Assembly (NCBI GenBank): GCA_963717295.1 | Contig: OY970330.1 | Coordinates: forward strand, 7,932,822 to 7,996,821 | DNA length: 64,000 nucleotides | Source: Thermoanaerobaculaceae bacterium | GTDB lineage: Bacteria > Acidobacteriota > Thermoanaerobaculia > Multivoradales > UBA5704 | Reading direction: 5' to 3' | In this document: positions 1-64,000 of the stretch, one piece after another | How the letters are laid out: each line of letters starts with the position of its first letter | Position numbering within the stretch: position 1 is the stretch's first letter | Made by a program: the position numbers and the translations under genes | The notes under the pieces: generated by a model | What the model saw: only the letters and a program-made list of their open reading frames with translations | Databases searched by the model: none | What the model was told of the DNA's origin: nothing

Positions 1-511
1 CCGGCCACTCGCGGTCCTTGGCGTTGAGGACGGGAGAAACGACGGGCCACTCGATGCCGATCTCCGGATCGTCCCAGCGCACACCGATCTCGTCGTTGGG
101 GGCATAGAGGTCGGTGCACTTGTACTGCACGGTGGCCGAGTCGCCGGTGACGCAGAAGCCGTGGACGAAGCCGGGCGGCACCCAGAGCTGGCGGTTGTTC
201 TCGCCGGAGAGCACGGCGCTCACCCAGCGGCCGAAGGTGGGGGAGCCGGGCCGGATGTCCACCGCGACGTCGAAGATCTCACCGTTGAGGGCACGCACCA
301 GCTTGCCCTGGGGCTTCCGGAGTTGCGCATGGAGACCGCGCAGGACGTGGCGATGGGAGAACGACTGGTTGTCCTGGACGAAGGTGCCGGGCAGGCCGGC
401 GGCCTCGAACTTCTCCCGGTGGCAGACCTCGAAGAAAAAGCCGCGGTCGTCCTTGAAGATGTCGGGCTCGATGAGGACGACGTCGGGGATTTCGAGCGGT
501 ACGAACCTCAT
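1..511 (-). CDS. rmlC: dTDP-4-dehydrorhamnose 3,5-epimerase RmlC (3' end cut by window edge)
   Basis: Minus-strand translation from ATG at ~509-511 reads [28 protein letters not shown]...RGLHAQ...[21 protein letters not shown]...VPPGFVHGF, the RmlC cupin pattern. Start overlaps rmlB stop (ATGA). Confidence 0.8.
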
Positions 512-1608
512 GCTTTGGCTCCCAGGCCGAGACGCTCGCGGCCGTACGTCCCGGTCTGCACGGCCTCGCACCAGGAGCGGTTGGCGAGATACCAGCGTAC
601 GGTGGCGCGCAGGCCCGAGGCGAAGTCGTGGCGCGGCTCCCAGCCGAGCTCGGCGCGGATCTTGGTGTCGTCGATGGCGTAGCGGCGGTCGTGGCCGGGA
701 CGGTCGGCGACGAAGGTCTTCAGGTCCCGGTAGGCGGCGATGCCGCGGCTCGCGAGGGCGGGGTTGTCCGCCGCCGGCCGCTCGCTCTCCAGGATGTCGC
801 AGAGGGTGTCCACGATCTGCAGGTTGGTGCGTTCGCTACGGCCCCCGAGGTTGTACTTCGCCCCCGGTTTGCCGTGTTGCAGCACGGTGAGAATCCCCCG
901 GCAGTGATCGTCCACGTAGAGCCAGTCGCGGACGTTGCCGCCGTCGCCGTAGATGGGTAGCGGCTTGCCCTCCAGGGCGTTGAGGATCATCAAGGGGATC
1001 AGCTTCTCGGGATATTGATGGGGGCCGTAGTTGTTGGAGCAGTTGGTGAGCAGCGCCGGCAGGCCGTAGGTCTCGTGGAAGGCCCGCACCAAGTGGTCCG
1101 CCCCCGCCTTCGAGGCGGCGTAGGGGGAGTTCGGGGCGTAGGGCGTCGTCTCCGAGAAGGCGCCGGTGGGCCCCAGGCTGCCGTAGACCTCGTCGGTCGA
1201 GACGTGGAGGAAGCGGAAGCGCTCGCGCTCGGCGGCCGGCGCGGCGGCGAGGAAGGCGCGGGCCGCGTCCAGCAGCTCGAAGGCGCCGACGATATTGGTA
1301 CGGATGAACTCGGAGGCGTCGTCGATCGAGCGGTCGACGTGGCTCTCGGCGGCGAAGTTGACGACGGAGGCGGGGCGCTTCTCGGCGAACAGCCGGCGCA
1401 CCGTGGCCCGGTCGGCGATGTCCCCTTGCACGAACTCGCAGCGCGCCTGGAGGCGGGAATCGTCGAGCACGTCCGCCAGGCTTTCCAGGCTGCCCGCGTA
1501 GGTGAGCTTGTCGAGGATGAGCACGCGCGCCTCGGTCTCGGCGAGGGCGAGCCTCACGAAGTTGCAGCCGATGAACCCGGCGCCGCCGGTGACGAGAATC
1601 GTATCCAT
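508..1608 (-). CDS. rmlB: dTDP-glucose 4,6-dehydratase
   Basis: 366-aa ORF with N-terminal Rossmann motif [23 protein letters not shown] catalytic YxxxK and dTDP-glucose dehydratase-like C-terminus. Adjacent to rmlC. Confidence 0.9.
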
Positions 1609-1752
1609 TGGATTTGGGCCGCTCCCCGAGTGTGGAGCCGCCGGGGGAGTATAGCGGTATACGCGTCAGGCCTCGCCTCCGTCGTAGAATCGGCTGGCCC
1701 GGCGGCCGGGCCCCATCCAAGGAGATCCTTCCATGCTCAGAGGTTTCACGCC

Positions 1753-2565
1753 GTGACGCCGATTCAGGCCGTCGTCCTGTCGATCGTCCAGGGAGTCACC
1801 GAGTTCCTGCCCATCAGCTCCTCGGGCCACCTGATCCTCGTCCCCTGGTTCCTGGGCTGGCCCGATCAGGGGCTGAGCTTCGACATCGCCACCAACACGG
1901 GGACGCTGCTCGCCATCGTGGCCTACTTTCATCGCGACCTGCGCGACCTGATCGCGGGCGTCTTCAGCGGCGCGCCCCTCTCGCGGGACGGCGAGTTCGT
2001 GCCCCGCGCCATGGCGCTCAACCTCGTCATCGGAACCATCCCCGCCGGCCTCGCCGGGCTCGCCTTTCACCACATGATCGAGCACGAGGCGCGCAACCCG
2101 CTGCTCATCGCCGGCACCACCTTCACCTATGGCCTGCTGCTGCTGCTGGCCGACTTCGTGGGCCGCAAGACGCGGGTGCTCAAGGATCTCTGGTGGCGGG
2201 ACGCGCTGATCATCGGCATCGCGCAGGCGCTGGCCCTGGTGCCGGGCACCTCGCGCTCCGGGATCACCATCACGGCCGCCCTGCTCCTCGGTCTCACCCG
2301 GCCGGCGGCGGCCACCTTCACCTTCCTCCTGAGCGTGCCGATCGGCGTGCTGGTGGCGGCCAAGAAGACGAAGGACCTCCTGGAGACCGGCGCCAGCGGC
2401 CACGATCTGGCCATGATGGGCATCGGCGTGGTCGTCTCCGGCCTCGTGGGCTACGGTGTCATCGCCTGGCTGCTCAACTGGCTGCGCCGCCGGAGCCTGA
2501 CCGTCTTCGTCGTCTACCGGGTGCTGCTGGCGATCGTGATCCTGACGGCGATGTACTTCCGCTAA
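1753..2565 (+). CDS. uppP: undecaprenyl-diphosphatase (UppP/BacA)
   Basis: MTPIQAVVLSIVQGVTEFLPISSSGHL... with 8 predicted TM helices. GTG start at 1753 is in frame with the 1015..2565 ORF; the upstream part of that ORF is an opposite-strand artifact over rmlB. Confidence 0.85.
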   Translation: MTPIQAVVLSIVQGVTEFLPISSSGHLILVPWFLGWPDQGLSFDIATNTGTLLAIVAYFHRDLRDLIAGVFSGAPLSRDGEFVPRAMALNLVIGTIPAGLAGLAFHHMIEHEARNPLLIAGTTFTYGLLLLLADFVGRKTRVLKDLWWRDALIIGIAQALALVPGTSRSGITITAALLLGLTRPAAATFTFLLSVPIGVLVAAKKTKDLLETGASGHDLAMMGIGVVVSGLVGYGVIAWLLNWLRRRSLTVFVVYRVLLAIVILTAMYFR

Positions 2566-2651
2566 GAAGATGAGGAATTCATATTGACAAAAGCGTATGA
2601 CTCGACTAGAGTTCCGAATGCGGGGAGGCAAATCCTCCTCTCATCCCTCCC

Positions 2652-2686
2652 AAAAAAGGAGCGCACAGCGCTCCTTCTTTTTTTGT
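2652..2686. terminator. bidirectional rho-independent terminator between convergent uppP and CHI-like gene
   Basis: AAAAAA-GGAGCGC-ACA-GCGCTCC-TTCTTTTTTT: perfect 7-bp stem, A-run on one side and T-run on the other. Confidence 0.6.
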
Positions 2687-2713
2687 CCGGGAGATGAGCG
2701 AGGGGGCGAATCC

Positions 2714-3268
2714 TCACCCCCCAAGCAGGGCCTTCTTGAAGTCCTGGCCGGGATCGGGATTGGGGCCGATCCAGGTGGAGAGGATGGCATCGCCCACGGG
2801 CTTGCCGGGGAGCGTGCCCTTCACCTTGCCGTTGACCTCGACCTGGGTACCCTCGCCGGGGACGTAGGTCAGCACCAGCTCCTTGCCCTTCTCGATCGGC
2901 TCCATCCAGCCGCAGAGCGTCGTGAACTCCTTCTTCACCTCGGCCGGGGCATTCGGGGTGTTCGCCGCCAGGCCGTCGTTCCAGGCGTCGCACATCTGCG
3001 CCTTGCTGACGCCGTAGAGGAAGTGCATCACCTGCCGCCGCGGACCGTCGGCGCCGAGGATCTTGGCCGCGGACTTCTCCTTCTGGGGAAGGTAGAGCCC
3101 GGCGACGTAGACCTTGATGAAAAACTTCGTGCGCAGGGCGATGCCGTTGAGCGTCAGGCTCTGGCCTTTCACCTCGGCCTTGTCGGGCAGGGTGACCCCG
3201 GCGAGCGAGGCGGCACCGGCGGGCACGGTGAGGAGCAGGGAGAGGAGGGCTGAGTATAGAATTCGCAT
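2714..3268 (-). CDS. secreted chalcone-isomerase-like (CHI-fold) family protein
   Basis: Signal peptide MRILYSALLSLLLTVPAGAA. Motif LTLNGIALRTKFFIKVYVAGLYL resembles the CHI-family GxGxR..K..KVYAxGLYL core. Confidence 0.5.
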   Translation of the reverse strand: MRILYSALLSLLLTVPAGAASLAGVTLPDKAEVKGQSLTLNGIALRTKFFIKVYVAGLYLPQKEKSAAKILGADGPRRQVMHFLYGVSKAQMCDAWNDGLAANTPNAPAEVKKEFTTLCGWMEPIEKGKELVLTYVPGEGTQVEVNGKVKGTLPGKPVGDAILSTWIGPNPDPGQDFKKALLGG

Positions 3269-3369
3269 CGGTTCCTCCAATGAAGGTTGGCTCTTGGGGA
3301 GCGTTCAGCGGCAAGTCTAGCCGAATTCTCAAGGCAACTCCGCGGCCGCCGCCTCCGTATCTGACGATC

Positions 3370-3993
3370 ATGAAGACAGACGCCGAGCTGGTCGCCAGTA
3401 CTCTGCGAGGCTCCCAGGACGCCTTCCGCGAGCTGGTGGTGCGCTTCGAGCGGCCGGTCTACACCCTCGTGCAGCGCATGGTCCAGAACCCGGCGACCGC
3501 CGAGGATCTGGCGCAGGAGGTCTTCCTCAAAGCCTACCGCCGGCTCGACACCTACGATCCGCAGTGGAAGTTTTCGAGCTGGCTGTTCAAGATCGCGCAC
3601 AACACGACCATCGACCACCTGCGCCGGGGCGTGCCGGAGACGGTGCCCCTGGAGTCGGAGGACGAGGACCGGGGGAGTCTCTCCGCCGTGCTGGCGGACG
3701 AGACGGGCGAGAGCCCGCACGCGGCGGCGGAACGGCGGGACTTGGGGCGCTCGCTGGAGCGGGCCCTCTCGCACCTGCGGCCGGAGTACCGCGTGGCGGT
3801 CGTCATGTTCTACGCTCAGGGCGCCTCGTACCAGGAGATCTGCGAGGTCACCGGCCTGCCGCTCGGCACGGTGAAGACCAACCTCCACCGGGCGCGCAAG
3901 GAGCTGGCCCAGGTGATGACGGCCCTCGGCTGGGGGCCGGGGGGCACGGCACCGGCGGGTCCCGCTGAAACCGGAAACGCCCGCGCCTCGTAG
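3370..3993 (+). CDS. RNA polymerase sigma-70 factor, ECF subfamily
   Basis: Region 2 (ATAEDLAQEVFLKAYRRLDTYDP) and region 4 (YRVAVVMFYAQGASYQEICEVTGLPLGTVKTNLHRARKEL) motifs. Confidence 0.85.
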   Translation: MKTDAELVASTLRGSQDAFRELVVRFERPVYTLVQRMVQNPATAEDLAQEVFLKAYRRLDTYDPQWKFSSWLFKIAHNTTIDHLRRGVPETVPLESEDEDRGSLSAVLADETGESPHAAAERRDLGRSLERALSHLRPEYRVAVVMFYAQGASYQEICEVTGLPLGTVKTNLHRARKELAQVMTALGWGPGGTAPAGPAETGNARAS

Positions 3994-4019
3994 GGCGGCT
4001 CAGAAGGAGAAATGACGGA

Positions 4020-4571
4020 ATGCGCCCCCATCCCCAAGACACCCAAGACGCCCTGAACCGCTGGCTCGCCGCCGAGCAGCTCGACAGCTCCGATGCCGCT
4101 GATCGTGCTCTGCGCGAGTTGTTCGAGGCCCTGCCCCTGCTCGCTCCGGCCGCCGGTTTCGCGGACCGGGCGTTCGCCCGGGCCGGGTTTCGGCCGGCGA
4201 AGCGGGACGTCTTCGCCTCGCTCGGACTCCGCCTGGTGCTGGCCGCCAGCCTGGTCGCCCTCAGTCTGGGTGCGATCTGGCTGCCTCCGGCTCTGCGGGC
4301 CCTCGGCGGCTGGTTCGGAGGGTTGTTCAGCCTGAGCGGCGTGGTGGGGTTGGGGACGCGGGGAATGTCCGAGGCCAGCCGTGGGCTGGCCTCGGTCCTG
4401 AGCCTGGGCGAGTGGCTGTTCTCGCTCGGTCAGGCCCTTTCCGGGCTGCTGTTGGCGCCGCGGGTCATGGCGGCTCTCGCCACATGTCTGCTCGTTTCGG
4501 GCCTGGCTTTCCGTTTTCTCCGCGCCCACATCTCTGGTGAGAGGAGTTTTAGCTATGTCGACCCCATCTGA
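4020..4571 (+). CDS. putative membrane anti-sigma factor
   Basis: Immediately downstream of the ECF sigma. N-terminal cytoplasmic segment followed by TM helices. No recognisable catalytic motifs. Confidence 0.45.
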   Translation: MRPHPQDTQDALNRWLAAEQLDSSDAADRALRELFEALPLLAPAAGFADRAFARAGFRPAKRDVFASLGLRLVLAASLVALSLGAIWLPPALRALGGWFGGLFSLSGVVGLGTRGMSEASRGLASVLSLGEWLFSLGQALSGLLLAPRVMAALATCLLVSGLAFRFLRAHISGERSFSYVDPI

Positions 4572-6174
4572 TTGGCAACGGTCCGCCGGCAAGAGATTTT
4601 TCCGCGCCGCGGTCGTTTTCTTGAGCCTCGGCGCGTCCGGGGCGATGTTTTCCGCGTCTCTCGCGGCGCCGCAGCCCGCCAGCAACCCGCCGGCTTCGGC
4701 GGAGGAGAGGACGAATCTGCGTCAGACCCTCGAGAGCCGGTACGAGGTGCTGCCGGTGCAGGGCGGCATCGCGCTCAAGCCCCGCCAGCCCAAGGCGGGA
4801 ATCCGTACCATCGAGGTGACCTCCGACGGCGTGGCGGTCAACGGTGAGCGGGTGACCGCCCGCACGCTGCACGACTGGCTTGGCACCGACGCCGACCTGG
4901 TGCTGCGCCTGCAGAGCTTGAGCGCGGCCGAGCAGCGGCAGACCTTCGGCCTCGAAGGCGGCGCCCCCGCGCCGGCTGCCCCCGCGGCCCCTCCGGCCCC
5001 CGCGGCCTCTCCCGCGGCGGAACCGGGCGAATCGGCCGGCAAGGACGGCGAGGCCGAGGTGAGCGACGAGCCCGCGGCCGAGGAGACTCCGGAGGCCTCC
5101 GCCCCCTCCGCGCGTCACGGCGACCGCCATACCTCCGGCAGCCGCGTCAACGTCGGCGGCAGCGTGACCGTCAGCAAGGACGAGGTGGCGGAAGAGGTGG
5201 TGGCCGTCGGCGGCTCGGCGACGGTCGAGGGCGAGGTGGAGAGGGACGTCACGGCCATCGGCGGCTCCGCCCGTATCAACGGCAAGGTGGGCGGCGAGGT
5301 GGTGGCGGTGGGCAGCGGCGTCTATCTCGGCCCCAACGCCGAGGTGGAGGGGGACGTGACGAGCGTCGGCGGTACGGTCCACCGGGAGCCGGGAGCGAGA
5401 GTGCAGGGCAGGACCAACGAGGTGGGCATGGGTATCCTGCCGTTCGGCCGCCACGTGCACTTCGGCCGCTACGGCCACGATTGGGAGCCCTGGGGCGGCG
5501 TCTCCCGGGTGATGAGCAGCACCCTGTTCACGGTGCTCATGGGGCTGCTCGTCTGCCTGGTGCTGCTCATCGCCCGCGCGCCGTTGGAGCGGGTGGACCG
5601 CCAGCTCGTGGCCCGGCCCTGGCCGTCGGCGGCTACGGGGCTCGCCGGGTTCGTCTTCTTCTGGCCGCTGGTGGCGGCGATGACCATCCTGCTGGCCATC
5701 ACCATCATCGGCTGCGCGCTGTTCCTGCTCTACCCGTTCCTGTTCCTGTTCGTCGGGCTGCTTCTCCTCCTGGGCTACTCGGCGTCGGCCTACCGTCTCG
5801 GCCGTCTGGTGGAGGGCCGCTTCGGCCGCAACTTCGGGAGCCAGTACGTGGCGGCGCTGGTGGGCGTGCTGCTGATCCAGGTGTGGTCCATCCTCGGCCA
5901 CATGCTGGACCTGCTGCCCGGCCCTCTCGGCTTTTTCGCCGCGATGGTGGGGCTGTTCGGATTCCTGGTGCAGGCCGTGGCCTGGATCGTGGGTTTCGGC
6001 GCCGTCATCCTCGCCCGCTTCGGCCTCGAGCCGGGCTACTGGCAGGGGCAGGGGCCGCCAATGGCGCCGATGACACCCGCTCCCGTGCCTCCAGATTCCT
6101 ATCAGGAGCCCGGCGAGCCGCTGCCGCTCTCCGACTCGGAGCCGCCGGCCGAGTGGCAGGAGCCGCCGCTGTAG
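4555..6174 (+). CDS. membrane protein with DUF4097/bactofilin-like beta-helical repeats (LiaG/YvlB-like)
   Basis: Signal/TM segment, Ala/Pro-rich linker, tandem repeats VGGSVTVSKDEV..VAVGGSATVEGEVERDVTAIGGSARINGKVGGEVVAVG, then 4-5 C-terminal TM helices. Third gene of the ECF operon. Confidence 0.5.
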   Translation: MSTPSDWQRSAGKRFFRAAVVFLSLGASGAMFSASLAAPQPASNPPASAEERTNLRQTLESRYEVLPVQGGIALKPRQPKAGIRTIEVTSDGVAVNGERVTARTLHDWLGTDADLVLRLQSLSAAEQRQTFGLEGGAPAPAAPAAPPAPAASPAAEPGESAGKDGEAEVSDEPAAEETPEASAPSARHGDRHTSGSRVNVGGSVTVSKDEVAEEVVAVGGSATVEGEVERDVTAIGGSARINGKVGGEVVAVGSGVYLGPNAEVEGDVTSVGGTVHREPGARVQGRTNEVGMGILPFGRHVHFGRYGHDWEPWGGVSRVMSSTLFTVLMGLLVCLVLLIARAPLERVDRQLVARPWPSAATGLAGFVFFWPLVAAMTILLAITIIGCALFLLYPFLFLFVGLLLLLGYSASAYRLGRLVEGRFGRNFGSQYVAALVGVLLIQVWSILGHMLDLLPGPLGFFAAMVGLFGFLVQAVAWIVGFGAVILARFGLEPGYWQGQGPPMAPMTPAPVPPDSYQEPGEPLPLSDSEPPAEWQEPPL

Positions 6175-6192
6175 GGCAGGATCTCGGTCAGG

Positions 6193-6225
6193 ACGGCTCG
6201 CCGGAAGGTCCGGCGAGCCGTTCCG
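6193..6225. repeat. 33-bp hairpin direct repeat, copy A (identical to recD2 3' end copy B at 8022-8054)
   Basis: ACGGCTCGCCGGAAGGTCCGGCGAGCCGTTCCG vs ACGGCTCGCCGGCAGGTCCGGCGAGCCGTTCCG, 32/33 identical. Confidence 0.75.
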
Positions 6226-6667
6226 AATCACGGCCCCTTGGACCGGCGTAGCACCAACGCCGGCGATACTTGGTCCCGCTCCACCGGACCCTTGCCTCAT
6301 CGCAGGTTACTGCTCGGCGTAGCAGGTGAATCGGGGCTGTTTAGCCGAATGCTGCAGCGCGATCCGCCCGCGCCAATTCTCACAGAGAGTTTAGTTAGGT
6401 CCGGAATCCGAGCTTCCAAAGACTTCGGGTAGGGTAACCGCGAAAAGCGCCCCCCACGGCACGCTTAACACATGCCGGCCTTGGTATTGACGCGGTTTAG
6501 AAACCGGGGTACAGTTCTAACCACCCGAAGAATGAAGCAGATAACCAAGCCTGAGGGATTCTGGATTTGAGCTGGGCTGAGTCCTAAGGACTTGGCGGAG
6601 AAGTTCAGAGTAAAGTTCGGCGCCGATACGTGGAATTCGAGTCTAGCTAAGCTAAAGGGAGGTAGAA

Positions 6668-7270
6668 ATGACATCCAATACGGCATCGCCAATTTTCAAT
6701 GTTTTCGGACTCCGGCCGGCCCTCAGAGGAAAAGTGAGCTTAATCGTGATCACCCTAGTCGGGGTACTCGTAACCCCATCAGTTCTATATTCGGCAGAGC
6801 AAAGCTCCTCACCTGCAGTCGAACTGGGTAATAGCGGGAAGAACGCTCCGTCGACATCAAAATATCAAAGTGCGGCAGGGAGGTATCTTGAGCCTGGAGA
6901 AGTTACCGACCTAGCTGAGGAGCGGAGCACTGCAACACCGTCACTTTTGGTTGGGAACGCGGCCGCCGGCCCGTTTCTCGTCTCCGCCGCACAATACGGC
7001 ATTGTCAGTCTTAGTCAAACTACAGGCGCGATCAATTTCTGTGCAGGTTATACCTACCTGAATTCAGGTATGCCATTTGGAAAGTGCAAAAAGATCGGAA
7101 CTATTTCGCCAACAGGACTCTTGGGTAACGCTAGAATAGATGCGACATCGAATACCCATGCCTTCGTCACAAATACTGCCACTGGGCTGGTTGTTGAATG
7201 CTATCTCGGTTTCAACTCTGGTAGTGGCGAGCCTGTCGGGAGTTGCATTTCGCAGCAGCTACAACCATAA
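6668..7270 (+). CDS. hypothetical secreted protein (low-GC islet)
   Basis: Strong RBS AAGGGAGGT 6 nt upstream of ATG. Signal/TM LIVITLVGVLVTPSVLYSA. About 48% GC against ~68% background. No recognisable domain. Confidence 0.55.
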   Translation: MTSNTASPIFNVFGLRPALRGKVSLIVITLVGVLVTPSVLYSAEQSSSPAVELGNSGKNAPSTSKYQSAAGRYLEPGEVTDLAEERSTATPSLLVGNAAAGPFLVSAAQYGIVSLSQTTGAINFCAGYTYLNSGMPFGKCKKIGTISPTGLLGNARIDATSNTHAFVTNTATGLVVECYLGFNSGSGEPVGSCISQQLQP

Positions 7271-7419
7271 AGATAAAAAGCGGCCGCCGAACAGCTCCCC
7301 TTGGCTGGCGTGATGAGGTTGATAAGGAAAGAGAAGATCTACATCTCGCCGGAGCAACAGGATCGTATCGCGTCGATTCTCGCTCGCCTTGGCGATTTAG
7401 GGAGCCGGACGGTCCGCCG

Positions 7420-8005
7420 TAGGCATACGGTGGTGGAATGTACGGATACGGCGGCTCGTCGTCAGCATCGGCGGCCCGATGTACGGATACGGCGCCACGT
7501 CGTAAGCATCGGGTGGAGCGTCGTATCGATACGGCGGCCCACCGTATCGATACGGCATGACGCCGTCAGCATCGGCGGCCCGATGTATGGATACGGCGCC
7601 ACGTCGTATCCATCCGGCGTCTCGTCGTCACCATCGGCGGAGCGTCGTATCGATACGACGGCTCACCGTATCGATACGGCGTGACGCCGTAAGCATCGGC
7701 GGCTCGATGTATGGATACGGCGCCACGTCGTATCCATCCGGCGGCTCGTCGTCCCCATCGGCGGAGCGTCGTATCGATACGACGGCTCACTGTATCGATC
7801 CGGCGTCATGCCATAAGCATCAGGCGGCCCGATGTATGGATACGGCGCCACGTCGTATCCATCCGGCGTCTCGTCGTCCCCATCGGCGGAACGTCGTATC
7901 GATACGACGGCTCACCGTATCGATCCGGCGTGACACCGTAAGCATCGGCGGCCCGATGGATGGATACGGCGTTACGTTGTATCGGTACGACGTCGGTGAT
8001 CTCCA
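7420..8005. repeat. tandem array of ~124-bp palindrome-rich repeat (about 4.5 copies)
   Basis: GCATCGGCGGCCCGATGTATGGATACGG recurs at ~7466, 7569, 7693, 7817, 7942. Each unit carries perfect palindromes CGTCGTATCGATACGACG and CCGTATCGATACGG. Period is not a multiple of 3 and ORFs are open on both strands. Confidence 0.85.
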
Positions 8006-8020
8006 CGGTTGTGCTGCCAT

Positions 8021-10225
8021 TCACGGCTCGCCGGCAGGTCCGGCGAGCCGTTCCGCCAGCCGCGTAAAGCGCGCCCGCACCCGCCGGTTTCCCACCGCGA
8101 TCCTCAGCGCCTTCTCCTCTCCCACCAGCACGGCCAGCCGCTTCGCCCGGGTCAGGGCGGTGTAGAGCAGGTTGCGCTGCAGCATCACGTAGTGCGTCGA
8201 GTGCAGGGGGATCACGACGCAGGGGTACTCGCTGCCCTGCGACTTGTGGATCGAGCAGGCGTAGGCGAGGACGAGCTCGTCGAGCGAGCCGTGATCGTAG
8301 ATCACCTCGCGGCCGTCGAGCGCCACGGTCACCAGCTGGTCGACCTCGTCGATGGCCACGATGCGCCCGATGTCGCCGTTGAAGACCTCCAGGTCGTAGT
8401 TGTTCCGCACTTGCATCACCTTGTCGCCCACCCGCAGCGTCTGGCCGCCGCGGGTGATCTCGACCCCCGAGGGATTTAGCAGGTCGCGCAGCACGGCGTT
8501 CAGGTTCTCGGTGCCCAGGGGGCCGCGGTTCATGGGAGTGAGCACCTGGATCTGTTCCACGGGATCGAGGCCGAACTTTGCGGGAATGCGGCGGGCGACG
8601 AGCTGGGCGAGCGTCTCCACCAGCTCCTCGGGCTGGGCGCGCTCGATGAAGAAGAAGTCGCCGTCGCTGTCCACCGACTCCAGGATGGGCATCAGCCCCT
8701 GGTTGACCCGGTGGGCGTTGACCACGATCAGGCTGCGCTCGGCCTGGCGGAAGATCTCGGTGAGGCGCACGACCTCGATCGAGTCCGAGCGGATGAGGTC
8801 GGCGAGCACCCGGCCCGGCCCCACCGAGGGGAGCTGGTCGACGTCGCCGACGAGGATCAGGCGGCCGTGGTCCGGCACCGCCCGCAGCACGTGGTTGGCG
8901 AGGACGGTGTCGAGCATCGAGGCCTCGTCCACGATCAGCAGGTCGCAGGAGAGCGGATGATCGCGGTTGCGCTGGAACTGGCGGGTCTTCGGGTCGATCT
9001 CCAGCAGGCGGTGGAGGGTCGTGGCCTCGGAGCCCGTGGCCTCGGCGAGGCGCTTGGCGGCGCGGCCGGTGGGAGCGGCGAGCAGCACCTTCTGGCGCTT
9101 CTTTTCGAGGATCTTCACCAGCCCACGCACCAGCGTGGTCTTGCCGGTGCCGGGGCCGCCGGTGATCACCAGAACCTTGCGGGTGAGGCCGGCGCGCACG
9201 GCCTGGCGCTGCTGGCGGGCGAGCTCGATCGTCTCGCTCTTCTCGAACCAGTCGAGGGCGCGGTCGACGTCGATCTCCAGCGGCAAAGGCGGCTGGATGA
9301 GCAGGGCCCGCAGCCGCGCCGCGACACCGGTCTCGGCGGTGTGGAGGGACCTGAGGAAGACCGCTTGATCCTCTGGCGCGTCCAACGGTTCCAGAACGAT
9401 CTGCTCGGTGTCCGCCAGCGCCGCGAGGGCTTGGTCCACCAGGGCGGCCGGGGCTTCCAGCAGCTTCTCGGCCTCCTCCAGCAGGGTCTTTCTCGGCAGG
9501 TAGACGTGTCCGCGGTCCCCGGCCTGGCCCAGCAGGTAGAGCGAGCCCGCCTCGATGCGCTGCGGCGCCGTGGGCGGAATGCCGAGGGCGGCGGCGATCT
9601 TGTCCGCCGACTTGAAGCCGATGCCGTGGATGTCCGTCGCCAGCCGGTAGGGGTTCTCCCGCACCAGCTCGGTGGCATGGGCGCCGTAGGCCTTGTAGAT
9701 CTTGATCGCGTAGTGGGTGGAGACGCCGTGCGACTGGAGGAAGATCATCACCTCCTTGATCTCCCGCTGCTCCTCCCAGGCGCGCAGGATGTCGCGGCTG
9801 CGCTTGGGGCCGATCCCCTCGACCTCGACCAGCCGCTCCGGCCGGTTCTCGATGACGTCGAGCGTCTCCAGGCCGAAGGTCGCCACCAGCCGCGAGGCCA
9901 TGACCTTGCCGATGCCGCGGATCAACCCGGACCCCAGGTACTTCTCGATCCCCCCCACCGTCGCCGGCGTCACCGTGGCGTAGGAGGCGACCTTGAACTG
10001 CTTGCCGTACTTCGGGTCCTGGATCCAGATGCCGGTGAGCCGCAGGTTCTCGCCGGGCTGCACTCCCAGGAGGTTGCCGACCGCCGTCACCAGGTCGCGC
10101 TGGCCGGGCACGGTGAGGCGCGCCACCGTCCAGGCGTTCTCCTCGTTGCTGAAGACGATCCGCTCCAGGACCCCTTCGACGGTGGTCTGGGAGCTGGGCG
10201 GCTTGGGATCGAAGGGAAGAGTCAT
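8021..10225 (-). CDS. recD2: ATP-dependent RecD-like DNA helicase RecD2
   Basis: 734 aa. N-terminal OB/HhH region, Walker A VITGGPGTGKTT, Walker B LLIVDEASM, C-terminal SH3-like region VGDKVMQVRNNYD..VFNGDIG and helicase motif VI. The 918-aa ORF 7806..10562 overlapping it is an artifact. Confidence 0.9.
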   Translation of the reverse strand: MTLPFDPKPPSSQTTVEGVLERIVFSNEENAWTVARLTVPGQRDLVTAVGNLLGVQPGENLRLTGIWIQDPKYGKQFKVASYATVTPATVGGIEKYLGSGLIRGIGKVMASRLVATFGLETLDVIENRPERLVEVEGIGPKRSRDILRAWEEQREIKEVMIFLQSHGVSTHYAIKIYKAYGAHATELVRENPYRLATDIHGIGFKSADKIAAALGIPPTAPQRIEAGSLYLLGQAGDRGHVYLPRKTLLEEAEKLLEAPAALVDQALAALADTEQIVLEPLDAPEDQAVFLRSLHTAETGVAARLRALLIQPPLPLEIDVDRALDWFEKSETIELARQQRQAVRAGLTRKVLVITGGPGTGKTTLVRGLVKILEKKRQKVLLAAPTGRAAKRLAEATGSEATTLHRLLEIDPKTRQFQRNRDHPLSCDLLIVDEASMLDTVLANHVLRAVPDHGRLILVGDVDQLPSVGPGRVLADLIRSDSIEVVRLTEIFRQAERSLIVVNAHRVNQGLMPILESVDSDGDFFFIERAQPEELVETLAQLVARRIPAKFGLDPVEQIQVLTPMNRGPLGTENLNAVLRDLLNPSGVEITRGGQTLRVGDKVMQVRNNYDLEVFNGDIGRIVAIDEVDQLVTVALDGREVIYDHGSLDELVLAYACSIHKSQGSEYPCVVIPLHSTHYVMLQRNLLYTALTRAKRLAVLVGEEKALRIAVGNRRVRARFTRLAERLAGPAGEP
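8022..8054. repeat. 33-bp hairpin direct repeat, copy B (encodes RecD2 C-terminus ...RLAGPAGEP and likely its terminator)
   Basis: Matches copy A at 6193-6225. Confidence 0.75.
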
Positions 10226-10314
10226 ATCCGCGGGAGGGGATCAGTTTATGACAGATGGCGACTTCCGGGCTCGCACCCCCATCCCGGTCCCGATTGTGCC
10301 AAAATGACCGCCTC

Positions 10315-11703
<1,389 letters not shown>

Positions 11704-11724
11704 GGAAGACGGAGGAGCGAGCTC

Positions 11725-11940
11725 ATGGAGCTTCACACGGCGGTGATGATCCACAACGGGGTCATGGGAATGAAGGGCCAGCGGGGCGTTCTCTTGCAGA
11801 TCAGCTCGGACGGCTATTACGAGATCAACTGCACCTTCGGCGAGCGGGTGCACCGCACGCTGCTGCCGATCGACGGCACGGTGCTCATCAGCCTCGAGCC
11901 CGAGGAGCCCACCCGCGCCGATCAGGAGATCGAGCGCTGA
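11725..11940 (+). CDS. small hypothetical protein (71 aa), translationally coupled to pdxJ
   Basis: RBS GGAGGAG upstream. Its stop TGA overlaps the pdxJ ATG (ATGA). No recognised motif. Confidence 0.4.
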   Translation: MELHTAVMIHNGVMGMKGQRGVLLQISSDGYYEINCTFGERVHRTLLPIDGTVLISLEPEEPTRADQEIER

Positions 11941-12716
11941 TGGCCGCGAAGGGCAAGCGCCAGGGCGTCCGCCTCTCGGTCAACGTCGATCACGTCGCGA
12001 CGCTGCGGCAGGCGCGCAAGGCCCCGTATCCCGACCCCGTGGAGGCGGCCCGCATCGCCGAGGACGCGGGCGCTTCCGGCATCACCGTCCATCTGCGGGT
12101 GGACCGCCGTCACATCCAGGACGCGGACGTGGAGCGGCTGCGCGTCAGCGTGCGCGGCAAGCTCAACCTGGAGATGTCCACTTCCGAGGAGATGTTGAAG
12201 GTGGCCTTGAAGACCCGGCCGCACCAGGTGACCCTGGTCGCGGAGCGGCCCGAGGAGGTGACGACGGAAGGCGGCCTCAACCTGATCCTCTATGGCCGGC
12301 GGATCGTCGATGTCGCGGACAGCCTCGCGGCGGCGGGGATCGCCGTCTCGCTGTTCGTCGATCCGGACCCCCGCCAGATCCAGGCGCTCGGCCCTCTTCA
12401 GGAGCACGGCGTCACCGGCTTCGAGATCAATACTGACGCCTACACCCGCGCCACCCTGGCCGCGGCCTCCACGGCGCCGGAGGCGGTCCAGGATCATCTG
12501 CGGCAGATCGCCGAGGCGGTGGAGCAGGGCAGGGCGTTGGGATTGAAGGCCTACGCCGGGCACGGCCTCACGACGGACAACGTCGGTCCCGTTGCCGCGA
12601 TCGCCGGCATGGAAGAGCTGAACATCGGCCACGCCCTCATCGCCCGCGCGGTGATCGTGGGCCTGGAGGCCGCGGTGCGGGAGATGCTGGCGGCGATGTC
12701 AACTGGCACGTCGTAA
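11940..12716 (+). CDS. pdxJ: pyridoxine 5'-phosphate synthase
   Basis: LSVNVDHVATLRQAR...ITVHLRVDRRHI...GHGL, the PdxJ TIM-barrel pattern. Confidence 0.9.
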   Translation: MAAKGKRQGVRLSVNVDHVATLRQARKAPYPDPVEAARIAEDAGASGITVHLRVDRRHIQDADVERLRVSVRGKLNLEMSTSEEMLKVALKTRPHQVTLVAERPEEVTTEGGLNLILYGRRIVDVADSLAAAGIAVSLFVDPDPRQIQALGPLQEHGVTGFEINTDAYTRATLAAASTAPEAVQDHLRQIAEAVEQGRALGLKAYAGHGLTTDNVGPVAAIAGMEELNIGHALIARAVIVGLEAAVREMLAAMSTGTS

Positions 12717-13070
12717 AGGAGGCCAGGGAACCGCGCGCTCCAACTCATCCAGGAGGCGTTGGACGTGCTCGGGATCCATAGGGTTTTCCAATTCCGAGCG
12801 TTGCAAGGCCATCCCGGAAAGCTCGCCGGTGTAAAAGCGGATTGTCTCGCGGTCGAGCTGGTCGATTCGCCGGCCTTCGTGAGCCTCAATCTCCTCCAGC
12901 CAGCGGCAGGCGAGCTCCTGCTCCTCAAGACTCGGCTCGCTGGAAGAGCCCGCCAGGAGTGGGTGCTTGCGGAGATCTTCCGGGGTGAACCAGTGCTCCA
13001 GCGCAATCCGGGTGTAGTAGGTCACGTTCATCAACTGCTCGGAGCTGAGTGTGGCCGCAGCGTCAAACAT
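12699..13070 (-). CDS. hypothetical protein (123 aa)
   Basis: ORF with protein-like composition. Convergent with pdxJ, 3' ends overlapping by 18 bp. Second gene of a 2-gene minus-strand unit. Confidence 0.4.
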   Translation of the reverse strand: MFDAAATLSSEQLMNVTYYTRIALEHWFTPEDLRKHPLLAGSSSEPSLEEQELACRWLEEIEAHEGRRIDQLDRETIRFYTGELSGMALQRSELENPMDPEHVQRLLDELERAVPWPPLRRAS

Positions 13071-13073
13071 CCA

Positions 13074-13568
13074 TCACCTCCAAGTCCAGTCTAGCACGTC
13101 GAAGTGCGACCGCGGCAGGCGGGCGATTCTGTATTCCCGCGAAAACGGATGGGCCCGCTCGGAGATGGGCACCTCTTCGACCCGCTCCGCGACTCCTTGA
13201 AACGGAATGACGAAGAGGAGAGGCCGGAAGGATTCCAGTGGAGCCTTTGAAACGATCTTTTCGAGCTCCCGGTGCTGCTTCGCCGAGATCACGCCGTCGG
13301 CTCGCTTCGCGGCCAGCCCGCTCTTGATCCCACTCCGGTTGTTGCGGATTGCCGCGCTGTGACGGTCCTGACGCTGCACGTCGTCCAGGTACGTCCGGCA
13401 GATGTCGCAGGGAGTCGAGGACGGCGGGGCTTGATTGTCTAGCGCCGAAGTCGCGCCGGCGTTGAAAAAGGGGCTGCACCAGACGTAATGGATCTGTCCG
13501 TAGAAATGCTCGTTGATCCGGTACGCCATCAGTGTATTCACCGAATACAGGACCAGTGGATCGGTCAT
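13074..13568 (-). CDS. hypothetical protein (about 165 aa)
   Basis: ORF starting at MTDPLVLYS. Several Cys (CSPFF, CDIC). Stop 4 nt before the start of the next gene. Function unknown. Confidence 0.4.
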   Translation of the reverse strand: MTDPLVLYSVNTLMAYRINEHFYGQIHYVWCSPFFNAGATSALDNQAPPSSTPCDICRTYLDDVQRQDRHSAAIRNNRSGIKSGLAAKRADGVISAKQHRELEKIVSKAPLESFRPLLFVIPFQGVAERVEEVPISERAHPFSREYRIARLPRSHFDVLDWTWR

Positions 13569-13639
13569 TGGGCTCCGTTCGCCGGAAGAAATGTCGAAGG
13601 AGCACAATTTATCCCAGCCGTCCCGATCCCTGCAAGCCT

Positions 13640-15016
13640 CTACCCCGCCCCCAGCTCCCCGCGAATCGCCGTCGCCAGCTCGGCGGCCAGCTCATCGATC
13701 AGCTCCTGCTCGGGGCCCTCGATCATGATGCGGGCTAGGGGCTCGGTGCCGCTGTAGCGCAGGACGAGCCGGCCGTCGTCGCCGAGGCGCTGCTCCACCT
13801 TTCGGGCGGCGGCGGTTACGGCGGGCAGGGTGTCGAACGGCTGCTTCCTCGCCACCCGCACGTTGAGCAGCACCTGGGGGTAGCGCCGGAACGGCGCCAG
13901 CATCGCCGAGAGCGGCCGGCCGTCCTGGTGCCGCAGCCAGGCGATCTGGAGGGCCGTGAGCAGGCCGTCGCCGGTGCTCGCCAGGGCGCGCTGCACGATG
14001 TGGCCGGACTGCTCGCCGCCGAGCAGGATACCCTCCCGGCGCATCGCCTCCACCACGTAGCGGTCGCCCACGTCGCAGCGTACGAGGCCGATACCCTCGG
14101 CGGCCAGGGCTTTCTCCAGCCCGAGATTGCTCATCGAGGTCGCCACGATCCGCGGCGGCTGGAGCCGGCCGGAGCGGTGCAGGCAGGTGGCCCAGAGGTA
14201 GAGCATGGCGTCGCCGTCGCGCACCTCGCCGCGCTCGTCGGCGAGGATGCAGCGGTCGGCGTCGCCGTCGAAGGCGGCGCCGAGATCCGCGCCCTCGGCC
14301 GCCACTTGGGCCGCCATCTCGGCCGGCGCCGTCGAGCCGCACGCCTCGTTGACGTTGCGCCCGTTCGGCTCGGCGTGGAGCAGGACGACCCGCGCCCCCA
14401 GACGCTCGAAGAGCTCGCCCGCGTAGCCGGAGGCCGCGCCGTTGCCGGCGTCGAGCACCACCCGCAGGCCGGCGAGCGGGTTCTCGCCGGGGAGGGTCGA
14501 GGCCAGGTGGCGCAGGTATCTCTCCCGCAGCTCCGGCTCCACGGCCAGCGCTTCGGGCGGAATCTCAGGGACGGGAGATGTCGGTTGGCCCAGGAGGTCT
14601 TCGAGCGCCGCCTCGTCCTCGTCGCTCCACTTGAAGCCCTCGGGGTCGACGAGCTTGATGCCGTTGTCCGGCCAGGGGTTGTGGCTCGCCGAGACGATGA
14701 CGCCCGCGGCGCATCCAAGCTCGTGGGTGAGCCAGGCCACCCCAGGCGTCGGGATGACGCCCGCGTAGCGCAGCTCGACTCCGGCGGCCAGCAGGCCGGC
14801 GGCGAGCCAGAGGCAGATCTCGGGCGTGCTCTCGCGGGTGTCGCCTCCCAGCACCACCTGCGGCCGCCCATCCTTTCCCTGAGAGCGCTGCCGTAGCGTC
14901 GCGGCCAGGTGAAAGGCGAGGGCGGTCACCGTCTCGCGGTCGAGAGGGGGCTCGCCGAAATGGCCGCGGATGCCATCGGTGCCGAAGAGTCGCTGGGGTT
15001 TGGGGGTGGAGATCAA
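13640..15016 (-). CDS. glmM: phosphoglucosamine mutase
   Basis: FGTDGIRG, phosphoserine loop SASHNP, and the remaining PGM/PMM fold motifs. Confidence 0.9.
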   Translation of the reverse strand: MISTPKPQRLFGTDGIRGHFGEPPLDRETVTALAFHLAATLRQRSQGKDGRPQVVLGGDTRESTPEICLWLAAGLLAAGVELRYAGVIPTPGVAWLTHELGCAAGVIVSASHNPWPDNGIKLVDPEGFKWSDEDEAALEDLLGQPTSPVPEIPPEALAVEPELRERYLRHLASTLPGENPLAGLRVVLDAGNGAASGYAGELFERLGARVVLLHAEPNGRNVNEACGSTAPAEMAAQVAAEGADLGAAFDGDADRCILADERGEVRDGDAMLYLWATCLHRSGRLQPPRIVATSMSNLGLEKALAAEGIGLVRCDVGDRYVVEAMRREGILLGGEQSGHIVQRALASTGDGLLTALQIAWLRHQDGRPLSAMLAPFRRYPQVLLNVRVARKQPFDTLPAVTAAARKVEQRLGDDGRLVLRYSGTEPLARIMIEGPEQELIDELAAELATAIRGELGAG

Positions 15017-15720
15017 CGGGGGTCCTTTCGCGGTTTGACCTTCAAATCCTTGGGCTTCGGCTCGTCGGGCATGGTCATCGGGATCTTGACCGTCACCTTG
15101 GTGGGCTGCACGATCTGGATCAGGGGATCGGGCGCGACCATCGGCACCGACTGCTCGAAGGTGATCGCCCGGCCGTCCAGGCTGATGGGGATCGTGGAGA
15201 GGTGATCGATGCGGGAGATCATGGAGTCCGGCCCCGTCACCAGCACCTGGCTGGGGAAGATCTCCGGCTCGCCGACCATGGCCCCCGCCGCCGGCTCGCC
15301 GGTGAGCTTCGCCACCACCGGCACGCGCTGGGTGATCTCCTTCTCGAGCTCCACCCGGATGCTGGAGGGCTCGATGGAGACCACCTCCAGGCCCTCCGGC
15401 GCAGTGACGCTCTCGGGGCCGAGATTGATGGTGACCATCCCCTCCTGGCGCTGCGACAGCTCTACCGTCACGTCCACCGTCTGCGGATTGAGCCTGCGGA
15501 TGGCCTTTTTGTTGCCGGAGAGCCGCACGTTCACGCTCGACACCGGGTTGATGATCATGAACCCCTGGGGGTGGTTGTAGCTGACGCTGGCCTCGACCAG
15601 CCGCTCGCTGGACGCCAGGCGGTCCTGCAGCGAGGCGTTGAACCAGATGCCGAGGGCGATGCCCAGGGCCAGCAGGCGCAGGCCCCAGGTGCGGGCCGTC
15701 TCGCGGGACTCCTCGTTCAT
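15013..15720 (-). CDS. cdaR: YbbR-domain regulator of diadenylate cyclase (CdaR-like)
   Basis: N-terminal TM then repeated YbbR-like beta domains. Position between cdaA and glmM is the canonical operon order. Confidence 0.7.
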   Translation of the reverse strand: MNEESRETARTWGLRLLALGIALGIWFNASLQDRLASSERLVEASVSYNHPQGFMIINPVSSVNVRLSGNKKAIRRLNPQTVDVTVELSQRQEGMVTINLGPESVTAPEGLEVVSIEPSSIRVELEKEITQRVPVVAKLTGEPAAGAMVGEPEIFPSQVLVTGPDSMISRIDHLSTIPISLDGRAITFEQSVPMVAPDPLIQIVQPTKVTVKIPMTMPDEPKPKDLKVKPRKDPR

Positions 15721-16532
15721 TGGCCCCCCCGCTGCACGCTCAAGGTCAGCAGGTGCTCATAGAGAGCGTTGCGCAGGCCGTGGCTGTCGAGGTCGCGGAT
15801 CATCGCGCCGTCGAAGGCCACGGAGATGATCCCCGTCTCCTCCGAGACCACCACGGCCACCGCGTCCGTCTCCTCGGTGAGGCCGAGGGCGGCACGGTGG
15901 CGGGTGCCGAACTCCTTCGACAGCTCGGGGTTGGGGGTCAGAGGCAGGAAGCAGGCCGCGGCGGCGAGACGGTCGGCCTGGATGATGACCGCGCCGTCGT
16001 GCAGCGGCGTGTCCGGCTGGAAGATGTTGATCAGCAGGTCGTAGGAGACCACGGCGTCCAGGGAGATGCCGTTCTCGATGTAGTTGCGCAAGCCGTGCAG
16101 GCGCTCGATGACGATGAGCGCGCCGGTGCGCCGGGCCGACAGCGTCGTGGCGGCGAGCACGATCTCGCTGAACGACGCCACCACCTTCGTCTGCTTGGCG
16201 AGCCCCCACAGCGGGTTGCGCCCGAAGCTCACGAGCGCGCGGCGGATCTCCTGCTGAAACAGCACGATGACGGCGAACGGCAGCACGATCAGCAGGTTCT
16301 CCAGGATCTTCTGCAGGGTGGGCAGCTCGGCGAGGATCGCCCCGTAGTACACCAGCCCCAGGAAGAAGAGGCCGAGCAGCATCTGCACCGCCCGCGTGCC
16401 GCGGATGAGCAGCAGCAGGTTGTAAATGATGAGGGAGACGGCCAGCACGTCGACGGCGTCGCGCCAGGTGAGGATCTCCAGGAAGCGCAGGAGGGTCACG
16501 ATGCGTCTCCTTGCCGCGCGATCGCCTGCCAC
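15717..16532 (-). CDS. cdaA: diadenylate cyclase CdaA (DisA_N/DAC domain)
   Basis: Three N-terminal TM helices then DAC motifs LHDGAVII and [14 protein letters not shown]. The start may instead be a downstream GTG (~16499) because the ATG at 16532 overlaps folP. Confidence 0.85.
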
Positions 16533-17461
16533 ACGTCCAGGAGCTGCACCGTCTCCGCCACGTCGTGCACCCGCACGACGGCGGCCCCGAGCGCCGCGGC
16601 CCAGGCCACGGCCGCGAGGCTGCCGCCCAGCCGGCGGTCCGGCGGGGCGAGGCCGGCGATATCGGAGTTACCGGCGCCGGGCCTCTGCGCCGCCCGGGCG
16701 AGAAAGCTCTTGCGGCTGGCCCCCACCAGGAGCGGCCGGCCGAGCGCCGCCAGCTCCGGCAGGCGGCGGATCAACGCCAGGTTTTGCTCCCAGGTCTTGC
16801 CGAAACCGAGGCCGGGGTCGAGCACGAGCTGCGACTCGCCGATGCCGGCGGCGGCGGCGCGCGCCATGGCCGCCGCCAGCTCCTCTCGCACCTCGGCCAG
16901 GAGGTCGGTGAAGTGGATGCCCTGCTGCATGGTGGCGAGGTCGCCGCGGCTGTGCATCAGCACCAGGGGACAGCCGGCCGCCGCCACGGCCTCTCCCAGC
17001 GTGGGGTCGGCGAGGCCGCTGATGTCGTTGATCAGGTCGGCGCCGGCGTCGAGCACGCGGCGCGCCACCTCGCCCTTGCGGGTGTCGACCGAGAGGGGGG
17101 CATCGGTGGCCCGGCGCAGCCCGTCGAGCACCGGCAGCAGGCGGGCGATCTCCTCCTCCGGCGGCACCGTGCGCGCCCCCTCGCCGTAGACGCCGCCGCC
17201 GGGGCGGGTCGACTCGGCGCCGAGGTCGAGGGCGTCGGCACCCTCGGCGAGCATCGCCAGACCGTAGTCGACGGCCCGGGCAGGATCGTTCCGGTCATGC
17301 CACAGGCCACCGTCGCTGAAGGAATCAGGGGTGAGATTGAGGATGCCCCAGACCCGCGGGCGCGCTCCCAGGGTTTCCGAGGATACCAGGGGGAGCGAGC
17401 GGCCGCGGGGCAGCCGCAAGGTCCAGGTCCGGGCGGTGTCGGGTAAGGTCGCGGTCGCCAT
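16496..17461 (-). CDS. folP: dihydropteroate synthase
   Basis: Pterin-binding barrel motifs [45 protein letters not shown]. Lies within the fused 991-aa track ORF but starts at its own ATG (MATATL). Confidence 0.85.
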
Positions 17462-17481
17462 CCAGTGGGTGTGGATCGACC

Positions 17482-19471
<1,990 letters not shown>

Positions 19472-19596
19472 GGCTCGGCTACCTCATTGGGCTTCGCATC
19501 TGAGCGCCCGTGGGCGCTGCTCATTCATTTTCGTCGCGATCCGGGACGAAACGTCCCTTCCTCGTGACAACCTCTCGGCCGGTGCGTTCGATTCCC

Positions 19597-20154
19597 TCAA
19601 GCGGCCCCTTCGCCCAGCCGCCCAACGTAGGGAAGATTGCCGAAGCGCCCGTCGTGCTTCAAGCCATAGCCCACCAGCAGCCCTTTGCGATGGGTGGTCA
19701 GGGCGCTGTATTGAAGGTTGAAGGCGGTCTTGCGCTCGTCGGGCATGTCGATCAGGGCCGCGAAGCGAACCTCCCGGGCGCCGTGATCGCGCAGCTGCTG
19801 CTCCAGGTACGGCTCGGTGACGCCGGAGGAGACCACGTCCTTGAGCACCAGCACGCTCTGGCCCGCGATCTCGATGGGGATCGGATACTCGATCCGCATC
19901 ACCTCCGCCTCCTCCTCCCCCTGGGCCGGGTCGGCGCGGTAGGCCACGTCGATGAGCCCGTAGCGCACCGGCTGCTCGATGGCCCGCACCAGGTCGGCGA
20001 GGAAGATCACCGAGCCGCCGAGCAGGGCGATCAGCAGCGGATCCTCGTCCCCCAGCTCGGCGGAGATCCGGCCGCCCAGGGCGGTGACGCTGGCGCGCAC
20101 CTCGGCCTCCTCGAAGAGGATCTCTATACCCGCTTGCGGAATGTCTACTGTCAT
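19597..20154 (-). CDS. hpt: hypoxanthine phosphoribosyltransferase
   Basis: PRPP-binding motif VLVLKDVVSSGVT and the HPRT fold. Start MTVDIPQAG overlaps the tilS stop. Confidence 0.85.
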   Translation of the reverse strand: MTVDIPQAGIEILFEEAEVRASVTALGGRISAELGDEDPLLIALLGGSVIFLADLVRAIEQPVRYGLIDVAYRADPAQGEEEAEVMRIEYPIPIEIAGQSVLVLKDVVSSGVTEPYLEQQLRDHGAREVRFAALIDMPDERKTAFNLQYSALTTHRKGLLVGYGLKHDGRFGNLPYVGRLGEGAA

Positions 20155-21530
20155 GTCGTCGCAACCTCGGCGACCCAGGCGGTCGCGTGTCCAGCCAGAC
20201 GGAAGCGCTGCTCGATTGTAATGCCCGGCACCCAGGCGATCCGTTCGCCGACGCACAGCAGCGGAAGCCGCTCCCGGGCCGCCCGCGGTATGCGGCGGTC
20301 GATGAGCACCTCCTTGAGCCGCCGGCTGCCGCCCGCTCCCAGGGGATGAATACGGTCCCCGGGCCGGCGGTTGCGGATCGTCACGCGATCTCCCTCCGCC
20401 AGGGGCAATGCAAGGCCGGCCCGGTACGGCGACCCCCGGAACATCCAGGGCTCGACCGCGCGGCGGCAGAGGCGCATCCTGACGGAGACCTCCGGGATGT
20501 CCAACTCTCCCGGAACCTCAAGAGTATAGGTGAAGTCGGGGACCGGTTTCCGCGTCTCGGCCGCGCGGCGCAGAACGAGGAGGCCGTCGCGGGCCTCCCA
20601 GCGCCAGCCGCCCCCGCAGTCGCTTGCCGTCCGCCCCGGCCCCCCCAACTGGCGCAGGAGCTCGGCGCGGGCCGCCGCCCCGGCGGGGTAGGGTGCTGCC
20701 GCGCGGCGGTGGAGCCAGGAGAGGGCGAACGGCCACAGCTCGGCCGGCAGCTTCTCGAGGTCCGCCCTCGGGACCGACACGCCGCCGTCCTCCGCCGAAA
20801 CCGTCAGCAGACCGGCGAGCCGGCGGTCGAGCGCGTCGCCCGCTGTGCGAGCGCGGCCGGCCAGGCGTGCCAGGCGGCAGGCGAGGTCCGGATCGGCCGG
20901 ATCGGTCGCATCGTTATCCTGGAGAGCCGGCAGCAGCCGGTGCCGCACCCGGTTGCGCGGCACGGCGAGGTCGCGGTTGGTGGGATCGTCGACCGGCGCG
21001 AGCCCTGCCGCCGAGACGGCGCCGCCGAGCTCGGCGCGCGGTACCTCGAGCAGGGGCCGCACCACCGTACCGTGCACGGGCCGGATGCCGGCCAGCCCCT
21101 CGACGCCGCTGCCGAAGAGGAGGCGCAGCAGCACGGTCTCGGCCTGGTCGTCCCGGTGGTGGGCCGTGGCCACCCAGCGGGCGCCCGCCGCCCGGCGCAC
21201 CTCTTCGAGGAACTCGTAGCGCGCCCGCCGCGCCGCCGCCTCGGGGCTCTCGCCGTCGAGGATCTCCCGCCGGGTGGCGATGAAGGGCACGCCCAGCCGG
21301 CCGGCGAGGCGCGCCGCCGCCGCCGCCCGGGCCGGCGAGCCGTCATCCATGGCATGATCGAGATGAGCCGCGAACAGGCGTAGCGCAAGCCGGGGGGCGA
21401 GCTCGGCCATGCCCCACAGCAGGGCCGTGGAATCGGGGCCGCCGGAGAAGGCCACGACGACGCCGTCCCCCGGGACGAGGAGGACACCGGGGGTCCGGAA
21501 GAAGCCCTCCAGGCGCTGAAGAAGATCCAT
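20151..21530 (-). CDS. tilS: tRNA(Ile)-lysidine synthetase
   Basis: N-terminal PP-loop SGGPDS and the TilS substrate-binding/C-terminal domains. Conserved tilS-hpt-ftsH arrangement. Confidence 0.85.
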   Translation of the reverse strand: MDLLQRLEGFFRTPGVLLVPGDGVVVAFSGGPDSTALLWGMAELAPRLALRLFAAHLDHAMDDGSPARAAAAARLAGRLGVPFIATRREILDGESPEAAARRARYEFLEEVRRAAGARWVATAHHRDDQAETVLLRLLFGSGVEGLAGIRPVHGTVVRPLLEVPRAELGGAVSAAGLAPVDDPTNRDLAVPRNRVRHRLLPALQDNDATDPADPDLACRLARLAGRARTAGDALDRRLAGLLTVSAEDGGVSVPRADLEKLPAELWPFALSWLHRRAAAPYPAGAAARAELLRQLGGPGRTASDCGGGWRWEARDGLLVLRRAAETRKPVPDFTYTLEVPGELDIPEVSVRMRLCRRAVEPWMFRGSPYRAGLALPLAEGDRVTIRNRRPGDRIHPLGAGGSRRLKEVLIDRRIPRAARERLPLLCVGERIAWVPGITIEQRFRLAGHATAWVAEVATT

Positions 21531-21545
21531 GAACGAGATTGAAAT

Positions 21546-21622
21546 TGGTGGCGGTGACGGGACTCGAACCCATGACCTAGCGGTTATGAGCCGCTCGCTC
21601 TAACCAACTGAGCTACACCGCC
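21546..21622 (-). tRNA. tRNA-Met (anticodon CAU), elongator-type (G1:C72); tRNA-Ile2 (lysidine) cannot be excluded
   Basis: Reverse complement GGCGGTGTAGCTCAGTTGGTTAGAGCGAGCGGCTCATAACCGCTAGGTCATGGGTTCGAGTCCCGTCACCGCCACCA gives a cloverleaf with a CTCATAA anticodon loop and encoded CCA. Confidence 0.85.
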
Positions 21623-21811
21623 GGGATTCGCAAGAAGGAAGGGATGGCGACCCCAGGAGAGGTGACAACCCTTCGGCGCGGGCGGATTATACCCGAGAGC
21701 GGCCAGGATGGAAGCCGCGTCTGCGGAAATGCGGGGCAATCGCCTGAAAATACGAAGGGCGCCCGGACAGGCGCCCTTCACTCCCCCCATGGGGCGGCCT
21801 CGCTCGCAGAT

Positions 21812-22138
21812 TTAACGCATAACTTCCTGGCAACTACGGAATTGACCGAAGAACTCCTGCATCGACGTCGACAGTGCATTGTCGTTCAGACGGTAGATCA
21901 CATTCTGGCCCTGGCGCTGGTCGACGACCAGCTCCGCCTCTTTGAGCACCGACAGGTGACGGGAGATCGTGGGCTGGGAAAGATTGAAGTTCCCGACGAT
22001 CTCGCCGACCGTGCGTTGGCGCCCTTCGAGGAGCCGCAAGATCTCCTGTCGTGTGCCGTCCGACAGAGCCTTGAAGACTTTGGTCAGATGCCTTTCCTCA
22101 CGTCTGAAGTCATGGGTGACGCGGTCCAAGTTTGCCAT
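21812..22138 (-). CDS. ArsR/SmtB-family HTH transcriptional regulator
   Basis: MANLDRV...ALSDGTRQEILRLLEGRQRTVGEIVGNFNLSQPTISRHLSVLKEAELV, an ArsR winged helix. Confidence 0.75.
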   Translation of the reverse strand: MANLDRVTHDFRREERHLTKVFKALSDGTRQEILRLLEGRQRTVGEIVGNFNLSQPTISRHLSVLKEAELVVDQRQGQNVIYRLNDNALSTSMQEFFGQFRSCQEVMR

Positions 22139-22339
22139 GTCCGTCTTTCTCCTTCGAGCGGGGTTACATATAGGCCGCCTTCGATGGATAGAGTGTAACG
22201 GGATGCGGATTGAAAGATACTTGATACTGCATGGCAAACAATGCAGATGGCTGCTCAATTAGTGAGCATACAGGTGCAAACTTCTCTATAAACAAAAAGT
22301 TAGGTCGAACCTCGTGTAGCTTTAGCAGGTAGCCTGAGT

Positions 22340-22380
22340 CGAGAAAACGTGACAAGGCTCCTCGTCGAGGAGCCTTGCCG
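22340..22380 (-). terminator. rho-independent terminator downstream of sodA
   Basis: Hairpin AAGGCTCCTCG-T-CGAGGAGCCTT; U-rich tract on the minus-strand transcript. Confidence 0.5.
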
Positions 22381-22409
22381 GAGTGTTTTGGGGGGGTGCC
22401 CCGGGAGGA

Positions 22410-23021
22410 TCAGCCGCGGGCTTTGCCGTAGCGTTGGGCCACCGCGGGCCAGTTGACGGTGTTCCACCAGGCGGCGAGGTAGTCGGGCCGCTTGTTCTGG
22501 TACTTCAGGTAGTAGGCATGCTCCCAGACGTCGATGCCCAGGATGGGCGTCTTGCCCTCCATCAGCGGGCTGTCCTGGTTGGGCTTGGCGACGACCTCAA
22601 GCTTGCCGCCACTCGCCACCAGCCAGCCCCAGCCGGAGCCGAACTGGTTGGCCGCGGCGTTGGTCAGCTTCTCCTTGAAGGCCTCGAAGCTGCCGAAGGC
22701 CTGCGTCAAGGCATCCGCCAGGTCGCCCGCGGGGGCGCCGCCGCCGTGCGGGCCCATGATCTCCCAGAAGAGGGAGTGGTTGGCGTGGCCGCCGCCGTGA
22801 TTGCGCACGGCGGTGCGGATCGCCTCGGGCACGCTGTCGAAACCGCGCAGCAGATCCTCCACGGACTTCGCCTGCAGCTCGGGATGGCTGGCGAGAGCCT
22901 CGTTGAGCTTGGTGACGTAGGTTGCATGGTGCTTGTCGTGATGGATCTCCATCGTCTTGGCGTCGATGTGGGGCTCCAGCGCGTCGAAGCCGTAGGGCAG
23001 AGCAGGCAACTGATAGGCCAT
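22410..23021 (-). CDS. sodA: superoxide dismutase (Fe/Mn family)
   Basis: [32 protein letters not shown]...DVWEHAYYL with all four metal ligands. Confidence 0.9.
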
Positions 23022-23248
23022 AAGTCACTTCCCTCCTTGGTTTGAAGTCGGGTGGCCGCGGCGGGACCGGACGGGTCGCCGGCACGGTTGAAGGCGGGGG
23101 GCGGGGAGTGGTTGGGATTCGCCTCCCGGCCACGGCTATTCTTACAGAAATTGTCTTCTGGAAATACCCGCGCAGAATCGCCGCAAAAAAGCGAAGGCCC
23201 CCGCGAAGGGGGCCCGGAGGATCGATGGGCTTGAGGAGGGGGTGCGCG

Positions 23249-23404
23249 TCAGCGCAGCTTCTCTTCCACGAACTCCACGTGCTTGCGGACCTTGGGGTCG
23301 TACTTCTTCATCCGCAGCTTCTCGGTGGAGAGCTTCTTGTTCTTCGACGTGGTGTAGAAGTAGCCGGTACCAGCCGACGAAACCAACTTGATCTTCTCGC
23401 GCAT
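23249..23404 (-). CDS. rpmG: 50S ribosomal protein L33
   Basis: 51-aa [54 protein letters not shown]. It falls below the ORF-track cutoff and was found by manual translation. Confidence 0.8.
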
Positions 23405-23449
23405 CTTGAGGTCTCTCTTCTATCTAGACGATTCTAGGAAGCGATGGAT

Positions 23450-23526
<77 letters not shown>

Positions 23527-23591
23527 GCAAAGAGCTTTACTGCCTTGAGCAACTGCTTGAACAACTTCCGCGGCGGTCTCCCTCGACCTCA

Positions 23592-23667
23592 TGGTGGGAG
23601 GTGAGGGATTCGAACCCGCGACCCCCTGCGTGTAAGGCAGGTGCTCTAACCGCTGAGCTAACCTCCC
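23592..23667 (-). tRNA. tRNA-Val (anticodon UAC)
   Basis: Reverse complement GGGAGGTTAGCTCAGCGGTTAGAGCACCTGCCTTACACGCAGGGGGTCGCGGGTTCGAATCCCTCACCTCCCACCA. Confidence 0.85.
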
Positions 23668-23686
23668 CTGCCGCCAAGGAGCGCCA

Positions 23687-23715
23687 ATGATAGGGAAGGG
23701 CGCAGGGGTTGTCAA
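23687..23715 (-). promoter_or_regulatory. sigma-70-like promoter for the tRNA-Val/tRNA-Asp/rpmG transcript
   Basis: Minus strand TTGACA-17nt-TATCAT, about 20 nt upstream of the tRNA-Val 5' end. Confidence 0.45.
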
Positions 23716-23860
23716 CGGGCTTGTGGCTCCGGGGGCGGCTCGGGTATAAAGAGAGCTCCCCGCTTGCCGCACCGGGCTCGTCCTCAAATCGAGGGCCCGG
23801 GATTCCGCCGTTCCCTTTTCGTCGCCGCTTCTCTCTCCTTTCCCGCGAGGAGAGAAGGCC

Positions 23861-24544
23861 ATGCCGCCATTGAAGGGGAAGCGCCGCCGGGACCGGCGGC
23901 GCGAGGATCTGTACGAGTCTTCCTGGGAGGATCTGGTGGGCCGCTACGGCCACCATTTGCGCGGCCAGGTGCGCTGGTCGCTCTACCGCGCCGGCGTCAG
24001 CGCCGAGCCGGACCAGGTGGAGGATCGGGTGCAGGAGGTCTACTGCCGCCTGTTGCCGGGAGGCACGCCGCTGCTGCGGCAACTCCGCCGGTGGAGCGAG
24101 GTGCAGGTCGTGCGCTACCTGGGCCGCATCGCCCGGCGGGTGGTGTGCGACGAGAAGCGGGCCGCCCAGGCGGTCAAGCGCGGAGCCGGTTGCGAGATCG
24201 CCCTCGCCGGGCGCTTGGCCGAGCTCGCCAACCGGCTCGTCGACTCCCGCGGCACACCCGAGGAGCTCGCCATGCTCGCCGAGGCCCGCCGCGCCCTGCT
24301 CGCCCGCTGCCGCCGGCTGGCCTCGGCGTCCATGTACGCCGAGGACCGCCAGCGCAACCTGCGCGTTCTGCGCTGGGCTTTCGTCGAGGGTTGGAGCAGC
24401 CGGGAGATCGTGCGCGCCGAAGGCGGCCTCCTGGCGGTCAGCACCGTCGACACCCTCGTCCATCGGGCTCGGCGGCGCCTGGGCGACGGCTTCACCCTGC
24501 CCATCCGGACGCGCGACAGGAGCGATATGATCGGCGCGCCATGA
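23861..24544 (+). CDS. sigma-70-family (ECF-like) protein with region-2 and region-4 signatures
   Basis: VEDRVQEVYCRLL (region 2-like) and WAFVEGWSSREIVRAEGGLLAVSTVDTLVHRARRRL (region 4 HTH-like). Stop overlaps the next gene's ATG. Confidence 0.45.
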   Translation: MPPLKGKRRRDRRREDLYESSWEDLVGRYGHHLRGQVRWSLYRAGVSAEPDQVEDRVQEVYCRLLPGGTPLLRQLRRWSEVQVVRYLGRIARRVVCDEKRAAQAVKRGAGCEIALAGRLAELANRLVDSRGTPEELAMLAEARRALLARCRRLASASMYAEDRQRNLRVLRWAFVEGWSSREIVRAEGGLLAVSTVDTLVHRARRRLGDGFTLPIRTRDRSDMIGAP

Positions 24545-25503
24545 TCCGCATCTTCACCGCGGCCGCCTGCCGCGAGCACCGCACCCCGCCCGGCTATCCG
24601 GAGAAGCCGGAACGGCTGGCCGGCGTGGTGGCCGGGCTGCGGGAGGGCGGCTGGACGTTCGCTGAAGGCGAGGAAGGCGGAGACGGCCTCGGCGATCCGT
24701 CCCCGGTCCGCGAGGCGGTGCTCGCGGTTCACGACGCGGTCTACGTCTCCCGTTTCGAGCGCGCCGTCGGCCGCGGCGACTCGCTCCTCGACTCGGCGGA
24801 TAACCCGCTGTCCCCCGGTACCTGGCGGGCCGCCTGGGCGGCGGCCTCGGCCGCGGTGGCGGCGGCGGACTGGGTGGCGGCCGGCGGCGACCGCACGGCG
24901 CTGGCCGTGGTCCGTCCCCCGGGCCACCACGCCGAGCGCTCGACCGCCATGGGCTTCTGCTTCTTCAACAACGTCGCCGTCGCCGCCGAGCACCTGCGCC
25001 GCCTGGGCGCCTCGCGGGTGGCGATCTTCGACTTCGACGTCCACCACGGCAACGGCACCCAGCACCTCTTCGAGGCGCGCTCCGACGTCCTCTATGCCAG
25101 CACCCACCAATATCCCTTCTACCCCGGCACCGGCGCCGCGAGCGAGACGGGCGTGGGCGCCGGCGAGGGCTTCACGGTCAACGTCCCCCTGCCCGCCGGC
25201 ACCGGCGACGAGGGCTTCGCCGAGGCGATCGAGAGTCGCATCCTCCCCGCCCTGCGGCGCTTCGCCCCCGACGTCCTCCTGCTCTCCGCCGGCTTCGACG
25301 CCTGGCAGGCGGACCCCCTGGGCGGCATGCGCGTCACCCGCGACGGCTTCCGCGTCTGGGGCGACCGGTGCGCGAAGCTGGCGGCGGAGATCTGCGGCGG
25401 CCGCGTCCTCGCCCTGCTCGAAGGGGGCTACGACCTGCGCAACCTGCCGGGTCTCGTCGAGGGCCATCTGGAAGGGCTGGCGGGCGGGCGTCCCACCCTA
25501 TAG
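24541..25503 (+). CDS. histone deacetylase-family protein (HDAC/AcuC/acetylpolyamine amidohydrolase fold)
   Basis: RPPGHHA, DFDVHHGNGTQ, YPGTG, LEGGY. All are arginase/deacetylase-fold metal-site motifs. Confidence 0.8.
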   Translation: MIRIFTAAACREHRTPPGYPEKPERLAGVVAGLREGGWTFAEGEEGGDGLGDPSPVREAVLAVHDAVYVSRFERAVGRGDSLLDSADNPLSPGTWRAAWAAASAAVAAADWVAAGGDRTALAVVRPPGHHAERSTAMGFCFFNNVAVAAEHLRRLGASRVAIFDFDVHHGNGTQHLFEARSDVLYASTHQYPFYPGTGAASETGVGAGEGFTVNVPLPAGTGDEGFAEAIESRILPALRRFAPDVLLLSAGFDAWQADPLGGMRVTRDGFRVWGDRCAKLAAEICGGRVLALLEGGYDLRNLPGLVEGHLEGLAGGRPTL

Positions 25504-25516
25504 ATAAACGCCAATA

Positions 25517-25545
25517 TTGACTTTCCCGTCGCATCTCAATAAAAT
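25517..25545 (+). promoter_or_regulatory. candidate sigma-70 promoter upstream of the triple-repeat secreted protein gene
   Basis: TTGACT-17nt-TAAAAT in an AT-rich intergenic stretch. About 115 nt upstream of the ATG at 25662. Confidence 0.4.
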
Positions 25546-25661
25546 CCCTGAAAGCTCAGGTAATACTTTAAGGTTGACCCTCTAGGTCTGCGTCTTTCGG
25601 CTGTTTCCGGCGATTCACACCGTAGGTTGCAGGGCGGAGTGGTTGTGGAGGAGGTAGGAGC

Positions 25662-26909
25662 ATGAAGCGCAAAGTCATCCTGTCCGTGCTCGCCGGGGTC
25701 CTGCTCTGCGTGGCCCCAACTCTCGCGGCGGCGCCTTTCGGCTGGTTCGGCGGCGTCCTGGGAGCCGTCGACAACGGCGGCTCGGCGATCATTCCGGTGG
25801 CCGGCTGGGCGCTGGACGACGGCGGCGTCAAGGACGTGGACATCCTGGTGGATGGATCGCTCGTGGGCCGAGCCTTCTACGGCCTGTCCTGGGAAGGTGT
25901 CGCCGCGAGATATCCCAACTTTCCGGACTCGGCGCTTCCCGGCTTCGGCTATTTTCTCGACACCTCCCACTACCTGAACGGCCTGCACACCGTGCAGCCC
26001 AGGGTACGCAGCAAGGCCGGCGAGGTGACCCTGCTCGAGCCTCGGGTGATTCAGTTCACCAACAACGAGGCCACCATGCTGCCGTTCGGCGCCATCGACT
26101 TTCCCAAGGCCCAGGCCGAGCTGCGCGGCACCTGCACCCCCACTCCGCTGACCCGGAAGCGCTTGAGCGTCGTCTCCGGCTGGGCCCTGGACGCCGGCAA
26201 CACCCCCCAGGACTACGGCGTCGGCTACGTGCAGCTCCTCATCGACCGCGCCGTGGCCTTCGACTCCGACCTCGACTGCTTCTCCAGCCCCCTCACCGGC
26301 GGCCTGGCCGAGTGCTACGGCCTGCTGCGGCAGGACATCGAGAGGCAGTATCCCAGCCTCAAGGACAGCCCCCACAGCGGCTTCCGCTTCGTCCTCGACA
26401 TCGGCTCGTTGCTGCCCGCCCCCGGCCAGCTCCCTTCCGAGGCTCCGTACAGTGAGGGCGCGCACCTCCTGACCATCCGCGCCGGCGATCACGCCAACAA
26501 CGCCCGCAACATCGCGGAGATCCCCGTCACCTTCTCGTGCGACGAGGACAACGCGAACGAGAACTCGTTCGGCGACATCGACGTGCCGCTCAACGGGCAC
26601 ATCTACAGAGGTGTGATCACGACCAGCGGCTGGGCCCTGGACTGGGATGGAGTCAAGGCGGTCTTCATTCAAGTGGACGGCACCACAGTAGGCACCGCCA
26701 CCTATGGTTTCCCGCGGACGGACGACGAGCTGGCTTTCCATCCCGGCTACCCGAACAGCCCGGGCCCCGGCTGGCGGTTCTCCTTCGACACCCGCCAGTT
26801 CTCCAACGGCGAGCACTCGCTCGACGTGGTGGTGCTCGACGACTCCACCCCACCCGGAATCAACACCTACATCGGCAAGCGCCGGTTCGTGATCGGCAAC
26901 GACCTGTAG
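25662..26909 (+). CDS. secreted protein with three internal ~130-aa repeats
   Basis: Signal peptide MKRKVILSVLAGVLLCVAPTLAAA. Three copies of a GWALD..V..VDG..VG.A.YG..R.D....YP.....PG..F..DT...NG.H domain. No catalytic motif recognised. Confidence 0.6.
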   Translation: MKRKVILSVLAGVLLCVAPTLAAAPFGWFGGVLGAVDNGGSAIIPVAGWALDDGGVKDVDILVDGSLVGRAFYGLSWEGVAARYPNFPDSALPGFGYFLDTSHYLNGLHTVQPRVRSKAGEVTLLEPRVIQFTNNEATMLPFGAIDFPKAQAELRGTCTPTPLTRKRLSVVSGWALDAGNTPQDYGVGYVQLLIDRAVAFDSDLDCFSSPLTGGLAECYGLLRQDIERQYPSLKDSPHSGFRFVLDIGSLLPAPGQLPSEAPYSEGAHLLTIRAGDHANNARNIAEIPVTFSCDEDNANENSFGDIDVPLNGHIYRGVITTSGWALDWDGVKAVFIQVDGTTVGTATYGFPRTDDELAFHPGYPNSPGPGWRFSFDTRQFSNGEHSLDVVVLDDSTPPGINTYIGKRRFVIGNDL

Positions 26910-27013
26910 GCCGCCCTTCCAGTCGGGCCCCTCCAGACGCCCCGCCGGAACCCGGCGGGGCGTTTTTCATGCTCTCGGGCCATGTTTTTTTGCCGGTGCT
27001 ATCCTTCGCGCGG

Positions 27014-27958
27014 ATGTCTGCGATCGACCGGATCCTCTTCTTCGGCACGCCTGAATTCGCGGTTCCCACCCTTGCGGCCCTCGTGGCGGCCGGGCGGGTG
27101 CCCGTGCGCGTCGTCACGCAACCGTCGCGCCCGGCGGGACGCGGCCAGCGGCCGCTGGACCCGCCCGTGGCCCGCTGGGCGCGCGAGCAGGGAATCCCGG
27201 TGTCGCAGCCCGAGCGCGTGCGCGAACCCGCATTCCTGGAGGAACTGGCCTCGCTGGCTCCCGACCTTGCCGTCGTGGTCGCCTTCGGGCAGATCTTCCC
27301 GCGCGCGCTGCTCGGCCTGCCGCGCCTCGGTTGCGTCAATCTCCACGCCTCGCTGTTGCCACGCTGGCGCGGCGCCTCGCCCATCCAGGCCGCCGTGGCG
27401 GCCGGCGACGCGCGCACCGGGGTATCCACGATGTTGATGGAGGCGGGGCTGGACACCGGTCCCATCCTCCTCGAAGAGGCGACGGAGATCGGCGCTCAGG
27501 AGACGGCCGGCGAGCTCTCCCACCGGCTGGCCGAGGCCGGCGGGCGACTCATGGTGCGAACCCTGCAAGAGCTGGAGGGCGAGCGGCTCGTACCCCGGCC
27601 CCAGTCGCCGGAAGGGGCCACCTACGCGCCACGCCTGACCCGCGAGAGCGGCCGCATCGACTGGTCGCTCGCCGCGCTGGAGATCCACCACCGGCTCCGC
27701 GCCTACACGCCCTGGCCGGGGCTCGCCGCCGAGCTGCGGGACGCGCCGGTGAAGATCTCGGCGGCGGAGGGGATGGAGGGCGGAACGCAGGAGGCTCCTG
27801 GAACGTATCTGGGGTTGCGCGGCGGGCGGCTGGCGGTGGCCTGCGGTAACGGCACCACTCTTGGCATCGCGGAGCTGCAGCGCCCGGGCAAGCGGGCTCT
27901 TCGCGCTTCCGATTTCGCCAACGGCGAGCGCCTGAAGGTTGGAGAGAGGTTCTCCTGA
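27014..27958 (+). CDS. fmt: methionyl-tRNA formyltransferase
   Basis: ILFFGTPEFAVPTL..., the formyltransferase SLLP motif (NLHASLLPRWRG), and the C-terminal tRNA-binding domain. Confidence 0.85.
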   Translation: MSAIDRILFFGTPEFAVPTLAALVAAGRVPVRVVTQPSRPAGRGQRPLDPPVARWAREQGIPVSQPERVREPAFLEELASLAPDLAVVVAFGQIFPRALLGLPRLGCVNLHASLLPRWRGASPIQAAVAAGDARTGVSTMLMEAGLDTGPILLEEATEIGAQETAGELSHRLAEAGGRLMVRTLQELEGERLVPRPQSPEGATYAPRLTRESGRIDWSLAALEIHHRLRAYTPWPGLAAELRDAPVKISAAEGMEGGTQEAPGTYLGLRGGRLAVACGNGTTLGIAELQRPGKRALRASDFANGERLKVGERFS

Positions 27959-27972
27959 GCGGTCAGAATCGA

Positions 27973-29379
27973 ATGTCGAAGCGTCACTTCGCTCCACCCG
28001 CCCACGCCCAGACCGACGCCGGCCGGGGCCGGGCGCCCCGGCGTACGCCGCAGGACAACGTGCGTGCCGCCGCCGCCTGGGTGCTGGAACGCACGCTCCA
28101 GTCGCTGGCGCCGGCCGACTCGTTCCTCGACAGCGCCCTGCCGCGCTTCGACGACCGCGATCAGGGCCTGCTGCGCGAGCTGGTGATGGGGAGCCTGCGC
28201 TGGCTGCGCCGCCTCGACCACATCATCGGGGTGGCGAGCAACCGCTCCTTCTCGCAGATCGAGGCGCCGCTGCACGCGCCGCTGCGGGTGGCGGTCTACC
28301 AGCTCCTGTTCCTCGACCGCGTGCCCGCTCACGCCGCCGTGCACGAGGCCGTGGAGCAGGCACACCAGATCACCCACCGCGGCGGCGCGAGCTTCGTCAA
28401 CGGCGTGCTGCGCCGTATCGCCCGGGCGCCGCGCCTGGAGGACTGGCCCGTCGAGGAGGCCGACTTCGTGCGCCGGCTGGCGATCGAGAAGAGCCATCCC
28501 GACTTTTTGGTGGCGCGCTGGCTGGAGCGTTTCGGTTCCGCGCGCACCCTCGAGCTGCTCGACGCCAACAACCGCGCCAGGCCCATGCAGGTGCTCGCCT
28601 TCCGCGACCGCGGCGGGCGCGAGCTGCTGGCCGAGGCGCTGATCGACGAGGGCATGGAGGTGGAGCCCGCCACCCTCTCGCCGCTGGGCCTCATCGTGCG
28701 CCGCGGCAATCCCCTGACCTCGGGCGCCTTCCAGCGCGGCGAGCTCTACGTGCAGGACGAAGCGAGCCAGGCCGCCGCCCTCATTCCGCCGCCGCGGCCG
28801 GGCGAGTCCATCTTCGATGCCGCCGCGGCGCCGGGCGGCAAGAGCTTCTCCCTGCTCGCCGCCGAGCCGACGGTGAAGCTCACCCTGGCCGACGTCTCCC
28901 TGGGCCGGGCTCACGCCCTGCGCGCCAACCTGAAGCGGCTGCGCCGTCCCCTGCTGCCGCTGGCGATGGCCGATGCCGGCGCGCCGCCGTTCACGCGGCC
29001 GTTCGACCGTGTCGTGCTCGACCTTCCCTGTACCGGCACGGGAACGCTGCGCCGGCATCCGGAGATCAAGTGGCGCATCAGCGAAGGGGAGATCGGCCGC
29101 CTGTCGCGGCAGGCCCTGCGGCTGCTGGAGGGGGCCGCGCCGGTGGTGGCTCCGGGGGGCCTGCTGGTCGCCATCACCTGCTCGCTGGAGCGCGAGGAGA
29201 ATGAGGAGGTGACGGCACGCTTTTTAGCAACTCATCCAGAATTCGCCCCGCTGCCGCTCGACGGTCTGCTCGAAAAGCCAGTGGCCGCTGGAGTCACGGG
29301 TCCGGGAGCCTGGCGCATCCTCACCGGCGCGGACCACGACGGCTTCTCCGTCCAGGTGCTCGCGAAAGCCCGGATCTAG
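27973..29379 (+). CDS. rsmB: 16S rRNA (cytosine967-C5)-methyltransferase RsmB/Sun
   Basis: N-terminal NusB-like domain, SAM motif DAAAAPGGKS, catalytic DLPCTGTGTLRRHPE and ITCSLEREENE motifs. Classic fmt-rsmB pair. Confidence 0.85.
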   Translation: MSKRHFAPPAHAQTDAGRGRAPRRTPQDNVRAAAAWVLERTLQSLAPADSFLDSALPRFDDRDQGLLRELVMGSLRWLRRLDHIIGVASNRSFSQIEAPLHAPLRVAVYQLLFLDRVPAHAAVHEAVEQAHQITHRGGASFVNGVLRRIARAPRLEDWPVEEADFVRRLAIEKSHPDFLVARWLERFGSARTLELLDANNRARPMQVLAFRDRGGRELLAEALIDEGMEVEPATLSPLGLIVRRGNPLTSGAFQRGELYVQDEASQAAALIPPPRPGESIFDAAAAPGGKSFSLLAAEPTVKLTLADVSLGRAHALRANLKRLRRPLLPLAMADAGAPPFTRPFDRVVLDLPCTGTGTLRRHPEIKWRISEGEIGRLSRQALRLLEGAAPVVAPGGLLVAITCSLEREENEEVTARFLATHPEFAPLPLDGLLEKPVAAGVTGPGAWRILTGADHDGFSVQVLAKARI

Positions 29380-29479
29380 GCGGTCCGCACGCGTTCCGGC
29401 TGTATTGACAGCCCCCCCGCGTTGCCTTATCGTTTCTGGCAGTCACTTTCGTTCAAAAAAACGACTAAGGAGGAGAGAG

Positions 29480-29782
29480 ATGGCTGGTAAGGCTGACCTG
29501 GTGAATAGCATTGTGGACGCCGTAGAGGGCATTTCCCGGCGGCAGGCCACCGCGGCATTCGAAGCAGTGTTCTCGGCAATCACGGACGCGCTGAAGGCTG
29601 GCGAGTCCGCCAAGGTTCCCGCCTTCGGCAGTTTCGGTGTCGCCGAGCGCGGGGCACGCAAGGGTCGCAATCCCGCGACGGGCGAGGCCATCACGATCAA
29701 AGCCAGCAAGACCGTCCGCTTCAAGGCCGGCAAAGAGCTCAAGGAGACCGTCAACATCAAGAAGCGGGGCCGGAAGTCCTGA
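29480..29782 (+). CDS. hup: DNA-binding protein HU
   Basis: MAGKADLVNSIVDA...FGSFGVAERGARKGRNPATGEAITIKASKTVRFKAGKELKE. RBS AAGGAGGAG. Confidence 0.85.
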   Translation: MAGKADLVNSIVDAVEGISRRQATAAFEAVFSAITDALKAGESAKVPAFGSFGVAERGARKGRNPATGEAITIKASKTVRFKAGKELKETVNIKKRGRKS

Positions 29783-29798
29783 CTTCTTCGTTCTCCTG

Positions 29799-29840
29799 AA
29801 GCCCCGCGCGCGTGCCGGCGTCGCGGGGCTTCGTGCTTTT
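29799..29840 (+). terminator. rho-independent terminator after the HU gene
   Basis: GAAGCCCCGCG...CGCGGGGCTTC hairpin followed by GTGCTTTT. Confidence 0.55.
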
Positions 29841-29860
29841 AGGCCTCACGCTTTCGGGCC

Positions 29861-30541
29861 TCAGCGGATCTGCCGGTAGAGCCGTGCCAGCCGGTGCGGC
29901 GAGACGCCGCCGAGAAACAGCAGCCAGATCAGCCAGTTGATCGCCACCGTCCGCACCGATCCCAGCTCGAGGAAGCGCCGAGCGCCGGTGGTGACGGGCT
30001 CCTCGATGATCGTGAAACCCGGCAGCCGCCGCAGCCGCCGCATGAAGTCGATGTCCTCGAGCAGAGGCCAGTTGGGGAACCCTCCCAGCGTCTCGAAAAC
30101 CTCCCGCGTCGCCCACTGCGCCTGATCGCCAAGGGGTACTCGCAGCCACCGCGTCCGACGATTGACCAGCCACGAGCCCAGCCGCTGCATGGGGCGGTCG
30201 CCGTCGAAACGCACGAAGAAGGCACCGCCCGGAGCGCCCCCGGCCACCGCGGCGCGCACGGCCCCGGCGCCCCCGGCCGGCAGCGTGGTGTCGGCGTGGA
30301 GAAAGAGCAGGATGTCCGCCCCCTCTTCCATCGCCGCCGAAGCGCCGTGGTTGAGCTGGACTCCCCGGCCCGGCGGGCCCACCACGACGCGGGCTCCCAG
30401 GGATCGCGCCACCTCCACCGTGGCGTCCGCGCTGCCGCCGTCCGCCACGACGACCGCGTCCGCCACCGCCAGGGCGGCGGGCAGGTAGCGGCGCAGGGTG
30501 TCCTCTTCATTGAGAGTGGGCACCACGATCGCCAGTCGCAT
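29861..30541 (-). CDS. family 2 glycosyltransferase (small GT-A, TIGR04283-like)
   Basis: MRLAIVVPTLNEEDTL...VVADGGSADAT...DxD-like HAD motif. About 226 aa. Confidence 0.75.
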   Translation of the reverse strand: MRLAIVVPTLNEEDTLRRYLPAALAVADAVVVADGGSADATVEVARSLGARVVVGPPGRGVQLNHGASAAMEEGADILLFLHADTTLPAGGAGAVRAAVAGGAPGGAFFVRFDGDRPMQRLGSWLVNRRTRWLRVPLGDQAQWATREVFETLGGFPNWPLLEDIDFMRRLRRLPGFTIIEEPVTTGARRFLELGSVRTVAINWLIWLLFLGGVSPHRLARLYRQIR

Positions 30542-30605
30542 GGGGTTCAAGATGGGCAAGATGCTAGCATGCGGGCGGATTCATTCGCCGGAGACGTCAC
30601 TTGCC

Positions 30606-31082
30606 ATGAGCTCGCAAGGTTCCTTCAGCCATCTCGATCCCCAGGGCGCCGCCCACATGGTGGACGTGTCGGAGAAAGCCGTCACCCGGCGCGTCGCCGA
30701 AGCCTCATGCCGCGTGCTGCTCTCCGCCCAGACGTTGATCCGGCTGGCCAACCTCCCCAAGGGGGACGCCTTCGCCGTCGCCCGTCTCGCCGGCATCCAG
30801 GGCGCCAAGCGCACTTCCGAGCTGATCCCTCTCGCCCATCAGATCCCCCTCGACCAGGTGGAGATCTCGATCGATCCCATCCCCGAGGGCGTCGTCATTC
30901 GCAGCCACGTCGTGGTCAACGCCCGCACCGGCGCCGAAATGGAGGCGCTCGTCGCCTGCTCGACCGCGGCCCTCGCCCTCTACGACATGGTGAAGGCCCT
31001 CGAAAAAGGCGCCGTCGTCACCGACCTGCGCCTCGAAGGCAAGAGCGGCGGCCGAACGGGCGTTTTTCGGCGGACGGGATGA
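30606..31082 (+). CDS. moaC: cyclic pyranopterin monophosphate synthase accessory protein MoaC
   Basis: HLDPQGAAHMVDVSEK..., ELIPLAHQIPLD, ALVACSTAALALYDM, the MoaC signature. Confidence 0.85.
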   Translation: MSSQGSFSHLDPQGAAHMVDVSEKAVTRRVAEASCRVLLSAQTLIRLANLPKGDAFAVARLAGIQGAKRTSELIPLAHQIPLDQVEISIDPIPEGVVIRSHVVVNARTGAEMEALVACSTAALALYDMVKALEKGAVVTDLRLEGKSGGRTGVFRRTG

Positions 31083-31098
31083 ATCGGGAGAAAAAGCC

Positions 31099-32301
31099 AT
31101 GACCCGCACCGGCCTCGACCGACTCCTGACTCAGGCGGACCGCTTCGCGGGCCGGCGCTACGGCGTGCTGGCCCATGGCGCGTCGATCACCTCCGCCGGC
31201 GTGCCGATTCACCTGGCGCTCGCGGCCAGCGCGGCGGGGCCGCCGCGGGCCCTGTTCGGGCCCGAGCACGGCTTTTACGGCATCGAGCAGGACATGATCG
31301 CCGCCGAGAGCGGCCGCGATCCGTGGACGGGCGCGCCCATCGTCTCCCTCTATGGCGACTCGGCGCGCTCGCTGCGCCCCTGCCCCTCCGCCTTCGCGGG
31401 GCTCGACCTGCTGATCGTCGACCTTCAGGACGTAGGCTCGCGCTATTACACCTATGCGGCCACCGGAATCTGGGCGGCCGAGGCGGCGATGAGCGCCGGC
31501 TGCGAGGTCTGGGTGCTCGACCGGCCCAACCCGCTGGGCGGCCTGGTGGTCGAGGGCAACCTCCTGCAGCCTGGCTATGAGTCCTTCGTGGGCGCCTTCC
31601 GCCTGCCGGTGCGCCACGGGCTCACGCTCGGCGAGCTGTTCCGTCTGGAGGCGCGCCGCCGGAGCTGGACCGGCGCCCTGGCCAACTTCGCCGTCTGGTA
31701 TCTGGAAGACTGGCGCCGCTCCATGACCTGGGAAGAGACCGGCCTGCCCTGGGTGGCGCCGTCGCCCAACATGCCCACGCCGGCCACGGCCCTCGTCTAT
31801 CCCGGCGGCTGCCTCGTCGAGGCGACGGAGCTCTCGGAAGGCCGCGGCACCACCCGGCCCTTCCAGCTCACCGGCGCGCCGTTCGTCGACCCCAGGCGCC
31901 TGGCGGACGGTCTCAACGGCCGCGGCCTGCCGGGGGTCGTCTTCGTGCCCACTTGGTTCCGGCCGCAGTTCCAGAAGCACAGCGGCGACCTGTGCGGCGG
32001 CGTCGAGCTGCTGGTGACGGACCGCGACACCTTCCGCTCCTACCGCACGGGCGTCGAGCTGCTGGACATGCTGTACCGCCTCTGGACTGAGGAGTTTGCC
32101 TGGCGCGAGGCGCCCTACGAGTTCGTCTCCGGGATTCCCGCCATCGACCTGCTCACCGGCGGCCCTGAATACCGGCAGGCGATCGAGAGAGGAGACGACG
32201 GTGAAGAGCTGGAGGCCTGGATCGCGACGTGGGGGCAAGACGAAGCGGCCTTCCGGGCCGAGCGCCGGGAGATCCTGCTCTACCCGGAAGAGGAAGCATG
32301 A
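31099..32301 (+). CDS. DUF1343-family protein (exo-beta-N-acetylmuramidase NamZ-like)
   Basis: 400 aa with the DUF1343 layout (GVLAHGASIT...LFGPEHGFYG...DLQDVGSRYYTY...). Confidence 0.7.
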   Translation: MTRTGLDRLLTQADRFAGRRYGVLAHGASITSAGVPIHLALAASAAGPPRALFGPEHGFYGIEQDMIAAESGRDPWTGAPIVSLYGDSARSLRPCPSAFAGLDLLIVDLQDVGSRYYTYAATGIWAAEAAMSAGCEVWVLDRPNPLGGLVVEGNLLQPGYESFVGAFRLPVRHGLTLGELFRLEARRRSWTGALANFAVWYLEDWRRSMTWEETGLPWVAPSPNMPTPATALVYPGGCLVEATELSEGRGTTRPFQLTGAPFVDPRRLADGLNGRGLPGVVFVPTWFRPQFQKHSGDLCGGVELLVTDRDTFRSYRTGVELLDMLYRLWTEEFAWREAPYEFVSGIPAIDLLTGGPEYRQAIERGDDGEELEAWIATWGQDEAAFRAERREILLYPEEEA

Positions 32302-32708
32302 AGTCGCCGCACCTCCTGCGGGTGACCCTCCCCCCGGACCGCTTCGCCTCCCTGATCGAGGCCGCCCGCGCCCTGAAGCTTCGCATCGGCTGGCTCGACT
32401 GGTCCGCTGAAAGCTCCGCGCCCTCGGTCCTCGACGGGGCCGCGGATCTGGGAGTCTTCCGCGCCGTCTCCGTGCAAGAAGGACGGACGGTCTCCGTCAA
32501 GCCCCTGCGCGGCCGGCCCGTCCTCAAGGATCTGCTGCGCGAGCACTTCCTTGGCTGTGCTCTCGTCCTGGTGCGGGGAAACGTGGACGCGCCCGCCTTG
32601 GAGCCGGACGGCGACGGCTGGCGCATCGCGCTGCCAGAGAACGCCTCCCGTCGGCTCACGACGGCCGATCTCTCGGAAGCATTGCGCAAGCCGCGTCCCT
32701 GGGACTGA
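32298..32708 (+). CDS. hypothetical protein (136 aa)
   Basis: ATG overlaps the upstream stop (coupled to the DUF1343 gene). No recognisable motif. Confidence 0.4.
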   Translation: MKSPHLLRVTLPPDRFASLIEAARALKLRIGWLDWSAESSAPSVLDGAADLGVFRAVSVQEGRTVSVKPLRGRPVLKDLLREHFLGCALVLVRGNVDAPALEPDGDGWRIALPENASRRLTTADLSEALRKPRPWD

Positions 32709-32853
32709 AGTCCCGAGAGATCCGTGTCGCGTAAGGCGGCGGGCAGCCTCGCATGTGCGTGCGCTCAACGTTGACCTGGATTATGAGCGATGCCTATAAT
32801 GGCACTTGTGTATGGACTGCGCCGCACTGCTGCGACGCTGCTAGACGAGGAGC

Positions 32854-33150
32854 TTGCTTATGCAATCGACCGCCAAAAAAGTGTCGCCGGATGGTTCCGC
32901 GAAAATTAGTTTTCGTAGAGTTTTCAGGCTCTTCGCCATTGTCGGCATGTTCATGATGATAGGTTCACTCTTACCGCTGGCCGCAACTGGAAATTTCTGT
33001 TGCCTCGACGACTGGCAAGGCGGAGGCGTTTGTCCGCCAGGACAGAGGCTGGCCAGCTACTGTAGCGGCGGCACGTGGGCGTGTGAAAATTGTGGGACGT
33101 TCTTTTGTGTGACTGAAGGCAACCGGCCCCCTACAGTTTGTTATCACTAG
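32854..33150 (+). CDS. small Cys-rich secreted or membrane-anchored peptide (10 Cys in the C-terminal 54 aa)
   Basis: Hydrophobic leader VFRLFAIVGMFMMIGSLLPLAA then NFCCLDDWQGGGVCPPGQRLASYCSGGTWACENCGTFFCVTEGNRPPTVCYH. Lower-GC islet. Confidence 0.4.
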   Translation: MLMQSTAKKVSPDGSAKISFRRVFRLFAIVGMFMMIGSLLPLAATGNFCCLDDWQGGGVCPPGQRLASYCSGGTWACENCGTFFCVTEGNRPPTVCYH

Positions 33151-33428
33151 GCACACCAACAGCTCCGGCGAGGCTGGTGGAATGTCCTGCTCCGTAGATT
33201 CCGCAAGAGCCACACGCCTCAATCTTCGCCACCGGATCAATACTCCCAAGACCCATTTGGGACGGACAGTCCCGGGTCATCAATTGGACCGGCGTGGAGT
33301 CTGGAGCCTGAGCACCTGAGGCCCAGCTACCTGGGAGGAGGCTGGCCTGCCTTGGGCGGCTGCTGCCCCAATCGGGAGACGGGATCGAATCGGCCCGGCC
33401 TCGCGGCCGGGCCCCGTTTTCGCCGCAC

Positions 33429-34241
33429 CTAATAGCTGGGCTCGACCGGGCAGAACGCGGTGCAGACGCAGTGCGCCCCGTCCTCGTACTGATGGCAGGT
33501 GATCACTGCTTGTTGTAGCTTTTCAAGACCGCTTTGGTGCGCGGCGGCGAACCCGGCTGCGAAGTTCGAGGTCCCGGGCAGGTAGGTGTCCGGCTGACGG
33601 TCGGCGTCGGTGTCGACCAGGACCATCCCGGCGTGACGCGTACCCCCCCTGCCAGCCTCAAAAGTCCACTTGGCATTCAGCGTCGGCGGGAAGCGGAACT
33701 CGCGGTAGAGCTCGAGCGCTTCCGTGGCGCGGCGGCCGATCGGAGTGAAGACGATTTTGACGTTGACGGAGATCGGAGCCACATAGATACCGCCCTGCTC
33801 GCTCTGGCGCACGATCTTCATGCGCGTGATGGGCTGCTCGCCATTGAGCATCACGGTCACCTTGAACTGGCCGCACGAGGTCTTGATCGGCGCGCTCCCT
33901 TCGAACTGCAACGCGCGGACCTGAATCCGGGTCACAGCCACTCCCTGCCGGTTGAACGTCGCGTCATCCAGGCGCTGGATGATGGTGTCCGTCTTGTTGA
34001 GAGTGCCGGGGACGCCGGTCGCCAGGGGCACGCCGCGGTAGGCGACCCGCTCGGCGAAGGGGGCTGAATTGGCGCAGAAGAAGCCGGCGGGGATGGGATT
34101 CTTGGAGAAATCAGAGAAAGTCATGCCATTGCCGGCGGTGATCCAGGGGTCGATGCCGTTGGTGATGACGCGGTCGGCGGCCAGGACGGACAGAGAGGCG
34201 AGAATCAGCATGAGCACGAACAGGAACGTGATCTTTCGCAT
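33429..34241 (-). CDS. hypothetical secreted protein
   Basis: Signal peptide MRKITFLFVLMLILASLSVLAA. 270 aa, no known domain. Lower GC than surroundings. Confidence 0.55.
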   Translation of the reverse strand: MRKITFLFVLMLILASLSVLAADRVITNGIDPWITAGNGMTFSDFSKNPIPAGFFCANSAPFAERVAYRGVPLATGVPGTLNKTDTIIQRLDDATFNRQGVAVTRIQVRALQFEGSAPIKTSCGQFKVTVMLNGEQPITRMKIVRQSEQGGIYVAPISVNVKIVFTPIGRRATEALELYREFRFPPTLNAKWTFEAGRGGTRHAGMVLVDTDADRQPDTYLPGTSNFAAGFAAAHQSGLEKLQQAVITCHQYEDGAHCVCTAFCPVEPSY

Positions 34242-34468
34242 ATCGTTCTCCTTATTGGAGTTGAGGTATCAGGATCGACGATTCCGCACCACGATCCCCT
34301 CTGCCAGGAAGGAGGCCCACGGGCCGCGCCGTGGAGAGACGAGTCTCCATCCAACCCCTTGGGTGGTATCTCGGAAATACGGATGTGCGATCCTCCTGCA
34401 ATGCTTGGTGCCTACGGAAGGCAAATGCGCGCCTGTCCGCCAGGAGGCGGGTACTTGGGGTCTCAGGC

Positions 34469-36820
34469 TTATGCGGGCTGGGAGCCCGGCAGCGTGAAGA
34501 AAAACGTCGTCCCCACGCGTGGCGTGGAGGCGAGCCAGATTCTTCCGCCATGTTGTTCGATCAGCTTGCGGACGATGGTCAGGCCCGCGCCGCTGCCGCC
34601 GCCGAAAGCATCCGGTGTGTGCAGCCGCCTGAACATCCGGAACACCTGGTCGTAGTGATGGGGAGAGATGCCGATCCCGTTGTCGCGGACGTAGAACACC
34701 GTCTCCGCGAGAGCGGCCTGGGGAACCGTGCTCCGGTCGAGGATCTCGGGCGCGGGCTCTTCCCGTGCCACGAATCCGATCTCGACCCATTTGTGCGGCT
34801 TGTCGTTGTACTTGATCCCGTTGGCGATGAGATTCGTGAACACCTCCCGGATGCGTGCCGGATCGCACCAGATCTCCGGCAGGGGTCTGGCGATGTGGAT
34901 CTCGATGCCGCTCTCCAGGACTCGGGCTCCAAGCATCTCCACCGCTTCCTGCACGATGGACTCCAGTGACGCGCTCGTGAAGGCCGGCTTCAGTCGCCCG
35001 GTTCGTGAGAAGTGCAGCAAGGAGTCCAGCAGGGTATCCATGCGGCTGGTGAGCCGCAGGAGAAGCTCGATCCGCTCGATGGCCTGGGCATCGAGTGCCC
35101 GTCCGGCCTTCGCCTCTTCGAGGAGGTAGCGGGCATGCGTATGGATGCCACGCAAAGGCTCCTTCAGGTCGTGACCCGCGACGTACGCGACCCCATCCAG
35201 ATCCTCACGGCTGCGGGCCAGATCGGCATTCAGAGCCGCGAGCTCTTCGTCCCGGCTGGCGACCAGATCGGTGGCCAGCAGGCGCAGCTTGAGCGCCGCC
35301 TCGATCTCCAGGGGCAGCCACGGCGCGGCATGCCCGTGCACCTGTTCCTGCCACAGCTCGAAGCTGCGGCGCGGGGTCAGCCGGGGACCGTGAGGGCCGA
35401 CGATCTCCGGCTTGTCCTGGGGATTGCCGGCCCACTGGAACGTCTGCTCCTGCTCGGGCCGGAACCAGAGGATCAGGCTTCGCCGCCTGCGCTATACGGG
35501 AATCGCCAGGAGCCCACTGGCCAGGGCCTGGTACTCCGAAGAGGGGGCGAAGTCCTGGGCGAGACGATCCGTGGCCATGATCGGGCGCAAGGGGTCGGCG
35601 AGCTCCGGGCGGCCGCGGAGCCACTCGCCCAGGGCGTTCAGTTGTGATTCGTCCGGCGTCAGGCCGGTGGTGATCCACCGTCCGCGATCGAAGACGGCCG
35701 CGCCGGTGGCTTCGATGCCGTCCAGCAGGTTGGGTTGGCCTCCGGCCATCTCCGCCAGCCCGCCTTCGCCCGCGGCCTTGGCGAGCAGGCCGTGATGCGC
35801 GGCGTCCAGGCGCACGCGATATTGCCGGTGCTCGCGGTCCTCGGCATTCTTGAGCTGAAGCGACACCACCTGCGCCAGAAGCTCCGCCGCCGCCCGCACC
35901 GGATAGGGGAAGGTAGTCTGTGTGTAGTGGTGGCCGGCGATCAACCCCCACAATTCGCCGTCGCGCAGGATCGACATCGTCAGCGACGCCGCGACGCCCA
36001 TGTTGCGCAGGTACTCGGTGTACATCACCGACGCGCCGCGCAGGGCGCAGTGGGTCATCTCCAGCGGCCGGCCGGTGTCCGGGTTCACCAGCGGCACCAT
36101 CTCAGCCATCTCGGCCGAGGCGTCCGGCAGCGGCCGGATCCAGATCTTCTTGAAGATCTCGCGGGCGGGCTTGGGGATGTCGTCCGCCGGGTACCGCAGG
36201 CCGAGCCAGGGGGCCAGGTTGTCGCGCTTGTCCTCGGCGAACACCTCGCCGCTGTCGTCGGGGTGAAACTTGTAGACCATGACGCGGTCGAGGCCGGTCG
36301 CCCGCCGCGCCTCCGCCGCCGCGACTTGAAAAAACTCGCGCAGCGTCGGGGCGGCCTGGAGCCGCGAGATCGTCCTCAGGACCAGTCCGTAGTAATCCAG
36401 GCCCGGACTGTCGCCACGTCCGGCCGGCTCCATCTCGACGAGCAGCACCCCGTCGGCGGAATGGACCGTCACGTCCAGGGCGGCGATCGTCTCGGCGCCC
36501 CTCACCTCGGCCGTAAAAGCGTAGAGCGGATTGCGCTCGACCGGCTCGCTCTCGACCAGACCGCGCAGCCGGGCGGCGTAGCTGTCGCCCAGAATCGTGG
36601 CCAGGCTCTGCCCCAGCAGCGCCTCGGGGGACTTACCAAGCCATTGCTGGCAGTTTTCGCTGACCTGGACGATCGTCAGATCGGCCGGCCGCAACGCCAG
36701 CAGCACGCCGTGGGATTGAATGCAACCGGGAGTCCGGATCGGCTCGGCATCGCAATTGGTGATCGTGACCCCGTGCCGCTTGACGCTGTAAGGGTACGGA
36801 AGATCCGGCGGCTCGCTCAT
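34469..36820 (-). pseudogene. bphP: bacteriophytochrome histidine kinase BphP interrupted by an in-frame TAG (~35492-35494)
   Basis: The upstream ORF 35492..36820 has the biliverdin-Cys motif ITNCDAEPIRTPGCIQSHGVLL and PAS-GAF-PHY modules. The downstream ORF 34469..35341 has HisKA (AGHDLKEPL) and HATPase_c (N, G1, G2 boxes). Both are in the same frame, and the 50 codons between them encode the conserved PHY end LWFRPEQ..QWAGNP..PRRSFELW. Confidence 0.6.
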
Positions 36821-37434
36821 GGGCTCACCCCGGCCACCGTTCGCCAGGAATCGCCGAGACCGGCGCCCGCGACGCTCAGACAGCGTTCGAAGACGGTGAA
36901 CGTCGCGGCAGCCTCCTTCAGGGTTTCGCCGGTTCGCTCTTCATCGTCACCGCAATAGGCTTCCATCGCCGCGCAGAAGCCACGCCACATCACCCCGGAC
37001 TGGCCGCCGTAGCAGGCGTGGAACGAGCCGCCGGACGACGGCTCGACGCCCAGCGTCTCGCGCACCTGGCGGGCGATGATCTGTCCTCCCAGCGTTGCAC
37101 CCTCGAGCACGTAAAGGACCCCGAACGCTCCGGCGAGGGTCGTGGGAGCCGGCGTCTCCTGACGGTGGGGAAGCGCCCGCACCTCGTTGGCGGTCAAGCC
37201 GAGGACGGCCAGATCGGCCCGCAGAAGGTGCGCTTTGCGGCGGACCGGGAAGTCGATCCCCACCGCCAGCCAGTCAAATTGGGACAGGTGATCTTCGAGC
37301 GGAGTGTAAACATCCAGCAGCAGCGCCAGCAGGCGGCGGTACGACTCGACATCCCCGCACCGGGAAGGCAGATCTACCGCACGCTCGGCCCGTCGGTGCA
37401 GGGGCGCCGTATGTTCGCGGAGTCGATCCAACAT
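36817..37434 (-). CDS. bphO: heme oxygenase (BphO-type) supplying biliverdin to BphP
   Basis: MLDRLREHTAPLHRRAE... heme-oxygenase fold. Stop overlaps the bphP start (ATGA). RBS AGGAGGG. Confidence 0.75.
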   Translation of the reverse strand: MLDRLREHTAPLHRRAERAVDLPSRCGDVESYRRLLALLLDVYTPLEDHLSQFDWLAVGIDFPVRRKAHLLRADLAVLGLTANEVRALPHRQETPAPTTLAGAFGVLYVLEGATLGGQIIARQVRETLGVEPSSGGSFHACYGGQSGVMWRGFCAAMEAYCGDDEERTGETLKEAAATFTVFERCLSVAGAGLGDSWRTVAGVSP

Positions 37435-37477
37435 GATGGACGCCCTCCTGGACGCCTCCGCAGGATGGTAGTTACGT

Positions 37478-37690
37478 TCAGTTGTCACCGCCGCACGGTG
37501 GCGGCGGGGCGCAATCCAGGATGACGCAGCGCCCATTGCAGCACTGCTTGTAGCAGCAGATGTAGCCACATGCGTTGGCAGCGGTGCAGTAGGTCGTGCA
37601 CCCCGCGGCGGCCTTCGCAGGGGCGGGGGAGAAGAGTCCGGCCGCGGAACCGGCCAGGGCCAACATCGCTAGCAGGATCAATTTGCGCAT
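37478..37690 (-). CDS. small secreted Cys-rich peptide (about 70 aa; 11 Cys in the mature 45 aa)
   Basis: Signal peptide MRKLILLAMLALAGSAAG then AGCTTYCTAANACGYICCYKQCCNGRCVILDCAPPPPCGGDN. Confidence 0.45.
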   Translation of the reverse strand: MRKLILLAMLALAGSAAGLFSPAPAKAAAGCTTYCTAANACGYICCYKQCCNGRCVILDCAPPPPCGGDN

Positions 37691-37800
37691 GCTCGCTCCT
37701 TCGTGGGTTGAGGAGCCAAAGTATAGCGAAGATCGGGTCACTTCAAGCCGGCCCCCCATCCTCCGGTCAAACTGCAGGTGATTTTTCTCGGTGGCCTTAG

Positions 37801-38388
37801 CTAGCGCGGGTGTGGCGGCACACCAACGATCACCGAATCCCCCACCGCAGCCTCGCCTGGCAGCACCACCCGCATATAGATGCCACGCAGGTTTCTGTGT
37901 CGTAAATCTGGCTTGGATACGAAGCGCAGCGCCTCGGGGCCGAAGCGCGCGTGGAACTTCTGACAGCCGTTATGCGGCTGCGGAGTCACCACGAGGATCG
38001 CGCGGCCCACTCGCACCTGACTGCCAACTGGCAGGTTCGAGACCGAAAGATCGAGATCAACGATCAGATTATCCCCGAACAGCGTCAACGGTTGTCCGTT
38101 CGCAATCAGCGTGGCCACGTCGATCTGCATGACGGTCAGCTGCGCCTCGGGATTCGGCTCGGGCTTGCGCCCCCACGCGTCTCCCGGCAGGCCGGCATCC
38201 GGAGACAGGTGAATCCGGTCGAGCTTCTCCCGCCGGCCGCCGTCTCCGCGCCGGATGAGCATCACGACCCGCCCCGCCGTGCTGGGCGCCGCCGGCAGAG
38301 CGGCGAGGCTGCGTTCCAGATGCTCCAGCGTGGGATGGCGCGCGGGATCTCCGGTTGAGCTCGAATCCACGTGAGGTTGGGAGGTCAT
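37801..38388 (-). CDS. MOSC domain-containing protein (YiiM-like)
   Basis: LFGDNLIVDLDLSVSNLPVGSQVRVGRAILVVTPQPHNGCQKF, the MOSC beta-barrel with its conserved Cys. Confidence 0.7.
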   Translation of the reverse strand: MTSQPHVDSSSTGDPARHPTLEHLERSLAALPAAPSTAGRVVMLIRRGDGGRREKLDRIHLSPDAGLPGDAWGRKPEPNPEAQLTVMQIDVATLIANGQPLTLFGDNLIVDLDLSVSNLPVGSQVRVGRAILVVTPQPHNGCQKFHARFGPEALRFVSKPDLRHRNLRGIYMRVVLPGEAAVGDSVIVGVPPHPR

Positions 38389-38391
38389 GAT

Positions 38392-38778
38392 TCAGACGCC
38401 GCGCTTCTCGGGCCACGCCGCCGCGGCGAGCATCAGCCCGGGAACGATGAAGATGAAGAAGAACGGATTCCCTGTGGCCACCATCGCCCAAACTCCCGAG
38501 ATGAGGTACAGGATGGCAACGATCAGGGCGGGAAGGGGCGACACCGCTTCGCCGCGAAGGCGCGTGGCGAAGATCGCCAGAACGATGATGCCGAAGGCGA
38601 GCATTGCCGCACCCGCGAAGTGCCAGCCGATGGCGAGGCCCTGAATCAGATCGGCCGGAGCCTGGGCCGTCACCAACCGGGCCCGCAAAGCCTTCCAGCC
38701 GAGGAAAGAGTGAGCGGCGCTGCTGAGGACGAGAATCAACCCGGCGATGAGTCCCAACACGGTCCGTACTCGCGTCAT
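38392..38778 (-). CDS. hypothetical integral membrane protein
   Basis: Four predicted TM helices. Start MTRVRTVLG. Confidence 0.5.
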   Translation of the reverse strand: MTRVRTVLGLIAGLILVLSSAAHSFLGWKALRARLVTAQAPADLIQGLAIGWHFAGAAMLAFGIIVLAIFATRLRGEAVSPLPALIVAILYLISGVWAMVATGNPFFFIFIVPGLMLAAAAWPEKRGV

Positions 38779-38857
38779 ACCGCCTCCTGGGTCGAGAGAG
38801 CCGGGAAGAGTCGTCCCCGTCTGCGCTCCAGCGCGCACTTGTCGAGGATACTAGCGC

Positions 38858-38907
38858 CTCCGCCACCAACTTGCGCCGGGGGGAGGCGTTTTGCCAGAAT
38901 GCGGCAA
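38858..38907. repeat. direct repeat DR-L flanking the hicAB cassette
   Basis: CCGCCACCAACTTGCGCCGGGGGGAGGCGTTTTGCCAGAATGCGGCA; near-identical copy at 39446-39494. Confidence 0.75.
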
Positions 38908-38936
38908 GGAACGCGAGGCAACTGCCGGGGGAGGAG

Positions 38937-39129
38937 ATTGAAATTCAGTGAGCTGGTGAGGCTGCTCAGGGGAAACGGCTTTACACTGGTGAAGGAGAAG
39001 GGCTCAATCCGGTACTATGCAAAGGCTGGATGGCCGAACCTCATCCGGGTTGACTACCACGGGCCCAAGGAAGTTCCGACTGGCACATGCCATTCCATCC
39101 TGGCGGCTGCAGGAATCAGGAAAGTCTAG
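38937..39129 (+). CDS. hicA: type II toxin HicA (mRNA interferase)
   Basis: TTG start with RBS GGGGAGGAG. MKFSELVRLLRGNGFTLVKEKGSIRYYAKAGWPNLIRVDYHGPKEVPTGTCHSILAAAGI matches the HicA/YcfA dsRBD fold. Confidence 0.7.
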
Positions 39130-39140
39130 GAGAACTCGAC

Positions 39141-39386
39141 ATGCTCGACCTTCCCTACTCGCTGGTGATCGAGGCGACGAACGAGCCGGACTACTTCGGC
39201 TTTTACTCCCCGGAGCTGGAAGGCTTCTCGGGAATCGGGAGCTCCGTGGAGGACTGCCTCTATAAGGCCAAGTGGGGCATGAAGGAGCACGTGGACCTGC
39301 TCCGAGGGCGCGAGCTTCCTGTGCCGGCGCTCAACCCTGCTCCTACGGTGGTCATCCAGAACGAACAACGCCGGTCCGCGGCCTGA
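39141..39386 (+). CDS. hicB: type II antitoxin HicB (UPF0150)
   Basis: MLDLPYSLVIEATNEPDYFGFYSPELEGFSGIGSSVEDCLYKAKWGMKEHVDLL, an RNase-H-like HicB N-domain. Follows hicA by 11 nt. Confidence 0.7.
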   Translation: MLDLPYSLVIEATNEPDYFGFYSPELEGFSGIGSSVEDCLYKAKWGMKEHVDLLRGRELPVPALNPAPTVVIQNEQRRSAA

Positions 39387-39445
39387 TGCCGCCGCCCCGT
39401 CCCTCTCTGCCGCCTTTCGCGCACCTCTGAGGTACGCCGGCACCC

Positions 39446-39494
39446 TCCCGCCACCAACTTGCGCCGGGGGGAGGCGTTTTGCCACAATGCGGCA
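39446..39494. repeat. direct repeat DR-R flanking the hicAB cassette
   Basis: CCGCCACCAACTTGCGCCGGGGGGAGGCGTTTTGCCACAATGCGGCA. Confidence 0.75.
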
Positions 39495-39541
39495 TAGACG
39501 ACAGGGACTCCCGTTGGGGTCCCGGTGAGAAGAGGTGTCCC

Positions 39542-40669
39542 GTGACTGATCCCAAGACTTCCAAAGTTGATTCCGTAAGCGAGCCCATCAAGTTCTTCCT
39601 CCCCGGGCCGACCTACGTCCCCCAGGACGCGCTGCAGGCCATGACCCATCCCATGGTGGGCCACCGGTCGGCCGGATTCAAGGCGTTCTATCTGTCGCTG
39701 GCTGAGCGGCTTCCGAAGATTCTCCGCACGTCCGGCGACGTCATGGTCGCCACCGGCAGCTCGACGCTCATCATGGAGAGCGCGGTCATATCCTGCGCCG
39801 CCCAGGACGTGCTGAACCTCACCAACGGGGCCTTCTCGGAGCGCTGGCACTCGATCTCCAAGTCCATCGGCAAGGCCGCGGACAAGGTGTCCGCTCCCTG
39901 GGGACAGCCGGTCGATCCGGACGTCGTTCGTTCCGCGTTGCGGCGTAAGAAGTACGACGCCGTCACCGTGGTCCACAACGAGACGTCGACCGGCGTCCTC
40001 TCTCCCCTCGCCGAAATCGCCAAGGTGATCCGCGAGGAGAGCGATGCCATCATCATCGTCGACACCGTCTCCTCCCTGGCCGGCGCCCGGGTGGAGTCGG
40101 ACGACTGGGGGCTCGACGTGGTGCTCGCCGGCACCCAGAAGGCCGTCGCCGTGCCGCCGGGCCTCACCCTCTTCACCCTCTCGGAGCGGGCGGCCGAGCG
40201 GGCGGAGAAGGTGCCGCACCGCGGCTTCTACACCGACCTCCTGCGCTATCGCGACAAGCACAAGGAGGGTGGCTTCATCACCACACCGGCCATTCCGCTG
40301 CTCTACGCCCTGGACGTGCAGGCCACCCGCATCGTCGAGGAGGGCATGGAGGCGCGCTGGGCCCGCCACCAGCAGCTCTATGAGCGCACGGCGCAGTGGG
40401 CCGCCTCCCGCGGCTGCACCTACGCCGCCGCCGAGGGAGCGCGGTCGGTGACGGTGAGCTGCCTGTATCCACCGGAGGGCGTCGATCCCCAGGCCATCGT
40501 CAAGGGGCTGGCGGCGCGCGGCTACACGATCGGCGGCGGGTATGGCGACTGGAAGCCCACGACGTTCCGCATCGGCCACATGGGCGAGGTGCGGGGCGGC
40601 GATCTCGAGGCCCTGCTCGCCGAGATCGATCAGGTTCTGGAGACGGTCGCCGCGCAGGCGGTCCGCTGA
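39542..40669 (+). CDS. serC: class-V aminotransferase, probable phosphoserine aminotransferase (AGXT/SerC-like)
   Basis: PLP-fold class V motifs (VVHNETSTGV, LAGTQKAVAVPPG; K in TQK). Immediately upstream of serA. GTG start. Confidence 0.7.
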   Translation: MTDPKTSKVDSVSEPIKFFLPGPTYVPQDALQAMTHPMVGHRSAGFKAFYLSLAERLPKILRTSGDVMVATGSSTLIMESAVISCAAQDVLNLTNGAFSERWHSISKSIGKAADKVSAPWGQPVDPDVVRSALRRKKYDAVTVVHNETSTGVLSPLAEIAKVIREESDAIIIVDTVSSLAGARVESDDWGLDVVLAGTQKAVAVPPGLTLFTLSERAAERAEKVPHRGFYTDLLRYRDKHKEGGFITTPAIPLLYALDVQATRIVEEGMEARWARHQQLYERTAQWAASRGCTYAAAEGARSVTVSCLYPPEGVDPQAIVKGLAARGYTIGGGYGDWKPTTFRIGHMGEVRGGDLEALLAEIDQVLETVAAQAVR

Positions 40670-40671
40670 CC

Positions 40672-42270
40672 ATGGCGGTTTCAGAACAGAAGCATCGCAT
40701 TCTGATCGCCGATCAGCTCGATCCCTCCGGCCTCGGCCTCTTCGAAAAGGCGGGAGTCGAGATCCATCAGCTCACGGCGGAGGAGAGGCCCCGCCTGCCG
40801 GAGATCCTCGCCGACTTCGACGCCCTGGTGGTGCGCAGCTCGACGCAGGCCACGGCCGATCTGCTCAAGGCGGGCAAGAAGCTGAAGGTGGTGGGGCGCG
40901 CCGGCATCGGCGTCGACAACGTGGACGTGGCCGCCGCCACGGAGCTGGGCATCCTGGTGGTCAACGCCCCGACGGCCAACCTGATGTCGGCCACGGAGCA
41001 CACCTTCGCCCTCCTGCTCTCGCTCGCCCGGCGGGTGGGCGAGGCCGATGCCTCGATGAAGGCGGGAGAGTGGAACCGCAAGCTCACGGGTATCGAGCTC
41101 CAGGGCAAGACGCTGGGGATCATCGGCTTCGGCCGCATCGGCCAGCGGGTGGCGGACCGCGCCCGCGGCTTCGAGATGAAGATCCTGGCCTACGATCCCT
41201 TCCTCGACGCCGCCGCGGCCCGCCGTCTGGACGTGGAGCTGCTGCCGCTGGACGATCTGCTGGCCCAGGCGGACATGGTGACCCTCCATGTGCCGTTCAC
41301 CGAGCAGACGAAGAACCTGCTGAACGCGGGCCGGCTGGCGAAGATGAAGAAGGGCGCCCTGCTGGTGAACTGCGCCCGCGGCGGCGTGGTCGACGAAGCC
41401 GCCCTGCTGGAATCGCTGGAGGCCGGCCACCTCGGTGGCGCGGCCCTGGATGTCTTCGCCGAGGAGCCGCCCAGGGATCTGACGCTGGTGCGCCATAAGA
41501 AGGTCGTGGCCACGCCCCACCTGGGAGCGCAGACCCGCGAGGCCCAGGAAAGGATCTCGATCGAGACGGCCGAGATGGTGATCGCCGCCCTGGCCGGCTC
41601 GCTGGCCGTGGCGGCCGTGAACCTCCCCTTCCGGCCCACGGCCGCGGGGAGCCGGGTGGAGCCGTTCATGTCCCTCGGGGAGACCCTGGGCTGCATGGCC
41701 AGCTCGCTGCTGGGCGAGGCGCCGCAGCGTCTGCAGGTCGACGTCTGGGGGCTCGACGAGTCGCTGCGGGTACCGGTGACGGTGGCGGTGCTCAAGGGGG
41801 CGCTGACGCCGTTCCTGGGCGAGGCGATCAACTACGTGAACGCGGAGAAGATGGCCCAGAGCCGGGGCATCGAGGTGGTGCGTTCGGTCCACAGCGCCCA
41901 GGGCGATTACCCGCAGCTCGTCGACGTCACCCTTTCGGGCGGCGGCCGCAGCATCGAGCTGGGGGGAACGCTCTTCGGCGAACACGGCGACAGCGATCCG
42001 CGTGTCGTGCGCTTCGAGGGCTACCGGCTGGAGTTCCGTCCGGAGGGGAACCTGCTGGTGCTGGTCAACCTGGACAAGCCCGGCGTGGTGGGGAAGGTGG
42101 GCACGCTGCTGGCGGAGCACGACGTCAACATCGCGGACATTCACCTCTCCCGCCGTGGCAACGAGGCCCTCGCCGTTCTGCGGGTCGACCAGGAGCCCAG
42201 CCAGGATCTGGTGGAGAAGCTCGGCGCCCTCGCCGAGGTGAAGTCGGCGCGGCGGGTGCTGTTGGGGTAG
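40672..42270 (+). CDS. serA: D-3-phosphoglycerate dehydrogenase (with C-terminal ASB and ACT domains)
   Basis: NAD motif GIIGFGRIGQ, catalytic R/E/H residues of the 2-hydroxyacid dehydrogenase family, and a C-terminal ACT domain. Confidence 0.9.
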   Translation: MAVSEQKHRILIADQLDPSGLGLFEKAGVEIHQLTAEERPRLPEILADFDALVVRSSTQATADLLKAGKKLKVVGRAGIGVDNVDVAAATELGILVVNAPTANLMSATEHTFALLLSLARRVGEADASMKAGEWNRKLTGIELQGKTLGIIGFGRIGQRVADRARGFEMKILAYDPFLDAAAARRLDVELLPLDDLLAQADMVTLHVPFTEQTKNLLNAGRLAKMKKGALLVNCARGGVVDEAALLESLEAGHLGGAALDVFAEEPPRDLTLVRHKKVVATPHLGAQTREAQERISIETAEMVIAALAGSLAVAAVNLPFRPTAAGSRVEPFMSLGETLGCMASSLLGEAPQRLQVDVWGLDESLRVPVTVAVLKGALTPFLGEAINYVNAEKMAQSRGIEVVRSVHSAQGDYPQLVDVTLSGGGRSIELGGTLFGEHGDSDPRVVRFEGYRLEFRPEGNLLVLVNLDKPGVVGKVGTLLAEHDVNIADIHLSRRGNEALAVLRVDQEPSQDLVEKLGALAEVKSARRVLLG

Positions 42271-43811
42271 CTTTTAGATTTAGACAAACCTCTCCCTCTT
42301 CTCCCAGCCTCCCCCCCGGCCGCCGGGATGGGTGGCCCTTTTGCCATCATCTCCGAGAGAGGGGGAAGGTTCGCGAGGTCGATGTCCACGATATCCTTGT
42401 GGATCGTGATCCGCTTCAGGAGGCTCTCGACCACCCGGCGCTTCTCCGGGATGTCCATCGTCTGCCACTTGTCCGCGAGGTCCCGGGTTTGGCTCACGAT
42501 GTCCTCCTCCATGACGTTCCGGATTTTGAGGAAGTCGATCTCCCCCTGAAGGCGGGCGATCTCCCCTCCTAAGGCGGCGAGACGCTCCTCAAGGGGTCGG
42601 TGCTTCTCGCGGAAGCCATCGACCGAGAGGGCGTCCTCCTGGTAGAGGCGGTAGAGCTTGTCGGCCTCCTTCGTGAGCCGCTCCCGCTCCCGGAAGAGTG
42701 CCGAGAGAAGCTCCTCCCGCCCGGCGAGAACCTCCGCGCCCTGGGCGAGCCAGGCGGCGATGGCCTCAGGCGAGAAGGTGAATTCCCGGAGTTCGTCCCG
42801 GAAGAGGTTGTCGAGGTCCACGATCGGGATCTTCGTGTGGCAGGCCTTGCAGACGTACTTCGGGGTATTCGAGCGCACGTACATCTTCTCTCCGCAGGCG
42901 CAGTACGCGTAGCCCGCGAAGACGTAAACGGCCCGCTTCGCGACCGGTTTCCGGGAAGCCCTGCGCCCGAGAAGGAGCGCGTTGCACTGCTCCCAGAGTT
43001 CCTCGGAGACGATCGCCGGGCAGGGCACCCAGATCCACTCCGCCTCCGGCTTCTGGACCCTCTGGCCCTTGACGAGCCTCGTGTAGCTCACGCGGCGCAG
43101 GCCCTTCGCGGTCGGGTCCACGATGAGCTTCTCCACGGTCGTATCCCGGAAGAGCTTGCCCTTCCGGCCCCTATGGCCGGCCTGGTTCAGGATCTCTGCC
43201 ACGGTTTTGAGTCGCCGGTGCTCCTTGAAAAGCTCGTAGATGAGGCGGCGAAGCGGAGCCTCGTCCGGGCTTACCTCCAGGCGCTTGTCTACCCAGCGGT
43301 ACCCGAGGGGGGCGACGCCGCCCATGGGCTTCCCGAGCCGGGCGCGCACGGGGATCGAGGCCATGACCCGGGAGGCGATCTCCTCGCGCTCCCACTCGGC
43401 CATCGCCGCAATCATGGTGTAGAAGAGGCGGCCGTGCGGGGTCGAGGTATCGATCGACTCCTGGAGGGAGACGAGGTCCGCCCCGTGCTCCCGGAAGAAC
43501 TCGGAGAAATCCAGGAGTTCCTTCGTGTTCCTCGCGAGTCTCGCGAGCTTCGAGAAAATGAGGCCCGCGATCCGCCCGCGGCGCACGTCGGCCATCATCC
43601 GCCTTGCCTCCGGGTGCTCCATGACGGACTTGCCGGAGACGCCTTCGAGGCGGTAGACCTCGCGGACCTCCCAGAGGCGGGACTCCGCGTAGCTTTTGCC
43701 CCGCATCTCGTGGTGCTGCGGGCTCTCGCCCTGGGCCTGGTCTTCGGTCGAGACCCGAATCCAAACGCCCACGGGCTTTGTCTCAGCCCTCGGATCGTTC
43801 GCGCGTTCCAT
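42141..43811 (-). CDS. large serine recombinase (phage-integrase type)
   Basis: N-terminal resolvase domain VGVWIRVSTEDQ (catalytic Ser), recombinase domain, zinc-ribbon Cys cluster (CACGEKMYV..YVCKAC) and coiled-coil. The ORF lacks a stop until 42141, so its last ~43 codons overlap the serA 3' end on the opposite strand. Confidence 0.85.
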   Translation of the reverse strand: MERANDPRAETKPVGVWIRVSTEDQAQGESPQHHEMRGKSYAESRLWEVREVYRLEGVSGKSVMEHPEARRMMADVRRGRIAGLIFSKLARLARNTKELLDFSEFFREHGADLVSLQESIDTSTPHGRLFYTMIAAMAEWEREEIASRVMASIPVRARLGKPMGGVAPLGYRWVDKRLEVSPDEAPLRRLIYELFKEHRRLKTVAEILNQAGHRGRKGKLFRDTTVEKLIVDPTAKGLRRVSYTRLVKGQRVQKPEAEWIWVPCPAIVSEELWEQCNALLLGRRASRKPVAKRAVYVFAGYAYCACGEKMYVRSNTPKYVCKACHTKIPIVDLDNLFRDELREFTFSPEAIAAWLAQGAEVLAGREELLSALFRERERLTKEADKLYRLYQEDALSVDGFREKHRPLEERLAALGGEIARLQGEIDFLKIRNVMEEDIVSQTRDLADKWQTMDIPEKRRVVESLLKRITIHKDIVDIDLANLPPLSEMMAKGPPIPAAGGEAGRRGRGLSKSKSYPNSTRRADFTSARAPSFSTRSWLGSWSTRRTARASLPRRER

Positions 43812-43919
43812 GCTCGTTCCTCCTTGGCGTTACAGGGTGGGGATTTTGGAAAAGGACTCCCGTCATGATGGAGGTCAGGCGCGCACGAAAAAAGGCGGCA
43901 GGTTCCGCCCCCTTCCGCC

Positions 43920-46913
43920 CTACGGCTTCTCCTTCTTCCCCATGCGCCTGAGACTCTTGCCGATAACATCTTTGAGCGCTTGGTAGCGGGCGGCCTCTTC
44001 TTCGGGATCGACCGGGGTGCGGCGGACCCTCACCTTGTATCCGCCGACGACCTTCTCCCTCGTTACGGGCCGCATGGAAAGCATCGTGAAGAGTTCCTCG
44101 GGCGAGAGGAAGTGCACCCGGGCGAGATCGGAGGGCGGGAGCTTGGCCTTCAAGGCGGCCTCGATCTTTTGAAGGCGCGGACGCTTCAAGGCCAGGATCG
44201 CGACCTCATGAAAGCCGGCCTCAAGGCACTTCAAGGCGTTTCCGACCTCTTGGGCCACGGTGGAGGTGACCGAGATCTCGCAGGCGAGCGAGAAGTCGTC
44301 GGTGCGAAGCGCCACATCGACCTTGCCTTTGCCCTCCGGGATCTCCTCCTCGACCACGGCGCGGTAGCCGTGGGACTCGCCCCAGCGCTTCACGAGTTCC
44401 TGGAGGTACTGGTGCTCGGGGCCGCCGCGCCCCAAGGGCGGGACGGGCTCCTCTTCACGCGTCGCTCTCTTCGGGGGCGGAGGCGGTTGCGGTGCAGCGG
44501 TCGGTATTGGCGCGGGAACTCGCGGCGCTTCCGGCTCTACCGCCGGAGGCGGAGCCTTGCGCGCCGGCTCCGCTCTCTGCTGTGTCTCCTCTCTCCTTAC
44601 GGCATACCGCTCCCGGGAGCGTGCGGCGACCCTCTCGCGCCGCTCTGTGGCGACCTCGGCCGGAACCGCCGGCAGGAGCCGGGTCGCGAGGTTGCAGTCG
44701 CCCTGGGAGTTGTCGATCCGCGCGATGGCCTCTCCGACCCTGAGGCTCGTGAGGTCGGCCGGTCCGAAGAAGGACAGTCCCTCAGAGAGAGCCTTCGCAT
44801 CCCGGTCGCCCACCCGGAAGGCGATGCGCGTGCCGGCGTTCCCCAAGAGTGCGGAGGAGACCTCCGGGGCCTTCGCTTCAAGCTGCCGGAGATCCTGATG
44901 GGCGAGGGTGAGCCCCAAGCCGTACTTCCTGGCTCCCGCAAGGAGCTGCGCCATCGAAGCGGTCGCGACCTCCTGGCACTCGTCGGCGTAGAGGAAGAAA
45001 GGCCGGCGCTCTTCCCGCTTCACCTCCTGCCGGCTCATGGTGATCTGGTGGAACTTGGAGACGAGGAGGCTCCCTAGGAGTGCGGCGTTCTCTTCGCCGA
45101 TCGCACCTTGAGAGAGTCTTGCGAGGAAGATCTGCCCCCGGTCTACGACGGAGCGCAGGTCGAGGCGGCTTTCCCTAGCCCCTACGATCTGGCGCACGGT
45201 TTTCGAGCGCAGGAAGCCATCGAGACGAGTGAGGATCGCGCCCACGCTTTTGCCGGCCGCAAGCTGGAACTCGTGCCGGAAGTATGAGGAGAGGTACGGA
45301 TCGTCCACTGCGGCGAGGAGCCGCTCTCGGGTCGGACGGTCCACCAGGAACTCCCTGAGATCAAGGAGGGTCGCGCCCGGCGTTTCGAGGAGCACCAGGA
45401 CCGCGTTCCCCAAGACCGAGGTCATCTGGTCGCCCCAGGAGGTCGAGAAGCGGCGGAAGATGCCTACGAGGTCCGAGGCGAGGAGCGTGCGCTCAAGCTC
45501 GGAGTGGGCTTCGAGGATGTTCCAGGCGAGAGGGTGTTCGGCATCGGCCGGGTCGAAGAGGATCGCGTCGCCCTGTCTCTCCTCGGGGATGCGTCCCAGG
45601 ATCTCGTCTACGAGATCGCCGTGGGGATCGAGGAGGGCGACTCCCCGGCCCGCCTCTATGTCCTGCGAAATGAGGTCGAGGAGGAGGGTTGACTTGCCGC
45701 TTCCCGAGGCGCCGATCACGTGCAGGTGCCGGAGGCGCAGATCATTCGGGAGCCTGACCGCCAGGGCTCGGCCGTGATGCAGGTTCTCGCCAAGGAGAAT
45801 CCCCGGGCCTTGAGACAGTGCGGGCGCCGCTTTCGAGCGCCGTATTTCCCTCTGGAGCTTCGGGACCCGGACCGAGGCGCTCGGCAGGTGGGCGAAGGCG
45901 GCAAGTTCGTCGCTTCCGAGGATCATTCCCGGCCGGCGCGAGGTGCGCGAGCAAATCTCCGCCATAGCCTCTCCGCCCTCAAGGGTGGCGAGAGGCAGAA
46001 GCTCGTTCCCGGCGGGAGTGCCGAAATGAGTCAGGGCGCCCGCGAGATCGCGGACGATGCGCCAGGCACCGGTCGTGTCCGTGCTCTTCGCGGCCACCCG
46101 GAGACAGGCGGCAAAGAGCGGGCGGGAGACCTTCTCCCGCGCCTGCTTCGTGAGTTCGGGGTAGTCCACAAAGATGGGCTCGCCGCCAGGAGCCACGACC
46201 GACCGCATGACGCTCTCGGTCCAGGGCTCCCTTACCCGCTCAAAGAGGACTTGCACGAGCCCCGCCTCCCCGGGCTCAAGCTCGGCCATCGCTCCAAAGA
46301 GCGGTAGCAAGGGGTCAGGATCGAGGGAGCGGAAGGAGGCCAGGGGCAGCATGAACTCGCGCGCCAGGCCGAAGTGGAGGAGGACGGTTTCGCCTTGCTC
46401 CCTCGTCCATGCCTCACGCAGTCCCTCCGGCTCCGCTTGGACCCCGACTTCGGGGAAGAACGCGCGGAGCTGGTTTCCAAGAAGCGCGGCATCCGGCACG
46501 CGGGAGATCACTTGTACCTTGAGGCTCTCGGGGAGCCCTACGATCTCGAAGGCGAGCGGCAGCTCCGCGGCGGAGAGGGCGAGGAGGAAGCGCTCGGCGC
46601 TTTCCGCTTTGACCGCCGCTTCAGAGGGCAGTGAGACCGCACACTCGACGAGCGCTTCGTCGCTCTCGAAGGTCTCCGGTTCCGGCTCCTCGGTCTCCGG
46701 TATCGCGGGCTCCGGCCGGCGCGGCGCGAAGAGGCGCCCCAAGAGTCCCGGCCGGTGGCCGTCGTCCTGGGCTCGGGGAAGAAAGTATCCGGGAAAGGGA
46801 CGGAAGGGCGGCTCAAGAGCGACCGGCCAGGGAAACTCCTGCCAGCCGCGCCCCCTCAGTTCCCAGGCATAGAACTGCTCGGTCAGGCGATCGGGCAGGG
46901 ACGGTTCAGGCAT
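43920..46913 (-). CDS. TraD/TrwB/HerA-like conjugative P-loop ATPase with a C-terminal nuclease-like domain (997 aa)
   Basis: Walker A HVIGASGSGKST and Walker B FLYADECQE; LLDPHGDL motif shared with T4SS coupling proteins. Pro-rich linker, then a C-terminal ~150 aa segment (KGKVDVAL...ACEIS) that resembles a PD-(D/E)xK core. Confidence 0.55.
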   Translation of the reverse strand: MPEPSLPDRLTEQFYAWELRGRGWQEFPWPVALEPPFRPFPGYFLPRAQDDGHRPGLLGRLFAPRRPEPAIPETEEPEPETFESDEALVECAVSLPSEAAVKAESAERFLLALSAAELPLAFEIVGLPESLKVQVISRVPDAALLGNQLRAFFPEVGVQAEPEGLREAWTREQGETVLLHFGLAREFMLPLASFRSLDPDPLLPLFGAMAELEPGEAGLVQVLFERVREPWTESVMRSVVAPGGEPIFVDYPELTKQAREKVSRPLFAACLRVAAKSTDTTGAWRIVRDLAGALTHFGTPAGNELLPLATLEGGEAMAEICSRTSRRPGMILGSDELAAFAHLPSASVRVPKLQREIRRSKAAPALSQGPGILLGENLHHGRALAVRLPNDLRLRHLHVIGASGSGKSTLLLDLISQDIEAGRGVALLDPHGDLVDEILGRIPEERQGDAILFDPADAEHPLAWNILEAHSELERTLLASDLVGIFRRFSTSWGDQMTSVLGNAVLVLLETPGATLLDLREFLVDRPTRERLLAAVDDPYLSSYFRHEFQLAAGKSVGAILTRLDGFLRSKTVRQIVGARESRLDLRSVVDRGQIFLARLSQGAIGEENAALLGSLLVSKFHQITMSRQEVKREERRPFFLYADECQEVATASMAQLLAGARKYGLGLTLAHQDLRQLEAKAPEVSSALLGNAGTRIAFRVGDRDAKALSEGLSFFGPADLTSLRVGEAIARIDNSQGDCNLATRLLPAVPAEVATERRERVAARSRERYAVRREETQQRAEPARKAPPPAVEPEAPRVPAPIPTAAPQPPPPPKRATREEEPVPPLGRGGPEHQYLQELVKRWGESHGYRAVVEEEIPEGKGKVDVALRTDDFSLACEISVTSTVAQEVGNALKCLEAGFHEVAILALKRPRLQKIEAALKAKLPPSDLARVHFLSPEELFTMLSMRPVTREKVVGGYKVRVRRTPVDPEEEAARYQALKDVIGKSLRRMGKKEKP

Positions 46914-46930
46914 CGCTTACCGCCAGCGGC

Positions 46931-47611
46931 TCAGCTCCTCCTGCCGCGTGGCTCAAAGGTTATCTTACGCGCCTCCTCGGAGAGTCCGCGCACGCCTTGG
47001 GCCGTGGTCACTTGGTCGATGGCCTCCGTGACCGCGTGATGCACCGATTCCCGGAACATGATTGCGGTGTCCTCGTTGAAATATGTGGCCGGACGGAAAA
47101 TGAGACCGTAGACGAAGCCCGTAATCGGCATCGAGAGGACGGTGGGCTCAAGGCCGCGGTCCCCGTAGCGGACGAGGAAGCCGAGAGCGAGAAGGAGGCC
47201 AAAGAAAAGGATGGGCTTGAGGAGGAGCCCGGCGCAGCCAGGGCTGGGTTCGACTCCCTCAGTACCCCCGGACATACTCCGGTAGAGGAGGTATCCCACG
47301 AAGAGACAGACGAAGATGAAGAGGAGATCGAGGAGCACCCTTGAGATCTTTGCGAGCCACCAGGAGAAGAAGTACCCGGTGCCGAAGGGCGCGGCGCAAA
47401 TATCGAAGTTCAGGCCCTCGCGGCTTACCCGGAGATACACCCGCTTCCCCGCACCGAGGCCGCCCTGTTTCCATTCCACCTGGGAGATATTGAGGTCGGG
47501 GATCTCCCGCCGGGCGATGCCGGCTTTGACCAGCTCGTAGAAGTCCAGGGATGAGGTCGAGAACCCCTCAATCAGGCTGTGCCAATGACCCTCCACCTGC
47601 GGCTTGCCCAT
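46931..47611 (-). CDS. hypothetical membrane protein
   Basis: Central TM helices (LLDLLFIFVCLFVGYLLY, ILFFGLLLALGFLV). Directly upstream of the 997-aa ATPase. Confidence 0.45.
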   Translation of the reverse strand: MGKPQVEGHWHSLIEGFSTSSLDFYELVKAGIARREIPDLNISQVEWKQGGLGAGKRVYLRVSREGLNFDICAAPFGTGYFFSWWLAKISRVLLDLLFIFVCLFVGYLLYRSMSGGTEGVEPSPGCAGLLLKPILFFGLLLALGFLVRYGDRGLEPTVLSMPITGFVYGLIFRPATYFNEDTAIMFRESVHHAVTEAIDQVTTAQGVRGLSEEARKITFEPRGRRS

Positions 47612-47832
47612 GGCTTGGCTCCTTTCCGAGACAGATGTCTATATCTATAAGTGTACGGAGGAGAGGGGCTTGGTGTCCAGTGCAGGCGTAGTCATTTGAC
47701 CCTCGCAGTTGAGGGGAAGATGGGTATGCCGCGCGCGCGGAGGCACATCTTCCTTCGCGCCCGTTACTATGGCCGGAGCCGCGTCCTTTCGACCGAGCCG
47801 CACGTAGATATCCAGCTTCTGAGAATAGCCCA

Positions 47833-48306
47833 TCATGCCCGATCTACTAGCGCCGCAGCGAATCCCAAGGCGTCGAAGACGTTCATGCGGGCGTCCTCTG
47901 TCGTCCAAGCCTTGCGCTTCCTGGGGAGTCGCTCGGCGAGGGCCGGAAAGATCTCCGCGAGCCGGAGTGCCACCTCAAACTTGCTCTTCCCGGGCGCGAA
48001 GGCGTCTCTGACCCCAAGGCGGGACATCCGTTCCGTTGCCAGCCCTCGCTTCAGTGCCAGGAGTTCAATCGAGCGGATCTCCTTACCTGCTCGCTTCCGG
48101 CGTCGGCCGCCAGGGGCGGCAAGATCTTCGATCACGAGCAGGGTGGGCTCGTAGCGCGAGAGTAGCTCGTCCACCTTGCGAAGCAGACCGCCAGTCTTTG
48201 CGGGTACGACCCTCTCGCCCCAATCCACAAGGAAATTAGGCGGTTCGAGGACAGCAAAGGCGAAGCCCCTTGAGGTCGGATCTATGGCGAGAATGGTTTT
48301 TGTCAT
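47833..48306 (-). CDS. RuvC-like (RNase H-fold) resolvase-family protein, paralog 1
   Basis: MTKTILAIDPTSRGFAFAVLE...LLVIEDLAAPG resembles the RuvC/YqgF N-terminal motif IxGIDPG...hhhE. Paralogous to 62149..62649. Confidence 0.5.
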   Translation of the reverse strand: MTKTILAIDPTSRGFAFAVLEPPNFLVDWGERVVPAKTGGLLRKVDELLSRYEPTLLVIEDLAAPGGRRRKRAGKEIRSIELLALKRGLATERMSRLGVRDAFAPGKSKFEVALRLAEIFPALAERLPRKRKAWTTEDARMNVFDALGFAAALVDRA

Positions 48307-48307
48307 C

Positions 48308-48625
48308 TCACACTGCATGGCGAGAAGCAGAGCCGACTCTCTGCCGTTTCTCTTCCTTCGCTTCGAGTCTCCGCCGCCGCTTTGCGACTTGCTCCGCGAT
48401 CTCCTCGCATCTGCCGCGGAAGAGCGTGCAGACGGGGACGCCAAGAGCGGCCTCGTACGCAAGCCCGGTCTCAAGGGAAGGCGTGCGGTTCCCGGATTCG
48501 TAGCGCGACACCTTCACGCCCGTAGAGGCGCCGAGGAGATAGGCAAGCCGCGCCTGAGTCAGATGGGCGTGGCGGCGATAACTGCGGAGGTAGTAATTAA
48601 GTGGCCGTCGTTGAATGTGTTTCAT
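48308..48625 (-). CDS. XRE-family helix-turn-helix regulator
   Basis: LTQARLAYLLGASTGVKVSRYESGNRTPSLETGLAYEAALGV, an HTH_XRE motif. Confidence 0.7.
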   Translation of the reverse strand: MKHIQRRPLNYYLRSYRRHAHLTQARLAYLLGASTGVKVSRYESGNRTPSLETGLAYEAALGVPVCTLFRGRCEEIAEQVAKRRRRLEAKEEKRQRVGSASRHAV

Positions 48626-48981
48626 GGCAGCACAAAAAAGAGGCGGCTGGCGGGGTCGTCGGTTGAAAGCTGAGCGGGAACTTCAGACGAGAGGAAAGAT
48701 CGGAGAGAAACTCAGAGAGCTTATTCTGCACGCAGCAGAAAGCCCACGATCTGACCAATTTACTCCAACATTATACGTTAATGTCGAATGGGTGTCAAGT
48801 TTCAAGCGCAAGGGTTTTTGAACATCGCCAAAAAGAAAGCCCCAGGATTGCTTCCTGGGGCTGATACGAATGGAATTGGTTTGAGGTGCAAACGGACTTC
48901 AGGCTGCTATGTCAATCGCGACCGGAGCTGAGGCATACTCCTCGCCGACGAGGCCCAGGCGCTGGGTACCCAGGCAAGCCC

Positions 48982-49464
48982 CTATAGACCTCCCGCCATG
49001 GCTGCTTGCGCTCTCGCGTACTGCTTCGCAGCCCACTCCACCCGTCTCTTGAGCGCTCGATCAGTCGCAAGGGTTTGTTGCGCCTCCTCGCGCTTGATCA
49101 AAACCTCCTCGGGTGTGCGGGAGGGTCGCCAGAGCACTTTCTCCAGATCGGGCCCCATGTGGCGGCACCACCTTCGTTTCTGTGCGCCTTGCCGCCGCAG
49201 CGAATCGACGGTGACATTGGCGGCGACTTGACGCACGTAGGGCAGGCAGTTCAGCTTGTCTTCGGCCCTCGACTTCCAGAGTCCCAGCAACACTTCCTGC
49301 ACCAGGTCTTCGATGCACTCCGCCGAGAGCTGCCGCCCGAATCTCGCGGCGGTTGTGGTGACAGTTCGCCGGATCGCCGTGAGGTGCTCGGGGGTGGGCG
49401 CCATGTCACGCCGCCGTGCCGCTCTTCTCATGCAATGGGTAAACTTCGGCCTACGCTCCTTCAT
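48982..49464 (-). CDS. ECF-like sigma-70 family protein (start uncertain)
   Basis: CIEDLVQEVLLGLWKS (region 2.2-like) and a C-terminal basic HTH-like region. Several candidate start codons. Confidence 0.45.
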   Translation of the reverse strand: MKERRPKFTHCMRRAARRRDMAPTPEHLTAIRRTVTTTAARFGRQLSAECIEDLVQEVLLGLWKSRAEDKLNCLPYVRQVAANVTVDSLRRQGAQKRRWCRHMGPDLEKVLWRPSRTPEEVLIKREEAQQTLATDRALKRRVEWAAKQYARAQAAMAGGL

Positions 49465-49514
49465 TAGGAACTTTCCTCCTTTCGTCTGGAATGGGAGAGG
49501 TGTTGCGGGTGAGG

Positions 49515-49751
49515 CTAGATGAGGCCAGCTAAGACGATGCCGCTCCGGACCGTAGTCGTGCCGCAGACCTCGCACCAGCCTTGCCGCTGGTCGGGCTCGA
49601 CTTCAGCCGTGTAGAGGCAGCCGGGATTCATGCAGATCCCGGGCACCACATCATCCAGGGCGTACTCCTCGATGTACTCCCCGACCGTGAGAGCCCACTG
49701 GTCGGCCAGTTCGTCAAGCTTCGAGAACTCCTTTCGTGCGGCGGAAAACAT
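49515..49751 (-). CDS. small zinc-ribbon protein (78 aa)
   Basis: MFSAARKEF...CMNPGC...CEVCGTT, a CxxxxC...CxxC arrangement. Upstream of the ECF-like sigma. Confidence 0.4.
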   Translation of the reverse strand: MFSAARKEFSKLDELADQWALTVGEYIEEYALDDVVPGICMNPGCLYTAEVEPDQRQGWCEVCGTTTVRSGIVLAGLI

Positions 49752-50026
49752 GAGAGGCTCCTTTCTGAAAAAGGTTTTTAAGAAACCGGATTCAGGGTAA
49801 GGGCGGGAGCGAAGCGAGAAAAGGCGGCACAAAGTGCCGCCTTGAAGAGGAGAGGAATTTTGTCGTCCTATCGATCAGCTTCGACGAGGCAGTGAAATAC
49901 CCGGCAACACACGAGCCGAGCCTCACGGCTCCCCGCGGGTATACATACCCCGCTACATACAAGGTATGTACGGGTCCCGCCCGAGGCGGACCGCCGAATC
50001 CCCATACGGGGATTCAAAGTACTGGC

Positions 50027-50173
50027 TCCCCACCGCTGTCGGGCTGCGCCCGACTGGCGTGGTTTCCTGACGGCTATCGGGTCTCGATCTTTCCCTATCG
50101 GTCGGCCCTTTGACCAAACCCCGCCAGTCGGGCGCACCGGCCTCGATACTCGGCCTTCCCGACAGCGGTGGGG
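50027..50173. other. nested imperfect inverted repeat; candidate oriT (or attachment site) upstream of the coupling-ATPase gene
   Basis: CCCCACCGCTGTCGGG / CCCGACAGCGGTGGGG outer arms (16 bp) and GCGCCCGACTGGCG / CGCCAGTCGGGCGC inner arms (14 bp), about 60 nt apart. Small hairpins TACATAC-AAG-GTATGTA and CCCC-ATAC-GGGG lie just upstream (49940-50016). Confidence 0.45.
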
Positions 50174-50428
50174 CACTGGCTTACGAAGGGCCGACGCTTC
50201 GCGTCACTACTGGCGAAGGCGTCGAAGCTCTCCGCCTTGGCAGGAAGGAAACCACGCGCGAGACTTACGCTCGCGCCTACCTCTCTTGCCGCGCCCGCTC
50301 GGTCACCACACGCCGTATTGCGGGCGTCACCGTGGAGCTTCCAGGCACGGGTTCTGCGGTCCTCCCTAGCGGGGAGGACACTGGCTCCCCATGGGGAGGG
50401 GAAGAGAGGTCGGGCGCCTTCCTATCCC

Positions 50429-51709
50429 ATGGACCACACCCCTATCGCAATCGGCACCCGCACGTATTGGGTTTCGGATGACCCGAAGCTTGTTTTGCTG
50501 CATCCCGAGGACCGGGCACAGCACCTCTATGTCGTCGGAAAGACGGGGCTCGGCAAGAGCACCTTGCTTCGGAACCTCATCCTCCAGGACCTCTATGCCG
50601 GGCGAGGTGTGGGTCTCCTTGATCCTCATGGAGACCTCGCGCGCGATGTATTGGACGCGATCCCGCGCGGACGCACGAACGACGTGCTCTATTTCAACCC
50701 CGGCGACCTCGCGCGTCCCGTGGGCCTGAATCTCCTGCCCAGGGTTCCGCGCGACGAGGAACATCTTGTCGTGGCCGGAGTCCTCTCCGCCTTCCGGGGG
50801 ATCTGGGGCTCGAGCTGGGGACCGCGCCTCGAATACATCCTGGGACATGCCCTGGCGGCGCTCCTTGACCACGGCCAGCTCACGATCCTCGCCCTACCTC
50901 GTCTCCTATCGGACGACGCCTTCCGGGAGCGCCTCACGGCGCGTGTTCGAGATCCGATTGTCCGTGCCTTCTGGCGCGACGAGTACGCCCGCTACGAGAA
51001 GCGCTTTCGGCTTGAAGCCATCGCCCCGATCCAAAACAAGATCGGGCGCCTCCTCTCGAACGCTCCGATGCGGAACATCATGGGCCAGGTGAAAAGCCGC
51101 TTCGACGCGGGATTCCTCATGGACCGGAGCCGGATCATGATCGCCAATCTCTCGAAAGGCGTGATCGGCGACGACCATGCCCGTCTCCTTGGGGCGCTTC
51201 TCCTCTCGCAGTTCCAATGGGCGGCGATGCGGAGGGCGGCGTTGCCGTATGCTGCCCGCACCCCCTTCCACCTCTACATCGACGAGTTCCAGAGCTTCGC
51301 GACCGATGCCCTCACCTCCATCCTCGCGGAGGCCAGGAAATACGGGCTCGCCCTCGTTCTCGCCCACCAGTACCTCGATCAGCTCACCGACGAGATCCGG
51401 CAAAGCGTATTCGGCAATGCCGGCAACCTCATTGCCTTCCGGGTGGGCCAAGCCGATGCCCGTATCCTTGAGGACGAGCTCGGCGGCGACGTGAAGATGG
51501 GGAACCTCGTTTCCTTGGGGAAGCACGAGATCTATGCCCGGCTCCTGGACGAGGGCCGGATGCGGGAGCCCTTCCGGGGCAAGACCCTGGCGCCCGTCCG
51601 GGGCACCGCGACCGGCCGGCGGGAGGCGGTGATCCGGCAATCGCGGGAGCGGTATGGTAGGCCGCGGGCGGAGGTGGAGGGGAAGATCGAACGGTGGCTT
51701 GGCGGCTGA
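50429..51709 (+). CDS. TraD/TrwB-like conjugative coupling P-loop ATPase (paralog of the 997-aa protein's core)
   Basis: Walker A YVVGKTGLGKST, LLDPHGDLARDVL, Walker B HLYIDEFQSF. Aligns with residues ~380-800 of the 43920..46913 product. Confidence 0.6.
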   Translation: MDHTPIAIGTRTYWVSDDPKLVLLHPEDRAQHLYVVGKTGLGKSTLLRNLILQDLYAGRGVGLLDPHGDLARDVLDAIPRGRTNDVLYFNPGDLARPVGLNLLPRVPRDEEHLVVAGVLSAFRGIWGSSWGPRLEYILGHALAALLDHGQLTILALPRLLSDDAFRERLTARVRDPIVRAFWRDEYARYEKRFRLEAIAPIQNKIGRLLSNAPMRNIMGQVKSRFDAGFLMDRSRIMIANLSKGVIGDDHARLLGALLLSQFQWAAMRRAALPYAARTPFHLYIDEFQSFATDALTSILAEARKYGLALVLAHQYLDQLTDEIRQSVFGNAGNLIAFRVGQADARILEDELGGDVKMGNLVSLGKHEIYARLLDEGRMREPFRGKTLAPVRGTATGRREAVIRQSRERYGRPRAEVEGKIERWLGG

Positions 51710-51756
51710 CCACGCCGCCTTTGCGGGCCATCGGCCGGCCGGTACGCTGACTCCCA

Positions 51757-52764
51757 ATGTCCCATCTCCAGACCCGCAGACCCCGCTTCGATCGTGCACC
51801 GGTGCGCGGCATCATTCTTACGCCCCGCGACCTCGAGATTCTCCGCGCCGTCTGTCGCCACCGGCTCCTTCGCTCTACTCATCTCGTAGCTCTCTCCGGA
51901 GGAAGCCCCCAGGCGACGCTTCGCCGCTTACAGCTCCTTTTCCACCATGGCTACCTCGATCGGCCGCCCATGCAACTCGACTGGTACGCGCGAGGATCGG
52001 AGCCCATGGTCTATGCCCTCGGGACTCGGGGTGCGGAGGTTCTCGATACCGAGGGTGAACTGAGGCGGGGCGGTGTGCGTTGGGACACGAAAAACCGCAA
52101 CCTCTCCCGCGTCTTCCTTCATCACACGCTCGCGGTCGCCCAGGTCATGGTGGCCTTCGAGGTCGCTTGCCGGAGGCGCGAGGGGGTGCAGTTCATCTCG
52201 CCGGAAGACGTGCTTGCCGGAGCGCCACCTGAGACTCGGCGTCTGCGCCTTCCCTTCCGCTGGCAGGTCGAGGTCCGCCAAGGCGGCAAGCTCTACCATC
52301 TGGGCGTCGAGCCGGATCGGGTCTTCGGCCTGCACTTCGAGGGTGTGCCGGAGAACCGGAGTCGAGCGTTCTTCTTCCTCGAAGCGGACCGGGGCACTAT
52401 GCCAGTTGAGAGGAAGGGCCTCGTGCAGACAAGCTTTCTCCGCAAGATCTTCGCGTACCGAGAGACCTGGCGGCAGGGACTCCACAAGGAGCACCTCGGC
52501 ATCCCGAACTTCCGAGTCCTCACTGTAACGACGAGCGAGGAGCGGGTGGGGCACTTGGTTGGGGCGTGTCGGTCGTTATCCGGAGGCGGCTCGCGCCTTT
52601 TTCTCTTCACGACCGGGGAACTAGATCGCGAAGACATTCTCGCCCAATGGTGGGAGAGTGGGAGGGGCGAACTCGTGAGACTCTTCGGGGCCACCCGAAC
52701 CTCCCCGCCGGAAGTGAAGGATACACATCTCTTGGAGGGGCCGATGACCTCCTCCGAGACTTAG
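51757..52764 (+). CDS. replication-relaxation family protein (Replic_Relax, putative relaxase-like)
   Basis: N-terminal wHTH ILTPRDLEILRAVCRHRLLRSTHLVAL and overall Replic_Relax layout. Adjacent to the coupling ATPase. Confidence 0.6.
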   Translation: MSHLQTRRPRFDRAPVRGIILTPRDLEILRAVCRHRLLRSTHLVALSGGSPQATLRRLQLLFHHGYLDRPPMQLDWYARGSEPMVYALGTRGAEVLDTEGELRRGGVRWDTKNRNLSRVFLHHTLAVAQVMVAFEVACRRREGVQFISPEDVLAGAPPETRRLRLPFRWQVEVRQGGKLYHLGVEPDRVFGLHFEGVPENRSRAFFFLEADRGTMPVERKGLVQTSFLRKIFAYRETWRQGLHKEHLGIPNFRVLTVTTSEERVGHLVGACRSLSGGGSRLFLFTTGELDREDILAQWWESGRGELVRLFGATRTSPPEVKDTHLLEGPMTSSET

Positions 52765-52966
52765 GTCCAACCACTAGTCGTCTGAGTCCGCGCGCACGAG
52801 ATCTCTCTAGGCGACATCCTCGGAAACTCACAGCTTCAGTGCCGGAGCGGGAACCGAGTGTGCTAGACTGCCAGAAGTTGCGGCTTTTAGCTAAATAGCT
52901 ATAAGCAAGATGCGCTGTGTGTCTTGGCCCTATAAGTTTGCATGAATCCTCAAGGGGTGTGCAGCA

Positions 52967-54970
52967 ATGCAAGACGGTTCGAGTGGCAGAAAAAGATCTT
53001 CCAATTTTCAGATAGCTCGCCTCACAGATCCTGAAGCAGTGAATGTCCGCCAATATGGAGGAAAGATTTCGAACCTTGCCCGTCTAACTACGATAGGTAG
53101 TCGTGTCCCTTCAGGCTTGGCACTCGGCAAACAAGTGCTCGCCTATTTTCTTAGTGAAAACGAGATTGACCTCGCGGCTCTCGACCAAATTCATAGCCGC
53201 GGCATGATTTTCCTTGAATCAGCTCTAAGCGAAGCACAAACGTGGCAAGAAAGGATCGTCTCAACTATCCGGGATGGAAGATTCCCTCCGGATATACAGG
53301 CGACGCTCCTTGATGAGTTATTCGACGGTCGTCGATATGCGGTTCGTTCCTCGTGTGTAGTAGAGGATTCCTCCTCTACCTCGTTCGCAGGACAGTACAT
53401 GACGGTTCTCGGTGTTTCGGGTCACAGCGCACTTCTAGACGCAATTCGTTCATGCTGGTCATCTCAATATGACGGTCGGGTTCTCACTTATGCTCTCTCT
53501 CGCCGTGGAATGCCTGTTCTCATTCCATCCATGGCGATTCTGATCCAGGAAATGCTGGAGCCGGAGTTTGCTGGCGTTTGCTTTTCTGAGGGTCCGACTC
53601 CACGAACTAGAGACTTCACAATTGTCGAGAGTGTTGATGGTATTGGAGAAGCGCTAGTTAGCGGTGAAAAGACACCAGCACACTTCGAGGTTGCGAAGGA
53701 TGGCTCCATTCATCGCGCATTGGTTAATCCCGCGACTGGAAAAGTCCCGACCGAGAACCAAATTGTAGCTGTTGCCGACGAGGCAAAACGAATTTCTACA
53801 GCCTTCGGTTCTCCCCAGGATATTGAATGGGCAATTGCCAATGACCAACTTTTCCTTCTTCAAGCACGACCAATAACAGTTCTCGGAGGCCAAAGAACGG
53901 CATCCATTCCTACATTCGGTGGAGACCAGACTAAGAGACCTTCTCTTGGCGGTGAACAGGTTGTCGCGACTTCCGAGATCCTTCGCGACGATCTTCATGA
54001 GTGGCTGATCGCGCGGATCGATCCACTCGTCTATCGGGGAGCGGCCTACCTGCTTTCGAAACAGCATGAGGATGGGTCTTGGAAGGTTGAGGGTCATCCA
54101 GAGTGGGATTGTGTTGCCACGGCTCTGACGGTAAGACTATTGCTAGACGGTGGTGTTCCGAGCATGTTGACGTGGTCACTACCAGGGCGGGCGAATGACG
54201 CACCTGCTCTCGGAGTTCAGGCTGCAATAGGCTGGTTAGTAAGAAATATAAAAGAGGATGGCAGTTGGGGAACTGATCTCTGGGATACCTGCCAAGTAAT
54301 CAGAGCTCTCCTACGCTCGGGATTCACCCTTGATGAGCCTATTCTAGCCTCAGCGTTTACTCAAGTGACATCGCAATTGGCCAGGGGGATGACCAGTGTC
54401 GCAGAGCAAGAATGGGCCGGTGCCGGCTTTCTCGCTGTTGTTCTGCAACTCCTACATGACGCTCGAAAGCAGCCAATGCTCGATGATTTCATGTCCCTTC
54501 TCCTGGAAGCGCAAACAGCAGAAGGCGATTTTCCTGCGTTCTACCGCGGCAGTCGCGACCCAGTTCCATCGGAATGGCACACGGCCCAAGCGATCACTGC
54601 TCTTAGTCACTGTTGCGCTGGAAAAGGCGATGTAATGACTGCCGTGCAAAGAGCACAGGATTGGCTTGTTTCACGCCAGCATGGCAACGGTTCATGGGGA
54701 GTTAGCGCTGGGTCCTATTCCCATTTCAATACGTTCTTCACATCCTATGCCATCGTCTCTTTCTCAAACGAAGACCTCCCTCGAAGCGATACCGTGACGA
54801 AGGCCCTAAGGTGGTTACGCGGAAAACAACTGGCATCCGGCGCATTTGGCGACATTGCATCATCGTTGATGGCATTGAGCGCCTTCCAACATGTCCGAGG
54901 GCGAATATTTTCCCTTGATATGCCAATCCCTCTTTTTCTGAGAATCCAAAGTTGTCTTAGTAAGGCATGA
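52967..54970 (+). CDS. fusion protein: PEP-utilizing-enzyme ATP-binding (PPDK_N / ATP-grasp-like) domain + alpha/alpha-toroid domain with QW motifs (terpene cyclase / prenyltransferase-like)
   Basis: N-terminus VRQYGGKISNLARLTTIGSRVPSGLAL resembles GGKGANL..LG.PVP of PEP synthase/PPDK/rifampin phosphotransferase. C-terminus has QW-like repeats KQHEDGSWKV, NIKEDGSWGTDLWDT, SRQHGNGSWGVS, GKQLASGAFGD. About 50% GC. Confidence 0.6.
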   Translation: MQDGSSGRKRSSNFQIARLTDPEAVNVRQYGGKISNLARLTTIGSRVPSGLALGKQVLAYFLSENEIDLAALDQIHSRGMIFLESALSEAQTWQERIVSTIRDGRFPPDIQATLLDELFDGRRYAVRSSCVVEDSSSTSFAGQYMTVLGVSGHSALLDAIRSCWSSQYDGRVLTYALSRRGMPVLIPSMAILIQEMLEPEFAGVCFSEGPTPRTRDFTIVESVDGIGEALVSGEKTPAHFEVAKDGSIHRALVNPATGKVPTENQIVAVADEAKRISTAFGSPQDIEWAIANDQLFLLQARPITVLGGQRTASIPTFGGDQTKRPSLGGEQVVATSEILRDDLHEWLIARIDPLVYRGAAYLLSKQHEDGSWKVEGHPEWDCVATALTVRLLLDGGVPSMLTWSLPGRANDAPALGVQAAIGWLVRNIKEDGSWGTDLWDTCQVIRALLRSGFTLDEPILASAFTQVTSQLARGMTSVAEQEWAGAGFLAVVLQLLHDARKQPMLDDFMSLLLEAQTAEGDFPAFYRGSRDPVPSEWHTAQAITALSHCCAGKGDVMTAVQRAQDWLVSRQHGNGSWGVSAGSYSHFNTFFTSYAIVSFSNEDLPRSDTVTKALRWLRGKQLASGAFGDIASSLMALSAFQHVRGRIFSLDMPIPLFLRIQSCLSKA

Positions 54971-54992
54971 AACTCAAACGAGGATCTCCAAA

Positions 54993-56099
54993 ATGAAAGA
55001 CTTTAGTCCCCCCTTTCTCTCTTCGCTCGTTCCCATCTTAGAGGTCATTCCGAATGACCTGCTTCCTTGGATTGCAGAAAAGCATATGGGTTACCTGGAC
55101 GACCGTATCCATAAGATAGATATTCTTACAGACTATCTAGCCGAATGTGATTCGGTTGCCGCCCAACGCAAGGAGTTCATTGCGTTTGTCGATGGATGGA
55201 CCCGTCAGGAGTGTGTTGACTTCCCTGTTTACATGACTGAATATCGTTCTCGGTATACCGAAGTGCGGGTTGGTGTAGAGGCGCAATGCGAACGTATCCT
55301 TGACGATGAAGAACTTTGGAAATCACCCGTAACGCTCTTGGAATTTTGGCGCGACTTCACCCTGCTCAATGAACTTGACAGTCTCCATGGGATGTTTCTC
55401 ACCTCCGGCCGTTGGTACGTTAACGTCATGCTTCCAGTGGTGAAGGAATTGGTACAGTGTTCATTGCCTAACGAGATATCACCGGGCGATCGAGTCAATC
55501 TCTCATACTTAGTCGCTCGGCGGGTAATTACCCCTCGGTTCGCAGAGGTGCCGGCCGAATTTCCTTCCCATCTAGAGCGCCGATTTTCCTCTCTCTTCAT
55601 TCCCGTCTTGCAGTACTTTGATAGGCAGTTATTGTTTTTATTTGAACAGATGTCTGATCTTCCCCTGCCTGACGATTATTCGATCCGGAAATTTGCGATG
55701 GATGTAAGCAGCAACCCCGATCCCTATCGAAACCTGTTGAGCCAAGGGATTTACCCGCCGTTCGCTTGGCATGAACTCTATTCGAGTAAAAGGCAGCGTC
55801 GCCCTGGAAAGAGTTTTGAAGAAGCAACGGCTAGATTTTTGGAGAGCGTGACGGAAGAGGACCGTCCGCGCGCTGACCAAGCGCTGGAGTTTCTTCGCTA
55901 TATGAAAGCATTTGAACTGAACTACAATAATTATAATTACAAGGGCAAGTTTGGCTTAGTTTCCAAATATTTTTACTGGCGCACAAGTCAACTTCTAAGA
56001 TCAGAAGACGTCTCGCCTTTTCTCGACGCTATCTTAGGCGATCGTTTTTTTGAAGCTCTTGGAGTGCTTGAGCGCGCTCTTCTGGCGAAAGGAGTTTAG
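54993..56099 (+). CDS. hypothetical protein (368 aa), low GC, inside the cargo operon
   Basis: Stop/start spacing of 22 nt from the upstream gene and 3 nt to the next. No recognisable motif. Confidence 0.5.
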   Translation: MKDFSPPFLSSLVPILEVIPNDLLPWIAEKHMGYLDDRIHKIDILTDYLAECDSVAAQRKEFIAFVDGWTRQECVDFPVYMTEYRSRYTEVRVGVEAQCERILDDEELWKSPVTLLEFWRDFTLLNELDSLHGMFLTSGRWYVNVMLPVVKELVQCSLPNEISPGDRVNLSYLVARRVITPRFAEVPAEFPSHLERRFSSLFIPVLQYFDRQLLFLFEQMSDLPLPDDYSIRKFAMDVSSNPDPYRNLLSQGIYPPFAWHELYSSKRQRRPGKSFEEATARFLESVTEEDRPRADQALEFLRYMKAFELNYNNYNYKGKFGLVSKYFYWRTSQLLRSEDVSPFLDAILGDRFFEALGVLERALLAKGV

Positions 56100-56102
56100 G
56101 AG

Positions 56103-56429
56103 ATGGTAACCATTATCGGAATCAGTGCGTCGTCGGGTAGGGCGAAAGGCACTGCGAAGTGGATTCACACTGCTGAAGATCTTGAGGCATTTCAGGTTGG
56201 CGATATCCTGCTTGCCAAAATGACATCTCCTGATTGGGGACAGATCTTTCAAAAGGCAGGAGCAGTTGCGACAGAGCAAGGAGGGATGCTTTGTCACGCT
56301 GCGATCGTTGCCAGAGAGGAAGGAATTCCTGCTGTAGTAGGTCTCGGAGATGAGCTGGCGCAGATTCAGAATGGTACAGTGGTTACGGTGGATGGTGATG
56401 AAGGTACGGTGGAAGTAGAGATTGCTTGA
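56103..56429 (+). CDS. stand-alone PEP-utilizing enzyme mobile (phosphohistidine swivel) domain protein
   Basis: GGMLCHAAIVAREEGIPAVVGLG matches the PEP-utilizers signature (phospho-His in GG..SHAAIvARE.GiPaVvG). 108 aa. Confidence 0.65.
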   Translation: MVTIIGISASSGRAKGTAKWIHTAEDLEAFQVGDILLAKMTSPDWGQIFQKAGAVATEQGGMLCHAAIVAREEGIPAVVGLGDELAQIQNGTVVTVDGDEGTVEVEIA

Positions 56430-56460
56430 AGTAGCCGTCGAGTAGGCATATCATCAAACC

Positions 56461-57042
56461 ATGAAAGGAACGCAAATGGCCAGCATAGAAGTGTTATATG
56501 AGGGTTACGTTAAGGAAGGCGATGGTGGTGACATCGTGCGCAACACTGTCTGCCTCGTGCTGGATGATAACGTGAAGATGGTTGTCGATCCTGGTCTCGT
56601 AGAATCGCCGAGCATCCTGCTCAATGCGCTTGGGCGCTTCAATCTAACTGCTGACGACATCACTCACGTCTATGTGACTCACTATCACATGGACCACGTA
56701 CGCTATGTCGGTCTCTTTGCAAAGGCTATCGTAGTCGACTACAAATATTTCTATGATGGCGAACTATGGGGTGAGCACGAAGGAGATGGGCATTCGATAA
56801 CTAAGAATATCCGAATACTTCATACTCCCGGCCATACGCTGGACGACTCCGCGCTCCTGGTAGATACCGAAGATGGAGTAGTTGCAATTTCGCATATCTG
56901 GTGGTTTCAAGACAGAACACCTGAGGATGACCCAATGGCAACTGACCAGAGTCTTCTTGACGCCTCTAGAACCAAAGTGGAGGCAGTGGCTCAATGGATT
57001 ATTACGCCACACGGTGGCAGAATCGAGATCACGAAGAAGTAA
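56461..57042 (+). CDS. MBL-fold metallo-hydrolase
   Basis: THYHMDH (HxHxDH) plus downstream His/Asp ligands (HTPGHT, D..ALL). Confidence 0.7.
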   Translation: MKGTQMASIEVLYEGYVKEGDGGDIVRNTVCLVLDDNVKMVVDPGLVESPSILLNALGRFNLTADDITHVYVTHYHMDHVRYVGLFAKAIVVDYKYFYDGELWGEHEGDGHSITKNIRILHTPGHTLDDSALLVDTEDGVVAISHIWWFQDRTPEDDPMATDQSLLDASRTKVEAVAQWIITPHGGRIEITKK

Positions 57043-57493
57043 ATGACACTAGTCCAAGGAAACAAACAGGAAGGTATCGGAAGTGCTGATGCAAGTGTCG
57101 GGGAGGAGCCCCCCCCGCGCTTGCTGCTCGTCCGAGAATGTTCCCGATCTTGCTCGGCGACAGTTAGGCCTGTGCATAAGAAGTAGTTGATGCCAGAGTA
57201 GGCACACTCTTCCCAGGATCGACGGCGAGGCAGCCGTCCGAAGCGGGGGAAAGGTCCAAGCCATCGCCGGGGAAGTAGACGAGCCTGCTTACTGATGGAC
57301 TGTACTGGTCTGCCGCTGCTACCAGCCGGTCCCGAGGAAGATTGGCGCTTCGCGAACCGGGCGATCTGCATCCATTGGGGGAGAAGGATTCGGGTCGAGA
57401 CCCTTCCTAGACTGCCAAGCTGTTGCGAACTTACATTGAGATATCCCTCTTAGCCGATTTCCGGTTTAGATATCAGGGCTGTAGACTATGTAA

Positions 57494-60073
57494 ATGCCGA
57501 CTTCCCCAGACGTTTCGACTGAAATTCTCCAATGGTCGCAGGATCGCCCCGGTTGGCAACGGGACGCACTTCGGCGGCTTCTCTCGACAGGAGAGATTTC
57601 AACCACCGAGATCGATCAGCTCCTTCTCCTGTGCAAGGCGGCCAGGGGACTTGCGCAGCCCACCTCTCCCAATGTCCTCACCCGGAGCCATCTTCCTACC
57701 AAGAGCACCGGCGGGGACTCGACCTCGTTGGTTACTCTGACCCACCATTGCGGCGCGAACGCCTTGGCGTCCGAACAAACCATCGCATTCGGCCCACGCC
57801 TCACGATCGTCTATGGCCAGAATGCCGCGGGCAAGTCAGGCTACACAAGAATTCTCAAACAGGCATGCCGGTCGCGGGCCACTGAAAAGATTCTGGGCGA
57901 TCTTCTCAGCGGTGCATCGCCGGTGAAACTACAGGCCACAATCTCGTTCCGGCACGGCGCCGAGGAAACTCCAACGCTGTGGGCAATGGGCGATCCGCCT
58001 TCGGATGCTCTTGCGGCGGTTAGTGTATTCGACTCGGGCTGTGCGCCGGTTTATCTCCGGGATAAAACCGATGTCGCCTTCCGTCCCTTCGGCCTTGATA
58101 TATTCGACCGGCTGGCTTCCCTTTGTAGCGAACTGCGCAATCGACTCGAAAGCGAGAAGGTAAAGCTGAACATGCTCGCCTCGCCACTTCCGACATTTGC
58201 TGAGGCAACGAAGGTCAGATTCTTTATTGATCATCTGTCTTCCCTCACGAAACCGGAAGACCTTAGAAGCTTGGCCATCCTCTCGTCCACTGAGAGAGCA
58301 CGCCTTGAAGCGCTGCGAGGACACCAGCGTGATCTTCTCTCCGCCGATCCTAAGGCCCGGGCCAGGGAGCTAACCTCAAGAGCCGACCGTGTTGACTTAC
58401 TCAAGCGGCATATAGCGGATCTATTTGCGGTTCTACGGGGAAGCGCGCTATCAGATCTTCAAAAGTCGGCTGAGGCACTTCGGGCGGCGCAAGCATCACT
58501 CGCTCTCTTGAGGACTACAGCATTAACCCCCGACTTGCTTCCTGGCACAGGAGAGGAGAACTGGCGGAAGATGTGGGAAGCAGCCGAGGGATTCTCAGGA
58601 ATAGCTTATCCCGACTCCCCCTTTCCCGCTCTGACAGATGATGCGCGATGCCCTCTCTGTCAGCAGGAGATAGGCGTGGAGGCTGAAGCACGACTTCGGC
58701 ATTTTGCCGAATATGTCGCATCAACGGCTCAAACGCGAGTACGCGAGGCGGAGAGAGCATATGGAGCGTCTCTTTCCCTGTTAAACCAAGCGGTGATTGT
58801 CCGGCCCGATATTGAGTTGGCGATTAGCGAGCTCCGCCTAGAGAATGAGCAACTTGCCCAGAGCGTCCAAGGCTTCTTGCAAAACGCTGGACAAACTCGA
58901 AAAGGGATCAATGAAGCTCTAGCACAAGGCGTGGGATTCTTGGCAAGCGTGGTCCAGAGTCCCGAAGCGGAATTGCAGGCAGCTGCCTTGAGCCTTCGCG
59001 AACGAGCCAAACAACTATTGGCCGAGCAGCCAACGATGAATCCCGAAGCTATAAGCGAGCTGAAGGAGCTAGAGGCCCGTTTGACCCTTGGCGAGCATAT
59101 GGACGCTGTCCTTGAGGCGATTGAACGCAAAAAGCAATTGGCGGCCTACGAGCTGTGCCTATCCGACACGACAACCCAAGCAATAACTCGGAAGAGTACG
59201 GAGTTGACAACCCAATTGGTGACAGATCAGCTCAAGGCTGGATTCCAGGAGGAGTTGAAGGCTCTAGAGTTTAATCATCTCGCTGTTGCGGTCCAGCCAG
59301 CGGGAGGCGCCAGAGGAACGCTGTTTCACCGGCTTATCTTCACCAACGCACCAGGAGTCACTATCACCAATGTACTTAGCGAGGGAGAGTCGAGGACTCT
59401 TTCGCTCGCTTCTTTCCTCACAGAGCTAAAGACCGCCGAGAGTCGCTCCGCAATCATCTTTGACGACCCCGTTTCTTCGCTGGATCATATGTGGCGGGAG
59501 AGAATAGCTCGAAGACTTGTCGCAGAAGCTGCGACGCGTCAGGTCATCGTGTTTACTCATGACATTCTCTTTCTAAGATTCCTCGCAGACGAAGCGACAA
59601 GGTTTGGCGTAGACTGCAAGCATCAATATATCCAGCGTGACACTCAGGTCGGTATATGCACGGAAGACCTCCCGTGGATTGCCATGAATACCTCTGCCCG
59701 TATCAGAAGAATGCGGGAGCGCTATCAGGAAGCCGAGAAGCTCTTCCGCACCTTCCCCGAGAAATACGAGGACGCGGCTCGCGGTATTTATCGCCTCCTT
59801 CGAGAGGCATGGGAGCAAGCAACCACAGAAGTTCTCCTCAACGATGTTGTTCAGCGATATCGTCCGAGCATCGAGACCAATAAAGTAAGGCTTCTACATG
59901 ATATTACTCCTGATGACTGCAAGGCGATCGAAGCAGGAATGACAGAGTGCTCACGTTGGCTCCACGATCAGCCTGCCGCCGACGGCACCCCTTTTCCAAG
60001 GCCAGATGCCCTCAAAAGCCGGATTGATGACCTTGACGGATTAGTGAAAGCCATTAAAAAGCGACGCCCTTAA
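57494..60073 (+). CDS. large ABC/Rad50-like ATPase with a coiled-coil CxxC zinc hook; RloC/PrrC-like candidate anticodon nuclease (859 aa)
   Basis: Walker A GQNAAGKSGYT, long coiled coil containing DARCPLCQQEI (zinc-hook-like), ABC signature LSEGESRTLSLA, Walker B AIIFDDP, H-loop VFTHD, then a ~170-aa C-terminal domain containing R..E...H spacing. Confidence 0.45.
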   Translation: MPTSPDVSTEILQWSQDRPGWQRDALRRLLSTGEISTTEIDQLLLLCKAARGLAQPTSPNVLTRSHLPTKSTGGDSTSLVTLTHHCGANALASEQTIAFGPRLTIVYGQNAAGKSGYTRILKQACRSRATEKILGDLLSGASPVKLQATISFRHGAEETPTLWAMGDPPSDALAAVSVFDSGCAPVYLRDKTDVAFRPFGLDIFDRLASLCSELRNRLESEKVKLNMLASPLPTFAEATKVRFFIDHLSSLTKPEDLRSLAILSSTERARLEALRGHQRDLLSADPKARARELTSRADRVDLLKRHIADLFAVLRGSALSDLQKSAEALRAAQASLALLRTTALTPDLLPGTGEENWRKMWEAAEGFSGIAYPDSPFPALTDDARCPLCQQEIGVEAEARLRHFAEYVASTAQTRVREAERAYGASLSLLNQAVIVRPDIELAISELRLENEQLAQSVQGFLQNAGQTRKGINEALAQGVGFLASVVQSPEAELQAAALSLRERAKQLLAEQPTMNPEAISELKELEARLTLGEHMDAVLEAIERKKQLAAYELCLSDTTTQAITRKSTELTTQLVTDQLKAGFQEELKALEFNHLAVAVQPAGGARGTLFHRLIFTNAPGVTITNVLSEGESRTLSLASFLTELKTAESRSAIIFDDPVSSLDHMWRERIARRLVAEAATRQVIVFTHDILFLRFLADEATRFGVDCKHQYIQRDTQVGICTEDLPWIAMNTSARIRRMRERYQEAEKLFRTFPEKYEDAARGIYRLLREAWEQATTEVLLNDVVQRYRPSIETNKVRLLHDITPDDCKAIEAGMTECSRWLHDQPAADGTPFPRPDALKSRIDDLDGLVKAIKKRRP

Positions 60074-60079
60074 GGCGCT

Positions 60080-61615
60080 CTAGTCGCTTAGGCTAATGCT
60101 TCCATTGTTCCCTTGGGAACTGACAAGCATCAGCATTAACTGTCGCAGAAGCTTATCCCAAGTTCGAGGTACGTCTCGGTGTGGGGCACCAGACCAATTT
60201 TTTACCCGCTCGGCAACTAGTTTCGCTTCCGGAAGCGCTGTAAAATCAATCGTCTTTTGATTCACTTGCCAGTTCGAGGTGAACAGAGCGACCAATTCGC
60301 GCTTTTCATCGTTCGTGCCCGATTGATACAGAGAATACGCGGAATCCAGCCGTTCGAGGAATTCGGTGAGCTTCTTCGGTCCGCTCCGCTCCGGATCGTC
60401 CAACGCAGCAAGCTTCTCTTCGAGCGCCTGCTTTTCGGCAATGAGTGCCGCCTTCCGTTCCTCGAAGAGATCGCGGTCGAGGAGCCCGTCCACCACCGCA
60501 TCGGCGAGGCGTCCGCGGCGCACCGCAAGCTGGCTGAGTTGCAGTTCAATCGTCTTTCTTTCTCTGGTCGCGTCATCCTCTTGGGTTGCCGTGAGGCTCC
60601 CGATCTTCTCGCGAATGTAGTCTCGCTCCTCCGGATCGAGCTGGCCGGCTTGAAGGAGCGGGGTGAGCTTCACCTCCGGCCCGTCCTCCCGCACGCTCGT
60701 GGTCGGACAGGTTCTCGTGTGGCAGCGGTAATAGACGTAGCCCTTCTGTCGCTCGCCGATCAAGGCATAGCCGCAACCTGTGCAATGGAGCGTCCGCCGG
60801 AAGAGGAAGTCGTGCATCACAGGCCGTGCGGAGAGCTTGCCGTCTAGGGCGGCCTGCACTCGCTCGAAGAGCGACCGCGAGATCAAGGGCTCATGAATGC
60901 CCTCGTAGACCTCGCCGCGCCGCTTGATCTTGATGAGCCCTACGTAGAAGGGATTGCGGAGAATGCCCGCGAGGCTGTTGATTGAGACCTCGCGGCCCAG
61001 GCGGTTCCTGAGGCCCTGCCGGTGCAGCTCCTCTTGGAGGGTGTGCAGGGTGTATCTGCCGGTTGCATAAAGCTCGAAGGCCCGCCGCGCGAGCGGCCCC
61101 TTCAAGGGATCGATTGTCTTTGGCTTTCCCGCGCCGCAGTCCAGGTATCCAATCGGCGCCTGCATCGGGAAGATGCCCTGACTTAGGCGCCCGTTGATGC
61201 CCTTCAAGGTCTCCTCGCGGAGATTGCGGATGAAGTCGGCGGCGACAACGGCCTGGATGTCGGCCGACAGGCGCCCGCCTCGGGTTTGGAGGTCGAGCGT
61301 CTCGTTTACGAAATGCACGGCGACGCCGCGGTCGATGAGTTCGCCGAGTTCCGCCCAGTCCCGGAGGTTCCGGGCACTGCGGTCAATCTTGTGGATCAGG
61401 ACCCCTTTGGCTTTGCCCTGCCGCAAGAGCCGGAGCATCTCCGTCCACTCCCGTCGGCCGCGCTTGGCGGCCGTCTCCCGCTCCTCAAACCAGCGCGCGA
61501 CCTCGAAGTGATTGCGCTCCGCAAAGCGCTCGATCGCGGCTCGCTGTTCCTGAAGCGAGACATGGCGCTCGCCTTGTCGGGGCGTCGAGACGCGGATATA
61601 TCCATAGAACATCAC
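60080..61615 (-). CDS. large serine recombinase (second copy, distinct sequence)
   Basis: YGYIRVSTPRQ (catalytic Ser in the resolvase domain), recombinase domain, Cys cluster CTGCGYAL...YYRCHTRTC, and a C-terminal coiled-coil. Confidence 0.85.
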   Translation of the reverse strand: MMFYGYIRVSTPRQGERHVSLQEQRAAIERFAERNHFEVARWFEERETAAKRGRREWTEMLRLLRQGKAKGVLIHKIDRSARNLRDWAELGELIDRGVAVHFVNETLDLQTRGGRLSADIQAVVAADFIRNLREETLKGINGRLSQGIFPMQAPIGYLDCGAGKPKTIDPLKGPLARRAFELYATGRYTLHTLQEELHRQGLRNRLGREVSINSLAGILRNPFYVGLIKIKRRGEVYEGIHEPLISRSLFERVQAALDGKLSARPVMHDFLFRRTLHCTGCGYALIGERQKGYVYYRCHTRTCPTTSVREDGPEVKLTPLLQAGQLDPEERDYIREKIGSLTATQEDDATRERKTIELQLSQLAVRRGRLADAVVDGLLDRDLFEERKAALIAEKQALEEKLAALDDPERSGPKKLTEFLERLDSAYSLYQSGTNDEKRELVALFTSNWQVNQKTIDFTALPEAKLVAERVKNWSGAPHRDVPRTWDKLLRQLMLMLVSSQGNNGSISLSD

Positions 61616-61616
61616 T

Positions 61617-62051
61617 TCATTTTGGTGTGGTTTCTTTTGAGGAATCGACCTTTCCTGCCATGCTAGGACAGGAGGCGTGACTCGTCAACGTGAGGAATCG
61701 CTCGTATTCCTTTGGGTCGCTTGAGATCCGCTCATACATACGGACGATCAATGCGGCGTAGCTGGTGTACCAAGTATCAAGCGACGCATATTCGGCCTCG
61801 GTGAAGCCGGGAAACATTTTCTTCAAACTCGCGAGCGCTGGCGTGGGCGTGACATCCGGCATGGAACGGAGCGTACTTGCCAGATGCGACGCGCAAAAGG
61901 CGCCGGCCGCCGCGTGCTTCGTTTTCTCTCTCAGAGTAAAACCCTTCGTGCATCGGACATAAAACCGATTTGTTAGCCAAGGCGGAAACTTTTGCCGTCT
62001 TTTTTCCTGTAACGGGGACGATACCCTGAGACCCGCCATGAGCACGATCAT
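61617..62051 (-). CDS. hypothetical protein upstream of, and overlapping, the recombinase start
   Basis: Protein-like composition; 2-nt gap to the recombinase ATG. Start uncertain. Confidence 0.3.
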   Translation of the reverse strand: MIVLMAGLRVSSPLQEKRRQKFPPWLTNRFYVRCTKGFTLREKTKHAAAGAFCASHLASTLRSMPDVTPTPALASLKKMFPGFTEAEYASLDTWYTSYAALIVRMYERISSDPKEYERFLTLTSHASCPSMAGKVDSSKETTPK

Positions 62052-62148
62052 CGCGCGGTCTCGCTTTTCAATACTCCTCCCCGACATCCGCGCGGGTCCT
62101 CTGCGTTTTTTTAAGCACGCAGTCATCACTAACCACCACCCTCTTTCT

Positions 62149-62649
62149 ATGTCACAAACTCCTACCCACCCGACTCGCATCTTCGCCTTGGACCCCACGA
62201 CCAAAGGCTTTGGCTACGCCGTCCTTGAACTGCCTTTTCGCCTCGTCGATTGGGGCCTTGCCCATGTCTCCGGCGAGAAGGAATCCGGCGCCGTCGCCCG
62301 CTTTGAGGCGCTTCTTGATCAGTTCCGGCCGGATCTAGTGATCCTTGAGGACTCTGCAGCCCCCGGCTCGCGCCGCCGCCCCAGGGTGCGCAAGCTCTTG
62401 GGCACGCTGGTAGAGACCTCTCGCGAGCGCGGCATCGAGGTACAGGCTCTCCCGCGGCTCGCCGTCATCGAGTGCTTCTCCTCGCCGGACGAGCGCGCCA
62501 CGAAGTACTCGATCACCAAGCGCCTTGCCGAGACCTTCCCGGAACTCGCCGAGAAAGTGCCGCAGCGCCGCAAGATCTGGCAGAGCGAGGACGAGCGCAT
62601 CGCGACCTTTGACGCCCTGGCCTTGGCGGTGACCTACGCGATGAAGTAG
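62149..62649 (+). CDS. RuvC-like (RNase H-fold) resolvase-family protein, paralog 2
   Basis: MSQTPTHPTRIFALDPTTKGFGYAVLE...LVILEDSAAPG. Paralog of 47833..48306, with a conserved C-terminal ...AE.FP.LAE..P..RK.W..ED.R...FDAL motif. Confidence 0.5.
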   Translation: MSQTPTHPTRIFALDPTTKGFGYAVLELPFRLVDWGLAHVSGEKESGAVARFEALLDQFRPDLVILEDSAAPGSRRRPRVRKLLGTLVETSRERGIEVQALPRLAVIECFSSPDERATKYSITKRLAETFPELAEKVPQRRKIWQSEDERIATFDALALAVTYAMK

Positions 62650-62768
62650 CAGTCACACCGCAAAGGTACGAGTCACGCAAGACGGCTCCGGGAGCCGTCT
62701 TTTGCGTTTTGATTCCGGCCTCTACTCTGACCGCAGAACCTCACAATCTGAGAAGAAAGGAGGATGCG

Positions 62769-63719
62769 ATGTCACAGGGTTTCGTGTCGTTTGCGGAGGT
62801 GAAGCGTGCGGTCACAATGGAAGCGGTCCTTGTCCGCTACGGACTCAAGGAGATCCTCGTTCCCAAGGGCAAGAATCTCGCAGGGCTGTGTCCCTTCTGC
62901 AAGGGGAAGTCAGCGCGGCAGTTCCAGGTGAATCCCGTAAAGAACGCCTGGTACTGCTTCGGCTGCAAGGCGGGCGGGAACATCCTGGATTTCGTCGCGA
63001 AGCACGAAGGGGTGAGCGTACGCACCGCGGCCTTGAAGCTCAATTCCTGGTTCGAGCTCGGGCTCGCGGAAGAAGCAGAGAAACCTTCGGCGCCTTCCGC
63101 CCCCGCCGAGACGCCAAAGGTCGCTGAGGAGCCACCTCCCGCCGCCGAGGAGACCTTGCCCGCCGAAAATCCGCCCCTCACCTTCACCCTCAAAACCCTT
63201 GACCCGAACCACGCGGAGCTTGCAGCCCTGGCGCTCAGGACGGAGACCATCGAGCGTTTCGGCGCGGGGTACTGCTCGAAAGGACTCCTCAAAGGCCGGC
63301 TTGCGATCCCGATCCACGGCGACCGCGGGGAACTCTTGGCCTACGCCGGCCTTGCGGTCGAGGAGGGCGAGACCCCGCGGTATCTCTTCCCGCCGAAGTT
63401 CCACCCGCCTCTCGAAGTCTTCAACCTGCATCGCCTGATCGATGTCGCCGAGGAGACGGGACCGCTTTATCTTACGTCCGAGATCGAGGGGGTCCTCAGG
63501 CTCGCCGAAGAGGGAGTCGCCTCCGCGCTTGGCCTTTTCGACGGGTCGCTTTCCCCGAAGCAGGAAGAGACGATCGTGGGCGCCCTTTCGCTCTACGAGG
63601 GCTTCCTCCTCGTGGGCGAGGGCTTTGAAGACCGCACGATCGCCCGCCTCGCGCGCTACGCGACGGTGTCCTGGGTTCCCGATCTCCCCGCGCAATCGGC
63701 GACCGGCGTCTCCGCCTAG
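62769..63719 (+). CDS. DNA primase-like protein with N-terminal CHC2 zinc finger
   Basis: CPFCKGKSARQFQVNPVKNAWYCFGCKAGGNILDFVAKHEGVS, the DnaG-type CHC2 zinc-binding motif. The C-terminal part may be a degenerate Toprim. Confidence 0.55.
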   Translation: MSQGFVSFAEVKRAVTMEAVLVRYGLKEILVPKGKNLAGLCPFCKGKSARQFQVNPVKNAWYCFGCKAGGNILDFVAKHEGVSVRTAALKLNSWFELGLAEEAEKPSAPSAPAETPKVAEEPPPAAEETLPAENPPLTFTLKTLDPNHAELAALALRTETIERFGAGYCSKGLLKGRLAIPIHGDRGELLAYAGLAVEEGETPRYLFPPKFHPPLEVFNLHRLIDVAEETGPLYLTSEIEGVLRLAEEGVASALGLFDGSLSPKQEETIVGALSLYEGFLLVGEGFEDRTIARLARYATVSWVPDLPAQSATGVSA

Positions 63720-63837
63720 TCCGCCCTCCCGACTTACCCCGCACCAAAGAACCTCTTGGCCCGAAACCAACCCCGACCATCGCGGTCGGCTGCGGTCGAG
63801 CTGTGTCACGACGCAGGTCACATGAGAAGGAGTCCCT

Positions 63838-64000
63838 ATGCACCGTAAAGCCACGGTGACCTCATATTTCGACACGAGGGTGAGCGTTCCGATGATCCGC
63901 CTCCGCGGCCGGTGGCTCATGCGTGCCGGTTTCCGTAAAGGCGATGCCCTGCGGATCGAAGTCGTGGAAGGGCGCCTGATCCTCACCCGACCCGGAGATC
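63838..64000 (+). CDS. SymE-like (AbrB-fold) toxin-family protein, 3' end cut by window edge
   Basis: RBS GAGAAGGAG. MHRKATVTSYFDTRVSVPMIRLRGRWLMRAGFRKGDALRIEVVEGRLILTR resembles the SymE/SpoVT-AbrB swapped-hairpin motif. Confidence 0.45.
   Translation, partial: MHRKATVTSYFDTRVSVPMIRLRGRWLMRAGFRKGDALRIEVVEGRLILTRPGD

Follow-up and report, generated by a model that had tools for sequence, protein, structure and literature searches.

An integrase-less low-GC islet between 33-bp direct repeats at the 3' end of recD2 in a Thermoanaerobaculia genome

The 64-kb stretch of DNA analysed here (the window) belongs to a Thermoanaerobaculia genome of 8.8 Mb and carries an islet of 1,797 bp that lies between two copies of a 33-bp direct repeat (Table 1). 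On its right side is the intact helicase gene recD2, and on its left side is a convergent membrane-protein gene whose operon also encodes an ECF sigma factor and an anti-sigma factor. The membrane protein had been labelled "LiaG-like" in the original prediction; this label has no Pfam support, the only match being a sub-threshold one to bactofilin (E = 0.0038). The GC content of the whole insert was 0.565 (leader, 0.563; ORF200, 0.509; array, 0.628), against a background of about 0.70 (flanking genes, 0.69-0.71), which confirmed that a lower-GC islet is enclosed by the direct repeats. An independent short-read assembly (L093) was 100% identical across positions 5668-7597, left junction included, and the left junction is therefore not the artefact of one assembler. 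The right junction, from the array to recD2, is supported by the present assembly alone.

Table 1. Features of the islet and its flanks (positions are those of the window)
Feature	Position	Strand	Basis
Left flanking host gene, 545-aa membrane protein	4537..6174	+	ORF list, synteny in relatives
Ancestral intergenic DNA, with the final codon and stop of the original recD2 left orphaned	6175..6192	.	match to empty sites
Left repeat copy, attR-like (orphaned original recD2 3' end)	6193..6225	.	pattern search, relatives' alignment
Left inner end of the insert with its non-coding leader	6226..6667	+	promoter / Shine-Dalgarno matches
ORF200, 200-aa cargo protein	6668..7270	+	homologues, profile search, AlphaFold2
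Spacer	7271..7444	.	ORF list, terminator scan
Self-complementary minisatellite around palindrome CGTATCGATACG	7445..7984	.	Tandem Repeats Finder, inverted repeats
Right inner end of the insert	7985..8022	.	sequence, relatives' alignment
Right repeat copy, attL-like (still the last 10 codons of recD2)	8023..8055	.	pattern search, relatives' alignment
recD2, 734-aa RecD2/YrrC-type helicase, intact	8021..10225	-	Pfam OB_YrrC, HHH_RecD2, AAA_30, SH3_13, UvrD_C_2

ORF200 was the only convincing gene of the insert, and the remaining insert ORFs had no domain matches. A secreted-protein gene of ~48% GC had been expected here; the gene and its coordinates were right, and its measured GC is 0.509, with a GC3 of 0.478 versus 0.946 and 0.903 in the flanking genes. 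The protein has a signal or transmembrane segment at its N-terminus, then a disordered linker, and at its C-terminus a conserved all-beta domain of about 100 aa that contains four cysteines. Seven homologues (48-100% identity) were found, and a profile search recovered 69 clusters among 1.84 billion proteins; no Pfam or PHROG family matched. In the AlphaFold2 model the C-terminal domain had 8 strands and a pLDDT of about 85, and a PDB fold search gave weak propeller-blade-like matches only. Within the insert, ORF200 alone has homologues, and these sit in other genomic contexts: their surroundings are unrelated, on toxin-antitoxin-rich or IS-bearing contigs of lower GC, and homology ends at the gene borders. 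In the leader, positions 6487-6515 match a sigma-70-like promoter, ORF200 is preceded by a strong Shine-Dalgarno sequence (AAGGGAGG), and no Rfam match was found. Across the loci compared, the leader had homology only in L094/L095, over about 53 bp ahead of the start codon. ORF200 is self-contained, having a promoter-like site and a ribosome-binding site of its own, and its product is predicted to be a secreted four-cysteine beta-domain protein.

In the spacer behind ORF200, the minus strand has a terminator-like site (7295-7283). A dubious ORF (7301-7684) also begins there; its first ~40 residues loosely resemble a ribbon-helix-helix motif, and its Pfam matches were sub-threshold only (DUF3408 and DUF6078, best E = 0.036 and 0.04). 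The tandem array that follows is real according to Tandem Repeats Finder, as originally claimed, and consists of about 23 units of roughly 20.7 bp arranged as a higher-order repeat of 124 bp, whose four copies share 91% similarity. Stop codons occur in 6/6 frames, the period is not a multiple of 3, strong folding was predicted, and the motif was found nowhere else in the window. This palindromic satellite of 540 bp is probably non-coding passenger DNA, with a residual set of protein-binding sites as the alternative. Higher-order satellites with a period of 20-21 bp recur in these genomes.

The pattern ACGGCTCGCCGGMAGGTCCGGCGAGCCGTTCCG occurred exactly twice in the window, with 0.00 matches expected by chance (dinucleotide shuffles). 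A 33-bp direct repeat had been predicted at both islet edges, and both copies were found, the second one at 8023-8055, where the coordinates given at first (8022-8054) were 1 bp too low. The 33-bp segment consists of the 29-bp perfect palindrome that ends recD2 plus 4 bp on the recD2 side, and each copy contains a perfect 12-bp inverted repeat. Predicted folding energies ranged from -25 to -33 kcal/mol (z-scores, -3.2 to -6.7). The single difference between the copies, A versus C on the plus strand, falls in the hairpin loop; because of this substitution the left copy has a 13-bp stem and a 3-nt loop, and the right copy has a 12-bp stem and a 5-nt loop. The terminator scan called neither copy, because no T-run follows on either strand. 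The earlier description of the hairpin as a probable terminator is unproven, as it lacks a U-tract, and the hairpin may still take part in non-canonical termination or mRNA stabilisation.

The right copy covers the last 10 recD2 codons, as the original prediction held, and the first base of the stop codon, and is identical to the corresponding sequence in the closest relative (L087). The last two bases of the insert (TC on the plus strand) complete the new TGA stop, and the C-terminus reads ...LAGPAGEP* versus ...LAGPAGEPS* in the clade, where ...GP[A/S]GEPS was present in 16/16 homologues. The left copy starts 18 bp past the stop of the membrane-protein gene. Beside it stands TCAGGA on the plus strand, which is TCC TGA on the minus strand, and TCCTGA(C/T)C continues past the hairpin both here and in the empty sites of L001-L003, L087, and L089. 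Since this ancestral continuation has been kept at the left copy, that copy is the orphaned original end of recD2. Its loop variant would encode ...GPSGEPS, and this allele (Ala to Ser) is present in the relatives P0085 and P0087.

In the 64 kb searched of the 8.8-Mb genome, and in the relatives, the hairpin is not a dispersed element. The relatives have one copy each, at recD2 only; it was absent from viral contigs; and 241 million metagenome records yielded 6 loci with the hairpin, 3 of which were recD2 ends and 3 unrelated. A REP-like palindrome was rejected on these grounds (two copies in the window, one per relative, always at recD2). The original prediction had named a generic REP-like repeat as the observation that would speak against an insertion boundary, and no such distribution was seen in the window, relatives, viral contigs, or metagenome records.

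The empty site proposed earlier as a check, with the supposed LiaG-like gene abutting recD2, was found in all seven close relatives compared at the DNA level (L001, L002, L003, L087, L088, L089, and L100/L101), whose RecD2 proteins are 90-97% identical to that of the window. In these genomes 24-44 bp with a single hairpin copy separate recD2 from the convergent membrane-protein gene, and both flanks of the window align through the single 33-bp stretch. The two genes are likewise adjacent in more distant relatives (L005-L010, L013, and L016). Recombination between 33-bp direct repeats in an ancestral, occupied locus would yield exactly this single-copy site, so the relatives might conversely have lost the insert. 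However, no close or intermediate relative (64-97% RecD2 identity) has the two genes apart, and the ancestral reading therefore needs many independent precise losses. The foreign composition (GC3 0.478 vs 0.90-0.95), the location of ORF200 homologues elsewhere in other genomes, and the 97% RecD2 identity to L087/L100, which suggests that the window genome lies within the empty-site clade, also argue against it. We regard an ancestral insert as very unlikely and give it next to no weight. Judged from sequence comparison, the low-GC 1,797 bp is foreign to the host and entered the last codons of recD2, duplicating a 33-bp segment. The islet is a recent horizontal acquisition by an uncultured soil acidobacterium.

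No recombinase gene or recognisable remnant of one was found in the insert by ORF list, Pfam, and ORF domain searches, in agreement with the earlier claim that no integrase remains. The sole recombinase seen in the window was a large serine recombinase gene ~52 kb from the islet, and large serine recombinases do not normally leave 33-bp repeats. No homology to the insert was detected in phages, plasmids, or viral contigs, and no other copy of any insert part in the window or in the loci compared. The inner ends carry no terminal inverted repeats, the best local alignment being a 15-bp chance match far from the ends. Among 82 recD2 loci and 120 RecD2 homologues there was no other insertion or integrase-bearing element at the recD2 end, and the search for a relative of the insert that carries an integrase was negative as well. 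Since no second occupied recD2 site was found, the case for site-specificity depends on a single event. The original prediction spoke of a site-specific insertion with target duplication: the empty sites bear out the insertion and the 33-bp duplication, and the site-specific recombinase is what we infer.

Several classes of element were rejected. A DNA transposon or MITE does not fit the missing terminal inverted repeats, the 33-bp duplication (vs 2-15 bp), and the absence of other copies from the window and the loci compared. IS200/IS605-type elements bring subterminal hairpins of their own, cause no duplication, and have empty sites free of the hairpin; here the empty sites retain the hairpin as recD2 coding sequence, which eliminates such an element. 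The boundaries (…GCCGTTCCG/AATC… and …CCATTC/ACGG…, the slash marking the junction) have no GTTRRRY core, and together with the 442-bp leader and its promoter-like site they eliminate an integron gene cassette, which would be a promoterless ORF followed by an attC site with R/L boxes. A related idea is that a transposase-like or Cas1-like integrase cut the strands 33 bp apart around the hairpin, as in CRISPR repeat duplication or casposon insertion, the element being a non-autonomous derivative. The direct repeat flanking the insert, its single copy in the empty sites, and the palindromic duplicated unit of CRISPR-repeat size are compatible with it. Yet terminal inverted repeats are missing, neither a transposase gene nor a Cas1 gene lies in the insert, and no part of it occurs a second time in the window. 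Known transposase and casposase duplications measure 2-15 bp. We consider this route highly improbable, and count the excess of 33 bp over known transposase target duplications, together with the lack of terminal inverted repeats, in favour of integration by site-specific recombination.

A more serious rival, though still an unlikely one, is a single illegitimate insertion at a fragile palindrome, involving neither a dedicated recombinase nor a mobile element. The palindrome would be extruded as a hairpin or cruciform, or replication would stall there, and structure-specific nucleases would nick the strands at opposite ends; filling in of the long overhangs would then duplicate the palindrome, and a random foreign fragment would be captured by end-joining. 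The event is unique among all sampled relatives, the insert has no mobility genes, terminal repeats, or relatives as a unit, its GC is mosaic (0.56, 0.51, and 0.63 in leader, ORF200, and array), and the limits of the duplication nearly match those of a very stable perfect palindrome, all of which is in keeping with such an accident. Nevertheless, the duplication is asymmetric, exceeding the palindrome by 4 bp at one end and by 0 at the other, where symmetric cleavage predicts otherwise. The junctions are also clean, with recD2 in frame and stopped immediately and the hairpin kept by both host genes, and randomly captured fragments more often end in truncated genes, none of which is recognisable here. 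We know of no documented bacterial case of 33-bp duplications from illegitimate insertion.

The reading that we favour, by a modest preference, is conservative site-specific recombination at the recD2 end that left an integrase-less element of the CIME (cis-mobilizable element) type. A circular element bearing a copy of the repeat (attP) would have entered by recombination with the recD2 end of the chromosome (attB). The repeat would act as a tyrosine-recombinase core site, with inverted arms of 11-12 bp around a centre of 5-7 bp; the palindrome can be laid out as 12-5-12 or 11-7-11 (ACGGCTCGCCG-GAAGGTC-CGGCGAGCCGT), a layout that any perfect hairpin would fit too. Sites of this type have recombinase-binding arms of about 9-13 bp and an overlap of 6-8 bp between them. 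The one-sided 4-bp extension beyond the palindrome suits a block of identity between attP and attB more than it suits a symmetric staggered cut. The sole difference between the two copies falls within the putative central region, and a mismatch there is usually unfavourable for tyrosine recombinases. The Ala to Ser variant of the orphan copy, an allele of P0085/P0087, is what would be expected if it came from an element once in another host, and the loop mismatch could equally be a later mutation. As the insert contains no recombinase, it would be what is left of a larger integrative element after internal deletion of the integrase, or else a hitch-hiking module mobilised in trans; in both cases the ICE literature would class it as a CIME. 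After insertion, the membrane-gene side holds the orphaned gene end with TCC TGA and the recD2 side keeps its frame. With the frame kept and a stop supplied immediately by the insert, recD2 loses its terminal serine only, and both convergent genes keep a 3' hairpin.

A bolder version, which we hold to be quite improbable, makes the recD2-end palindrome a dedicated docking site at which recombinase-less modules are exchanged by a host- or ICE-encoded recombinase in trans. If so, the locus would do on the chromosome what the dif-module system does on plasmids, and the array with its 21-bp period would represent accessory (arm-type) sites for the recombinase or a partner protein.

As genomic islets without an integrase go, this one is genuine but fairly ordinary, and it reveals no new mechanism. 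Its value lies in being a clean, well-controlled case of recent acquisition, with exact breakpoints and many empty-site controls, and in a lead to the recombinase that uses the recD2 site, if one exists. The palindromic recD2 3' end is a previously unreported insertion target (our literature search returned no paper combining recD2, attB, and integrase), and the case shows a conserved helicase gene and its convergent neighbour both surviving an insertion intact. Two uncharacterised items are worth cataloguing: the ORF200 family of small secreted four-cysteine beta-domain proteins, for which there is no Pfam model, and the 20-21-bp-period higher-order satellites.

Among known systems, REP and BIME elements share the GC-rich stable hairpin at convergent gene ends, whereas the recD2 hairpin is non-repetitive and lies inside coding sequence. 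The pdif (dif) modules of Acinetobacter plasmids are gene modules between Xer recombination sites without a recombinase of their own (PMC7399989, PMC6449649). Like the islet, they are recombinase-less, of one-gene scale, and bounded by inverted arms around a short centre, and host-encoded recombinases could in principle move such modules. Dif-type sites follow an 11-6-11 plan, are imperfect and AT-rich in one arm, and flank plasmid modules in alternating orientation. In contrast, the sites of the islet are GC-rich perfect palindromes in direct orientation, chromosomal, and within coding sequence. Nor does the GC-rich palindrome resemble proteobacterial dif, as would be expected of an Xer-dependent module (dif module or IMEX) bounded by dif-like XerC/XerD sites. 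Pseudo-SCC elements, which have no ccr genes and reside at the 3' end of rlmH (orfX) in staphylococci, are likewise recombinase-less cassettes at the end of a conserved gene, with direct repeats including the gene end. In SCC, large serine recombinases produce repeats of about 15-18 bp; the islet differs in its 33-bp repeats, and no link emerged to the one large serine recombinase gene ~52 kb away.

Elements with tyrosine integrases target the 3' ends of tRNA or protein genes, such as ICESt3 at fda and SGI1 at trmE. The recD2 islet has in common with these islands the entry at the extreme 3' end with gene reconstitution, direct repeats of tens of bp, and a GC content below that of the host; unlike them, it measures only 1.8 kb and contains no integrase, whose role we infer. 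The nearest counterparts are CIMEs, decayed integrative elements that keep attL and attR and have lost their integrase and transfer genes (PMC5704250, PMC6323972). The islet departs from them in that no cognate ICE or IME of the same att specificity is known or was found (82 loci, 120 homologues, and viral contigs), no ICE gene remnants occur in the islet, and its repeat forms a perfect palindrome; recD2 as a target and Thermoanaerobaculia as a host group are both new. As for the attL/attR-like repeats and empty site that mark a CIME, 0 matches to the repeat were expected by chance and 7 single-copy empty sites were found. The islet also has cargo only, with no integrase, excisionase, or transfer genes, and it shares with CIMEs the basic arrangement, in which a conserved housekeeping gene receives a small insert at its 3' end, flanked by direct repeats of which one rebuilds the gene end.

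We found that the 3' end of recD2 in this genome is occupied by a genuine, recent and compositionally foreign islet of 1.8 kb, which lies in a palindromic target and encodes no recombinase itself. It is bounded by the 33-bp direct repeat ACGGCTCGCCGG(A/C)AGGTCCGGCGAGCCGTTCCG, of which exactly two copies were present in the window, against 0 matches expected from dinucleotide-preserving shuffles. The original prediction had reported both copies, and the second was placed 1 bp too low. The right copy covers the last ten codons of recD2 and the T of its stop codon, and the left copy starts 18 bp past the stop codon of the membrane-protein gene. For the latter, the label "LiaG-like" was not supported, because the Pfam result consisted of a sub-threshold bactofilin match alone.

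Homology of RecD2 placed the window in Thermoanaerobaculia (Acidobacteriota). In the loci L001, L002 and L003, the metagenome contigs L087, L088 and L089, and L100/L101, whose RecD2 was 90-97% identical to that of the window, recD2 and the membrane-protein gene were convergent, their stop codons were 24-44 bp apart, and the hairpin of the repeat was single-copy. One 33-bp stretch in these relatives was aligned by both window flanks; for example, window 8023-8150 and 6108-6225 both covered L001 7589-7621. The two genes were also adjacent in the more distant loci L005, L007-L010, L013 and L016, and the C-terminus ...LAGP(A/S)GEPS was found in 16 of 16 clade RecD2 proteins from a collection of 5.8 billion proteins. 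Read in the orientation of recD2, the left copy is followed by TCC TGA CCG, exactly the continuation of the empty sites, and the right copy by GA ATG GCA. By this match, the left copy is the former recD2 terminus, now orphaned. At present recD2 ends in GEP and a stop codon, versus the ancestral GEPS and stop, because the insert provides the remainder of the TGA codon directly after the repeat. The empty sites and the orphaned end thus bore out the predicted insertion at the recD2 3' end with duplication of the repeat. Parsimony argues for insertion as the derived state, as do the insert's foreign composition and the foreign setting in which homologues of its gene ORF200 lie. The reverse order, an ancestral insert repeatedly lost in the relatives, is poorly supported and extremely improbable, as loss in every relative would be far less likely.

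No further occupied site was revealed by altered RecD2 C-termini: the clade members were of the empty type, with P0089 the odd one out. This homologue (738 aa, 90% identical) ends early, in ...ERLAGPAG, inside the second hairpin arm, and its end could mark another disruption at the same site. As for assembly support, an independent short-read assembly (L093) was identical across window 5668-7597, which means that the left junction does not depend on a single assembler; its contig ends inside the satellite array, so that the right junction rests on the present assembly. The protein and contig collection that contained ORF200 from this genome (P0001, 8.78-Mb contig) had no entry for exactly this 734-aa RecD2, probably owing to a different start-codon call.

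Both copies of the repeat contain a perfect 12-bp inverted repeat enclosing a 5-nt loop. They differ by one base in the loop (window 6205 versus 8035), which adds a 13th base pair to the left copy and in recD2 would change Ala to Ser (...GPSGEPS), an allele natural in P0085 and P0087, relatives 89-90% identical. The loop varied among clade members, locus L089 included (ACCTG, ACCCG and ACCCT; ACCTT for the orphan left copy), and the stems were invariant. Variable positions numbered 0 of 24 in the stems versus 26 of 99 upstream in sequences mostly fetched by an exact-stem pattern; since that retrieval makes the test circular, stem conservation was dropped as a sign of selection. Within the 64-kb window, no further copy with up to three mismatches was found, and a 12-mer half-site recurs at 21332 with no hairpin there. 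In a search of 86 fetched loci, L001-L003 each had the stem pattern once, at recD2; it was not found in 2.9 million viral contigs, and 241 million metagenome records yielded six loci, three of them recD2 ends and three unrelated hairpins whose loops and flanks differed. The possibility raised with the original prediction, that the repeat is a generic REP-like element of many copies, was rejected on this rarity in the 64 kb of the window and in the collections searched.

Features of the islet, its flanks and the far end of the window (window positions)
Feature	Positions	Strand	Remarks
Membrane-protein gene	4537-6174		545 aa; operon with ECF sigma factor and anti-sigma factor
Left copy of repeat	6193-6225		
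Non-coding leader	6226-6667		sigma-70-like match 6487-6515; strong ribosome-binding site
ORF200	6668-7270		signal/transmembrane segment, disordered linker, ~100-residue C-terminal domain
Spacer	7271-7444		holds dubious ORF start
Satellite array	7445-7984		~23 units of ~20.7 bp around CGTATCGATACG
Right inner end	7985-8022		
Right copy of repeat	8023-8055		
recD2	8021-10225	minus	734 aa; full RecD2/YrrC domain set
TrwB/TraG-type coupling-protein ORF	43920-46913	minus	
TrwB/TraG-type coupling-protein ORF	50168-51709	plus	
Replic_Relax (replication-relaxation) protein	51757-52764		
PPDK_N/squalene-cyclase-like fusion	52967-54970		
AAA_13/AbiEii-like ATPase	57494-60073		
Large serine recombinase	60080-61615	minus	
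CHC2 primase-like protein	62709-63719		

The DNA between the copies (1,797 bp) had a GC of 0.565 versus 0.69-0.71 in the flanking genes, and GC3 was 0.478 in ORF200 versus 0.946 in recD2 and 0.903 in the membrane-protein gene, which confirmed the lower-GC islet. It was also correctly foreseen that no integrase remains: mobility-gene remnants were not recognisable in the insert. Structured RNA genes were ruled out, as no Rfam family passed the threshold (chance miRNA matches, E 0.3-0.6) and neither tRNA nor tmRNA was found. A transposon or MITE was excluded by the lack of terminal inverted repeats between the two inner ends, the lack of any recurrence of insert parts elsewhere in the window, and a duplication of 33 bp. 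A phage or plasmid origin was rejected as well, since the insert DNA had no match in phage and plasmid collections and viral contigs contained neither the hairpin nor the array motif nor the left junction. Between ORF200 and the array, an ORF start (MRLIRKEKIYISPEQQDRIASILARLG..., 7301-7440) runs into the satellite and, from its sequence, may be what is left of a small gene for a DNA-binding protein or an antitoxin. The ORF as a whole (7301-7684) had sub-threshold Pfam matches to DUF3408 and DUF6078 (E 0.04-0.09 overall, ~0.04 for the ribbon-helix-helix-like motif against DUF3408) and a ribbon-helix-helix-like look; on such matches, an array-binding ribbon-helix-helix protein was set aside as a weak lead.

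The C-terminal domain of ORF200 is conserved and carries four cysteines. Seven close homologues and, by profile search, 69 clusters (50% identity) were found, and neither Pfam nor PHROG contained a family for it. The family (P0001-P0073) comprises mostly secreted proteins of 120-140 aa, some with weak, sub-threshold PEP-CTERM motifs. In the AlphaFold2 model the domain was predicted as eight-stranded and all-beta (pLDDT ~85). Structure searches gave no convincing relative; a resemblance to two propeller blades was too weak (E >= 0.02) for a function to be read from the fold. The homologues occurred in contigs of GC 0.56-0.60 beside toxin-antitoxin genes, a KAP NTPase or a DDE transposase, never next to recD2 among the loci examined, and DNA similarity to them ended at the gene borders. 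By DNA, the closest relative was L094/L095 (81% over window 6615-6939). The L094 copy (P0007, 135 aa) is truncated and frameshifted, and a transposase gene (DDE_Tnp_1) lies ~1.8 kb away (L094 2385-3734 and 5537-5944), which is consistent with an ORF200 gene that travels in mobile contexts.

The units of the array form four 124-bp higher-order repeats, 91% alike, and the array is self-complementary and predicted to fold strongly. Its motif was found nowhere else in our searches. A coding repeat was ruled out, as stop codons interrupt each of the six frames and the 124-bp period is not divisible by 3; the Tyr-rich "peptides" read from either strand simply follow from the palindrome. Arrays of the same design and unrelated sequence were found in L008 (21673-22025), L011 (1194-1649) and L081/L082 (7576-7947), with a 20-21-bp basic period and 84-104-bp higher-order units. 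The one in L082 stays in frame and reads as a TPQDRM(A/V) heptad repeat in a called gene ~2 kb upstream of an ORF200 homologue. Satellites of this type thus recur in these genomes and do not have to be part of any mobility machinery.

In more distant relatives, with RecD2 72-78% identical, larger gaps separated recD2 from the membrane-protein gene: 8 kb in L011 (12211-20257), 9.5 kb in L029 (6159-15691) and 2.1 kb in L014 (3018-5150), so the junction is variable over longer evolutionary distances. The gap genes are ordinary ones and include response regulators, an EAL-domain protein, a hybrid histidine kinase and a polyprenyl synthetase-like ORF; the L014 gap holds one large ORF, outside the Pfam scan. 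No integrase or mobile-element gene was seen in the three gaps, which were thus rejected as full-length elements and give no evidence for an insertion hotspot. On the far side of the window, from ~43.9 to 64 kb, conjugation and integration genes form an ICE/IME-like region, where GC drops to 0.47-0.57 from ~52.5 kb, and which probably runs off the window. This genome therefore hosts integrative mobile elements. No link was found between the large serine recombinase and the recD2 hairpin; recombinases of this type do not normally leave 33-bp repeats.

As to how the insertion and the duplication arose, we infer, with modest confidence, conservative site-specific recombination. A repeat copy borne by the element (attP) would have recombined with the chromosomal recD2 end (attB), and the excised circle would join ...GCTGCCATTC, the 33-bp repeat and AATCACGGCC.... 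Known target duplications of transposases are far shorter than 33 bp, and a Cas1-like or transposase-like staggered cut is poorly supported and very improbable. The length of the repeat and the lack of terminal inverted repeats therefore leave two readings, site-specific recombination and a repair accident at a fragile palindrome. The accident explains why the event is unique and why the insert is a compositional mosaic; however, it leaves the asymmetry and the clean junctions unexplained, and we consider it rather unlikely. Site-specific recombination is favored because the repeat can be read as a recombinase core site (inverted 11-12-bp arms, 5-7-bp center), a plan that any perfect hairpin would also fit, and because its recD2 side, unlike the other, extends 4 bp past the palindrome. 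An attP/attB identity block can give such asymmetry, and a symmetric staggered cut should not. It is further favored because the single differing base sits in the central region and matches the P0085/P0087 allele. This base of the orphan copy may derive from an element that was earlier carried by a different host; later mutation would explain it equally well. A chromosomal, dif-module-like docking system at the recD2 palindrome has only a slim chance of being correct.

No cognate integrase-bearing element or second occupied site was found among 82 recD2 loci and 120 homologues, nor any recognizable mobility remnant in the insert, and these points speak against site-specific recombination; the likeness to cis-mobilizable elements (CIMEs) is therefore one of structure and does not extend to ancestry. 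A literature search returned no paper joining recD2, attB and integrase, and the recD2 end is a target not previously reported. The islet is best filed as integrase-less and att-bounded, of the CIME type. Both host genes came through the event without a scar, as happens with islands that target gene 3' ends, and this also favors site-specific recombination.

Follow-up and report, generated by a model that had tools for sequence, protein, structure and literature searches.

Genomic context of the array

The window, by which we mean the entire 64-kb stretch of DNA analysed here, contains a palindromic tandem array between a 200-residue ORF and recD2, and both its existence and its position, as given in the original prediction, were borne out; Tandem Repeats Finder reported periods of 124, 62 and 21 nt. 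The coordinates of the features are collected in Table 1; loci and contigs other than the window are designated by L numbers.

Table 1. Features of the array and of the insertion that carries it (window coordinates).
Feature	Coordinates	Strand	Remarks
Left 33-nt direct repeat	6193..6225		Hairpin with perfect 12-bp stem; ancestral left flank kept
Strain-specific insert (islet) carrying the array	6226..8022		1797 bp; absent in four relatives
200-aa ORF	6668..7270	+	In the low-GC (~0.50) part of the islet; no Pfam family
Whole palindromic tandem array	7416..8005		~28 subunits of 20-21 nt
Leading subunits	7416..7519		Degenerate (blocks of 41, 42 and 21 nt), irregular relative to the rest of the array
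Four higher-order units	7520..8005		124/125 nt; the last unit decays near 7985
27-nt near-palindrome ATGGATACGGCGCCACGTCGTATCCAT	7587..7613; also 7711, 7836		12-bp stem and 3-nt loop if single-stranded
Perfect 18-nt palindrome CGTCGTATCGATACGACG	7643..7660; also 7767-7784, 7892-7909		
recD2, ATP-dependent RecD-like helicase	8021..10225	-	Array lies 3' of the gene, beyond the gene's hairpin
Right 33-nt direct repeat	8023..8055		Overlaps the last recD2 codons; terminator-like hairpin of recD2

No exact match to RecD2 is on record; its relatives at 91-97% identity are labelled Thermoanaerobaculia, which places the window in this class. The islet is missing from four such relatives (nine assemblies), where recD2 is followed within 12-25 bp by a convergent gene of 523-545 residues. 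Alignment of the junctions showed a single 33-nt hairpin in the relatives, whereas the window has two direct copies of it bounding the 1797-bp insert, in agreement with the islet flanked by direct repeats that had been predicted; RecD2 was shortened by one residue on insertion, its end changing from GEPS-stop to GEP-stop. Besides these two bounding copies no other copy of the 33-nt hairpin was found in the window, the 1797-bp insert includes no recombinase or integrase gene, and a scan of the islet for promoters and terminators gave results at chance level. The array reached the recD2 terminator hairpin inside a 1.8-kb insertion in the window strain. Neither the absence of the islet in close relatives nor the dispersed, lineage-specific family described below was within view of the original prediction.

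A short-read contig from an independent assembly (L037; Logan, ERR11594404) is 100% identical to positions 2668-7597 of the window, that is, 4930 nt, and ends within the array; this corroborates the islet together with the initial ~180 nt of the array, whereas the exact copy number depends on the long assembly alone. These last two facts, the short-read assembly ending at window position 7597 and a copy number backed by one assembly, would suit a collapsed or expanded repeat, an assembly artefact that had been foreseen as one of two findings able to refute the prediction. Against it stand the identity of the corroborated segment, the differences of 6-10% among the units, in a pattern typical of real higher-order repeats, and the occurrence of similar arrays in many independent assemblies; we therefore regard an artefact as extremely unlikely.

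The segment of the islet that carries the 200-residue ORF has a GC content of 50% as compared to ~69% in the flanks, and the encoded protein displays a hydrophobic N-terminal stretch. Other Thermoanaerobaculia contigs yielded six homologues (48-72% identity), as a rule close to toxin-antitoxin genes (BrnT/BrnA, PIN) and never beside an array, which indicates that the islet ORF and the array are separate passengers. We infer that the array is not under selection at the recD2 locus.

Upstream of the islet, positions 4020-6174 (plus strand) hold a 183-residue ORF and a gene for a membrane protein of 545 residues, one segment of which weakly resembles bactofilin (E = 0.004); these genes lie downstream of an ECF sigma factor, as seen in the relatives, and look like a sigma/anti-sigma-type cluster convergent with recD2. 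On the other side of recD2, a 71-residue ORF (window 11725-11940, plus strand; L028 5285-5500) located between a sigma-54 response regulator and pdxJ was also called in all the relatives inspected; it matches no Pfam family and represents a conserved small protein.

Architecture of the array

Between positions 7490 and 7983 Tandem Repeats Finder detected 4.0 copies of a 124-nt period with 91% matches and no indels, within which shorter periods of 62 nt (8.0 copies) and 21 nt (23.4 copies) are nested; when the degenerate leader is included the array spans 7416-8005, or ~4.75 unit lengths. The predicted period of ~124 nt and about 4.5 units is thus close to what was found, except that one unit measures 125 nt. 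The array is hierarchical: palindromic subunits of ~21 nt make up 62-nt blocks (21+21+20), and two types of block alternate to give the 124-nt unit. The A block consists of two ClaI-centred palindromes and one GTAAGCATCGG subunit; the B block, which follows it, carries the GGATACGGCGCCACGTCGTATCC hairpin.

The minus strand of the window is the one carrying CCGATGCTTAC, and was named T; an example of a subunit on this strand is CCGTATCGATACGGTGAGCCG. Each elementary subunit of ~21 nt is formed by an arm of 7-9 nt and an inverted copy of that arm, and the spacer from one core to the next is palindromic as well (e.g. TACGGCG-TCA-CGCCGTA), so that a symmetry centre, alternately the ATCGAT core and the spacer, is encountered every ~10.5 nt and the arms alternate along the entire array. 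As many as 19 inverted-repeat pairs were counted within 600 nt. Six exact copies of the self-complementary 12-mer CGTATCGATACG were counted, or 7 if one mismatch is tolerated, all of them within the array, against 0.06 occurrences expected by chance.

Two perfect ClaI-centred palindromes had been anticipated in each unit. The 18-mer is indeed perfect in three of the four units, but the 14-mer CCGTATCGATACGG is perfect in only two (at 7542 and 7666); similarly, the third, near-palindromic element exists as a 27-mer but is found in three units only. Neither a solitary subunit nor a second array was detected in the 64-kb window, which counts against the REP-like reading given below. Elsewhere in the window ATCGAT sites are not markedly depleted (12 observed, 18.5 expected), and a role as restriction-site decoy was discarded.

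Coding capacity and similarity to known elements

The array is non-coding. No Pfam family was detected in the ORFs across it; the 149-residue translation of the plus strand had no relative among 5.8 billion proteins, and the 74-residue translation of the minus strand gave four matches among 1.84 billion representative proteins, two of them spurious ORFs over similar arrays and the other two unrelated repeat proteins. Open stretches of 70-166 codons do exist on both strands, as predicted, but every one of the six frames is interrupted by 1-4 stops. A conserved protein encoded across the array, the other finding that could have overturned the prediction, was accordingly not encountered. The unit lengths of 62 and 124 nt are not multiples of 3, also as predicted. 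When 16 arrays of the family described below were compared, the best-scoring period was a multiple of 3 in three of them, namely 249 in the window, 123 in L020 and 165 in L018, each of which also has a near-equal-scoring period that is not divisible by 3; in the remaining 13 it was 41, 62, 82, 83, 103 or 124 nt.

We consider it extremely improbable that the array is a decayed or frameshift-dependent coding repeat, in which the minus strand would specify Tyr/Pro-rich heptads such as PPYRYDA. The translation of that strand does contain runs like PYRYGGPPYRYDAPPDAYDVAPYPYIGPP and heptads such as PYRYGGPPYRYDAPP, and a true in-frame heptad protein (GRIDTLD) from a Terriglobia MAG contains the same GCCGTATCGATAC word. 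However, the heptad frame is broken every 62 nt, the one-base-short subunit responsible being present in L005 and other arrays too, and in addition to the stops and the lack of a homologous protein family, the plus strand is equally "protein-like" because the DNA is palindromic.

The subunits are contiguous and lack unique spacers between them, which excludes a CRISPR array, as the original prediction had already concluded. An iteron or partition array was also rejected, given that no rep or par domain is present in the flanking ORFs, that the locus is chromosomal and syntenic with the relatives, and that a BLAST comparison of the islet with plasmid and phage sequences returned no match.

Folding and symmetry

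When one unit was folded as single-stranded DNA, a 16-bp stem and a 12-bp stem with a 3-nt loop were predicted (z = -4.6 for the plus strand and -2.2 for the minus strand); the former arises because both ClaI-centred palindromes pair with each other. Folded as RNA, each of the 16 arrays was more stable than its dinucleotide shuffles (z from -2 to -9), with neither strand being consistently better.

This strong predicted folding, together with the location of the array 3' of two convergent genes, is what could be expected of a structured ncRNA, as offered by the original prediction, or of an element in the 3'-UTR of either gene, recD2 or the islet ORF. A search of Rfam 15 with positions 5500-9000 at E <= 1, however, gave only three matches to microRNA models, scoring 21 bits against gathering thresholds of 54-84 (E = 0.4-0.8), i.e. 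noise. Furthermore, G-U pairs favour neither strand consistently, the orientation of the arrays relative to their neighbouring genes is mixed (~8 to 4), the number and size of units are not conserved, and the recD2 hairpin sits between recD2 and the array. An RNA of this kind is, in our opinion, very unlikely.

The palindromes of the different arrays come in two flavours, CGTATCGATACG in the window, L016 and L024 and GGTATCGATACC in most others, with arm sequences that co-vary. Of 172 pairs flanking the core, 81 were G..C and 32 were C..G. Over 174 spacer hairpins, the four inner positions formed on average 2.87 of 4 possible pairs as compared to 2.31 +/- 0.06 with shuffled partners, a value reached by none of 500 shuffles, although copies within an array are related and the test thus overstates the independent evidence. 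Both folding and pairing pattern fit selection or conversion acting on the symmetry of the DNA itself (as a hairpin, a cruciform or the site of a dimeric binder) rather than on a strand-specific RNA.

A dispersed repeat family in Thermoanaerobaculia

GTDB genomes were scanned with a pattern of two cores 21 nt apart. Nine matches were obtained, of which L005 alone was related: it is a short array located between toxin-antitoxin genes in a Thermoanaerobaculia MAG. Among the unrelated matches, L002 looks like a pair of sites in a promoter region and L008 is a true in-frame heptad protein. In the latter (Terriglobia MAG, positions 3080-3320), the GRIDTLD repeat is present in more than 8 copies encoded by GGCCGTATCGATACTCTTGAT; it has the 13-mer GCCGTATCGATAC in common with the window array, probably through the choice of search pattern.

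A pattern common to the window and L005 was then used on soil metagenomes and yielded 17 loci, 14 of which have tandem arrays of window-type subunits, 180-560 nt long, with periods of 41, 62, 82, 83, 103, 123 or 124 nt. An additional array of 640 nt with a period of 41 (L043) was reached through a spurious ORF match. The family is therefore represented by arrays at at least 15 soil-metagenome or MAG loci besides the window, with units of 82-103 nt at 83-93% matches among them, and one metagenome contig of 265 kb bears two arrays. In viral contigs one of two patterns had a single, unrelated coding match and the other had none. As these loci were found with a pattern derived from the window array, the conservation of CCGATGCTTAC and GTATCGATAC is partly a matter of ascertainment; likewise, a one-base-short GATGCTTAC subunit is common to all arrays, but this word was part of the search pattern.

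The arrays are intergenic, lying in both orientations (~8 to 4) between ORFs supported by GC3. Their neighbours are ordinary and varied, including RNase E/G, glyoxalase, a CNNM transporter, an OmpW-like protein, an Rce1-like protease, formamidase, and PIN and HEPN proteins; no conserved gene or flank adjoins them, the flanks being unrelated except where two loci of related populations are orthologous, which is the case for three pairs. In one of these pairs, L015 and L017, the arrays differ by exactly one 41-bp block within flanks that are 92-100% identical, which is VNTR behaviour. This difference, together with unit sizes that vary by locus, fits the recombination hotspot that was among the options of the original prediction. 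We conclude that the array is a member of a lineage-specific intergenic repeat family in Thermoanaerobaculia (Acidobacteriota); in the literature searched, nothing relevant was found on the core motif or on tandem repeats of Thermoanaerobaculia, and the family has apparently not been described before.

Other 21-nt arrays were observed along the way. L038 (2654-2947) and L039 (2576-2947), from two otherwise syntenic MAGs, carry 14.0 and 17.7 copies, respectively, of a different repeat (GACCGGATGGTCACGCCCCAA). It falls within a gene called with 121 or 149 residues and probably encodes in-frame heptads that vary in copy number. The contig of L017 bears, besides its palindromic array, an array of 21-nt period (AGCAACGACTGCTAAGACGAT) at 10447-10669, with 10.6 copies and super-periods of 42 and 84 nt.

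Possible association with a Y1 transposase element

The arrays could in principle be REP-like sequences tied to a Y1 (HUH) transposase, serving as substrates or preferred landing sites of an element that encodes a RayT-like transposase of 306 residues. The array of L012 is abutted directly by the right end of such an element, ~1.3 kb in length. The 306-residue protein matched the NCBIfam model REP_Tyr_transpos ("REP-associated tyrosine transposase") with 51.9 bits and E = 7e-14, and Pfam Y1_Tnp with 21.5 bits; an HFH motif (HuH-type) was read by eye. L043 holds a copy of the element with an internal deletion, and the 640-nt array (period 41) is located ~140 nt ahead of the start codon of this copy, roughly where a left end as long as that in L012 would be expected to begin. 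Moreover, a member of the same protein cluster (90%) was named "REP element-mobilizing transposase RayT" by JGI, and the source genome very probably has the element; a look-up of its copy of the protein gave no record.

Against this link, the scores fall under the curated cut-offs of both families (80 and 23 bits, respectively), no array adjoins the copies selected through the protein (L044 and L045) or three of the ends seen in L027, the subunits have no sequence in common with the ends of the element, and neither a copy nor an end of the element is present in the window; besides, both loci showing adjacency, L012 and L043, were ascertained through their arrays. The element fragments of L027 lie 3-5 kb from its array, and a sequence search of the PDB with the Y1-transposase-like protein gave no match. 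We regard it as distinctly unlikely that the arrays are substrates or favoured targets of this transposase; the link itself is suggestive, whether as preferential insertion beside hairpin-forming DNA or as shared residence in permissive intergenic DNA.

As to the ~1.3-kb element itself, it has TIR-like ends and was found at L012 (3268-4620), L027 (3048-5810, nested copies), L043 (6990-7131, internal deletion), L044 and L045, in differing contexts and with 79-91% DNA identity among copies. Di Nocera et al. (PMC3733652) noted acidobacterial Y1 transposases with terminal inverted repeats on either side.

Proposed origin and possible roles

The reading that we favour, and hold to be probable, is that the array is a non-coding, hairpin-prone palindromic minisatellite belonging to an intergenic family specific to Thermoanaerobaculia and working like REP/BIME clusters. 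Whenever it becomes single-stranded during replication or transcription, the array would fold into a run of G+C-rich hairpins in either of two alternative registers; mispairing between subunits would then add or remove blocks of 41 or 62 nt, and gain and loss of blocks by such slippage could have built the higher-order periods of 62 and 124 nt. By analogy with REP sequences, any function is most likely a by-product: the hairpins might stall exonucleases, might insulate the islet ORF and recD2 from each other's convergent transcription, or might offer hairpin DNA to Y1 transposases, and the array may thus have side effects as a terminator or insulator.

One difficulty for a REP-like minisatellite is that strict two-turn phasing of perfect 12-nt palindromes is equally expected of an array that binds protein. 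According to this main rival, the repeats are iterated sites bound by a protein dimer, for instance of a regulator, of a nucleoid-associated protein or of a factor silencing foreign DNA. Perfect palindromes of 12-18 nt placed 21 nt, or two helical turns, apart would bring the dimers to the same side of the helix and thereby nucleate a filament. The 21-nt spacing of the palindromes agrees with this proposal; so does the joint change of half-sites between CGTATCGATACG and GGTATCGATACC, as expected if the specificity of a dimer drifts, and the lack of strand bias in folding suits a function of the double-stranded DNA. Nevertheless, the array has no DNA-binding, rep or par gene next to it and none is conserved beside the other arrays, many cores are degenerate and non-palindromic (e.g. 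GTAAGCATCGG and GTATCCTTAC), the mean spacing is 20.5-20.7 nt instead of 21, and unit size varies freely among arrays. On balance we consider iterated binding sites unlikely. The broader proposal that the arrays are functional platforms coated by a dedicated protein, either a dimeric binder or a RayT-like Y1 transposase acting on the hairpins, is distinctly unlikely in our view. If it were true, Thermoanaerobaculia would have a REP/RAYT-like or chromatin-like system in which tandem arrays take the place of dispersed single hairpins and which might mark or insulate newly acquired islets such as that of the window.

The array leaves the current understanding of bacterial repeats unchanged, and is a modest curiosity rather than a new kind of system. 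It adds a repeat family to a poorly studied and mostly uncultured class of Acidobacteriota. Arrays of this type break short-read assemblies, as happened at window position 7597, and can serve as VNTR-type markers when strains are typed from metagenomes; they may also mark permissive intergenic sites where mobile DNA lands. In addition, the clean pair of insertion and empty site, with its unusual duplication of a 33-bp hairpin, provides a tractable case of DNA entering a terminator without an integrase.

Comparison with known repeat systems

The REP/BIME clusters of Escherichia coli, Pseudomonas and Stenotrophomonas (PMC2817692, PMC3733652) resemble the array in being short, G+C-rich, imperfect palindromes that are extragenic, regularly spaced and of alternating orientation, often located between convergent genes and near terminators, lineage-specific in sequence and possibly linked to a Y1 transposase. 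Thus, the 21-nt subunits, with arms of 7-9 nt and stems of 12-16 bp, correspond to the REP unit, an imperfect palindrome of 20-40 nt able to form a stem-loop; the array is extragenic, being confined between the ends of the islet ORF (7270) and of recD2 (8021); and its arms alternate in orientation every ~10.5 nt. In REP sequences a GTAG or CGTC tag is also conserved, left unpaired at one of the stem ends (PMC3733652). This tag is missing here, since the CGTC of the 18-mer is paired with GACG and is absent in the GGTATCGATACC flavour of most other arrays. REP sequences are furthermore dispersed in tens to thousands of copies per genome, where the window offers one array in 64 kb and a metagenome contig two in 265 kb, and they flank an associated RAYT gene, where the link to a Y1 transposase is here only suggestive. 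On these grounds we did not file the array as REP. Further differences are that the 21-nt subunits overlap in a continuous chain with two alternating symmetry centres, that up to ~28 of them are joined with a higher-order periodicity, and that no solitary copies exist in 64 kb.

Mycobacterial MIRUs are likewise intergenic, head-to-tail units (40-125 nt) that differ by whole-unit steps between related strains; however, they are not palindromic, are oriented with the operon and contain small ORFs overlapping the flanking genes, whereas the units of the array are palindromic, of mixed orientation (~8 to 4) and mostly not multiples of 3. Iteron and centromere-like arrays, such as those of plasmid and phage origins or parC of R1, share with it repeats of ~20 nt at about two helical turns, but those consist of directly repeated units beside a rep or par gene, with a single locus in each replicon, while the arrays described here have inverted arms and occupy many chromosomal loci without a rep or par gene. 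Only as an analogy, the diverged 21-nt monomers organised in blocks of 62 and 124 nt recall the higher-order repeats of eukaryotic satellites, from which they differ in scale, organism and the lack of a centromere role; as in that case, blocks that are more alike than their monomers point to unequal exchange or slippage of whole blocks.

Finally, bacterial minisatellites or VNTRs are made of head-to-tail units of 10-150 nt with high identity, as is the array (124 nt, 4.0 copies, 91%), and change between strains by steps of whole units, which was observed for the family in L015 and L017, the relatives of the window having no islet. The array is, by definition, a bacterial minisatellite/VNTR.

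Follow-up and report, generated by a model that had tools for sequence, protein, structure and literature searches.

We describe a mobile island of a soil Acidobacteriota bacterium that lies between two housekeeping genes, serA and ddl, and consider it likely that the island is one integrative element of 23,196 bp that is excised by its terminal large serine recombinase (LSR1), uses MOBC-type nicking and replication, and moves as an integrative mobilizable element. The analysed window comprises 64,000 nt of a Thermoanaerobaculaceae bacterium (GCA_963717295.1 OY970330.1:7932822-7996821), and all positions are counted on it. The element is one unit rather than two in tandem, and represents a previously undescribed family, widespread and common among soil Acidobacteriota (Thermoanaerobaculia), which always has two serine recombinase types and a swap-in defence slot. 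The backbone is a conserved unit with two anciently diverged paralogue pairs (TrwB-like ATPases and RuvC-like genes) and two types of large serine recombinase, in the order LSR1, 997-aa TrwB-like ATPase, p226, RuvC-like gene, HTH regulator, sigma factor, p78, 426-aa TrwB-like ATPase, putative MOBC-type relaxase, cargo, LSR2, second RuvC-like gene, and primase. All genes listed in a preliminary description of this DNA were recovered at or near the positions it had assigned to them.

Insertion between serA and ddl

The preliminary description had proposed an integrated mobile element adjoining serA and had suggested a comparison with relatives lacking it, which bore the proposal out. In 12 related Thermoanaerobaculia genomes, serA is directly followed by ddl and island DNA is absent, and no homologue of the 23-kb region was found in any of the 17 relatives examined. 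The left host flank is serA itself (40672–42270, + strand), encoding a D-3-phosphoglycerate dehydrogenase of 532 aa that starts with MAVSEQKH and is 65–94% identical to SerA of ∼20 Thermoanaerobaculia genomes. This gene is intact despite the insertion, with the Pfam domains 2-Hacid_dh_C, PGDH_inter, and ACT all complete. The att site had been expected in the serA 3′ terminus, but lies instead in a palindrome of the serA-ddl spacer, with its core 53–58 nt past the serA stop codon.

The B half of attL (42283–42328) comprises the left arm of this REP-like host palindrome, its loop, and 4 nt at the start of its right arm, and matches intact palindromes 3′ of serA in three related loci (L003, L009, and L012); homology to the host palindrome ends at 42328. 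The attL core CCGGGA (42323–42328) is identical to the attR core (window-equivalent positions 65519–65524), which lies beyond the window on the Logan contig L001. The adjoining P′ half-site of attL, TGGGTGGCCCTTTTGCCA (42329–42346), is the inverted partner of the attR P arm, TGGTAAAAGGGCAAC (window-equivalent 65497–65511, also on L001). In the reconstructed attP, the arms match at 13 of 15 dyad positions and stand 16 nt apart with the core central between them, and the reconstructed attB is collinear in alignment with the L009 and L012 spacers, which are uninterrupted. An identical P arm, adjoining another copy of the palindrome, is carried by the attR of locus L103. On the Logan extension, the attR core is followed by the right arm of the palindrome and then by the start of ddl (MAHVGVVFG, with its ATG at window-equivalent 65627). 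The right junction was taken from this metagenome contig, which is not the source genome itself, extends the window by 1.65 kb, and is identical to it apart from a 2-nt homopolymer difference. The element spans window position 42329 to window-equivalent 65524 and continues past the window end, as had been noticed, by only 1,524 bp. attL and attR have only the 6-bp core in common, and a search for long direct repeats matching serA is the wrong test for a serine integrase. Insertion took place by serine-recombinase chemistry into the REP-like palindrome, with the short core, the paired attP arms, and the host palindrome restored as attB all found for LSR1, and the element has its own integration/excision module with defined att sites.

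Two distinct large serine recombinases in the same orientation had been reported, and Pfam domains confirmed both LSR1 (42141–43811, − strand; Resolvase 111.9 bits, Recombinase 61.3 bits) and the internal LSR2 (60080–61612, − strand; Resolvase 93.3 bits, Recombinase 62.8 bits). The two proteins are 28% identical over 318 aa (E 6e-15), and each has the RVST motif in addition to the resolvase catalytic and Recombinase domains. The Zn_ribbon_recom score of LSR2 (24.5 bits) is slightly below the cut-off of 25.3, while LSR1 has no Pfam zinc-ribbon match but shows cysteine pairs in the alignment. LSR1 sits at the left edge of the element, with attP at the extreme 3′ end of its own ORF. Its native part covers 42330–43811 (494 aa), and the last 62 codons read through into host DNA, in agreement with 30 homologues in which conservation extends to residue 494 and is followed by unrelated tails of 0–90 aa; conservation in the family ends at codon 42330–42332. 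That this ORF runs into serA was correctly observed, and the antisense overlap of 130 nt marks the junction. Because the LSR1 ORF crosses attL and has the crossover within its 3′ end, the protein tail differs between the integrated (556 aa) and the reconstructed excised form (537 aa). We found no description of such a crossover within a recombinase ORF in a limited literature search. LSR1 would excise the whole unit as a circle.

LSR2 has more than 5,400 homologues, which end in a natural C-terminus, unlike LSR1, and it occupies a conserved position, with the cargo on one side and the p156/p203/primase block on the other. No conserved site-like sequences that could serve as its att sites were found at the slot borders, and LSR2 may serve as a second integrase, act as a partner of LSR1, or work as a resolvase. 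In SCCmec, the two serine recombinases encoded by ccrA and ccrB, adjacent in one operon, act together. The element described here similarly has two divergent large serine recombinases that are conserved together, and is inserted beside a conserved housekeeping gene, but the recombinase genes are 16 kb apart, with 14 genes between them, and belong to separate transcription units. Domain architecture follows that of phiC31, Bxb1, and the catalogued large serine recombinases, as do the imperfect inverted repeat of attP, the short core, the few bp in common with attB, and the recombinase gene beside attP (Durrant et al., 2022; PMC10083194). In contrast to those systems, the crossover falls in the 3′ end of the LSR1 ORF, and the target is a REP-like palindrome found at several loci.

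Backbone genes and mobilization

Next to LSR1 lies the gene for the 997-aa TrwB/TraD-like P-loop ATPase (43920–46913, − strand; TrwB_AAD_bind 58 bits), which has a faint DUF8128 N-terminal region and whose copies, 82–90% identical, adjoin LSR1 homologues in four further loci; it is part of the conserved block at this end. Upstream of it there is always p226 (46931–47611, − strand), a membrane protein for which two TM helices are predicted. The next gene here is p63 (47645–47836, − strand), a small ORF called on the Logan contig with no family match. The first RuvC-like gene, p161 (47833–48318, − strand), is 70–84% identical in seven loci and 42% identical (E 5e-39) to its paralogue p203 (62038–62649, + strand), whose true start is probably internal, near 62149. 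The label RuvC-like, already used in the preliminary description, is tentative: a weak match to PHROG 159 (E 4.9e-6) was obtained for p203 only, with no Pfam or PDB sequence match. A homopolymer difference (C5/C3) at ∼62360 frameshifts p203 in the Logan assembly. Regulatory genes comprise an Xre-type HTH protein of 105 aa that is conserved in relatives (48308–48625, − strand; HTH_31, HTH_3) and a 160-aa protein with sigma-70 region 2 alone (48982–49464, − strand; Sigma70_r2 29.7 bits), 85–88% identical in three loci. They are followed by the small conserved ORF p78 (49515–49751, − strand), 57–95% identical in at least 15 loci. To the right of LSR2 lie p156 (61617–62087, − strand), which is co-transcribed with LSR2 and conserved in its C-terminal half only, p203, and a 316-aa CHC2 zinc-finger/DnaG-type primase-like protein (62769–63719, + strand; Zn_ribbon_DnaG 56.6 bits, TIGR01391, PHROG 47 DNA primase 4.9e-23). 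A SymE-like small protein (63838–64038, + strand) is cut by the window end at 64000, and an RHH protein (window-equivalent 64292–64477, − strand) and p133 (window-equivalent 64718–65119, + strand) lie beyond it on L001.

The second TrwB/TraD-like ATPase (426 aa; 50429–51709, + strand; TrwB_AAD_bind 35 bits) consists of the NTPase domain only and is 85–92% identical in ∼30 metagenome loci. Both ATPases carry a Walker A motif, as TrwB-type P-loop NTPases do, and are 40% identical over ∼400 aa (E 6e-76). The Replic_Relax protein reported earlier is indeed present downstream (51757–52764, + strand) as a putative MOBC-class relaxase, with 80.4 bits to PF13814 and a match to the PHROG annotation "replication initiation by nicking"; PF13814 has been equated with the CONJscan MobC (PMC5357655). 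Together with the primase and the RuvC-like proteins, it may replicate or nick the element. Among all ORFs of the fully delimited element, no T4SS components were found, whether VirB4/TraU, VirB6, VirB8-10, a TcpA/FtsK-type translocase, or pilus genes, and the element is therefore best read as mobilizable rather than conjugative. The term "conjugative" in the preliminary description has to be dropped for this reason and because neither ATPase has the N-terminal TM anchor that canonical VirD4/TrwB coupling proteins possess: a hydropathy scan for such an anchor gave none in the 426-aa ATPase and one marginal segment in the 997-aa ATPase. The element might hijack the mating pore of another element by means of its TrwB-like ATPases, a step that we propose only tentatively because of the missing anchors and because plasmids carrying related ATPases are mostly typed as non-mobilizable.

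The closest known systems are streptococcal integrative mobilizable elements, whose catalogue includes elements with a relaxase and a coupling protein and accepts serine recombinases as an integrase type (Coluzzi et al., 2017; PMC5357655). They share with our element an integrase and att sites of their own, the PF13814/MobC class of its putative relaxase, their own coupling-type ATPase, and the lack of a T4SS. The element differs from them in its Acidobacteriota host, two types of large serine recombinase, two TrwB-like ATPases without membrane anchors, primase and RuvC-like genes, structured region, and defence hotspot, and its transfer is a prediction.

The structured region is a conserved non-coding stretch of ∼490 nt (49930–50428, + strand) immediately 5′ of the ATPase-relaxase operon. 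In a 24-locus alignment, it forms 153 pairs, with 91.8% of cells paired versus 39–48% in slid controls. Covariation was likewise higher, with two-sided changes in 34 pairs and 120 cells versus 14–21 and 19–28 in these controls, and none of 500 shuffles reached the observed pairing and covariation values. Pairing exceptions on the + strand were G.U in 195 cases versus A.C in 76. No Rfam match was obtained at E ≤ 1 on either strand. An ORF at 49868–50176 (− strand) overlaps the region and was rejected as a gene. The preliminary description had mentioned a candidate oriT with no coordinates that could be checked; the strongly conserved region found here could function as an oriT, as folded ssDNA, or as a leader RNA, and may contain an oriT, a regulatory leader, or both.

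A phage satellite or phage-inducible island (PICI/P4-like), which would travel in the hijacked capsid of a helper phage rather than through a conjugative pore, is an unlikely alternative to this mobilizable element. P4-like satellites reportedly carry an integrase, a primase, regulators, and a defence-gene hotspot, and the element resembles them in these genes (with Xre and sigma regulators) as well as in its size of ∼23 kb. Its ATPases, neither of them membrane-anchored, both match PHROG 5156 and have a weak match to the large-terminase P-loop, but this ATPase family is mainly plasmid-borne (287 plasmid versus 15 phage records), and the putative MOBC-type relaxase also argues against a satellite. 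Moreover, no capsid, portal, small-terminase, Sid/Psu-like, or other phage structural gene was detected among all ORFs of the element, for which the search for capsid-redirection and packaging genes in PHROGs returned only primase, RuvC-like, nicking-initiator, and unknown-function ATPase families.

One unit or two in tandem

The duplicated modules had suggested a tandem or composite origin in the preliminary description, with two related elements integrated in tandem as one possibility. In that case, two independent elements would carry LSR1 (42.3–∼49.5 kb) and LSR2 (∼49.5–65.5 kb), respectively, and there would be an att pair for each of them. This reading is now largely refuted and we regard it as improbable. 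It would account for the pairs of large serine recombinases, ATPases, and RuvC-like genes, and the paralogy could stem from two elements having fused long ago; in addition, the DNA upstream beside LSR1 terminal blocks varies, and in two LSR2-type loci (L083 and L085), homology stops left of p78, where DUF932 replaces the sigma/HTH/p161 block. However, the combined gene order with both recombinase types recurs in seven independent contigs as well as in a compact relative that is distant, and the identities of both halves track each other. A single LSR1-type pair of attL and attR brackets the entire 23.2 kb, and no internal att-like arm with ≤2 mismatches was found within 42329–65524, including the intervals at 48.6–49.0 kb and 61.6–62.1 kb where a second att site had been suspected. 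The natural C-terminus of LSR2 homologues and the slot borders described above also speak against a second, LSR2-type unit. Searches for long direct repeats found none. Internal duplication, the other origin that had been considered, survives only as ancient paralogy, given that the paralogues are 28–42% identical. Because the family always combines two different serine recombinases with a swap-in defence slot, we interpret the island as a single element.

Very improbable is an immobile, decaying genomic island in which the recombinases no longer act. The attP junction of the excised form was not found in a viral/MGE contig collection, the LSR1 C-terminus is altered by read-through, and one backbone gene is frameshifted in one assembly, but all backbone ORFs are intact in the window and both att halves are intact and symmetric. 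Furthermore, backbones that are 85–95% identical occur at different chromosomal sites across genomes, by serA, cysS, or a Bmp operon. A self-transmissible integrative conjugative element is hardly credible even with a TrwB-like ATPase, a relaxase-like protein, and an integrase, since both ends are defined, every ORF is accounted for with mating-pore genes absent, and 23 kb including 7 kb of cargo leaves no room for a T4SS.

Cargo and the defence slot

Between the relaxase gene and LSR2 lies a low-GC cargo block (52967–60073, GC 48–58%) that was absent from the preliminary gene list. Its first part, cassette 1 (52967–57042, + strand), has no PADLOC match, is conserved in loci L172–L175, and comprises four genes. 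These encode a 667-aa protein with a PPDK_N ATP-grasp domain fused to an alpha/alpha-toroid (52967–54970, + strand), p368 (54993–56099, + strand), a 108-aa PEP-utilizers swivel domain protein (56103–56429, + strand), and a 188-aa MBL hydrolase (56476–57042, + strand). The catalytic His and HYHMDH motifs are intact. Homologues of p368 form 46 clusters among 5.8 billion proteins, and its predicted model (pLDDT 94.5) is all-alpha and has no PDB fold match. Cassette 1 is a rare dikinase-like cassette. It shares a PPDK_N ATP-grasp, a phospho-histidine swivel, and the catalytic His with PEP synthase, PPDK, and rifampicin phosphotransferase dikinases. It differs from them in that separate genes encode the domains and the ATP-grasp carries a fused alpha/alpha-toroid. 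For the all-alpha third partner, relatives of known fold were not detectable, and a hydrolase of the MBL or isochorismatase type is encoded alongside. In one relative, the same cassette occupies a second variable region.

The second part of the cargo (57494–60073, + strand) encodes an AAA_13 ATPase that matches PDC-S06, a candidate defence system of PADLOC, over the full length (PDLC04891; 691 bits, E 6e-208, residues 9–858 of 859), for which anti-phage activity is a prediction in the publications that we found. The slot between the relaxase gene and the LSR2 3′ end is hypervariable, with 60 ORFs in 57 clusters across 17 loci. Relatives carry GajA (1.9e-238) and GajB (1.9e-213), a CBASS cyclase with effectors, a type III methylase, AriA-, mad-, and AbiL-like ATPases, SIR2-TPR, AbiEii, and DndB/SNF2 in this position. 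Defence hotspots are known from hotspot 5 of the SXT ICE and from P2/P4 elements. As in these and in pipolins (PMC11551731), conserved backbone genes enclose a hypervariable anti-phage set, while the backbone family and the host phylum are different. The cargo may be exchanged by homologous recombination between the conserved flanks of the slot, which is a defence hotspot of this family, occupied by Gabija, CBASS, or restriction-modification in relatives and by PDC-S06 and the dikinase-like cassette in this bacterium.

Insertion between serA and ddl and the att sites of LSR1

The host belongs to the Thermoanaerobaculia (Acidobacteriota), with a best SerA match of 94% identity in a scan of species-representative genomes. 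Comparison with genomes lacking the insertion, as proposed in the preliminary description, placed ddl 3' of serA in 12 relatives, at a gap of 26 nt to 2.6 kb, and nothing similar to window 42.3–64 kb or its extension was found downstream of serA in 17 of 17 relatives, indicating that this region is an insertion between the two genes. The extension came from a 24.5-kb Logan metagenome contig (L001, run ERR11594404), recovered by exact-protein look-ups and spanning window position 41155 to window-equivalent 65651. It is identical to the window save for a homopolymer at about 62360 (C5 in the window, C3 in the Logan contig), which lies inside the second RuvC-like gene and causes a frameshift in the metagenome assembly; this difference may be a fault of the assembly or heterogeneity resembling phase variation.

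Both junctions could be delimited, which together with the serA–ddl relatives bears out an integrated mobile element at this locus. Two relatives (L009 and L012) carry a REP-like palindrome 3' of serA, CAAACCTCTCCCTCTTCTCCC - loop - GGGAGAAGAGGGAGAGGTTTG, of which the window copy retains the left arm, the loop, and the first GGGA of the right arm before homology stops at 42328. Among 30 homologues of the recombinase LSR1, conservation runs through ...LPPLSEIMA(N/K)GPxxP, that is, to residue 494 (codon 42330–42332), followed by unrelated tails of 0–90 residues. Given that palindrome homology and LSR1-family conservation, two independent lines of evidence, both end there, we place the crossover at the 3' extremity of the LSR1 reading frame, in a palindrome 3' of serA and not in the serA terminus where an att site had first been proposed; the serA gene is complete. 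At the other end, the right arm of the related locus L103 resembles that of the element (primase 88%, SymE 83%, and RHH 92% identical) and terminates in ...GGTGGTAAAAGGGCAACTCGTCCCCC/GGGAGAAGAGGGAGGGG, adjoining another palindrome copy. The Logan extension holds the same element-side sequence, then CCGGGA (65519–65524), the palindrome right arm, a spacer of ~100 nt, and the start of ddl at 65627 (ATGGCCCACGTCGGAGTCGTCTTTGGA, encoding MAHVGVVFG).

The core CCGGGA is thus common to attL and attR, and the element measures 23,196 bp. In the reconstructed empty attB (CCCCCCCGGCCGCCGGGAGAGAGGGGAGCCAAACGG) the palindrome is restored, and the L009 and L012 spacers, which are uninterrupted, align collinearly with this sequence. 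The reconstructed attP junction (GGTAAAAGGGCAACTCGTCTCCCGGGATGGGTGGCCCTTTTGCC) has inverted arms, TGGTAAAAGGGCAAC and TGGCAAAAGGGCCAC, that match at 13/15 positions and stand 16 nt apart with the core central, a geometry typical of serine integrase sites. Copies of this G/C-rich palindrome family (CCTCTCCCTCTTCTCCC ... GGGAGAAGAGGG) occur in Thermoanaerobaculia intergenic spacers (window 42283–42328; L001 18024–18060; also L003, L009, L012, and L103). Judged from these alignments, the palindrome is the attB of the LSR1 clade at two or more loci, serA–ddl and beside a cysS-like gene in L103, and such a target would account for insertion at several loci.

Given that LSR1 has no stop codon before the crossover (42141–42332), the DNA flanking attL supplies the coding sequence for the C-terminal tail. 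The 62-codon tail in antisense serA is, by this reading of the frame, read-through and not native protein. LSR1 has 556 aa when integrated and an expected 537 aa in the excised form, and its homologues range from 494 to 583 aa. A tail rewritten on integration could serve as an internal sensor that distinguishes the integrated form from the excised one.

Other variation was observed around serA and elsewhere in the window. In four relatives (L003, L005, L007, and L013) serA has no ddl within 10 kb, a sign that the serA–ddl spacer may have received other insertions. In the relative L008 (11568–21567, aligned to window 2696–15571), serA is directly followed by the block lying 25–40 kb upstream of the window serA, reflecting either a rearrangement or a MAG misassembly. 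Window 5700–8000, of low GC (57–60%) and with no Pfam match for its ORFs, is missing from the otherwise collinear block of L008. A second strain-specific island at 32700–39500 encodes a bacteriophytochrome, a heme oxygenase, and a HicA toxin fusion, among others; in eight relatives, window 25–32.7 kb directly adjoins the gene at 39.5 kb, without this island.

Architecture and probable mode of movement

Domain and family searches recovered all genes listed in the preliminary description. LSR1 (42141–43811, minus strand) and LSR2 (60080–61612, minus strand) each contain Resolvase and Recombinase domains and share 28% identity, while the two TrwB_AAD_bind ATPases, of 997 and 426 aa, are 40% identical across the NTPase domain. 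The 161-aa and 203-aa proteins (p161 and p203) described as RuvC-like are indeed paralogous (42% identity), the label itself resting on a weak PHROG match to the second copy. Family matches likewise supported the Replic_Relax, Xre-type HTH, sigma-70 region-2, CHC2 primase-like, and SymE-like proteins.

These paired modules had been taken to suggest either two elements integrated in tandem or one element with an internal duplication. LSR2 homologues with 91%, 85%, and 72% identity occur in one order throughout (primase, p203-like, small ORF, LSR2, variable cargo, Replic_Relax, 426-aa ATPase, p78), and LSR1 homologues close a terminal block of p226, a ~1000-aa ATPase, and LSR1, beyond which lies host DNA, at differing chromosomal sites. 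We scanned metagenomes with the 426-aa ATPase, situated between the two halves, and mapped all element proteins onto the 80 loci retrieved. The full combined order recurred across independent long contigs: L101 and L095 carry LSR1, 997-aa ATPase, p226, p161, HTH, p78, 426-aa ATPase, and relaxase; L103, L099, L110, and L114 carry p161, HTH, sigma, p78, ATPase, relaxase, cargo, LSR2, p156, p203, and primase; and L093 has a distant LSR1-like recombinase (56%) together with a recombinase in the LSR2 position (30% identical to LSR2). In the compact distant relative L174 (56% and 51% identity), the two LSR types, the two ATPases, a RuvC-like gene, and p226 likewise occur together. Its ~17-kb element (1599–18927) carries LSR2-type and LSR1-type recombinases at opposite ends, facing outwards, the dikinase cassette as sole cargo, and a gene order circularly permuted relative to the window element. 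Given this shared architecture, the absence of att-like arms with two or fewer mismatches inside the element, and the natural C-terminus in which LSR2 homologues end, a tandem origin is not supported, and the duplicated modules are ancient paralogues within one conserved element.

With both ends defined, all ORFs of the element could be accounted for, and none matched T4SS or phage structural families. A conjugative capacity, as first proposed, was thus not borne out, and a phage-satellite lifestyle, though conceivable, is without positive support. Replic_Relax (PF13814) is the MobC relaxase class in CONJscan, and integrative mobilizable elements with a relaxase and their own coupling protein are already known (PMC5357655). 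Given this relaxase class, the lack of a T4SS, and such precedents, the element probably moves as an integrative mobilizable element. Two caveats apply to mobilization: neither ATPase has a VirD4/TrwB-type membrane anchor, and relatives of these ATPases reside mainly on plasmids typed non-mobilizable. Two strong TM helices are predicted for p226 (46931–47611), a protein that always adjoins the 997-aa ATPase and may be a split membrane anchor. A Sulfitobacter plasmid shows a similar pairing of LSR and TrwB-like ATPase. Overall, we regard the element as integrative, of the LSR type, and probably mobilizable, its backbone being unusual in having two recombinases and two ATPases. It also harbours a defence hotspot and two candidates for novelty, a structured non-coding element and a cargo system.

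The cargo slot and its dikinase-like cassette

The cargo block (52967–60073), absent from the preliminary description, has a GC content of 48–58% compared with ~68% in the host. We delimited the slot from the Replic_Relax stop to the LSR2 stop and compared it across 17 related loci, in which 60 predicted ORFs formed 57 clusters. Slots of relatives encode Gabija (GajA, 1.9e-238; GajB, 1.9e-213), CBASS cyclases with endonuclease, phospholipase, and SAVED-HNH effectors, a type III methylase with ResIII, AriA-, mad-, and AbiL-like ATPases, and Prok-E2, while other loci hold SIR2-TPR with a kinase, AbiEii, or NYN/HATPase/DndB/SNF2. Given that homology between loci ends exactly at the flanking stop codons and that no conserved site-like sequences were found at the slot borders, the simplest mechanism of exchange would be homologous recombination between the conserved flanks.

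The window slot contains PDC-S06 (691 bits), still only a predicted defence system in the literature searched, and a four-gene cassette (52967–57042) encoding a PPDK_N ATP-grasp/alpha/alpha-toroid fusion, p368, a PEP-utilizers swivel domain (108 aa, catalytic His present in GGMLCHAA), and an MBL hydrolase (HYHMDH present). No cassette protein was matched by PADLOC, the cassette is in no defence database, and the searchable literature yielded no defence system of the dikinase type. The 368-aa p368 has no Pfam domain, and its confident, all-alpha AlphaFold model (pLDDT 94.5) had no PDB match in Foldseek (best E 0.14). Its family comprises only 46 clusters among 5.8 billion proteins, spread over Thermoanaerobaculia, Rhodoferax, Planctomycetes, and Chryseobacterium, and a set of 1.84 billion proteins contains three representatives, at 50% identity, of the full-length ATP-grasp-toroid fusion. 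A planctomycete island keeps the cassette beside a tyrosine-integrase fragment, with an isochorismatase in place of the MBL gene, and it is also kept in the other variable region of a related element. From its position in defence hotspots, the sole argument for this role, the cassette may constitute an anti-phage system not yet recognised, with PEP-synthase/PPDK-type phosphotransfer as its basis.

The structured region and implications for the family

Upstream of the 426-aa ATPase gene, 49930–50428 (about 490–499 nt) is conserved beyond the neighbouring proteins and genes and had no Rfam match at E<=1. We tested its structure on a 24-locus alignment against slid partners and 500 shuffles. A structure of 153 pairs in 26 helices had 91.8% of cells paired (39–48% in slid controls), 34 pairs changed on both sides (14–21), and 120 cells changed on both sides (19–28); none of the 500 shuffles reached the observed values. 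The best helices join 50044–50062 with 50119–50137 (six covarying pairs) and 50276–50290 with 50400–50415, the latter pairing the purine tract GGGGAAGAGAGG, located 18 nt upstream of the start codon. In paired columns, the exceptions on the plus strand (195 G.U versus 76 A.C) indicate that this strand folds, as RNA or single-stranded DNA, which the count does not separate. A predicted ORF inside the region (49868–50176, minus strand) was rejected as spurious. This region is the best candidate for the oriT proposed in the preliminary description, with a regulatory leader RNA an equal possibility; whether as a large structured RNA or as a folded transfer-strand or ssDNA element, it may be new and may control the ATPase-relaxase operon. 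That the cassette is a new anti-phage system, the folded region a new structured element (two features new in kind), and the LSR1 tail a sensor, all three together, we consider rather doubtful.

Acidobacteriota are a dominant and poorly cultured soil phylum, and to our knowledge their mobile elements are almost uncharacterised. Our study provides a fully delimited example, with att sites at base-pair resolution and, for a new LSR clade, an attP/attB pair that can be reconstructed and is a potential tool for genome engineering. It also offers, in the conserved 490-nt structure, a candidate for a new non-coding element linked to DNA transfer. The family, whose recombinases have thousands of homologues in soil metagenomes, serves as a vehicle for defence systems (Gabija, CBASS, R-M, and PDC-S06), making its cargo slot a practical place to seek new ones; first among the candidates is the rare dikinase-like cassette.

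Follow-up and report, generated by a model that had tools for sequence, protein, structure and literature searches.

A rare, horizontally transferred four-gene cassette with a phosphohistidine relay, a terpene-cyclase-like toroid and a hydrolase matches no described system

The cassette and its mobile element

We analyzed a four-gene cassette in a 64,000-nucleotide stretch of DNA (the window) from a Thermoanaerobaculaceae bacterium. A sequence-only reading had described four tightly spaced, co-oriented genes of low GC content at this position, and all four open reading frames were present as described (Table 1). The genes are separated by 22, 3 and 31 nt. The GC content of the cassette was 0.47-0.54 versus 0.65-0.71 upstream. 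The motifs quoted in that reading were all found in the translations (GGKISNLARL...PSG, KQHEDGSW, KEDGSWGTDLWD, RQHGNGSW, GGMLCHAAIVAREEGIPAVVG and HYHMDH), and its domain assignments survived HMM scoring, with PPDK_N, SQHop_cyclase, PEP-utilizers and Lactamase_B all matched.

Table 1. Features of the cassette and its upstream region, in window coordinates.
Feature	Position	Strand	Description
CTAGACTGCCA-N3-GTTGCG	52863..52886	+	104 nt upstream of gene 1
Gene 1	52967..54970	+	667 aa; PEP-synthase/RPH-type ATP-grasp, disordered linker (residues 306-332), single alpha/alpha toroid
Gene 1 ATP-grasp (PPDK_N) domain	53054..53902	+	residues 30-312; proposed ATP site loading the swivel His
Gene 1 toroid domain	53972..54967	+	residues 336-667; class-II-terpene-cyclase-like beta-domain fold, QW-type repeats
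Gene 2	54993..56099	+	368 aa; orphan, all-helical; proposed acceptor-site or docking subunit
Gene 3	56103..56429	+	108 aa; free-standing phosphohistidine swivel domain
Gene 4	56461..57042	+	193 aa; minimal MBL-fold metallohydrolase occupying the hydrolase slot of the cassette

The cassette is cargo of an element of about 19.5 kb, which has two large serine recombinases at its borders and also carries T4CP-like and Replic_Relax genes. The proposed horizontal acquisition on an integrative element was supported. The neighboring gene (57494-60073) encodes an AAA_13 ATPase with a full-length match to PADLOC PDC-S06 (E 6e-208). It had been read as RloC-like; since its match to PrrC reached only E 9e-5, PDC-S06/AAA_13 is the better name. 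This gene lies on the same low-GC cargo segment as the cassette and shares an upstream motif with it. However, PDC-S06 consists of one AAA_13 ATPase gene that shows no sequence relationship to any of the four cassette proteins and does not occur at the other cassette loci; it is a neighbor rather than a part of the cassette.

The second copy of the shared motif, CTAGACTGCCA-N3-GTTGCG, was located at 57407-57431, 87 nt upstream of the PDC-S06 gene. Exactly two copies were present in the window, with weak statistical support, as two or more matches also occurred in 18 of 100 shuffles. The motif was looked for in related loci and not found there. It may be a promoter or operator common to gene 1 and the PDC-S06 gene. 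A search for a riboswitch or other ligand clue returned nothing.

The four proteins and their relatives

The ATP-grasp domain of gene 1 matched PPDK_N (E 3.5e-50), and its motifs were invariant among relatives. The toroid matched SQHop_cyclase_C (4e-10) and SQHop_cyclase_N (4e-9), with weak matches to Prenyltrans and TED, and its best fold matches were class II terpene cyclases, among them drimenyl diphosphate synthase and the single-domain enzyme MstE. At the site of the cyclase DxDD general acid, the toroid reads DLWD (D437-L-W439-D440), in which the central general-acid Asp is replaced by an invariant Trp. The toroid had been suggested to bind or cyclize a substrate. Because the general acid of class II cyclases is missing, a binding module is more likely than a cyclase, and we propose that it binds a lipophilic substrate. 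The stand-alone toroids of distant variants carry transmembrane segments.

Gene 2 had been called a DUF; no Pfam model, nor any NCBIfam, PADLOC or PHROGs model, matches it. Neither a recognizable fold match nor detectable similarity to acceptor-binding domains was found. Gene 2 occurred only together with other cassette parts and always directly upstream of the swivel gene, the sole invariant adjacency in the cassette. A segment of about 65 aa was missing from gene 2 in toroid-less systems. From position only, we propose that it is an acceptor-site or docking subunit.

Gene 3 matched PEP-utilizers (E 2e-25) and aligned with the swivel segments of PEP synthase, rifampin phosphotransferase (RPH) and PigC. 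Its catalytic His65 (codon 56295-56297) lies within GGMLCH, and His65, G60 and G61 were invariant in 15 of 15 swivel sequences, distant variants and the fused form included. Gene 4 matched Lactamase_B (E 1.3e-8), and its best solved relative was MBLAC1 (4v0h, E 6e-9). The residues H74xH76xD78H79, H125 and H184 were invariant across four MBL-type loci, and gene 4 orthologues gave a weak Anti-Pycsar_Apyc1 match. A hydrolase was present in every cassette. The MBL enzyme reported earlier is present here; however, it is not a fixed member, as it occupies only those 4 loci and the remainder, most of the relatives, carry an unrelated isochorismatase-type cysteine hydrolase. These enzymes keep the Asp-Lys-Cys (D-K-C) triad and most closely resemble RutB, BiuH and nicotinamidase-type amidases. 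In three loci (L082, L083 and L098) the swivel is fused to the hydrolase.

Relatives were rare: of the billions of proteins searched, about 36 represented the fusion and about 46 gene 2. The order of fusion, gene 2 and swivel was the same in all loci long enough for assessment, which span at least four phyla (Acidobacteriota, Planctomycetota, Proteobacteria and Bacteroidota), and gene boundaries were kept across phyla at 39-81% protein identity. The fusion of ATP-grasp and toroid is real in this genome but not obligatory, since distant variants encode the two in separate genes and one subfamily has no toroid. In the L082/L083 variant no ATP-grasp gene was found within 8 kb, and the phosphoryl donor may therefore differ there. 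EamA transporter genes accompany the split variants L079 and L080, and a TetR regulator is encoded upstream in L081, while in P0199 it forms a fusion with gene 2. The flanks differ from locus to locus. In Planctomycetes and Clostridium the cassette is surrounded by housekeeping genes, a context noted for several loci (L006, L008, L082 and L099), and it was absent from the phage and plasmid collections searched. The EamA and TetR associations, the housekeeping contexts and this absence were counted for a small-molecule role.

Comparison with known systems

Among the closest known systems is RPH (PDB 5hv1, 5hv6 and 5fbs). It has been reported that characterized relatives all phosphorylate small molecules through a phosphohistidine relay and that split versions function in trans (PMC4844700, PMC12167813). 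HpeHI, CreHI and PpsAB (phenylphosphate synthase) are characterized two-component small-molecule dikinases (PMC12167813). The earlier proposal of a split PEP-synthase/RPH-like relay was supported; the split alone is not new because these three systems were already characterized. They join the swivel to an RPH-type substrate-binding domain and leave the ATP-grasp as a separate protein; in the cassette, it is the ATP-grasp that has a fusion partner, the toroid, and the swivel that is free-standing. They also lack the toroid, the gene-2-like protein and the coupled hydrolase, all found in the cassette, and are located in aromatic-catabolism operons.

PEP synthase and pyruvate phosphate dikinase share the ATP-grasp and swivel with the cassette and were its top NCBIfam and PDB sequence matches. 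However, their PEP/pyruvate-binding TIM-barrel (PF02896) is missing from the cassette, and all scores were far under the equivalog cut-offs (in one case, 179 bits where 883 are required). The prodiginine-condensing PigC, RedH and HapC also combine ATP-grasp and swivel and were among the NCBIfam matches; phosphoryl transfer in them is described as activating a substrate oxygen and not as drug inactivation (PMC13534948). Each of these enzymes is one polypeptide that includes a central substrate domain of its own; the cassette scores far below their cut-offs and has no pigment pathway context. Closest to the toroid were class II terpene cyclases, notably those with a single beta domain (MstE, 6sbb; a prenylcyclase, 6ij1; and 8paj), together with drimenyl diphosphate synthase (8zg0) and the HAD-TC-beta drimenol synthases. 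In the last of these the partner domain is a phosphatase, whereas the cassette toroid is paired with a kinase-type ATP-grasp, and no isoprenoid pathway genes lie near the cassette.

None of the four proteins matched a PADLOC model, and no paper in the literature collection searched described this combination of domains, in agreement with the earlier claim. The cassette is a genuine but rare, horizontally transferred four-gene unit that matches no described system.

Proposed activity and alternative explanations

We tentatively propose, at slightly less than even confidence, that the cassette encodes a small-molecule dikinase of RPH/HpeHI type that is assembled from several subunits, uses a new acceptor module and is coupled to a dedicated hydrolase. 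The ATP-grasp of gene 1 would bind ATP and phosphorylate His65 of the free swivel with the beta-phosphoryl group, releasing AMP and Pi; this step follows from homology to PEP synthase, RPH and HpeHI and from the conservation of every catalytic motif. The phosphorylated swivel would then dock on the acceptor module, formed by gene 2, joined in most versions by the toroid, and phosphorylate the bound substrate. The toroid, having lost the cyclase general acid, would serve to bind a bulky lipophilic molecule or to extract it. Gene order, the co-occurrence of the gene-2 insertion with the toroid and the membrane-anchored stand-alone toroids point to this module. The hydrolase, MBL here and an Asp-Lys-Cys cysteine amidohydrolase elsewhere, would be required to hydrolyze the same substrate, probably at an amide, lactam or ester bond, as suggested by its invariable presence, the mutual displacement of two unrelated folds and the swivel-hydrolase fusions. 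Overall, a small molecule would be phosphorylated at the expense of ATP and hydrolyzed. The acceptor could also be a protein, since dikinase-derived protein kinases such as VadK exist (PMC13400623).

Defense or candidate defense genes adjoin the cassette in about half of the contexts, which fits a defense role as well as a resistance role. As an uncharacterized anti-phage or anti-MGE system, the relay would act upon infection by modifying a molecule of phage or host origin, such as a protein, a nucleotide-like signal or a membrane or isoprenoid-linked compound, with the hydrolase as effector or reset enzyme. Besides PDC-S06 on the present element, the neighbors include CBASS (L081), a type I REase and a GajB-like UvrD helicase (L077), an SLFN-type helicase (L002), NB-ARC/AAA_16 NTPases (L075) and, by Pfam annotation only, SLATT and patatin genes (L078) and a STAND-like NTPase. 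PDC-S35 was detected in the pooled neighbors, for which the tally gives no locus. The rare and patchy phylum distribution, the foreign GC content, the self-contained unit with variable flanks and the weak Apyc1-family matches of MBL-type members also agree with defense. However, the tally covers roughly a dozen independent contexts, too few for a formal enrichment statistic, and mobile-element cargo adjoins defense genes for many reasons. The lack of PADLOC matches, the loci among housekeeping genes, the TetR and EamA associations typical of small-molecule operons and the small-molecule substrates of all characterized homologues further argue against defense, which we consider unlikely but worth serious attention.

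A role in the biosynthesis or tailoring of a secondary metabolite, such as a terpenoid or meroterpenoid, in which the toroid binds or cyclizes an isoprenoid, the dikinase phosphorylates or activates it and the hydrolase trims it, appears more doubtful. The terpene-cyclase likeness of the toroid, including that to MstE and drimenyl diphosphate synthase, is consistent with it, as are the HAD-TC-beta drimenol synthases, in which a beta domain is fused to a phosphate-handling domain (PMC12232559, PMC12365925), the NCBIfam matches to RedH and to PigC, which activates a carbonyl, and the EamA exporter gene of split variants. Against it stand the Trp in place of the general-acid Asp, the subfamily wholly without a toroid, the changing flanks and the lack of any conserved biosynthetic gene nearby, such as one for a prenyl-diphosphate synthase or a prenyltransferase.

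Marginally less probable again is a catabolic or scavenging system, in which the dikinase traps or activates a diffusible compound as in HpeHI and PpsAB, or an ATP-driven amidohydrolase in which phosphorylation activates a stable amide or lactam that the partner hydrolase then cleaves. The nearest characterized multi-subunit relatives are split dikinases that initiate catabolism, the cysteine hydrolases resemble amidases, the swivel-hydrolase fusions bring the phosphohistidine beside the hydrolase active site, and the context is chromosomal housekeeping in some hosts. However, no downstream catabolic genes were conserved, a mobile location with foreign GC would be unusual for a two-step catabolic fragment, and pathways of this kind offer no precedent for the toroid or gene 2.

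The RiPP option raised earlier, a lanthipeptide-like synthetase with kinase and toroid cyclase acting on a precursor peptide, superficially recalls the kinase-toroid fusion of class II-IV enzymes. It is disfavored as very improbable: no conserved small ORF lay beside the cassettes (17 loci), LANC_like gave no Pfam match, LanC-type proteins were outside the top fold matches, and the toroid has no Cys-Cys-His zinc site because only one Cys is near-invariant. A degraded or frameshifted PEP synthase or RPH gene, for which nothing beyond the shared domains speaks, is refuted by gene boundaries that persist across phyla. The absence of both the TIM-barrel and RPH-type acceptor domains from the cassette also speaks against it, as do the toroid and gene 2, which neither enzyme contains.

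Under the dikinase-hydrolase reading, the cassette most likely serves to inactivate or detoxify a natural toxin or antibiotic, probably a lipophilic compound, as adaptive cargo of an integrative mobilizable element.

Domain content of the cassette and the proposed phospho-His relay

The cassette carries four closely spaced genes, separated by 22, 3, and 31 nt. Its GC content is 0.47-0.54, whereas that of the preceding 12 kb and most of the window is 0.65-0.71. In Pfam scoring, gene 1 matched PPDK_N at residues 30-312 (E 3.5e-50) as well as SQHop_cyclase_C and SQHop_cyclase_N, and weak Prenyltrans and TED matches were found at residues 490-630. Gene 3 matched PEP-utilizers (PF00391, E 2e-25) and gene 4 matched Lactamase_B (PF00753, E 1.3e-8). 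The domains assigned to genes 1, 3, and 4 in the sequence-only reading were thus upheld. Gene 2 had no match among the Pfam, NCBIfam, PADLOC, and PHROGs models. In NCBIfam, the N-terminal domain of gene 1 and gene 3 fell among the models for PEP synthase, rifampin phosphotransferase (RPH), and PigC/RedH, with scores far under every equivalog cut-off.

Features of the cassette, its host element, and the flanking chromosome (window coordinates)
Feature	Coordinates	Strand	Description
serA	40396-42270		flanking chromosome
Element	42141-61615		~19.5 kb; abuts serA
Large serine recombinase	42141-43811	minus	
T4CP-like gene	43920-46913	minus	997 aa
HTH gene and sigma-70-region-2 gene	48308-49575		
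Nested inverted repeat	50028-50173		arms of 16 nt (100% complementary) and 21 nt (95%)
Second T4CP-like gene	50168-51709		
Replic_Relax gene	51757-52764		
CTAGACTGCCA-N3/4-GTTGCG	52863-52886		104 nt upstream of gene 1
Gene 1	52967-54970	+	667 aa; ATP-grasp (PPDK_N) fused to toroid
Gene 2	54993-56099	+	368 aa; orphan protein
Gene 3	56103-56429	+	108 aa; free swivel protein
Gene 4	56461-57042	+	193 aa; MBL hydrolase
CTAGACTGCCA-N3/4-GTTGCG	57407-57431		87 nt upstream of the PDC-S06 gene
AAA_13 ATPase	57494-60073		859 aa; full-length PADLOC PDC-S06 match, E 6e-208
Second large serine recombinase	60080-61615	minus	

The PPDK_N ATP-grasp domain retained the ATP-site motifs of the dikinase superfamily, and these motifs are common to RPH-like proteins. 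His65 of the swivel protein lies in a GGxx(T/C/S)H-type loop, observed as GGxx(C/S)H, and was invariant in 15 of 15 sequences, the fused form included. As judged from sequence, the relay has kept every one of its catalytic signatures. PEP synthase, RPH, HpeHI, and PpsAB pass the beta-phosphate of ATP via the swivel His to a second substrate, and the two-component dikinases act in trans without a stable complex (PMC4844700; PMC12167813). From these signatures and the chemistry of the characterised relatives, we infer a phosphoryl flow in which the gene 1 ATP-grasp domain would load His65 of gene 3. The phospho-carrier would then move to an acceptor site that gene 2 provides, with the substrate held or extracted by the toroid. 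This molecule would also be the target of the hydrolase, whether before its phosphorylation or after it; in variants with swivel-hydrolase fusions, phosphorylation could activate the bond to be hydrolysed.

The cassette would work like RPH and HpeHI, yet it belongs to neither. An RPH-type central acceptor (RIF-binding) domain between ATP-grasp and swivel was not found in the cassette. In the two-component small-molecule dikinases HpeHI, CreHI, and PpsAB, one subunit is a stand-alone ATP-grasp, and the swivel is part of the other, where it is fused to an RPH-type substrate domain. In the cassette, by contrast, the ATP-grasp is fused to the toroid and the swivel is a free protein, so that the division between subunits differs. 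The claim that no described system has this domain combination held, since the four proteins lacked a PADLOC match and no description was found in the literature searched. We regard the cassette as a small-molecule dikinase that differs from the known ones in its new acceptor module and in having an obligatory hydrolase.

Toroid, orphan protein, and hydrolase slot

The gene 1 toroid has the alpha/alpha fold with QW repeats of class II terpene cyclases. Glycoside-hydrolase and TED toroids were lower-scoring structure matches, with 9-15% identity. The repeat register was set by the HMMER alignment of squalene-hopene cyclase (SHC) residues 495-589 to toroid positions 197-284, from which inner-helix starts were counted backwards. 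These starts were 306, 373 (P-D-V-D-D-T-A-V-V-V-W-A-L), 443, and 495 in SHC, and 379, 436 (T-D-L-W-D-T-C-Q-V-I-R-A-L), 482, and 535 in gene 1. In this sequence register, which is not a superposition, D374-V-D376-D377-T-A of SHC stands opposite D437-L-W439-D440-T-C of gene 1. In class II cyclases, the central Asp of the DxDD motif serves as the general acid. The central catalytic Asp of DxDD (or DxDTT) was not found in the gene 1 toroid, where the register places a Trp, and W439 was invariant in all 17 toroids, distant ones included. The toroid therefore shares the fold of class II terpene cyclases but fails the DxDD comparison, and it is probably not a canonical cyclase. The pocket position appears to be under strong constraint yet chemically altered, which would favour a role in binding a lipophilic or cationic group.

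The gene 2 family has about 80 members in total over two subfamilies in searches of billions of proteins, and no relatives in sequence or structure were detected. A segment of ~65 residues (about residues 163-230 of the window protein) was present in every toroid-associated gene 2 protein and absent from the toroid-less subfamily. Since this segment tracks the presence of the toroid, it suggests that gene 2 and the toroid touch each other. Residues kept across both subfamilies comprise the loop D129-x-x-H132-x-M134-x-L136-x-S138-x-x-W141 together with G252, Y311, Y316, and G318. A conserved polar loop on the helical scaffold of gene 2 fits an active or docking site.

The fourth position of the cassette is filled by two different hydrolases. 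The MBL enzyme was confined to the window and the three loci most closely related to it (L001, L077, and L078), and all other loci long enough to judge carried an isochorismatase-family gene directly downstream or directly upstream. In the MBL, the HxHxDH motif and the downstream His/Asp metal ligands are all retained, with H74xH76xD78H79, H125, D128/D129, and H184 invariant in 4/4 sequences. The isochorismatase-type hydrolases of the relatives (PF00857, E 1e-32 to 1e-37) keep the Asp-Lys-Cys triad of amidase-type cysteine hydrolases, namely D (VIDxQ), K (KxRxSxF), and C (MTNxC), in 10/10. They were nearest to the RutB, BiuH, and nicotinamidase models, and none reached an NCBIfam equivalog cut-off. 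The occupation of one obligatory slot by two unrelated folds is a non-orthologous displacement, which speaks for a hydrolytic step as an integral part of the system. The chemistry common to both folds points to an amide, lactam, or ester as the bond hydrolysed. Directly after the isochorismatase gene, an ORF of ~170 aa was seen in L076 (11603-12115), a metagenomic contig, and in the downstream flanks of loci L088 and L093. It was kept in the three loci (tblastx, E 1e-18 to 1e-176), had no Pfam or NCBIfam match, and may be a fifth accessory gene of one subclade.

Distribution, distant variants, and host element

The cassette is a real but rare unit. A word-indexed search of 5.8 billion cluster representatives, derived from about 15 billion proteins, returned ~36 ATP-grasp-toroid fusion proteins with 39-65% identity. 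Beyond these, the next matches were ordinary RPH-/PpsA-like proteins aligned over the N-domain only. Gene 2 had 46 homologues, which share contigs with gene 1. Four fusion loci were found in a scan of 185,579 species (one genome per species) and 15 in a scan of 241 million metagenome records. The order ATP-grasp-toroid, gene 2, swivel was kept in every locus with enough sequence, among Thermoanaerobaculia, Planctomycetota, Rhodoferax, Chryseobacterium, and metagenomes. In L076 (7469-9458), gene 1 is broken into a 126-aa PPDK_N fragment and a 485-aa remainder, either by a frameshift/pseudogene or by an assembly error.

An exhaustive gene 2 profile search of 1.84 billion representatives gave 14 hits only. 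In one distant variant, L079, the order is isochorismatase, gene 2-like, swivel, stand-alone toroid, stand-alone ATP-grasp, and EamA transporter; L080 has the same set, again with EamA, in a divergent arrangement. L082, L083, and L098 have a gene 2-like gene, a swivel-isochorismatase fusion, and a toroid. L081 lacks the toroid, reads TetR, gene 2-like, swivel, isochorismatase, ATP-grasp, and adjoins a CBASS operon. Stand-alone ATP-grasp subunits were restricted to L079, L081, and L099. An ATP-grasp gene was present in all types except L082/L083, and a toroid in most versions. The contexts of these divergent variants identify gene 2, swivel, and hydrolase as the invariant core.

The stand-alone toroids of L079 (2962-4353), L080 (6621-8057, minus strand), and L082 (10020-11249) carry a C-terminal extension with a coiled-coil-like stretch and transmembrane-like segments. 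The number of these strongly hydrophobic segments per stand-alone toroid is one to three (KD19 2.1-2.6); they were not found in the gene 1 and gene 2 proteins of the window. In L079 and L080, the toroid gene adjoins the EamA-family transporter gene. The swivel-hydrolase fusion is a single 312-aa protein in L082 (9068-10006), L083 (1994-2932), and L098 (377-1378). No ATP-grasp gene was seen within 8 kb in L082, and a GAF-Enzyme-I (PtsP-like) gene lies ~7 kb upstream. The phosphoryl donor of this variant might be PEP.

Proteins of the toroid-less type, 35 in number, make up a second small family. Among them are a TetR-gene 2 fusion and, on the chromosome of [Clostridium] polysaccharolyticum, a copy that lies between obg and a dNK/thymidylate-kinase-like gene. 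The fusion protein P0199 (548 aa) joins a TetR/AcrR N-terminal domain to a gene 2-like protein, and in L081 (2619-4248) a TetR gene overlaps the start of the gene 2-like gene by 41 nt. Both arrangements hint at a small-molecule ligand as the regulator of the toroid-less cassette. In L099, the [Clostridium] polysaccharolyticum locus, a 223-aa P-loop kinase (12165-12836) with weak dNK, AAA_28, and thymidylate-kinase matches directly follows the cassette, a possible hint, in one species only, of a nucleoside-like substrate.

In the window, the cassette is cargo of a ~19.5 kb element. Recombinases on both sides and the PDC-S06 neighbour bore out the earlier view of an integrative element with a candidate defence ATPase beside the cassette. 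The two T4CP-like genes are paralogues on opposite strands and appear as inverted repeat I1. In L001, from Thermoanaerobaculia, two serine recombinases and two T4CP-like genes likewise surround the cassette copy. This common kit suggests that a family of integrative mobilizable elements spreads the cassette.

As single-stranded DNA, the long nested inverted repeat has a folding energy of -53.1 kcal/mol (z -7.9), a value matched by 0/200 shuffles. Because it has the small regulatory genes on one side and the T4CP-like and Replic_Relax genes on the other, it is a candidate oriT of the mobilizable element. The repeat overlaps the mechanical GTG start of a 513-aa ORF, whose true start probably lies further downstream. 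The CTAGACTGCCA-N3/4-GTTGCG motif has two copies only in the window, with weak statistical support, and was not found in related cassette loci; it may be a promoter/operator common to both low-GC cargo units.

Biological role and significance

The evidence on biological role is split. Inactivation or detoxification of a small molecule comes close to an even chance without quite reaching it. To our knowledge, the characterised homologues all act on small molecules, which counts for this reading, as do the TetR and EamA partners in some loci, the position of the cassette amid housekeeping genes in Planctomycetes and Clostridium, and the fact that it was not found in the phage and plasmid collections searched. 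RPH-family small-molecule dikinases are recently recognised and poorly mapped, with roles in antibiotic resistance and aromatic catabolism.

Anti-phage defence is an unlikely though serious alternative. Among 92 neighbour genes from 11 contexts, which include six large serine recombinases, PADLOC detected PDC-S06, PDC-S35, a CBASS set, a type I REase, and a GajB-like helicase. Pfam added SLATT, patatin, an SLFN-type helicase, and STAND-like NTPases nearby. About half of the contexts resemble defence islands on mobile elements; the contexts amount to about a dozen independent ones, too few for an enrichment statistic. Genes 1-4 themselves matched no PADLOC-DB v2 model, the sole match being the neighbouring PDC-S06 gene. 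A broader reading, also unlikely, is a mobile immunity or chemical-warfare module of a kind not recognised before. Here the dikinase relay, wired to a membrane- or isoprenoid-binding toroid and to the orphan protein, would transfer phosphate to a molecule that is lipid-linked, serves in signalling, or comes from an invader, and the interchangeable hydrolase would finish the reaction or reset it.

Biosynthetic tailoring is improbable, and a catabolic role or that of an ATP-driven amidohydrolase is more so. A RiPP pathway has very little in its favour; neither the Cys-Cys-His zinc site of a LanC-type toroid nor a precursor peptide gene beside the cassette was found. A broken PEP synthase can practically be dismissed, the PEP/pyruvate-binding TIM-barrel (PF02896) of PEP synthase/PPDK having no Pfam match in the four proteins.

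Specialists would hardly have expected the architecture, the orphan fold, or so clean an evolutionary dissection, whereas the chemistry of the relay is familiar. As the cassette shows, a dikinase relay can be taken apart into a free 108-aa phosphocarrier and re-wired to entirely different acceptor hardware, which includes a terpene-cyclase-derived toroid that no longer has its catalytic acid and a protein family for which no relatives were detected. The hydrolase swap, the swivel-hydrolase fusions, and the toroid-tracking insertion in gene 2 lead to clear, testable predictions of subunit contacts, and gene 2 is a good target for structural and functional work whichever role holds. If the immunity or chemical-warfare reading is true, the cassette would represent a new dikinase-based anti-phage mechanism or else an ATP-dependent amidohydrolase driven by a dikinase, the first of its kind. 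An antibiotic or toxin as the substrate would make it a new mobile resistance mechanism, and a tie to infection a new defence chemistry.
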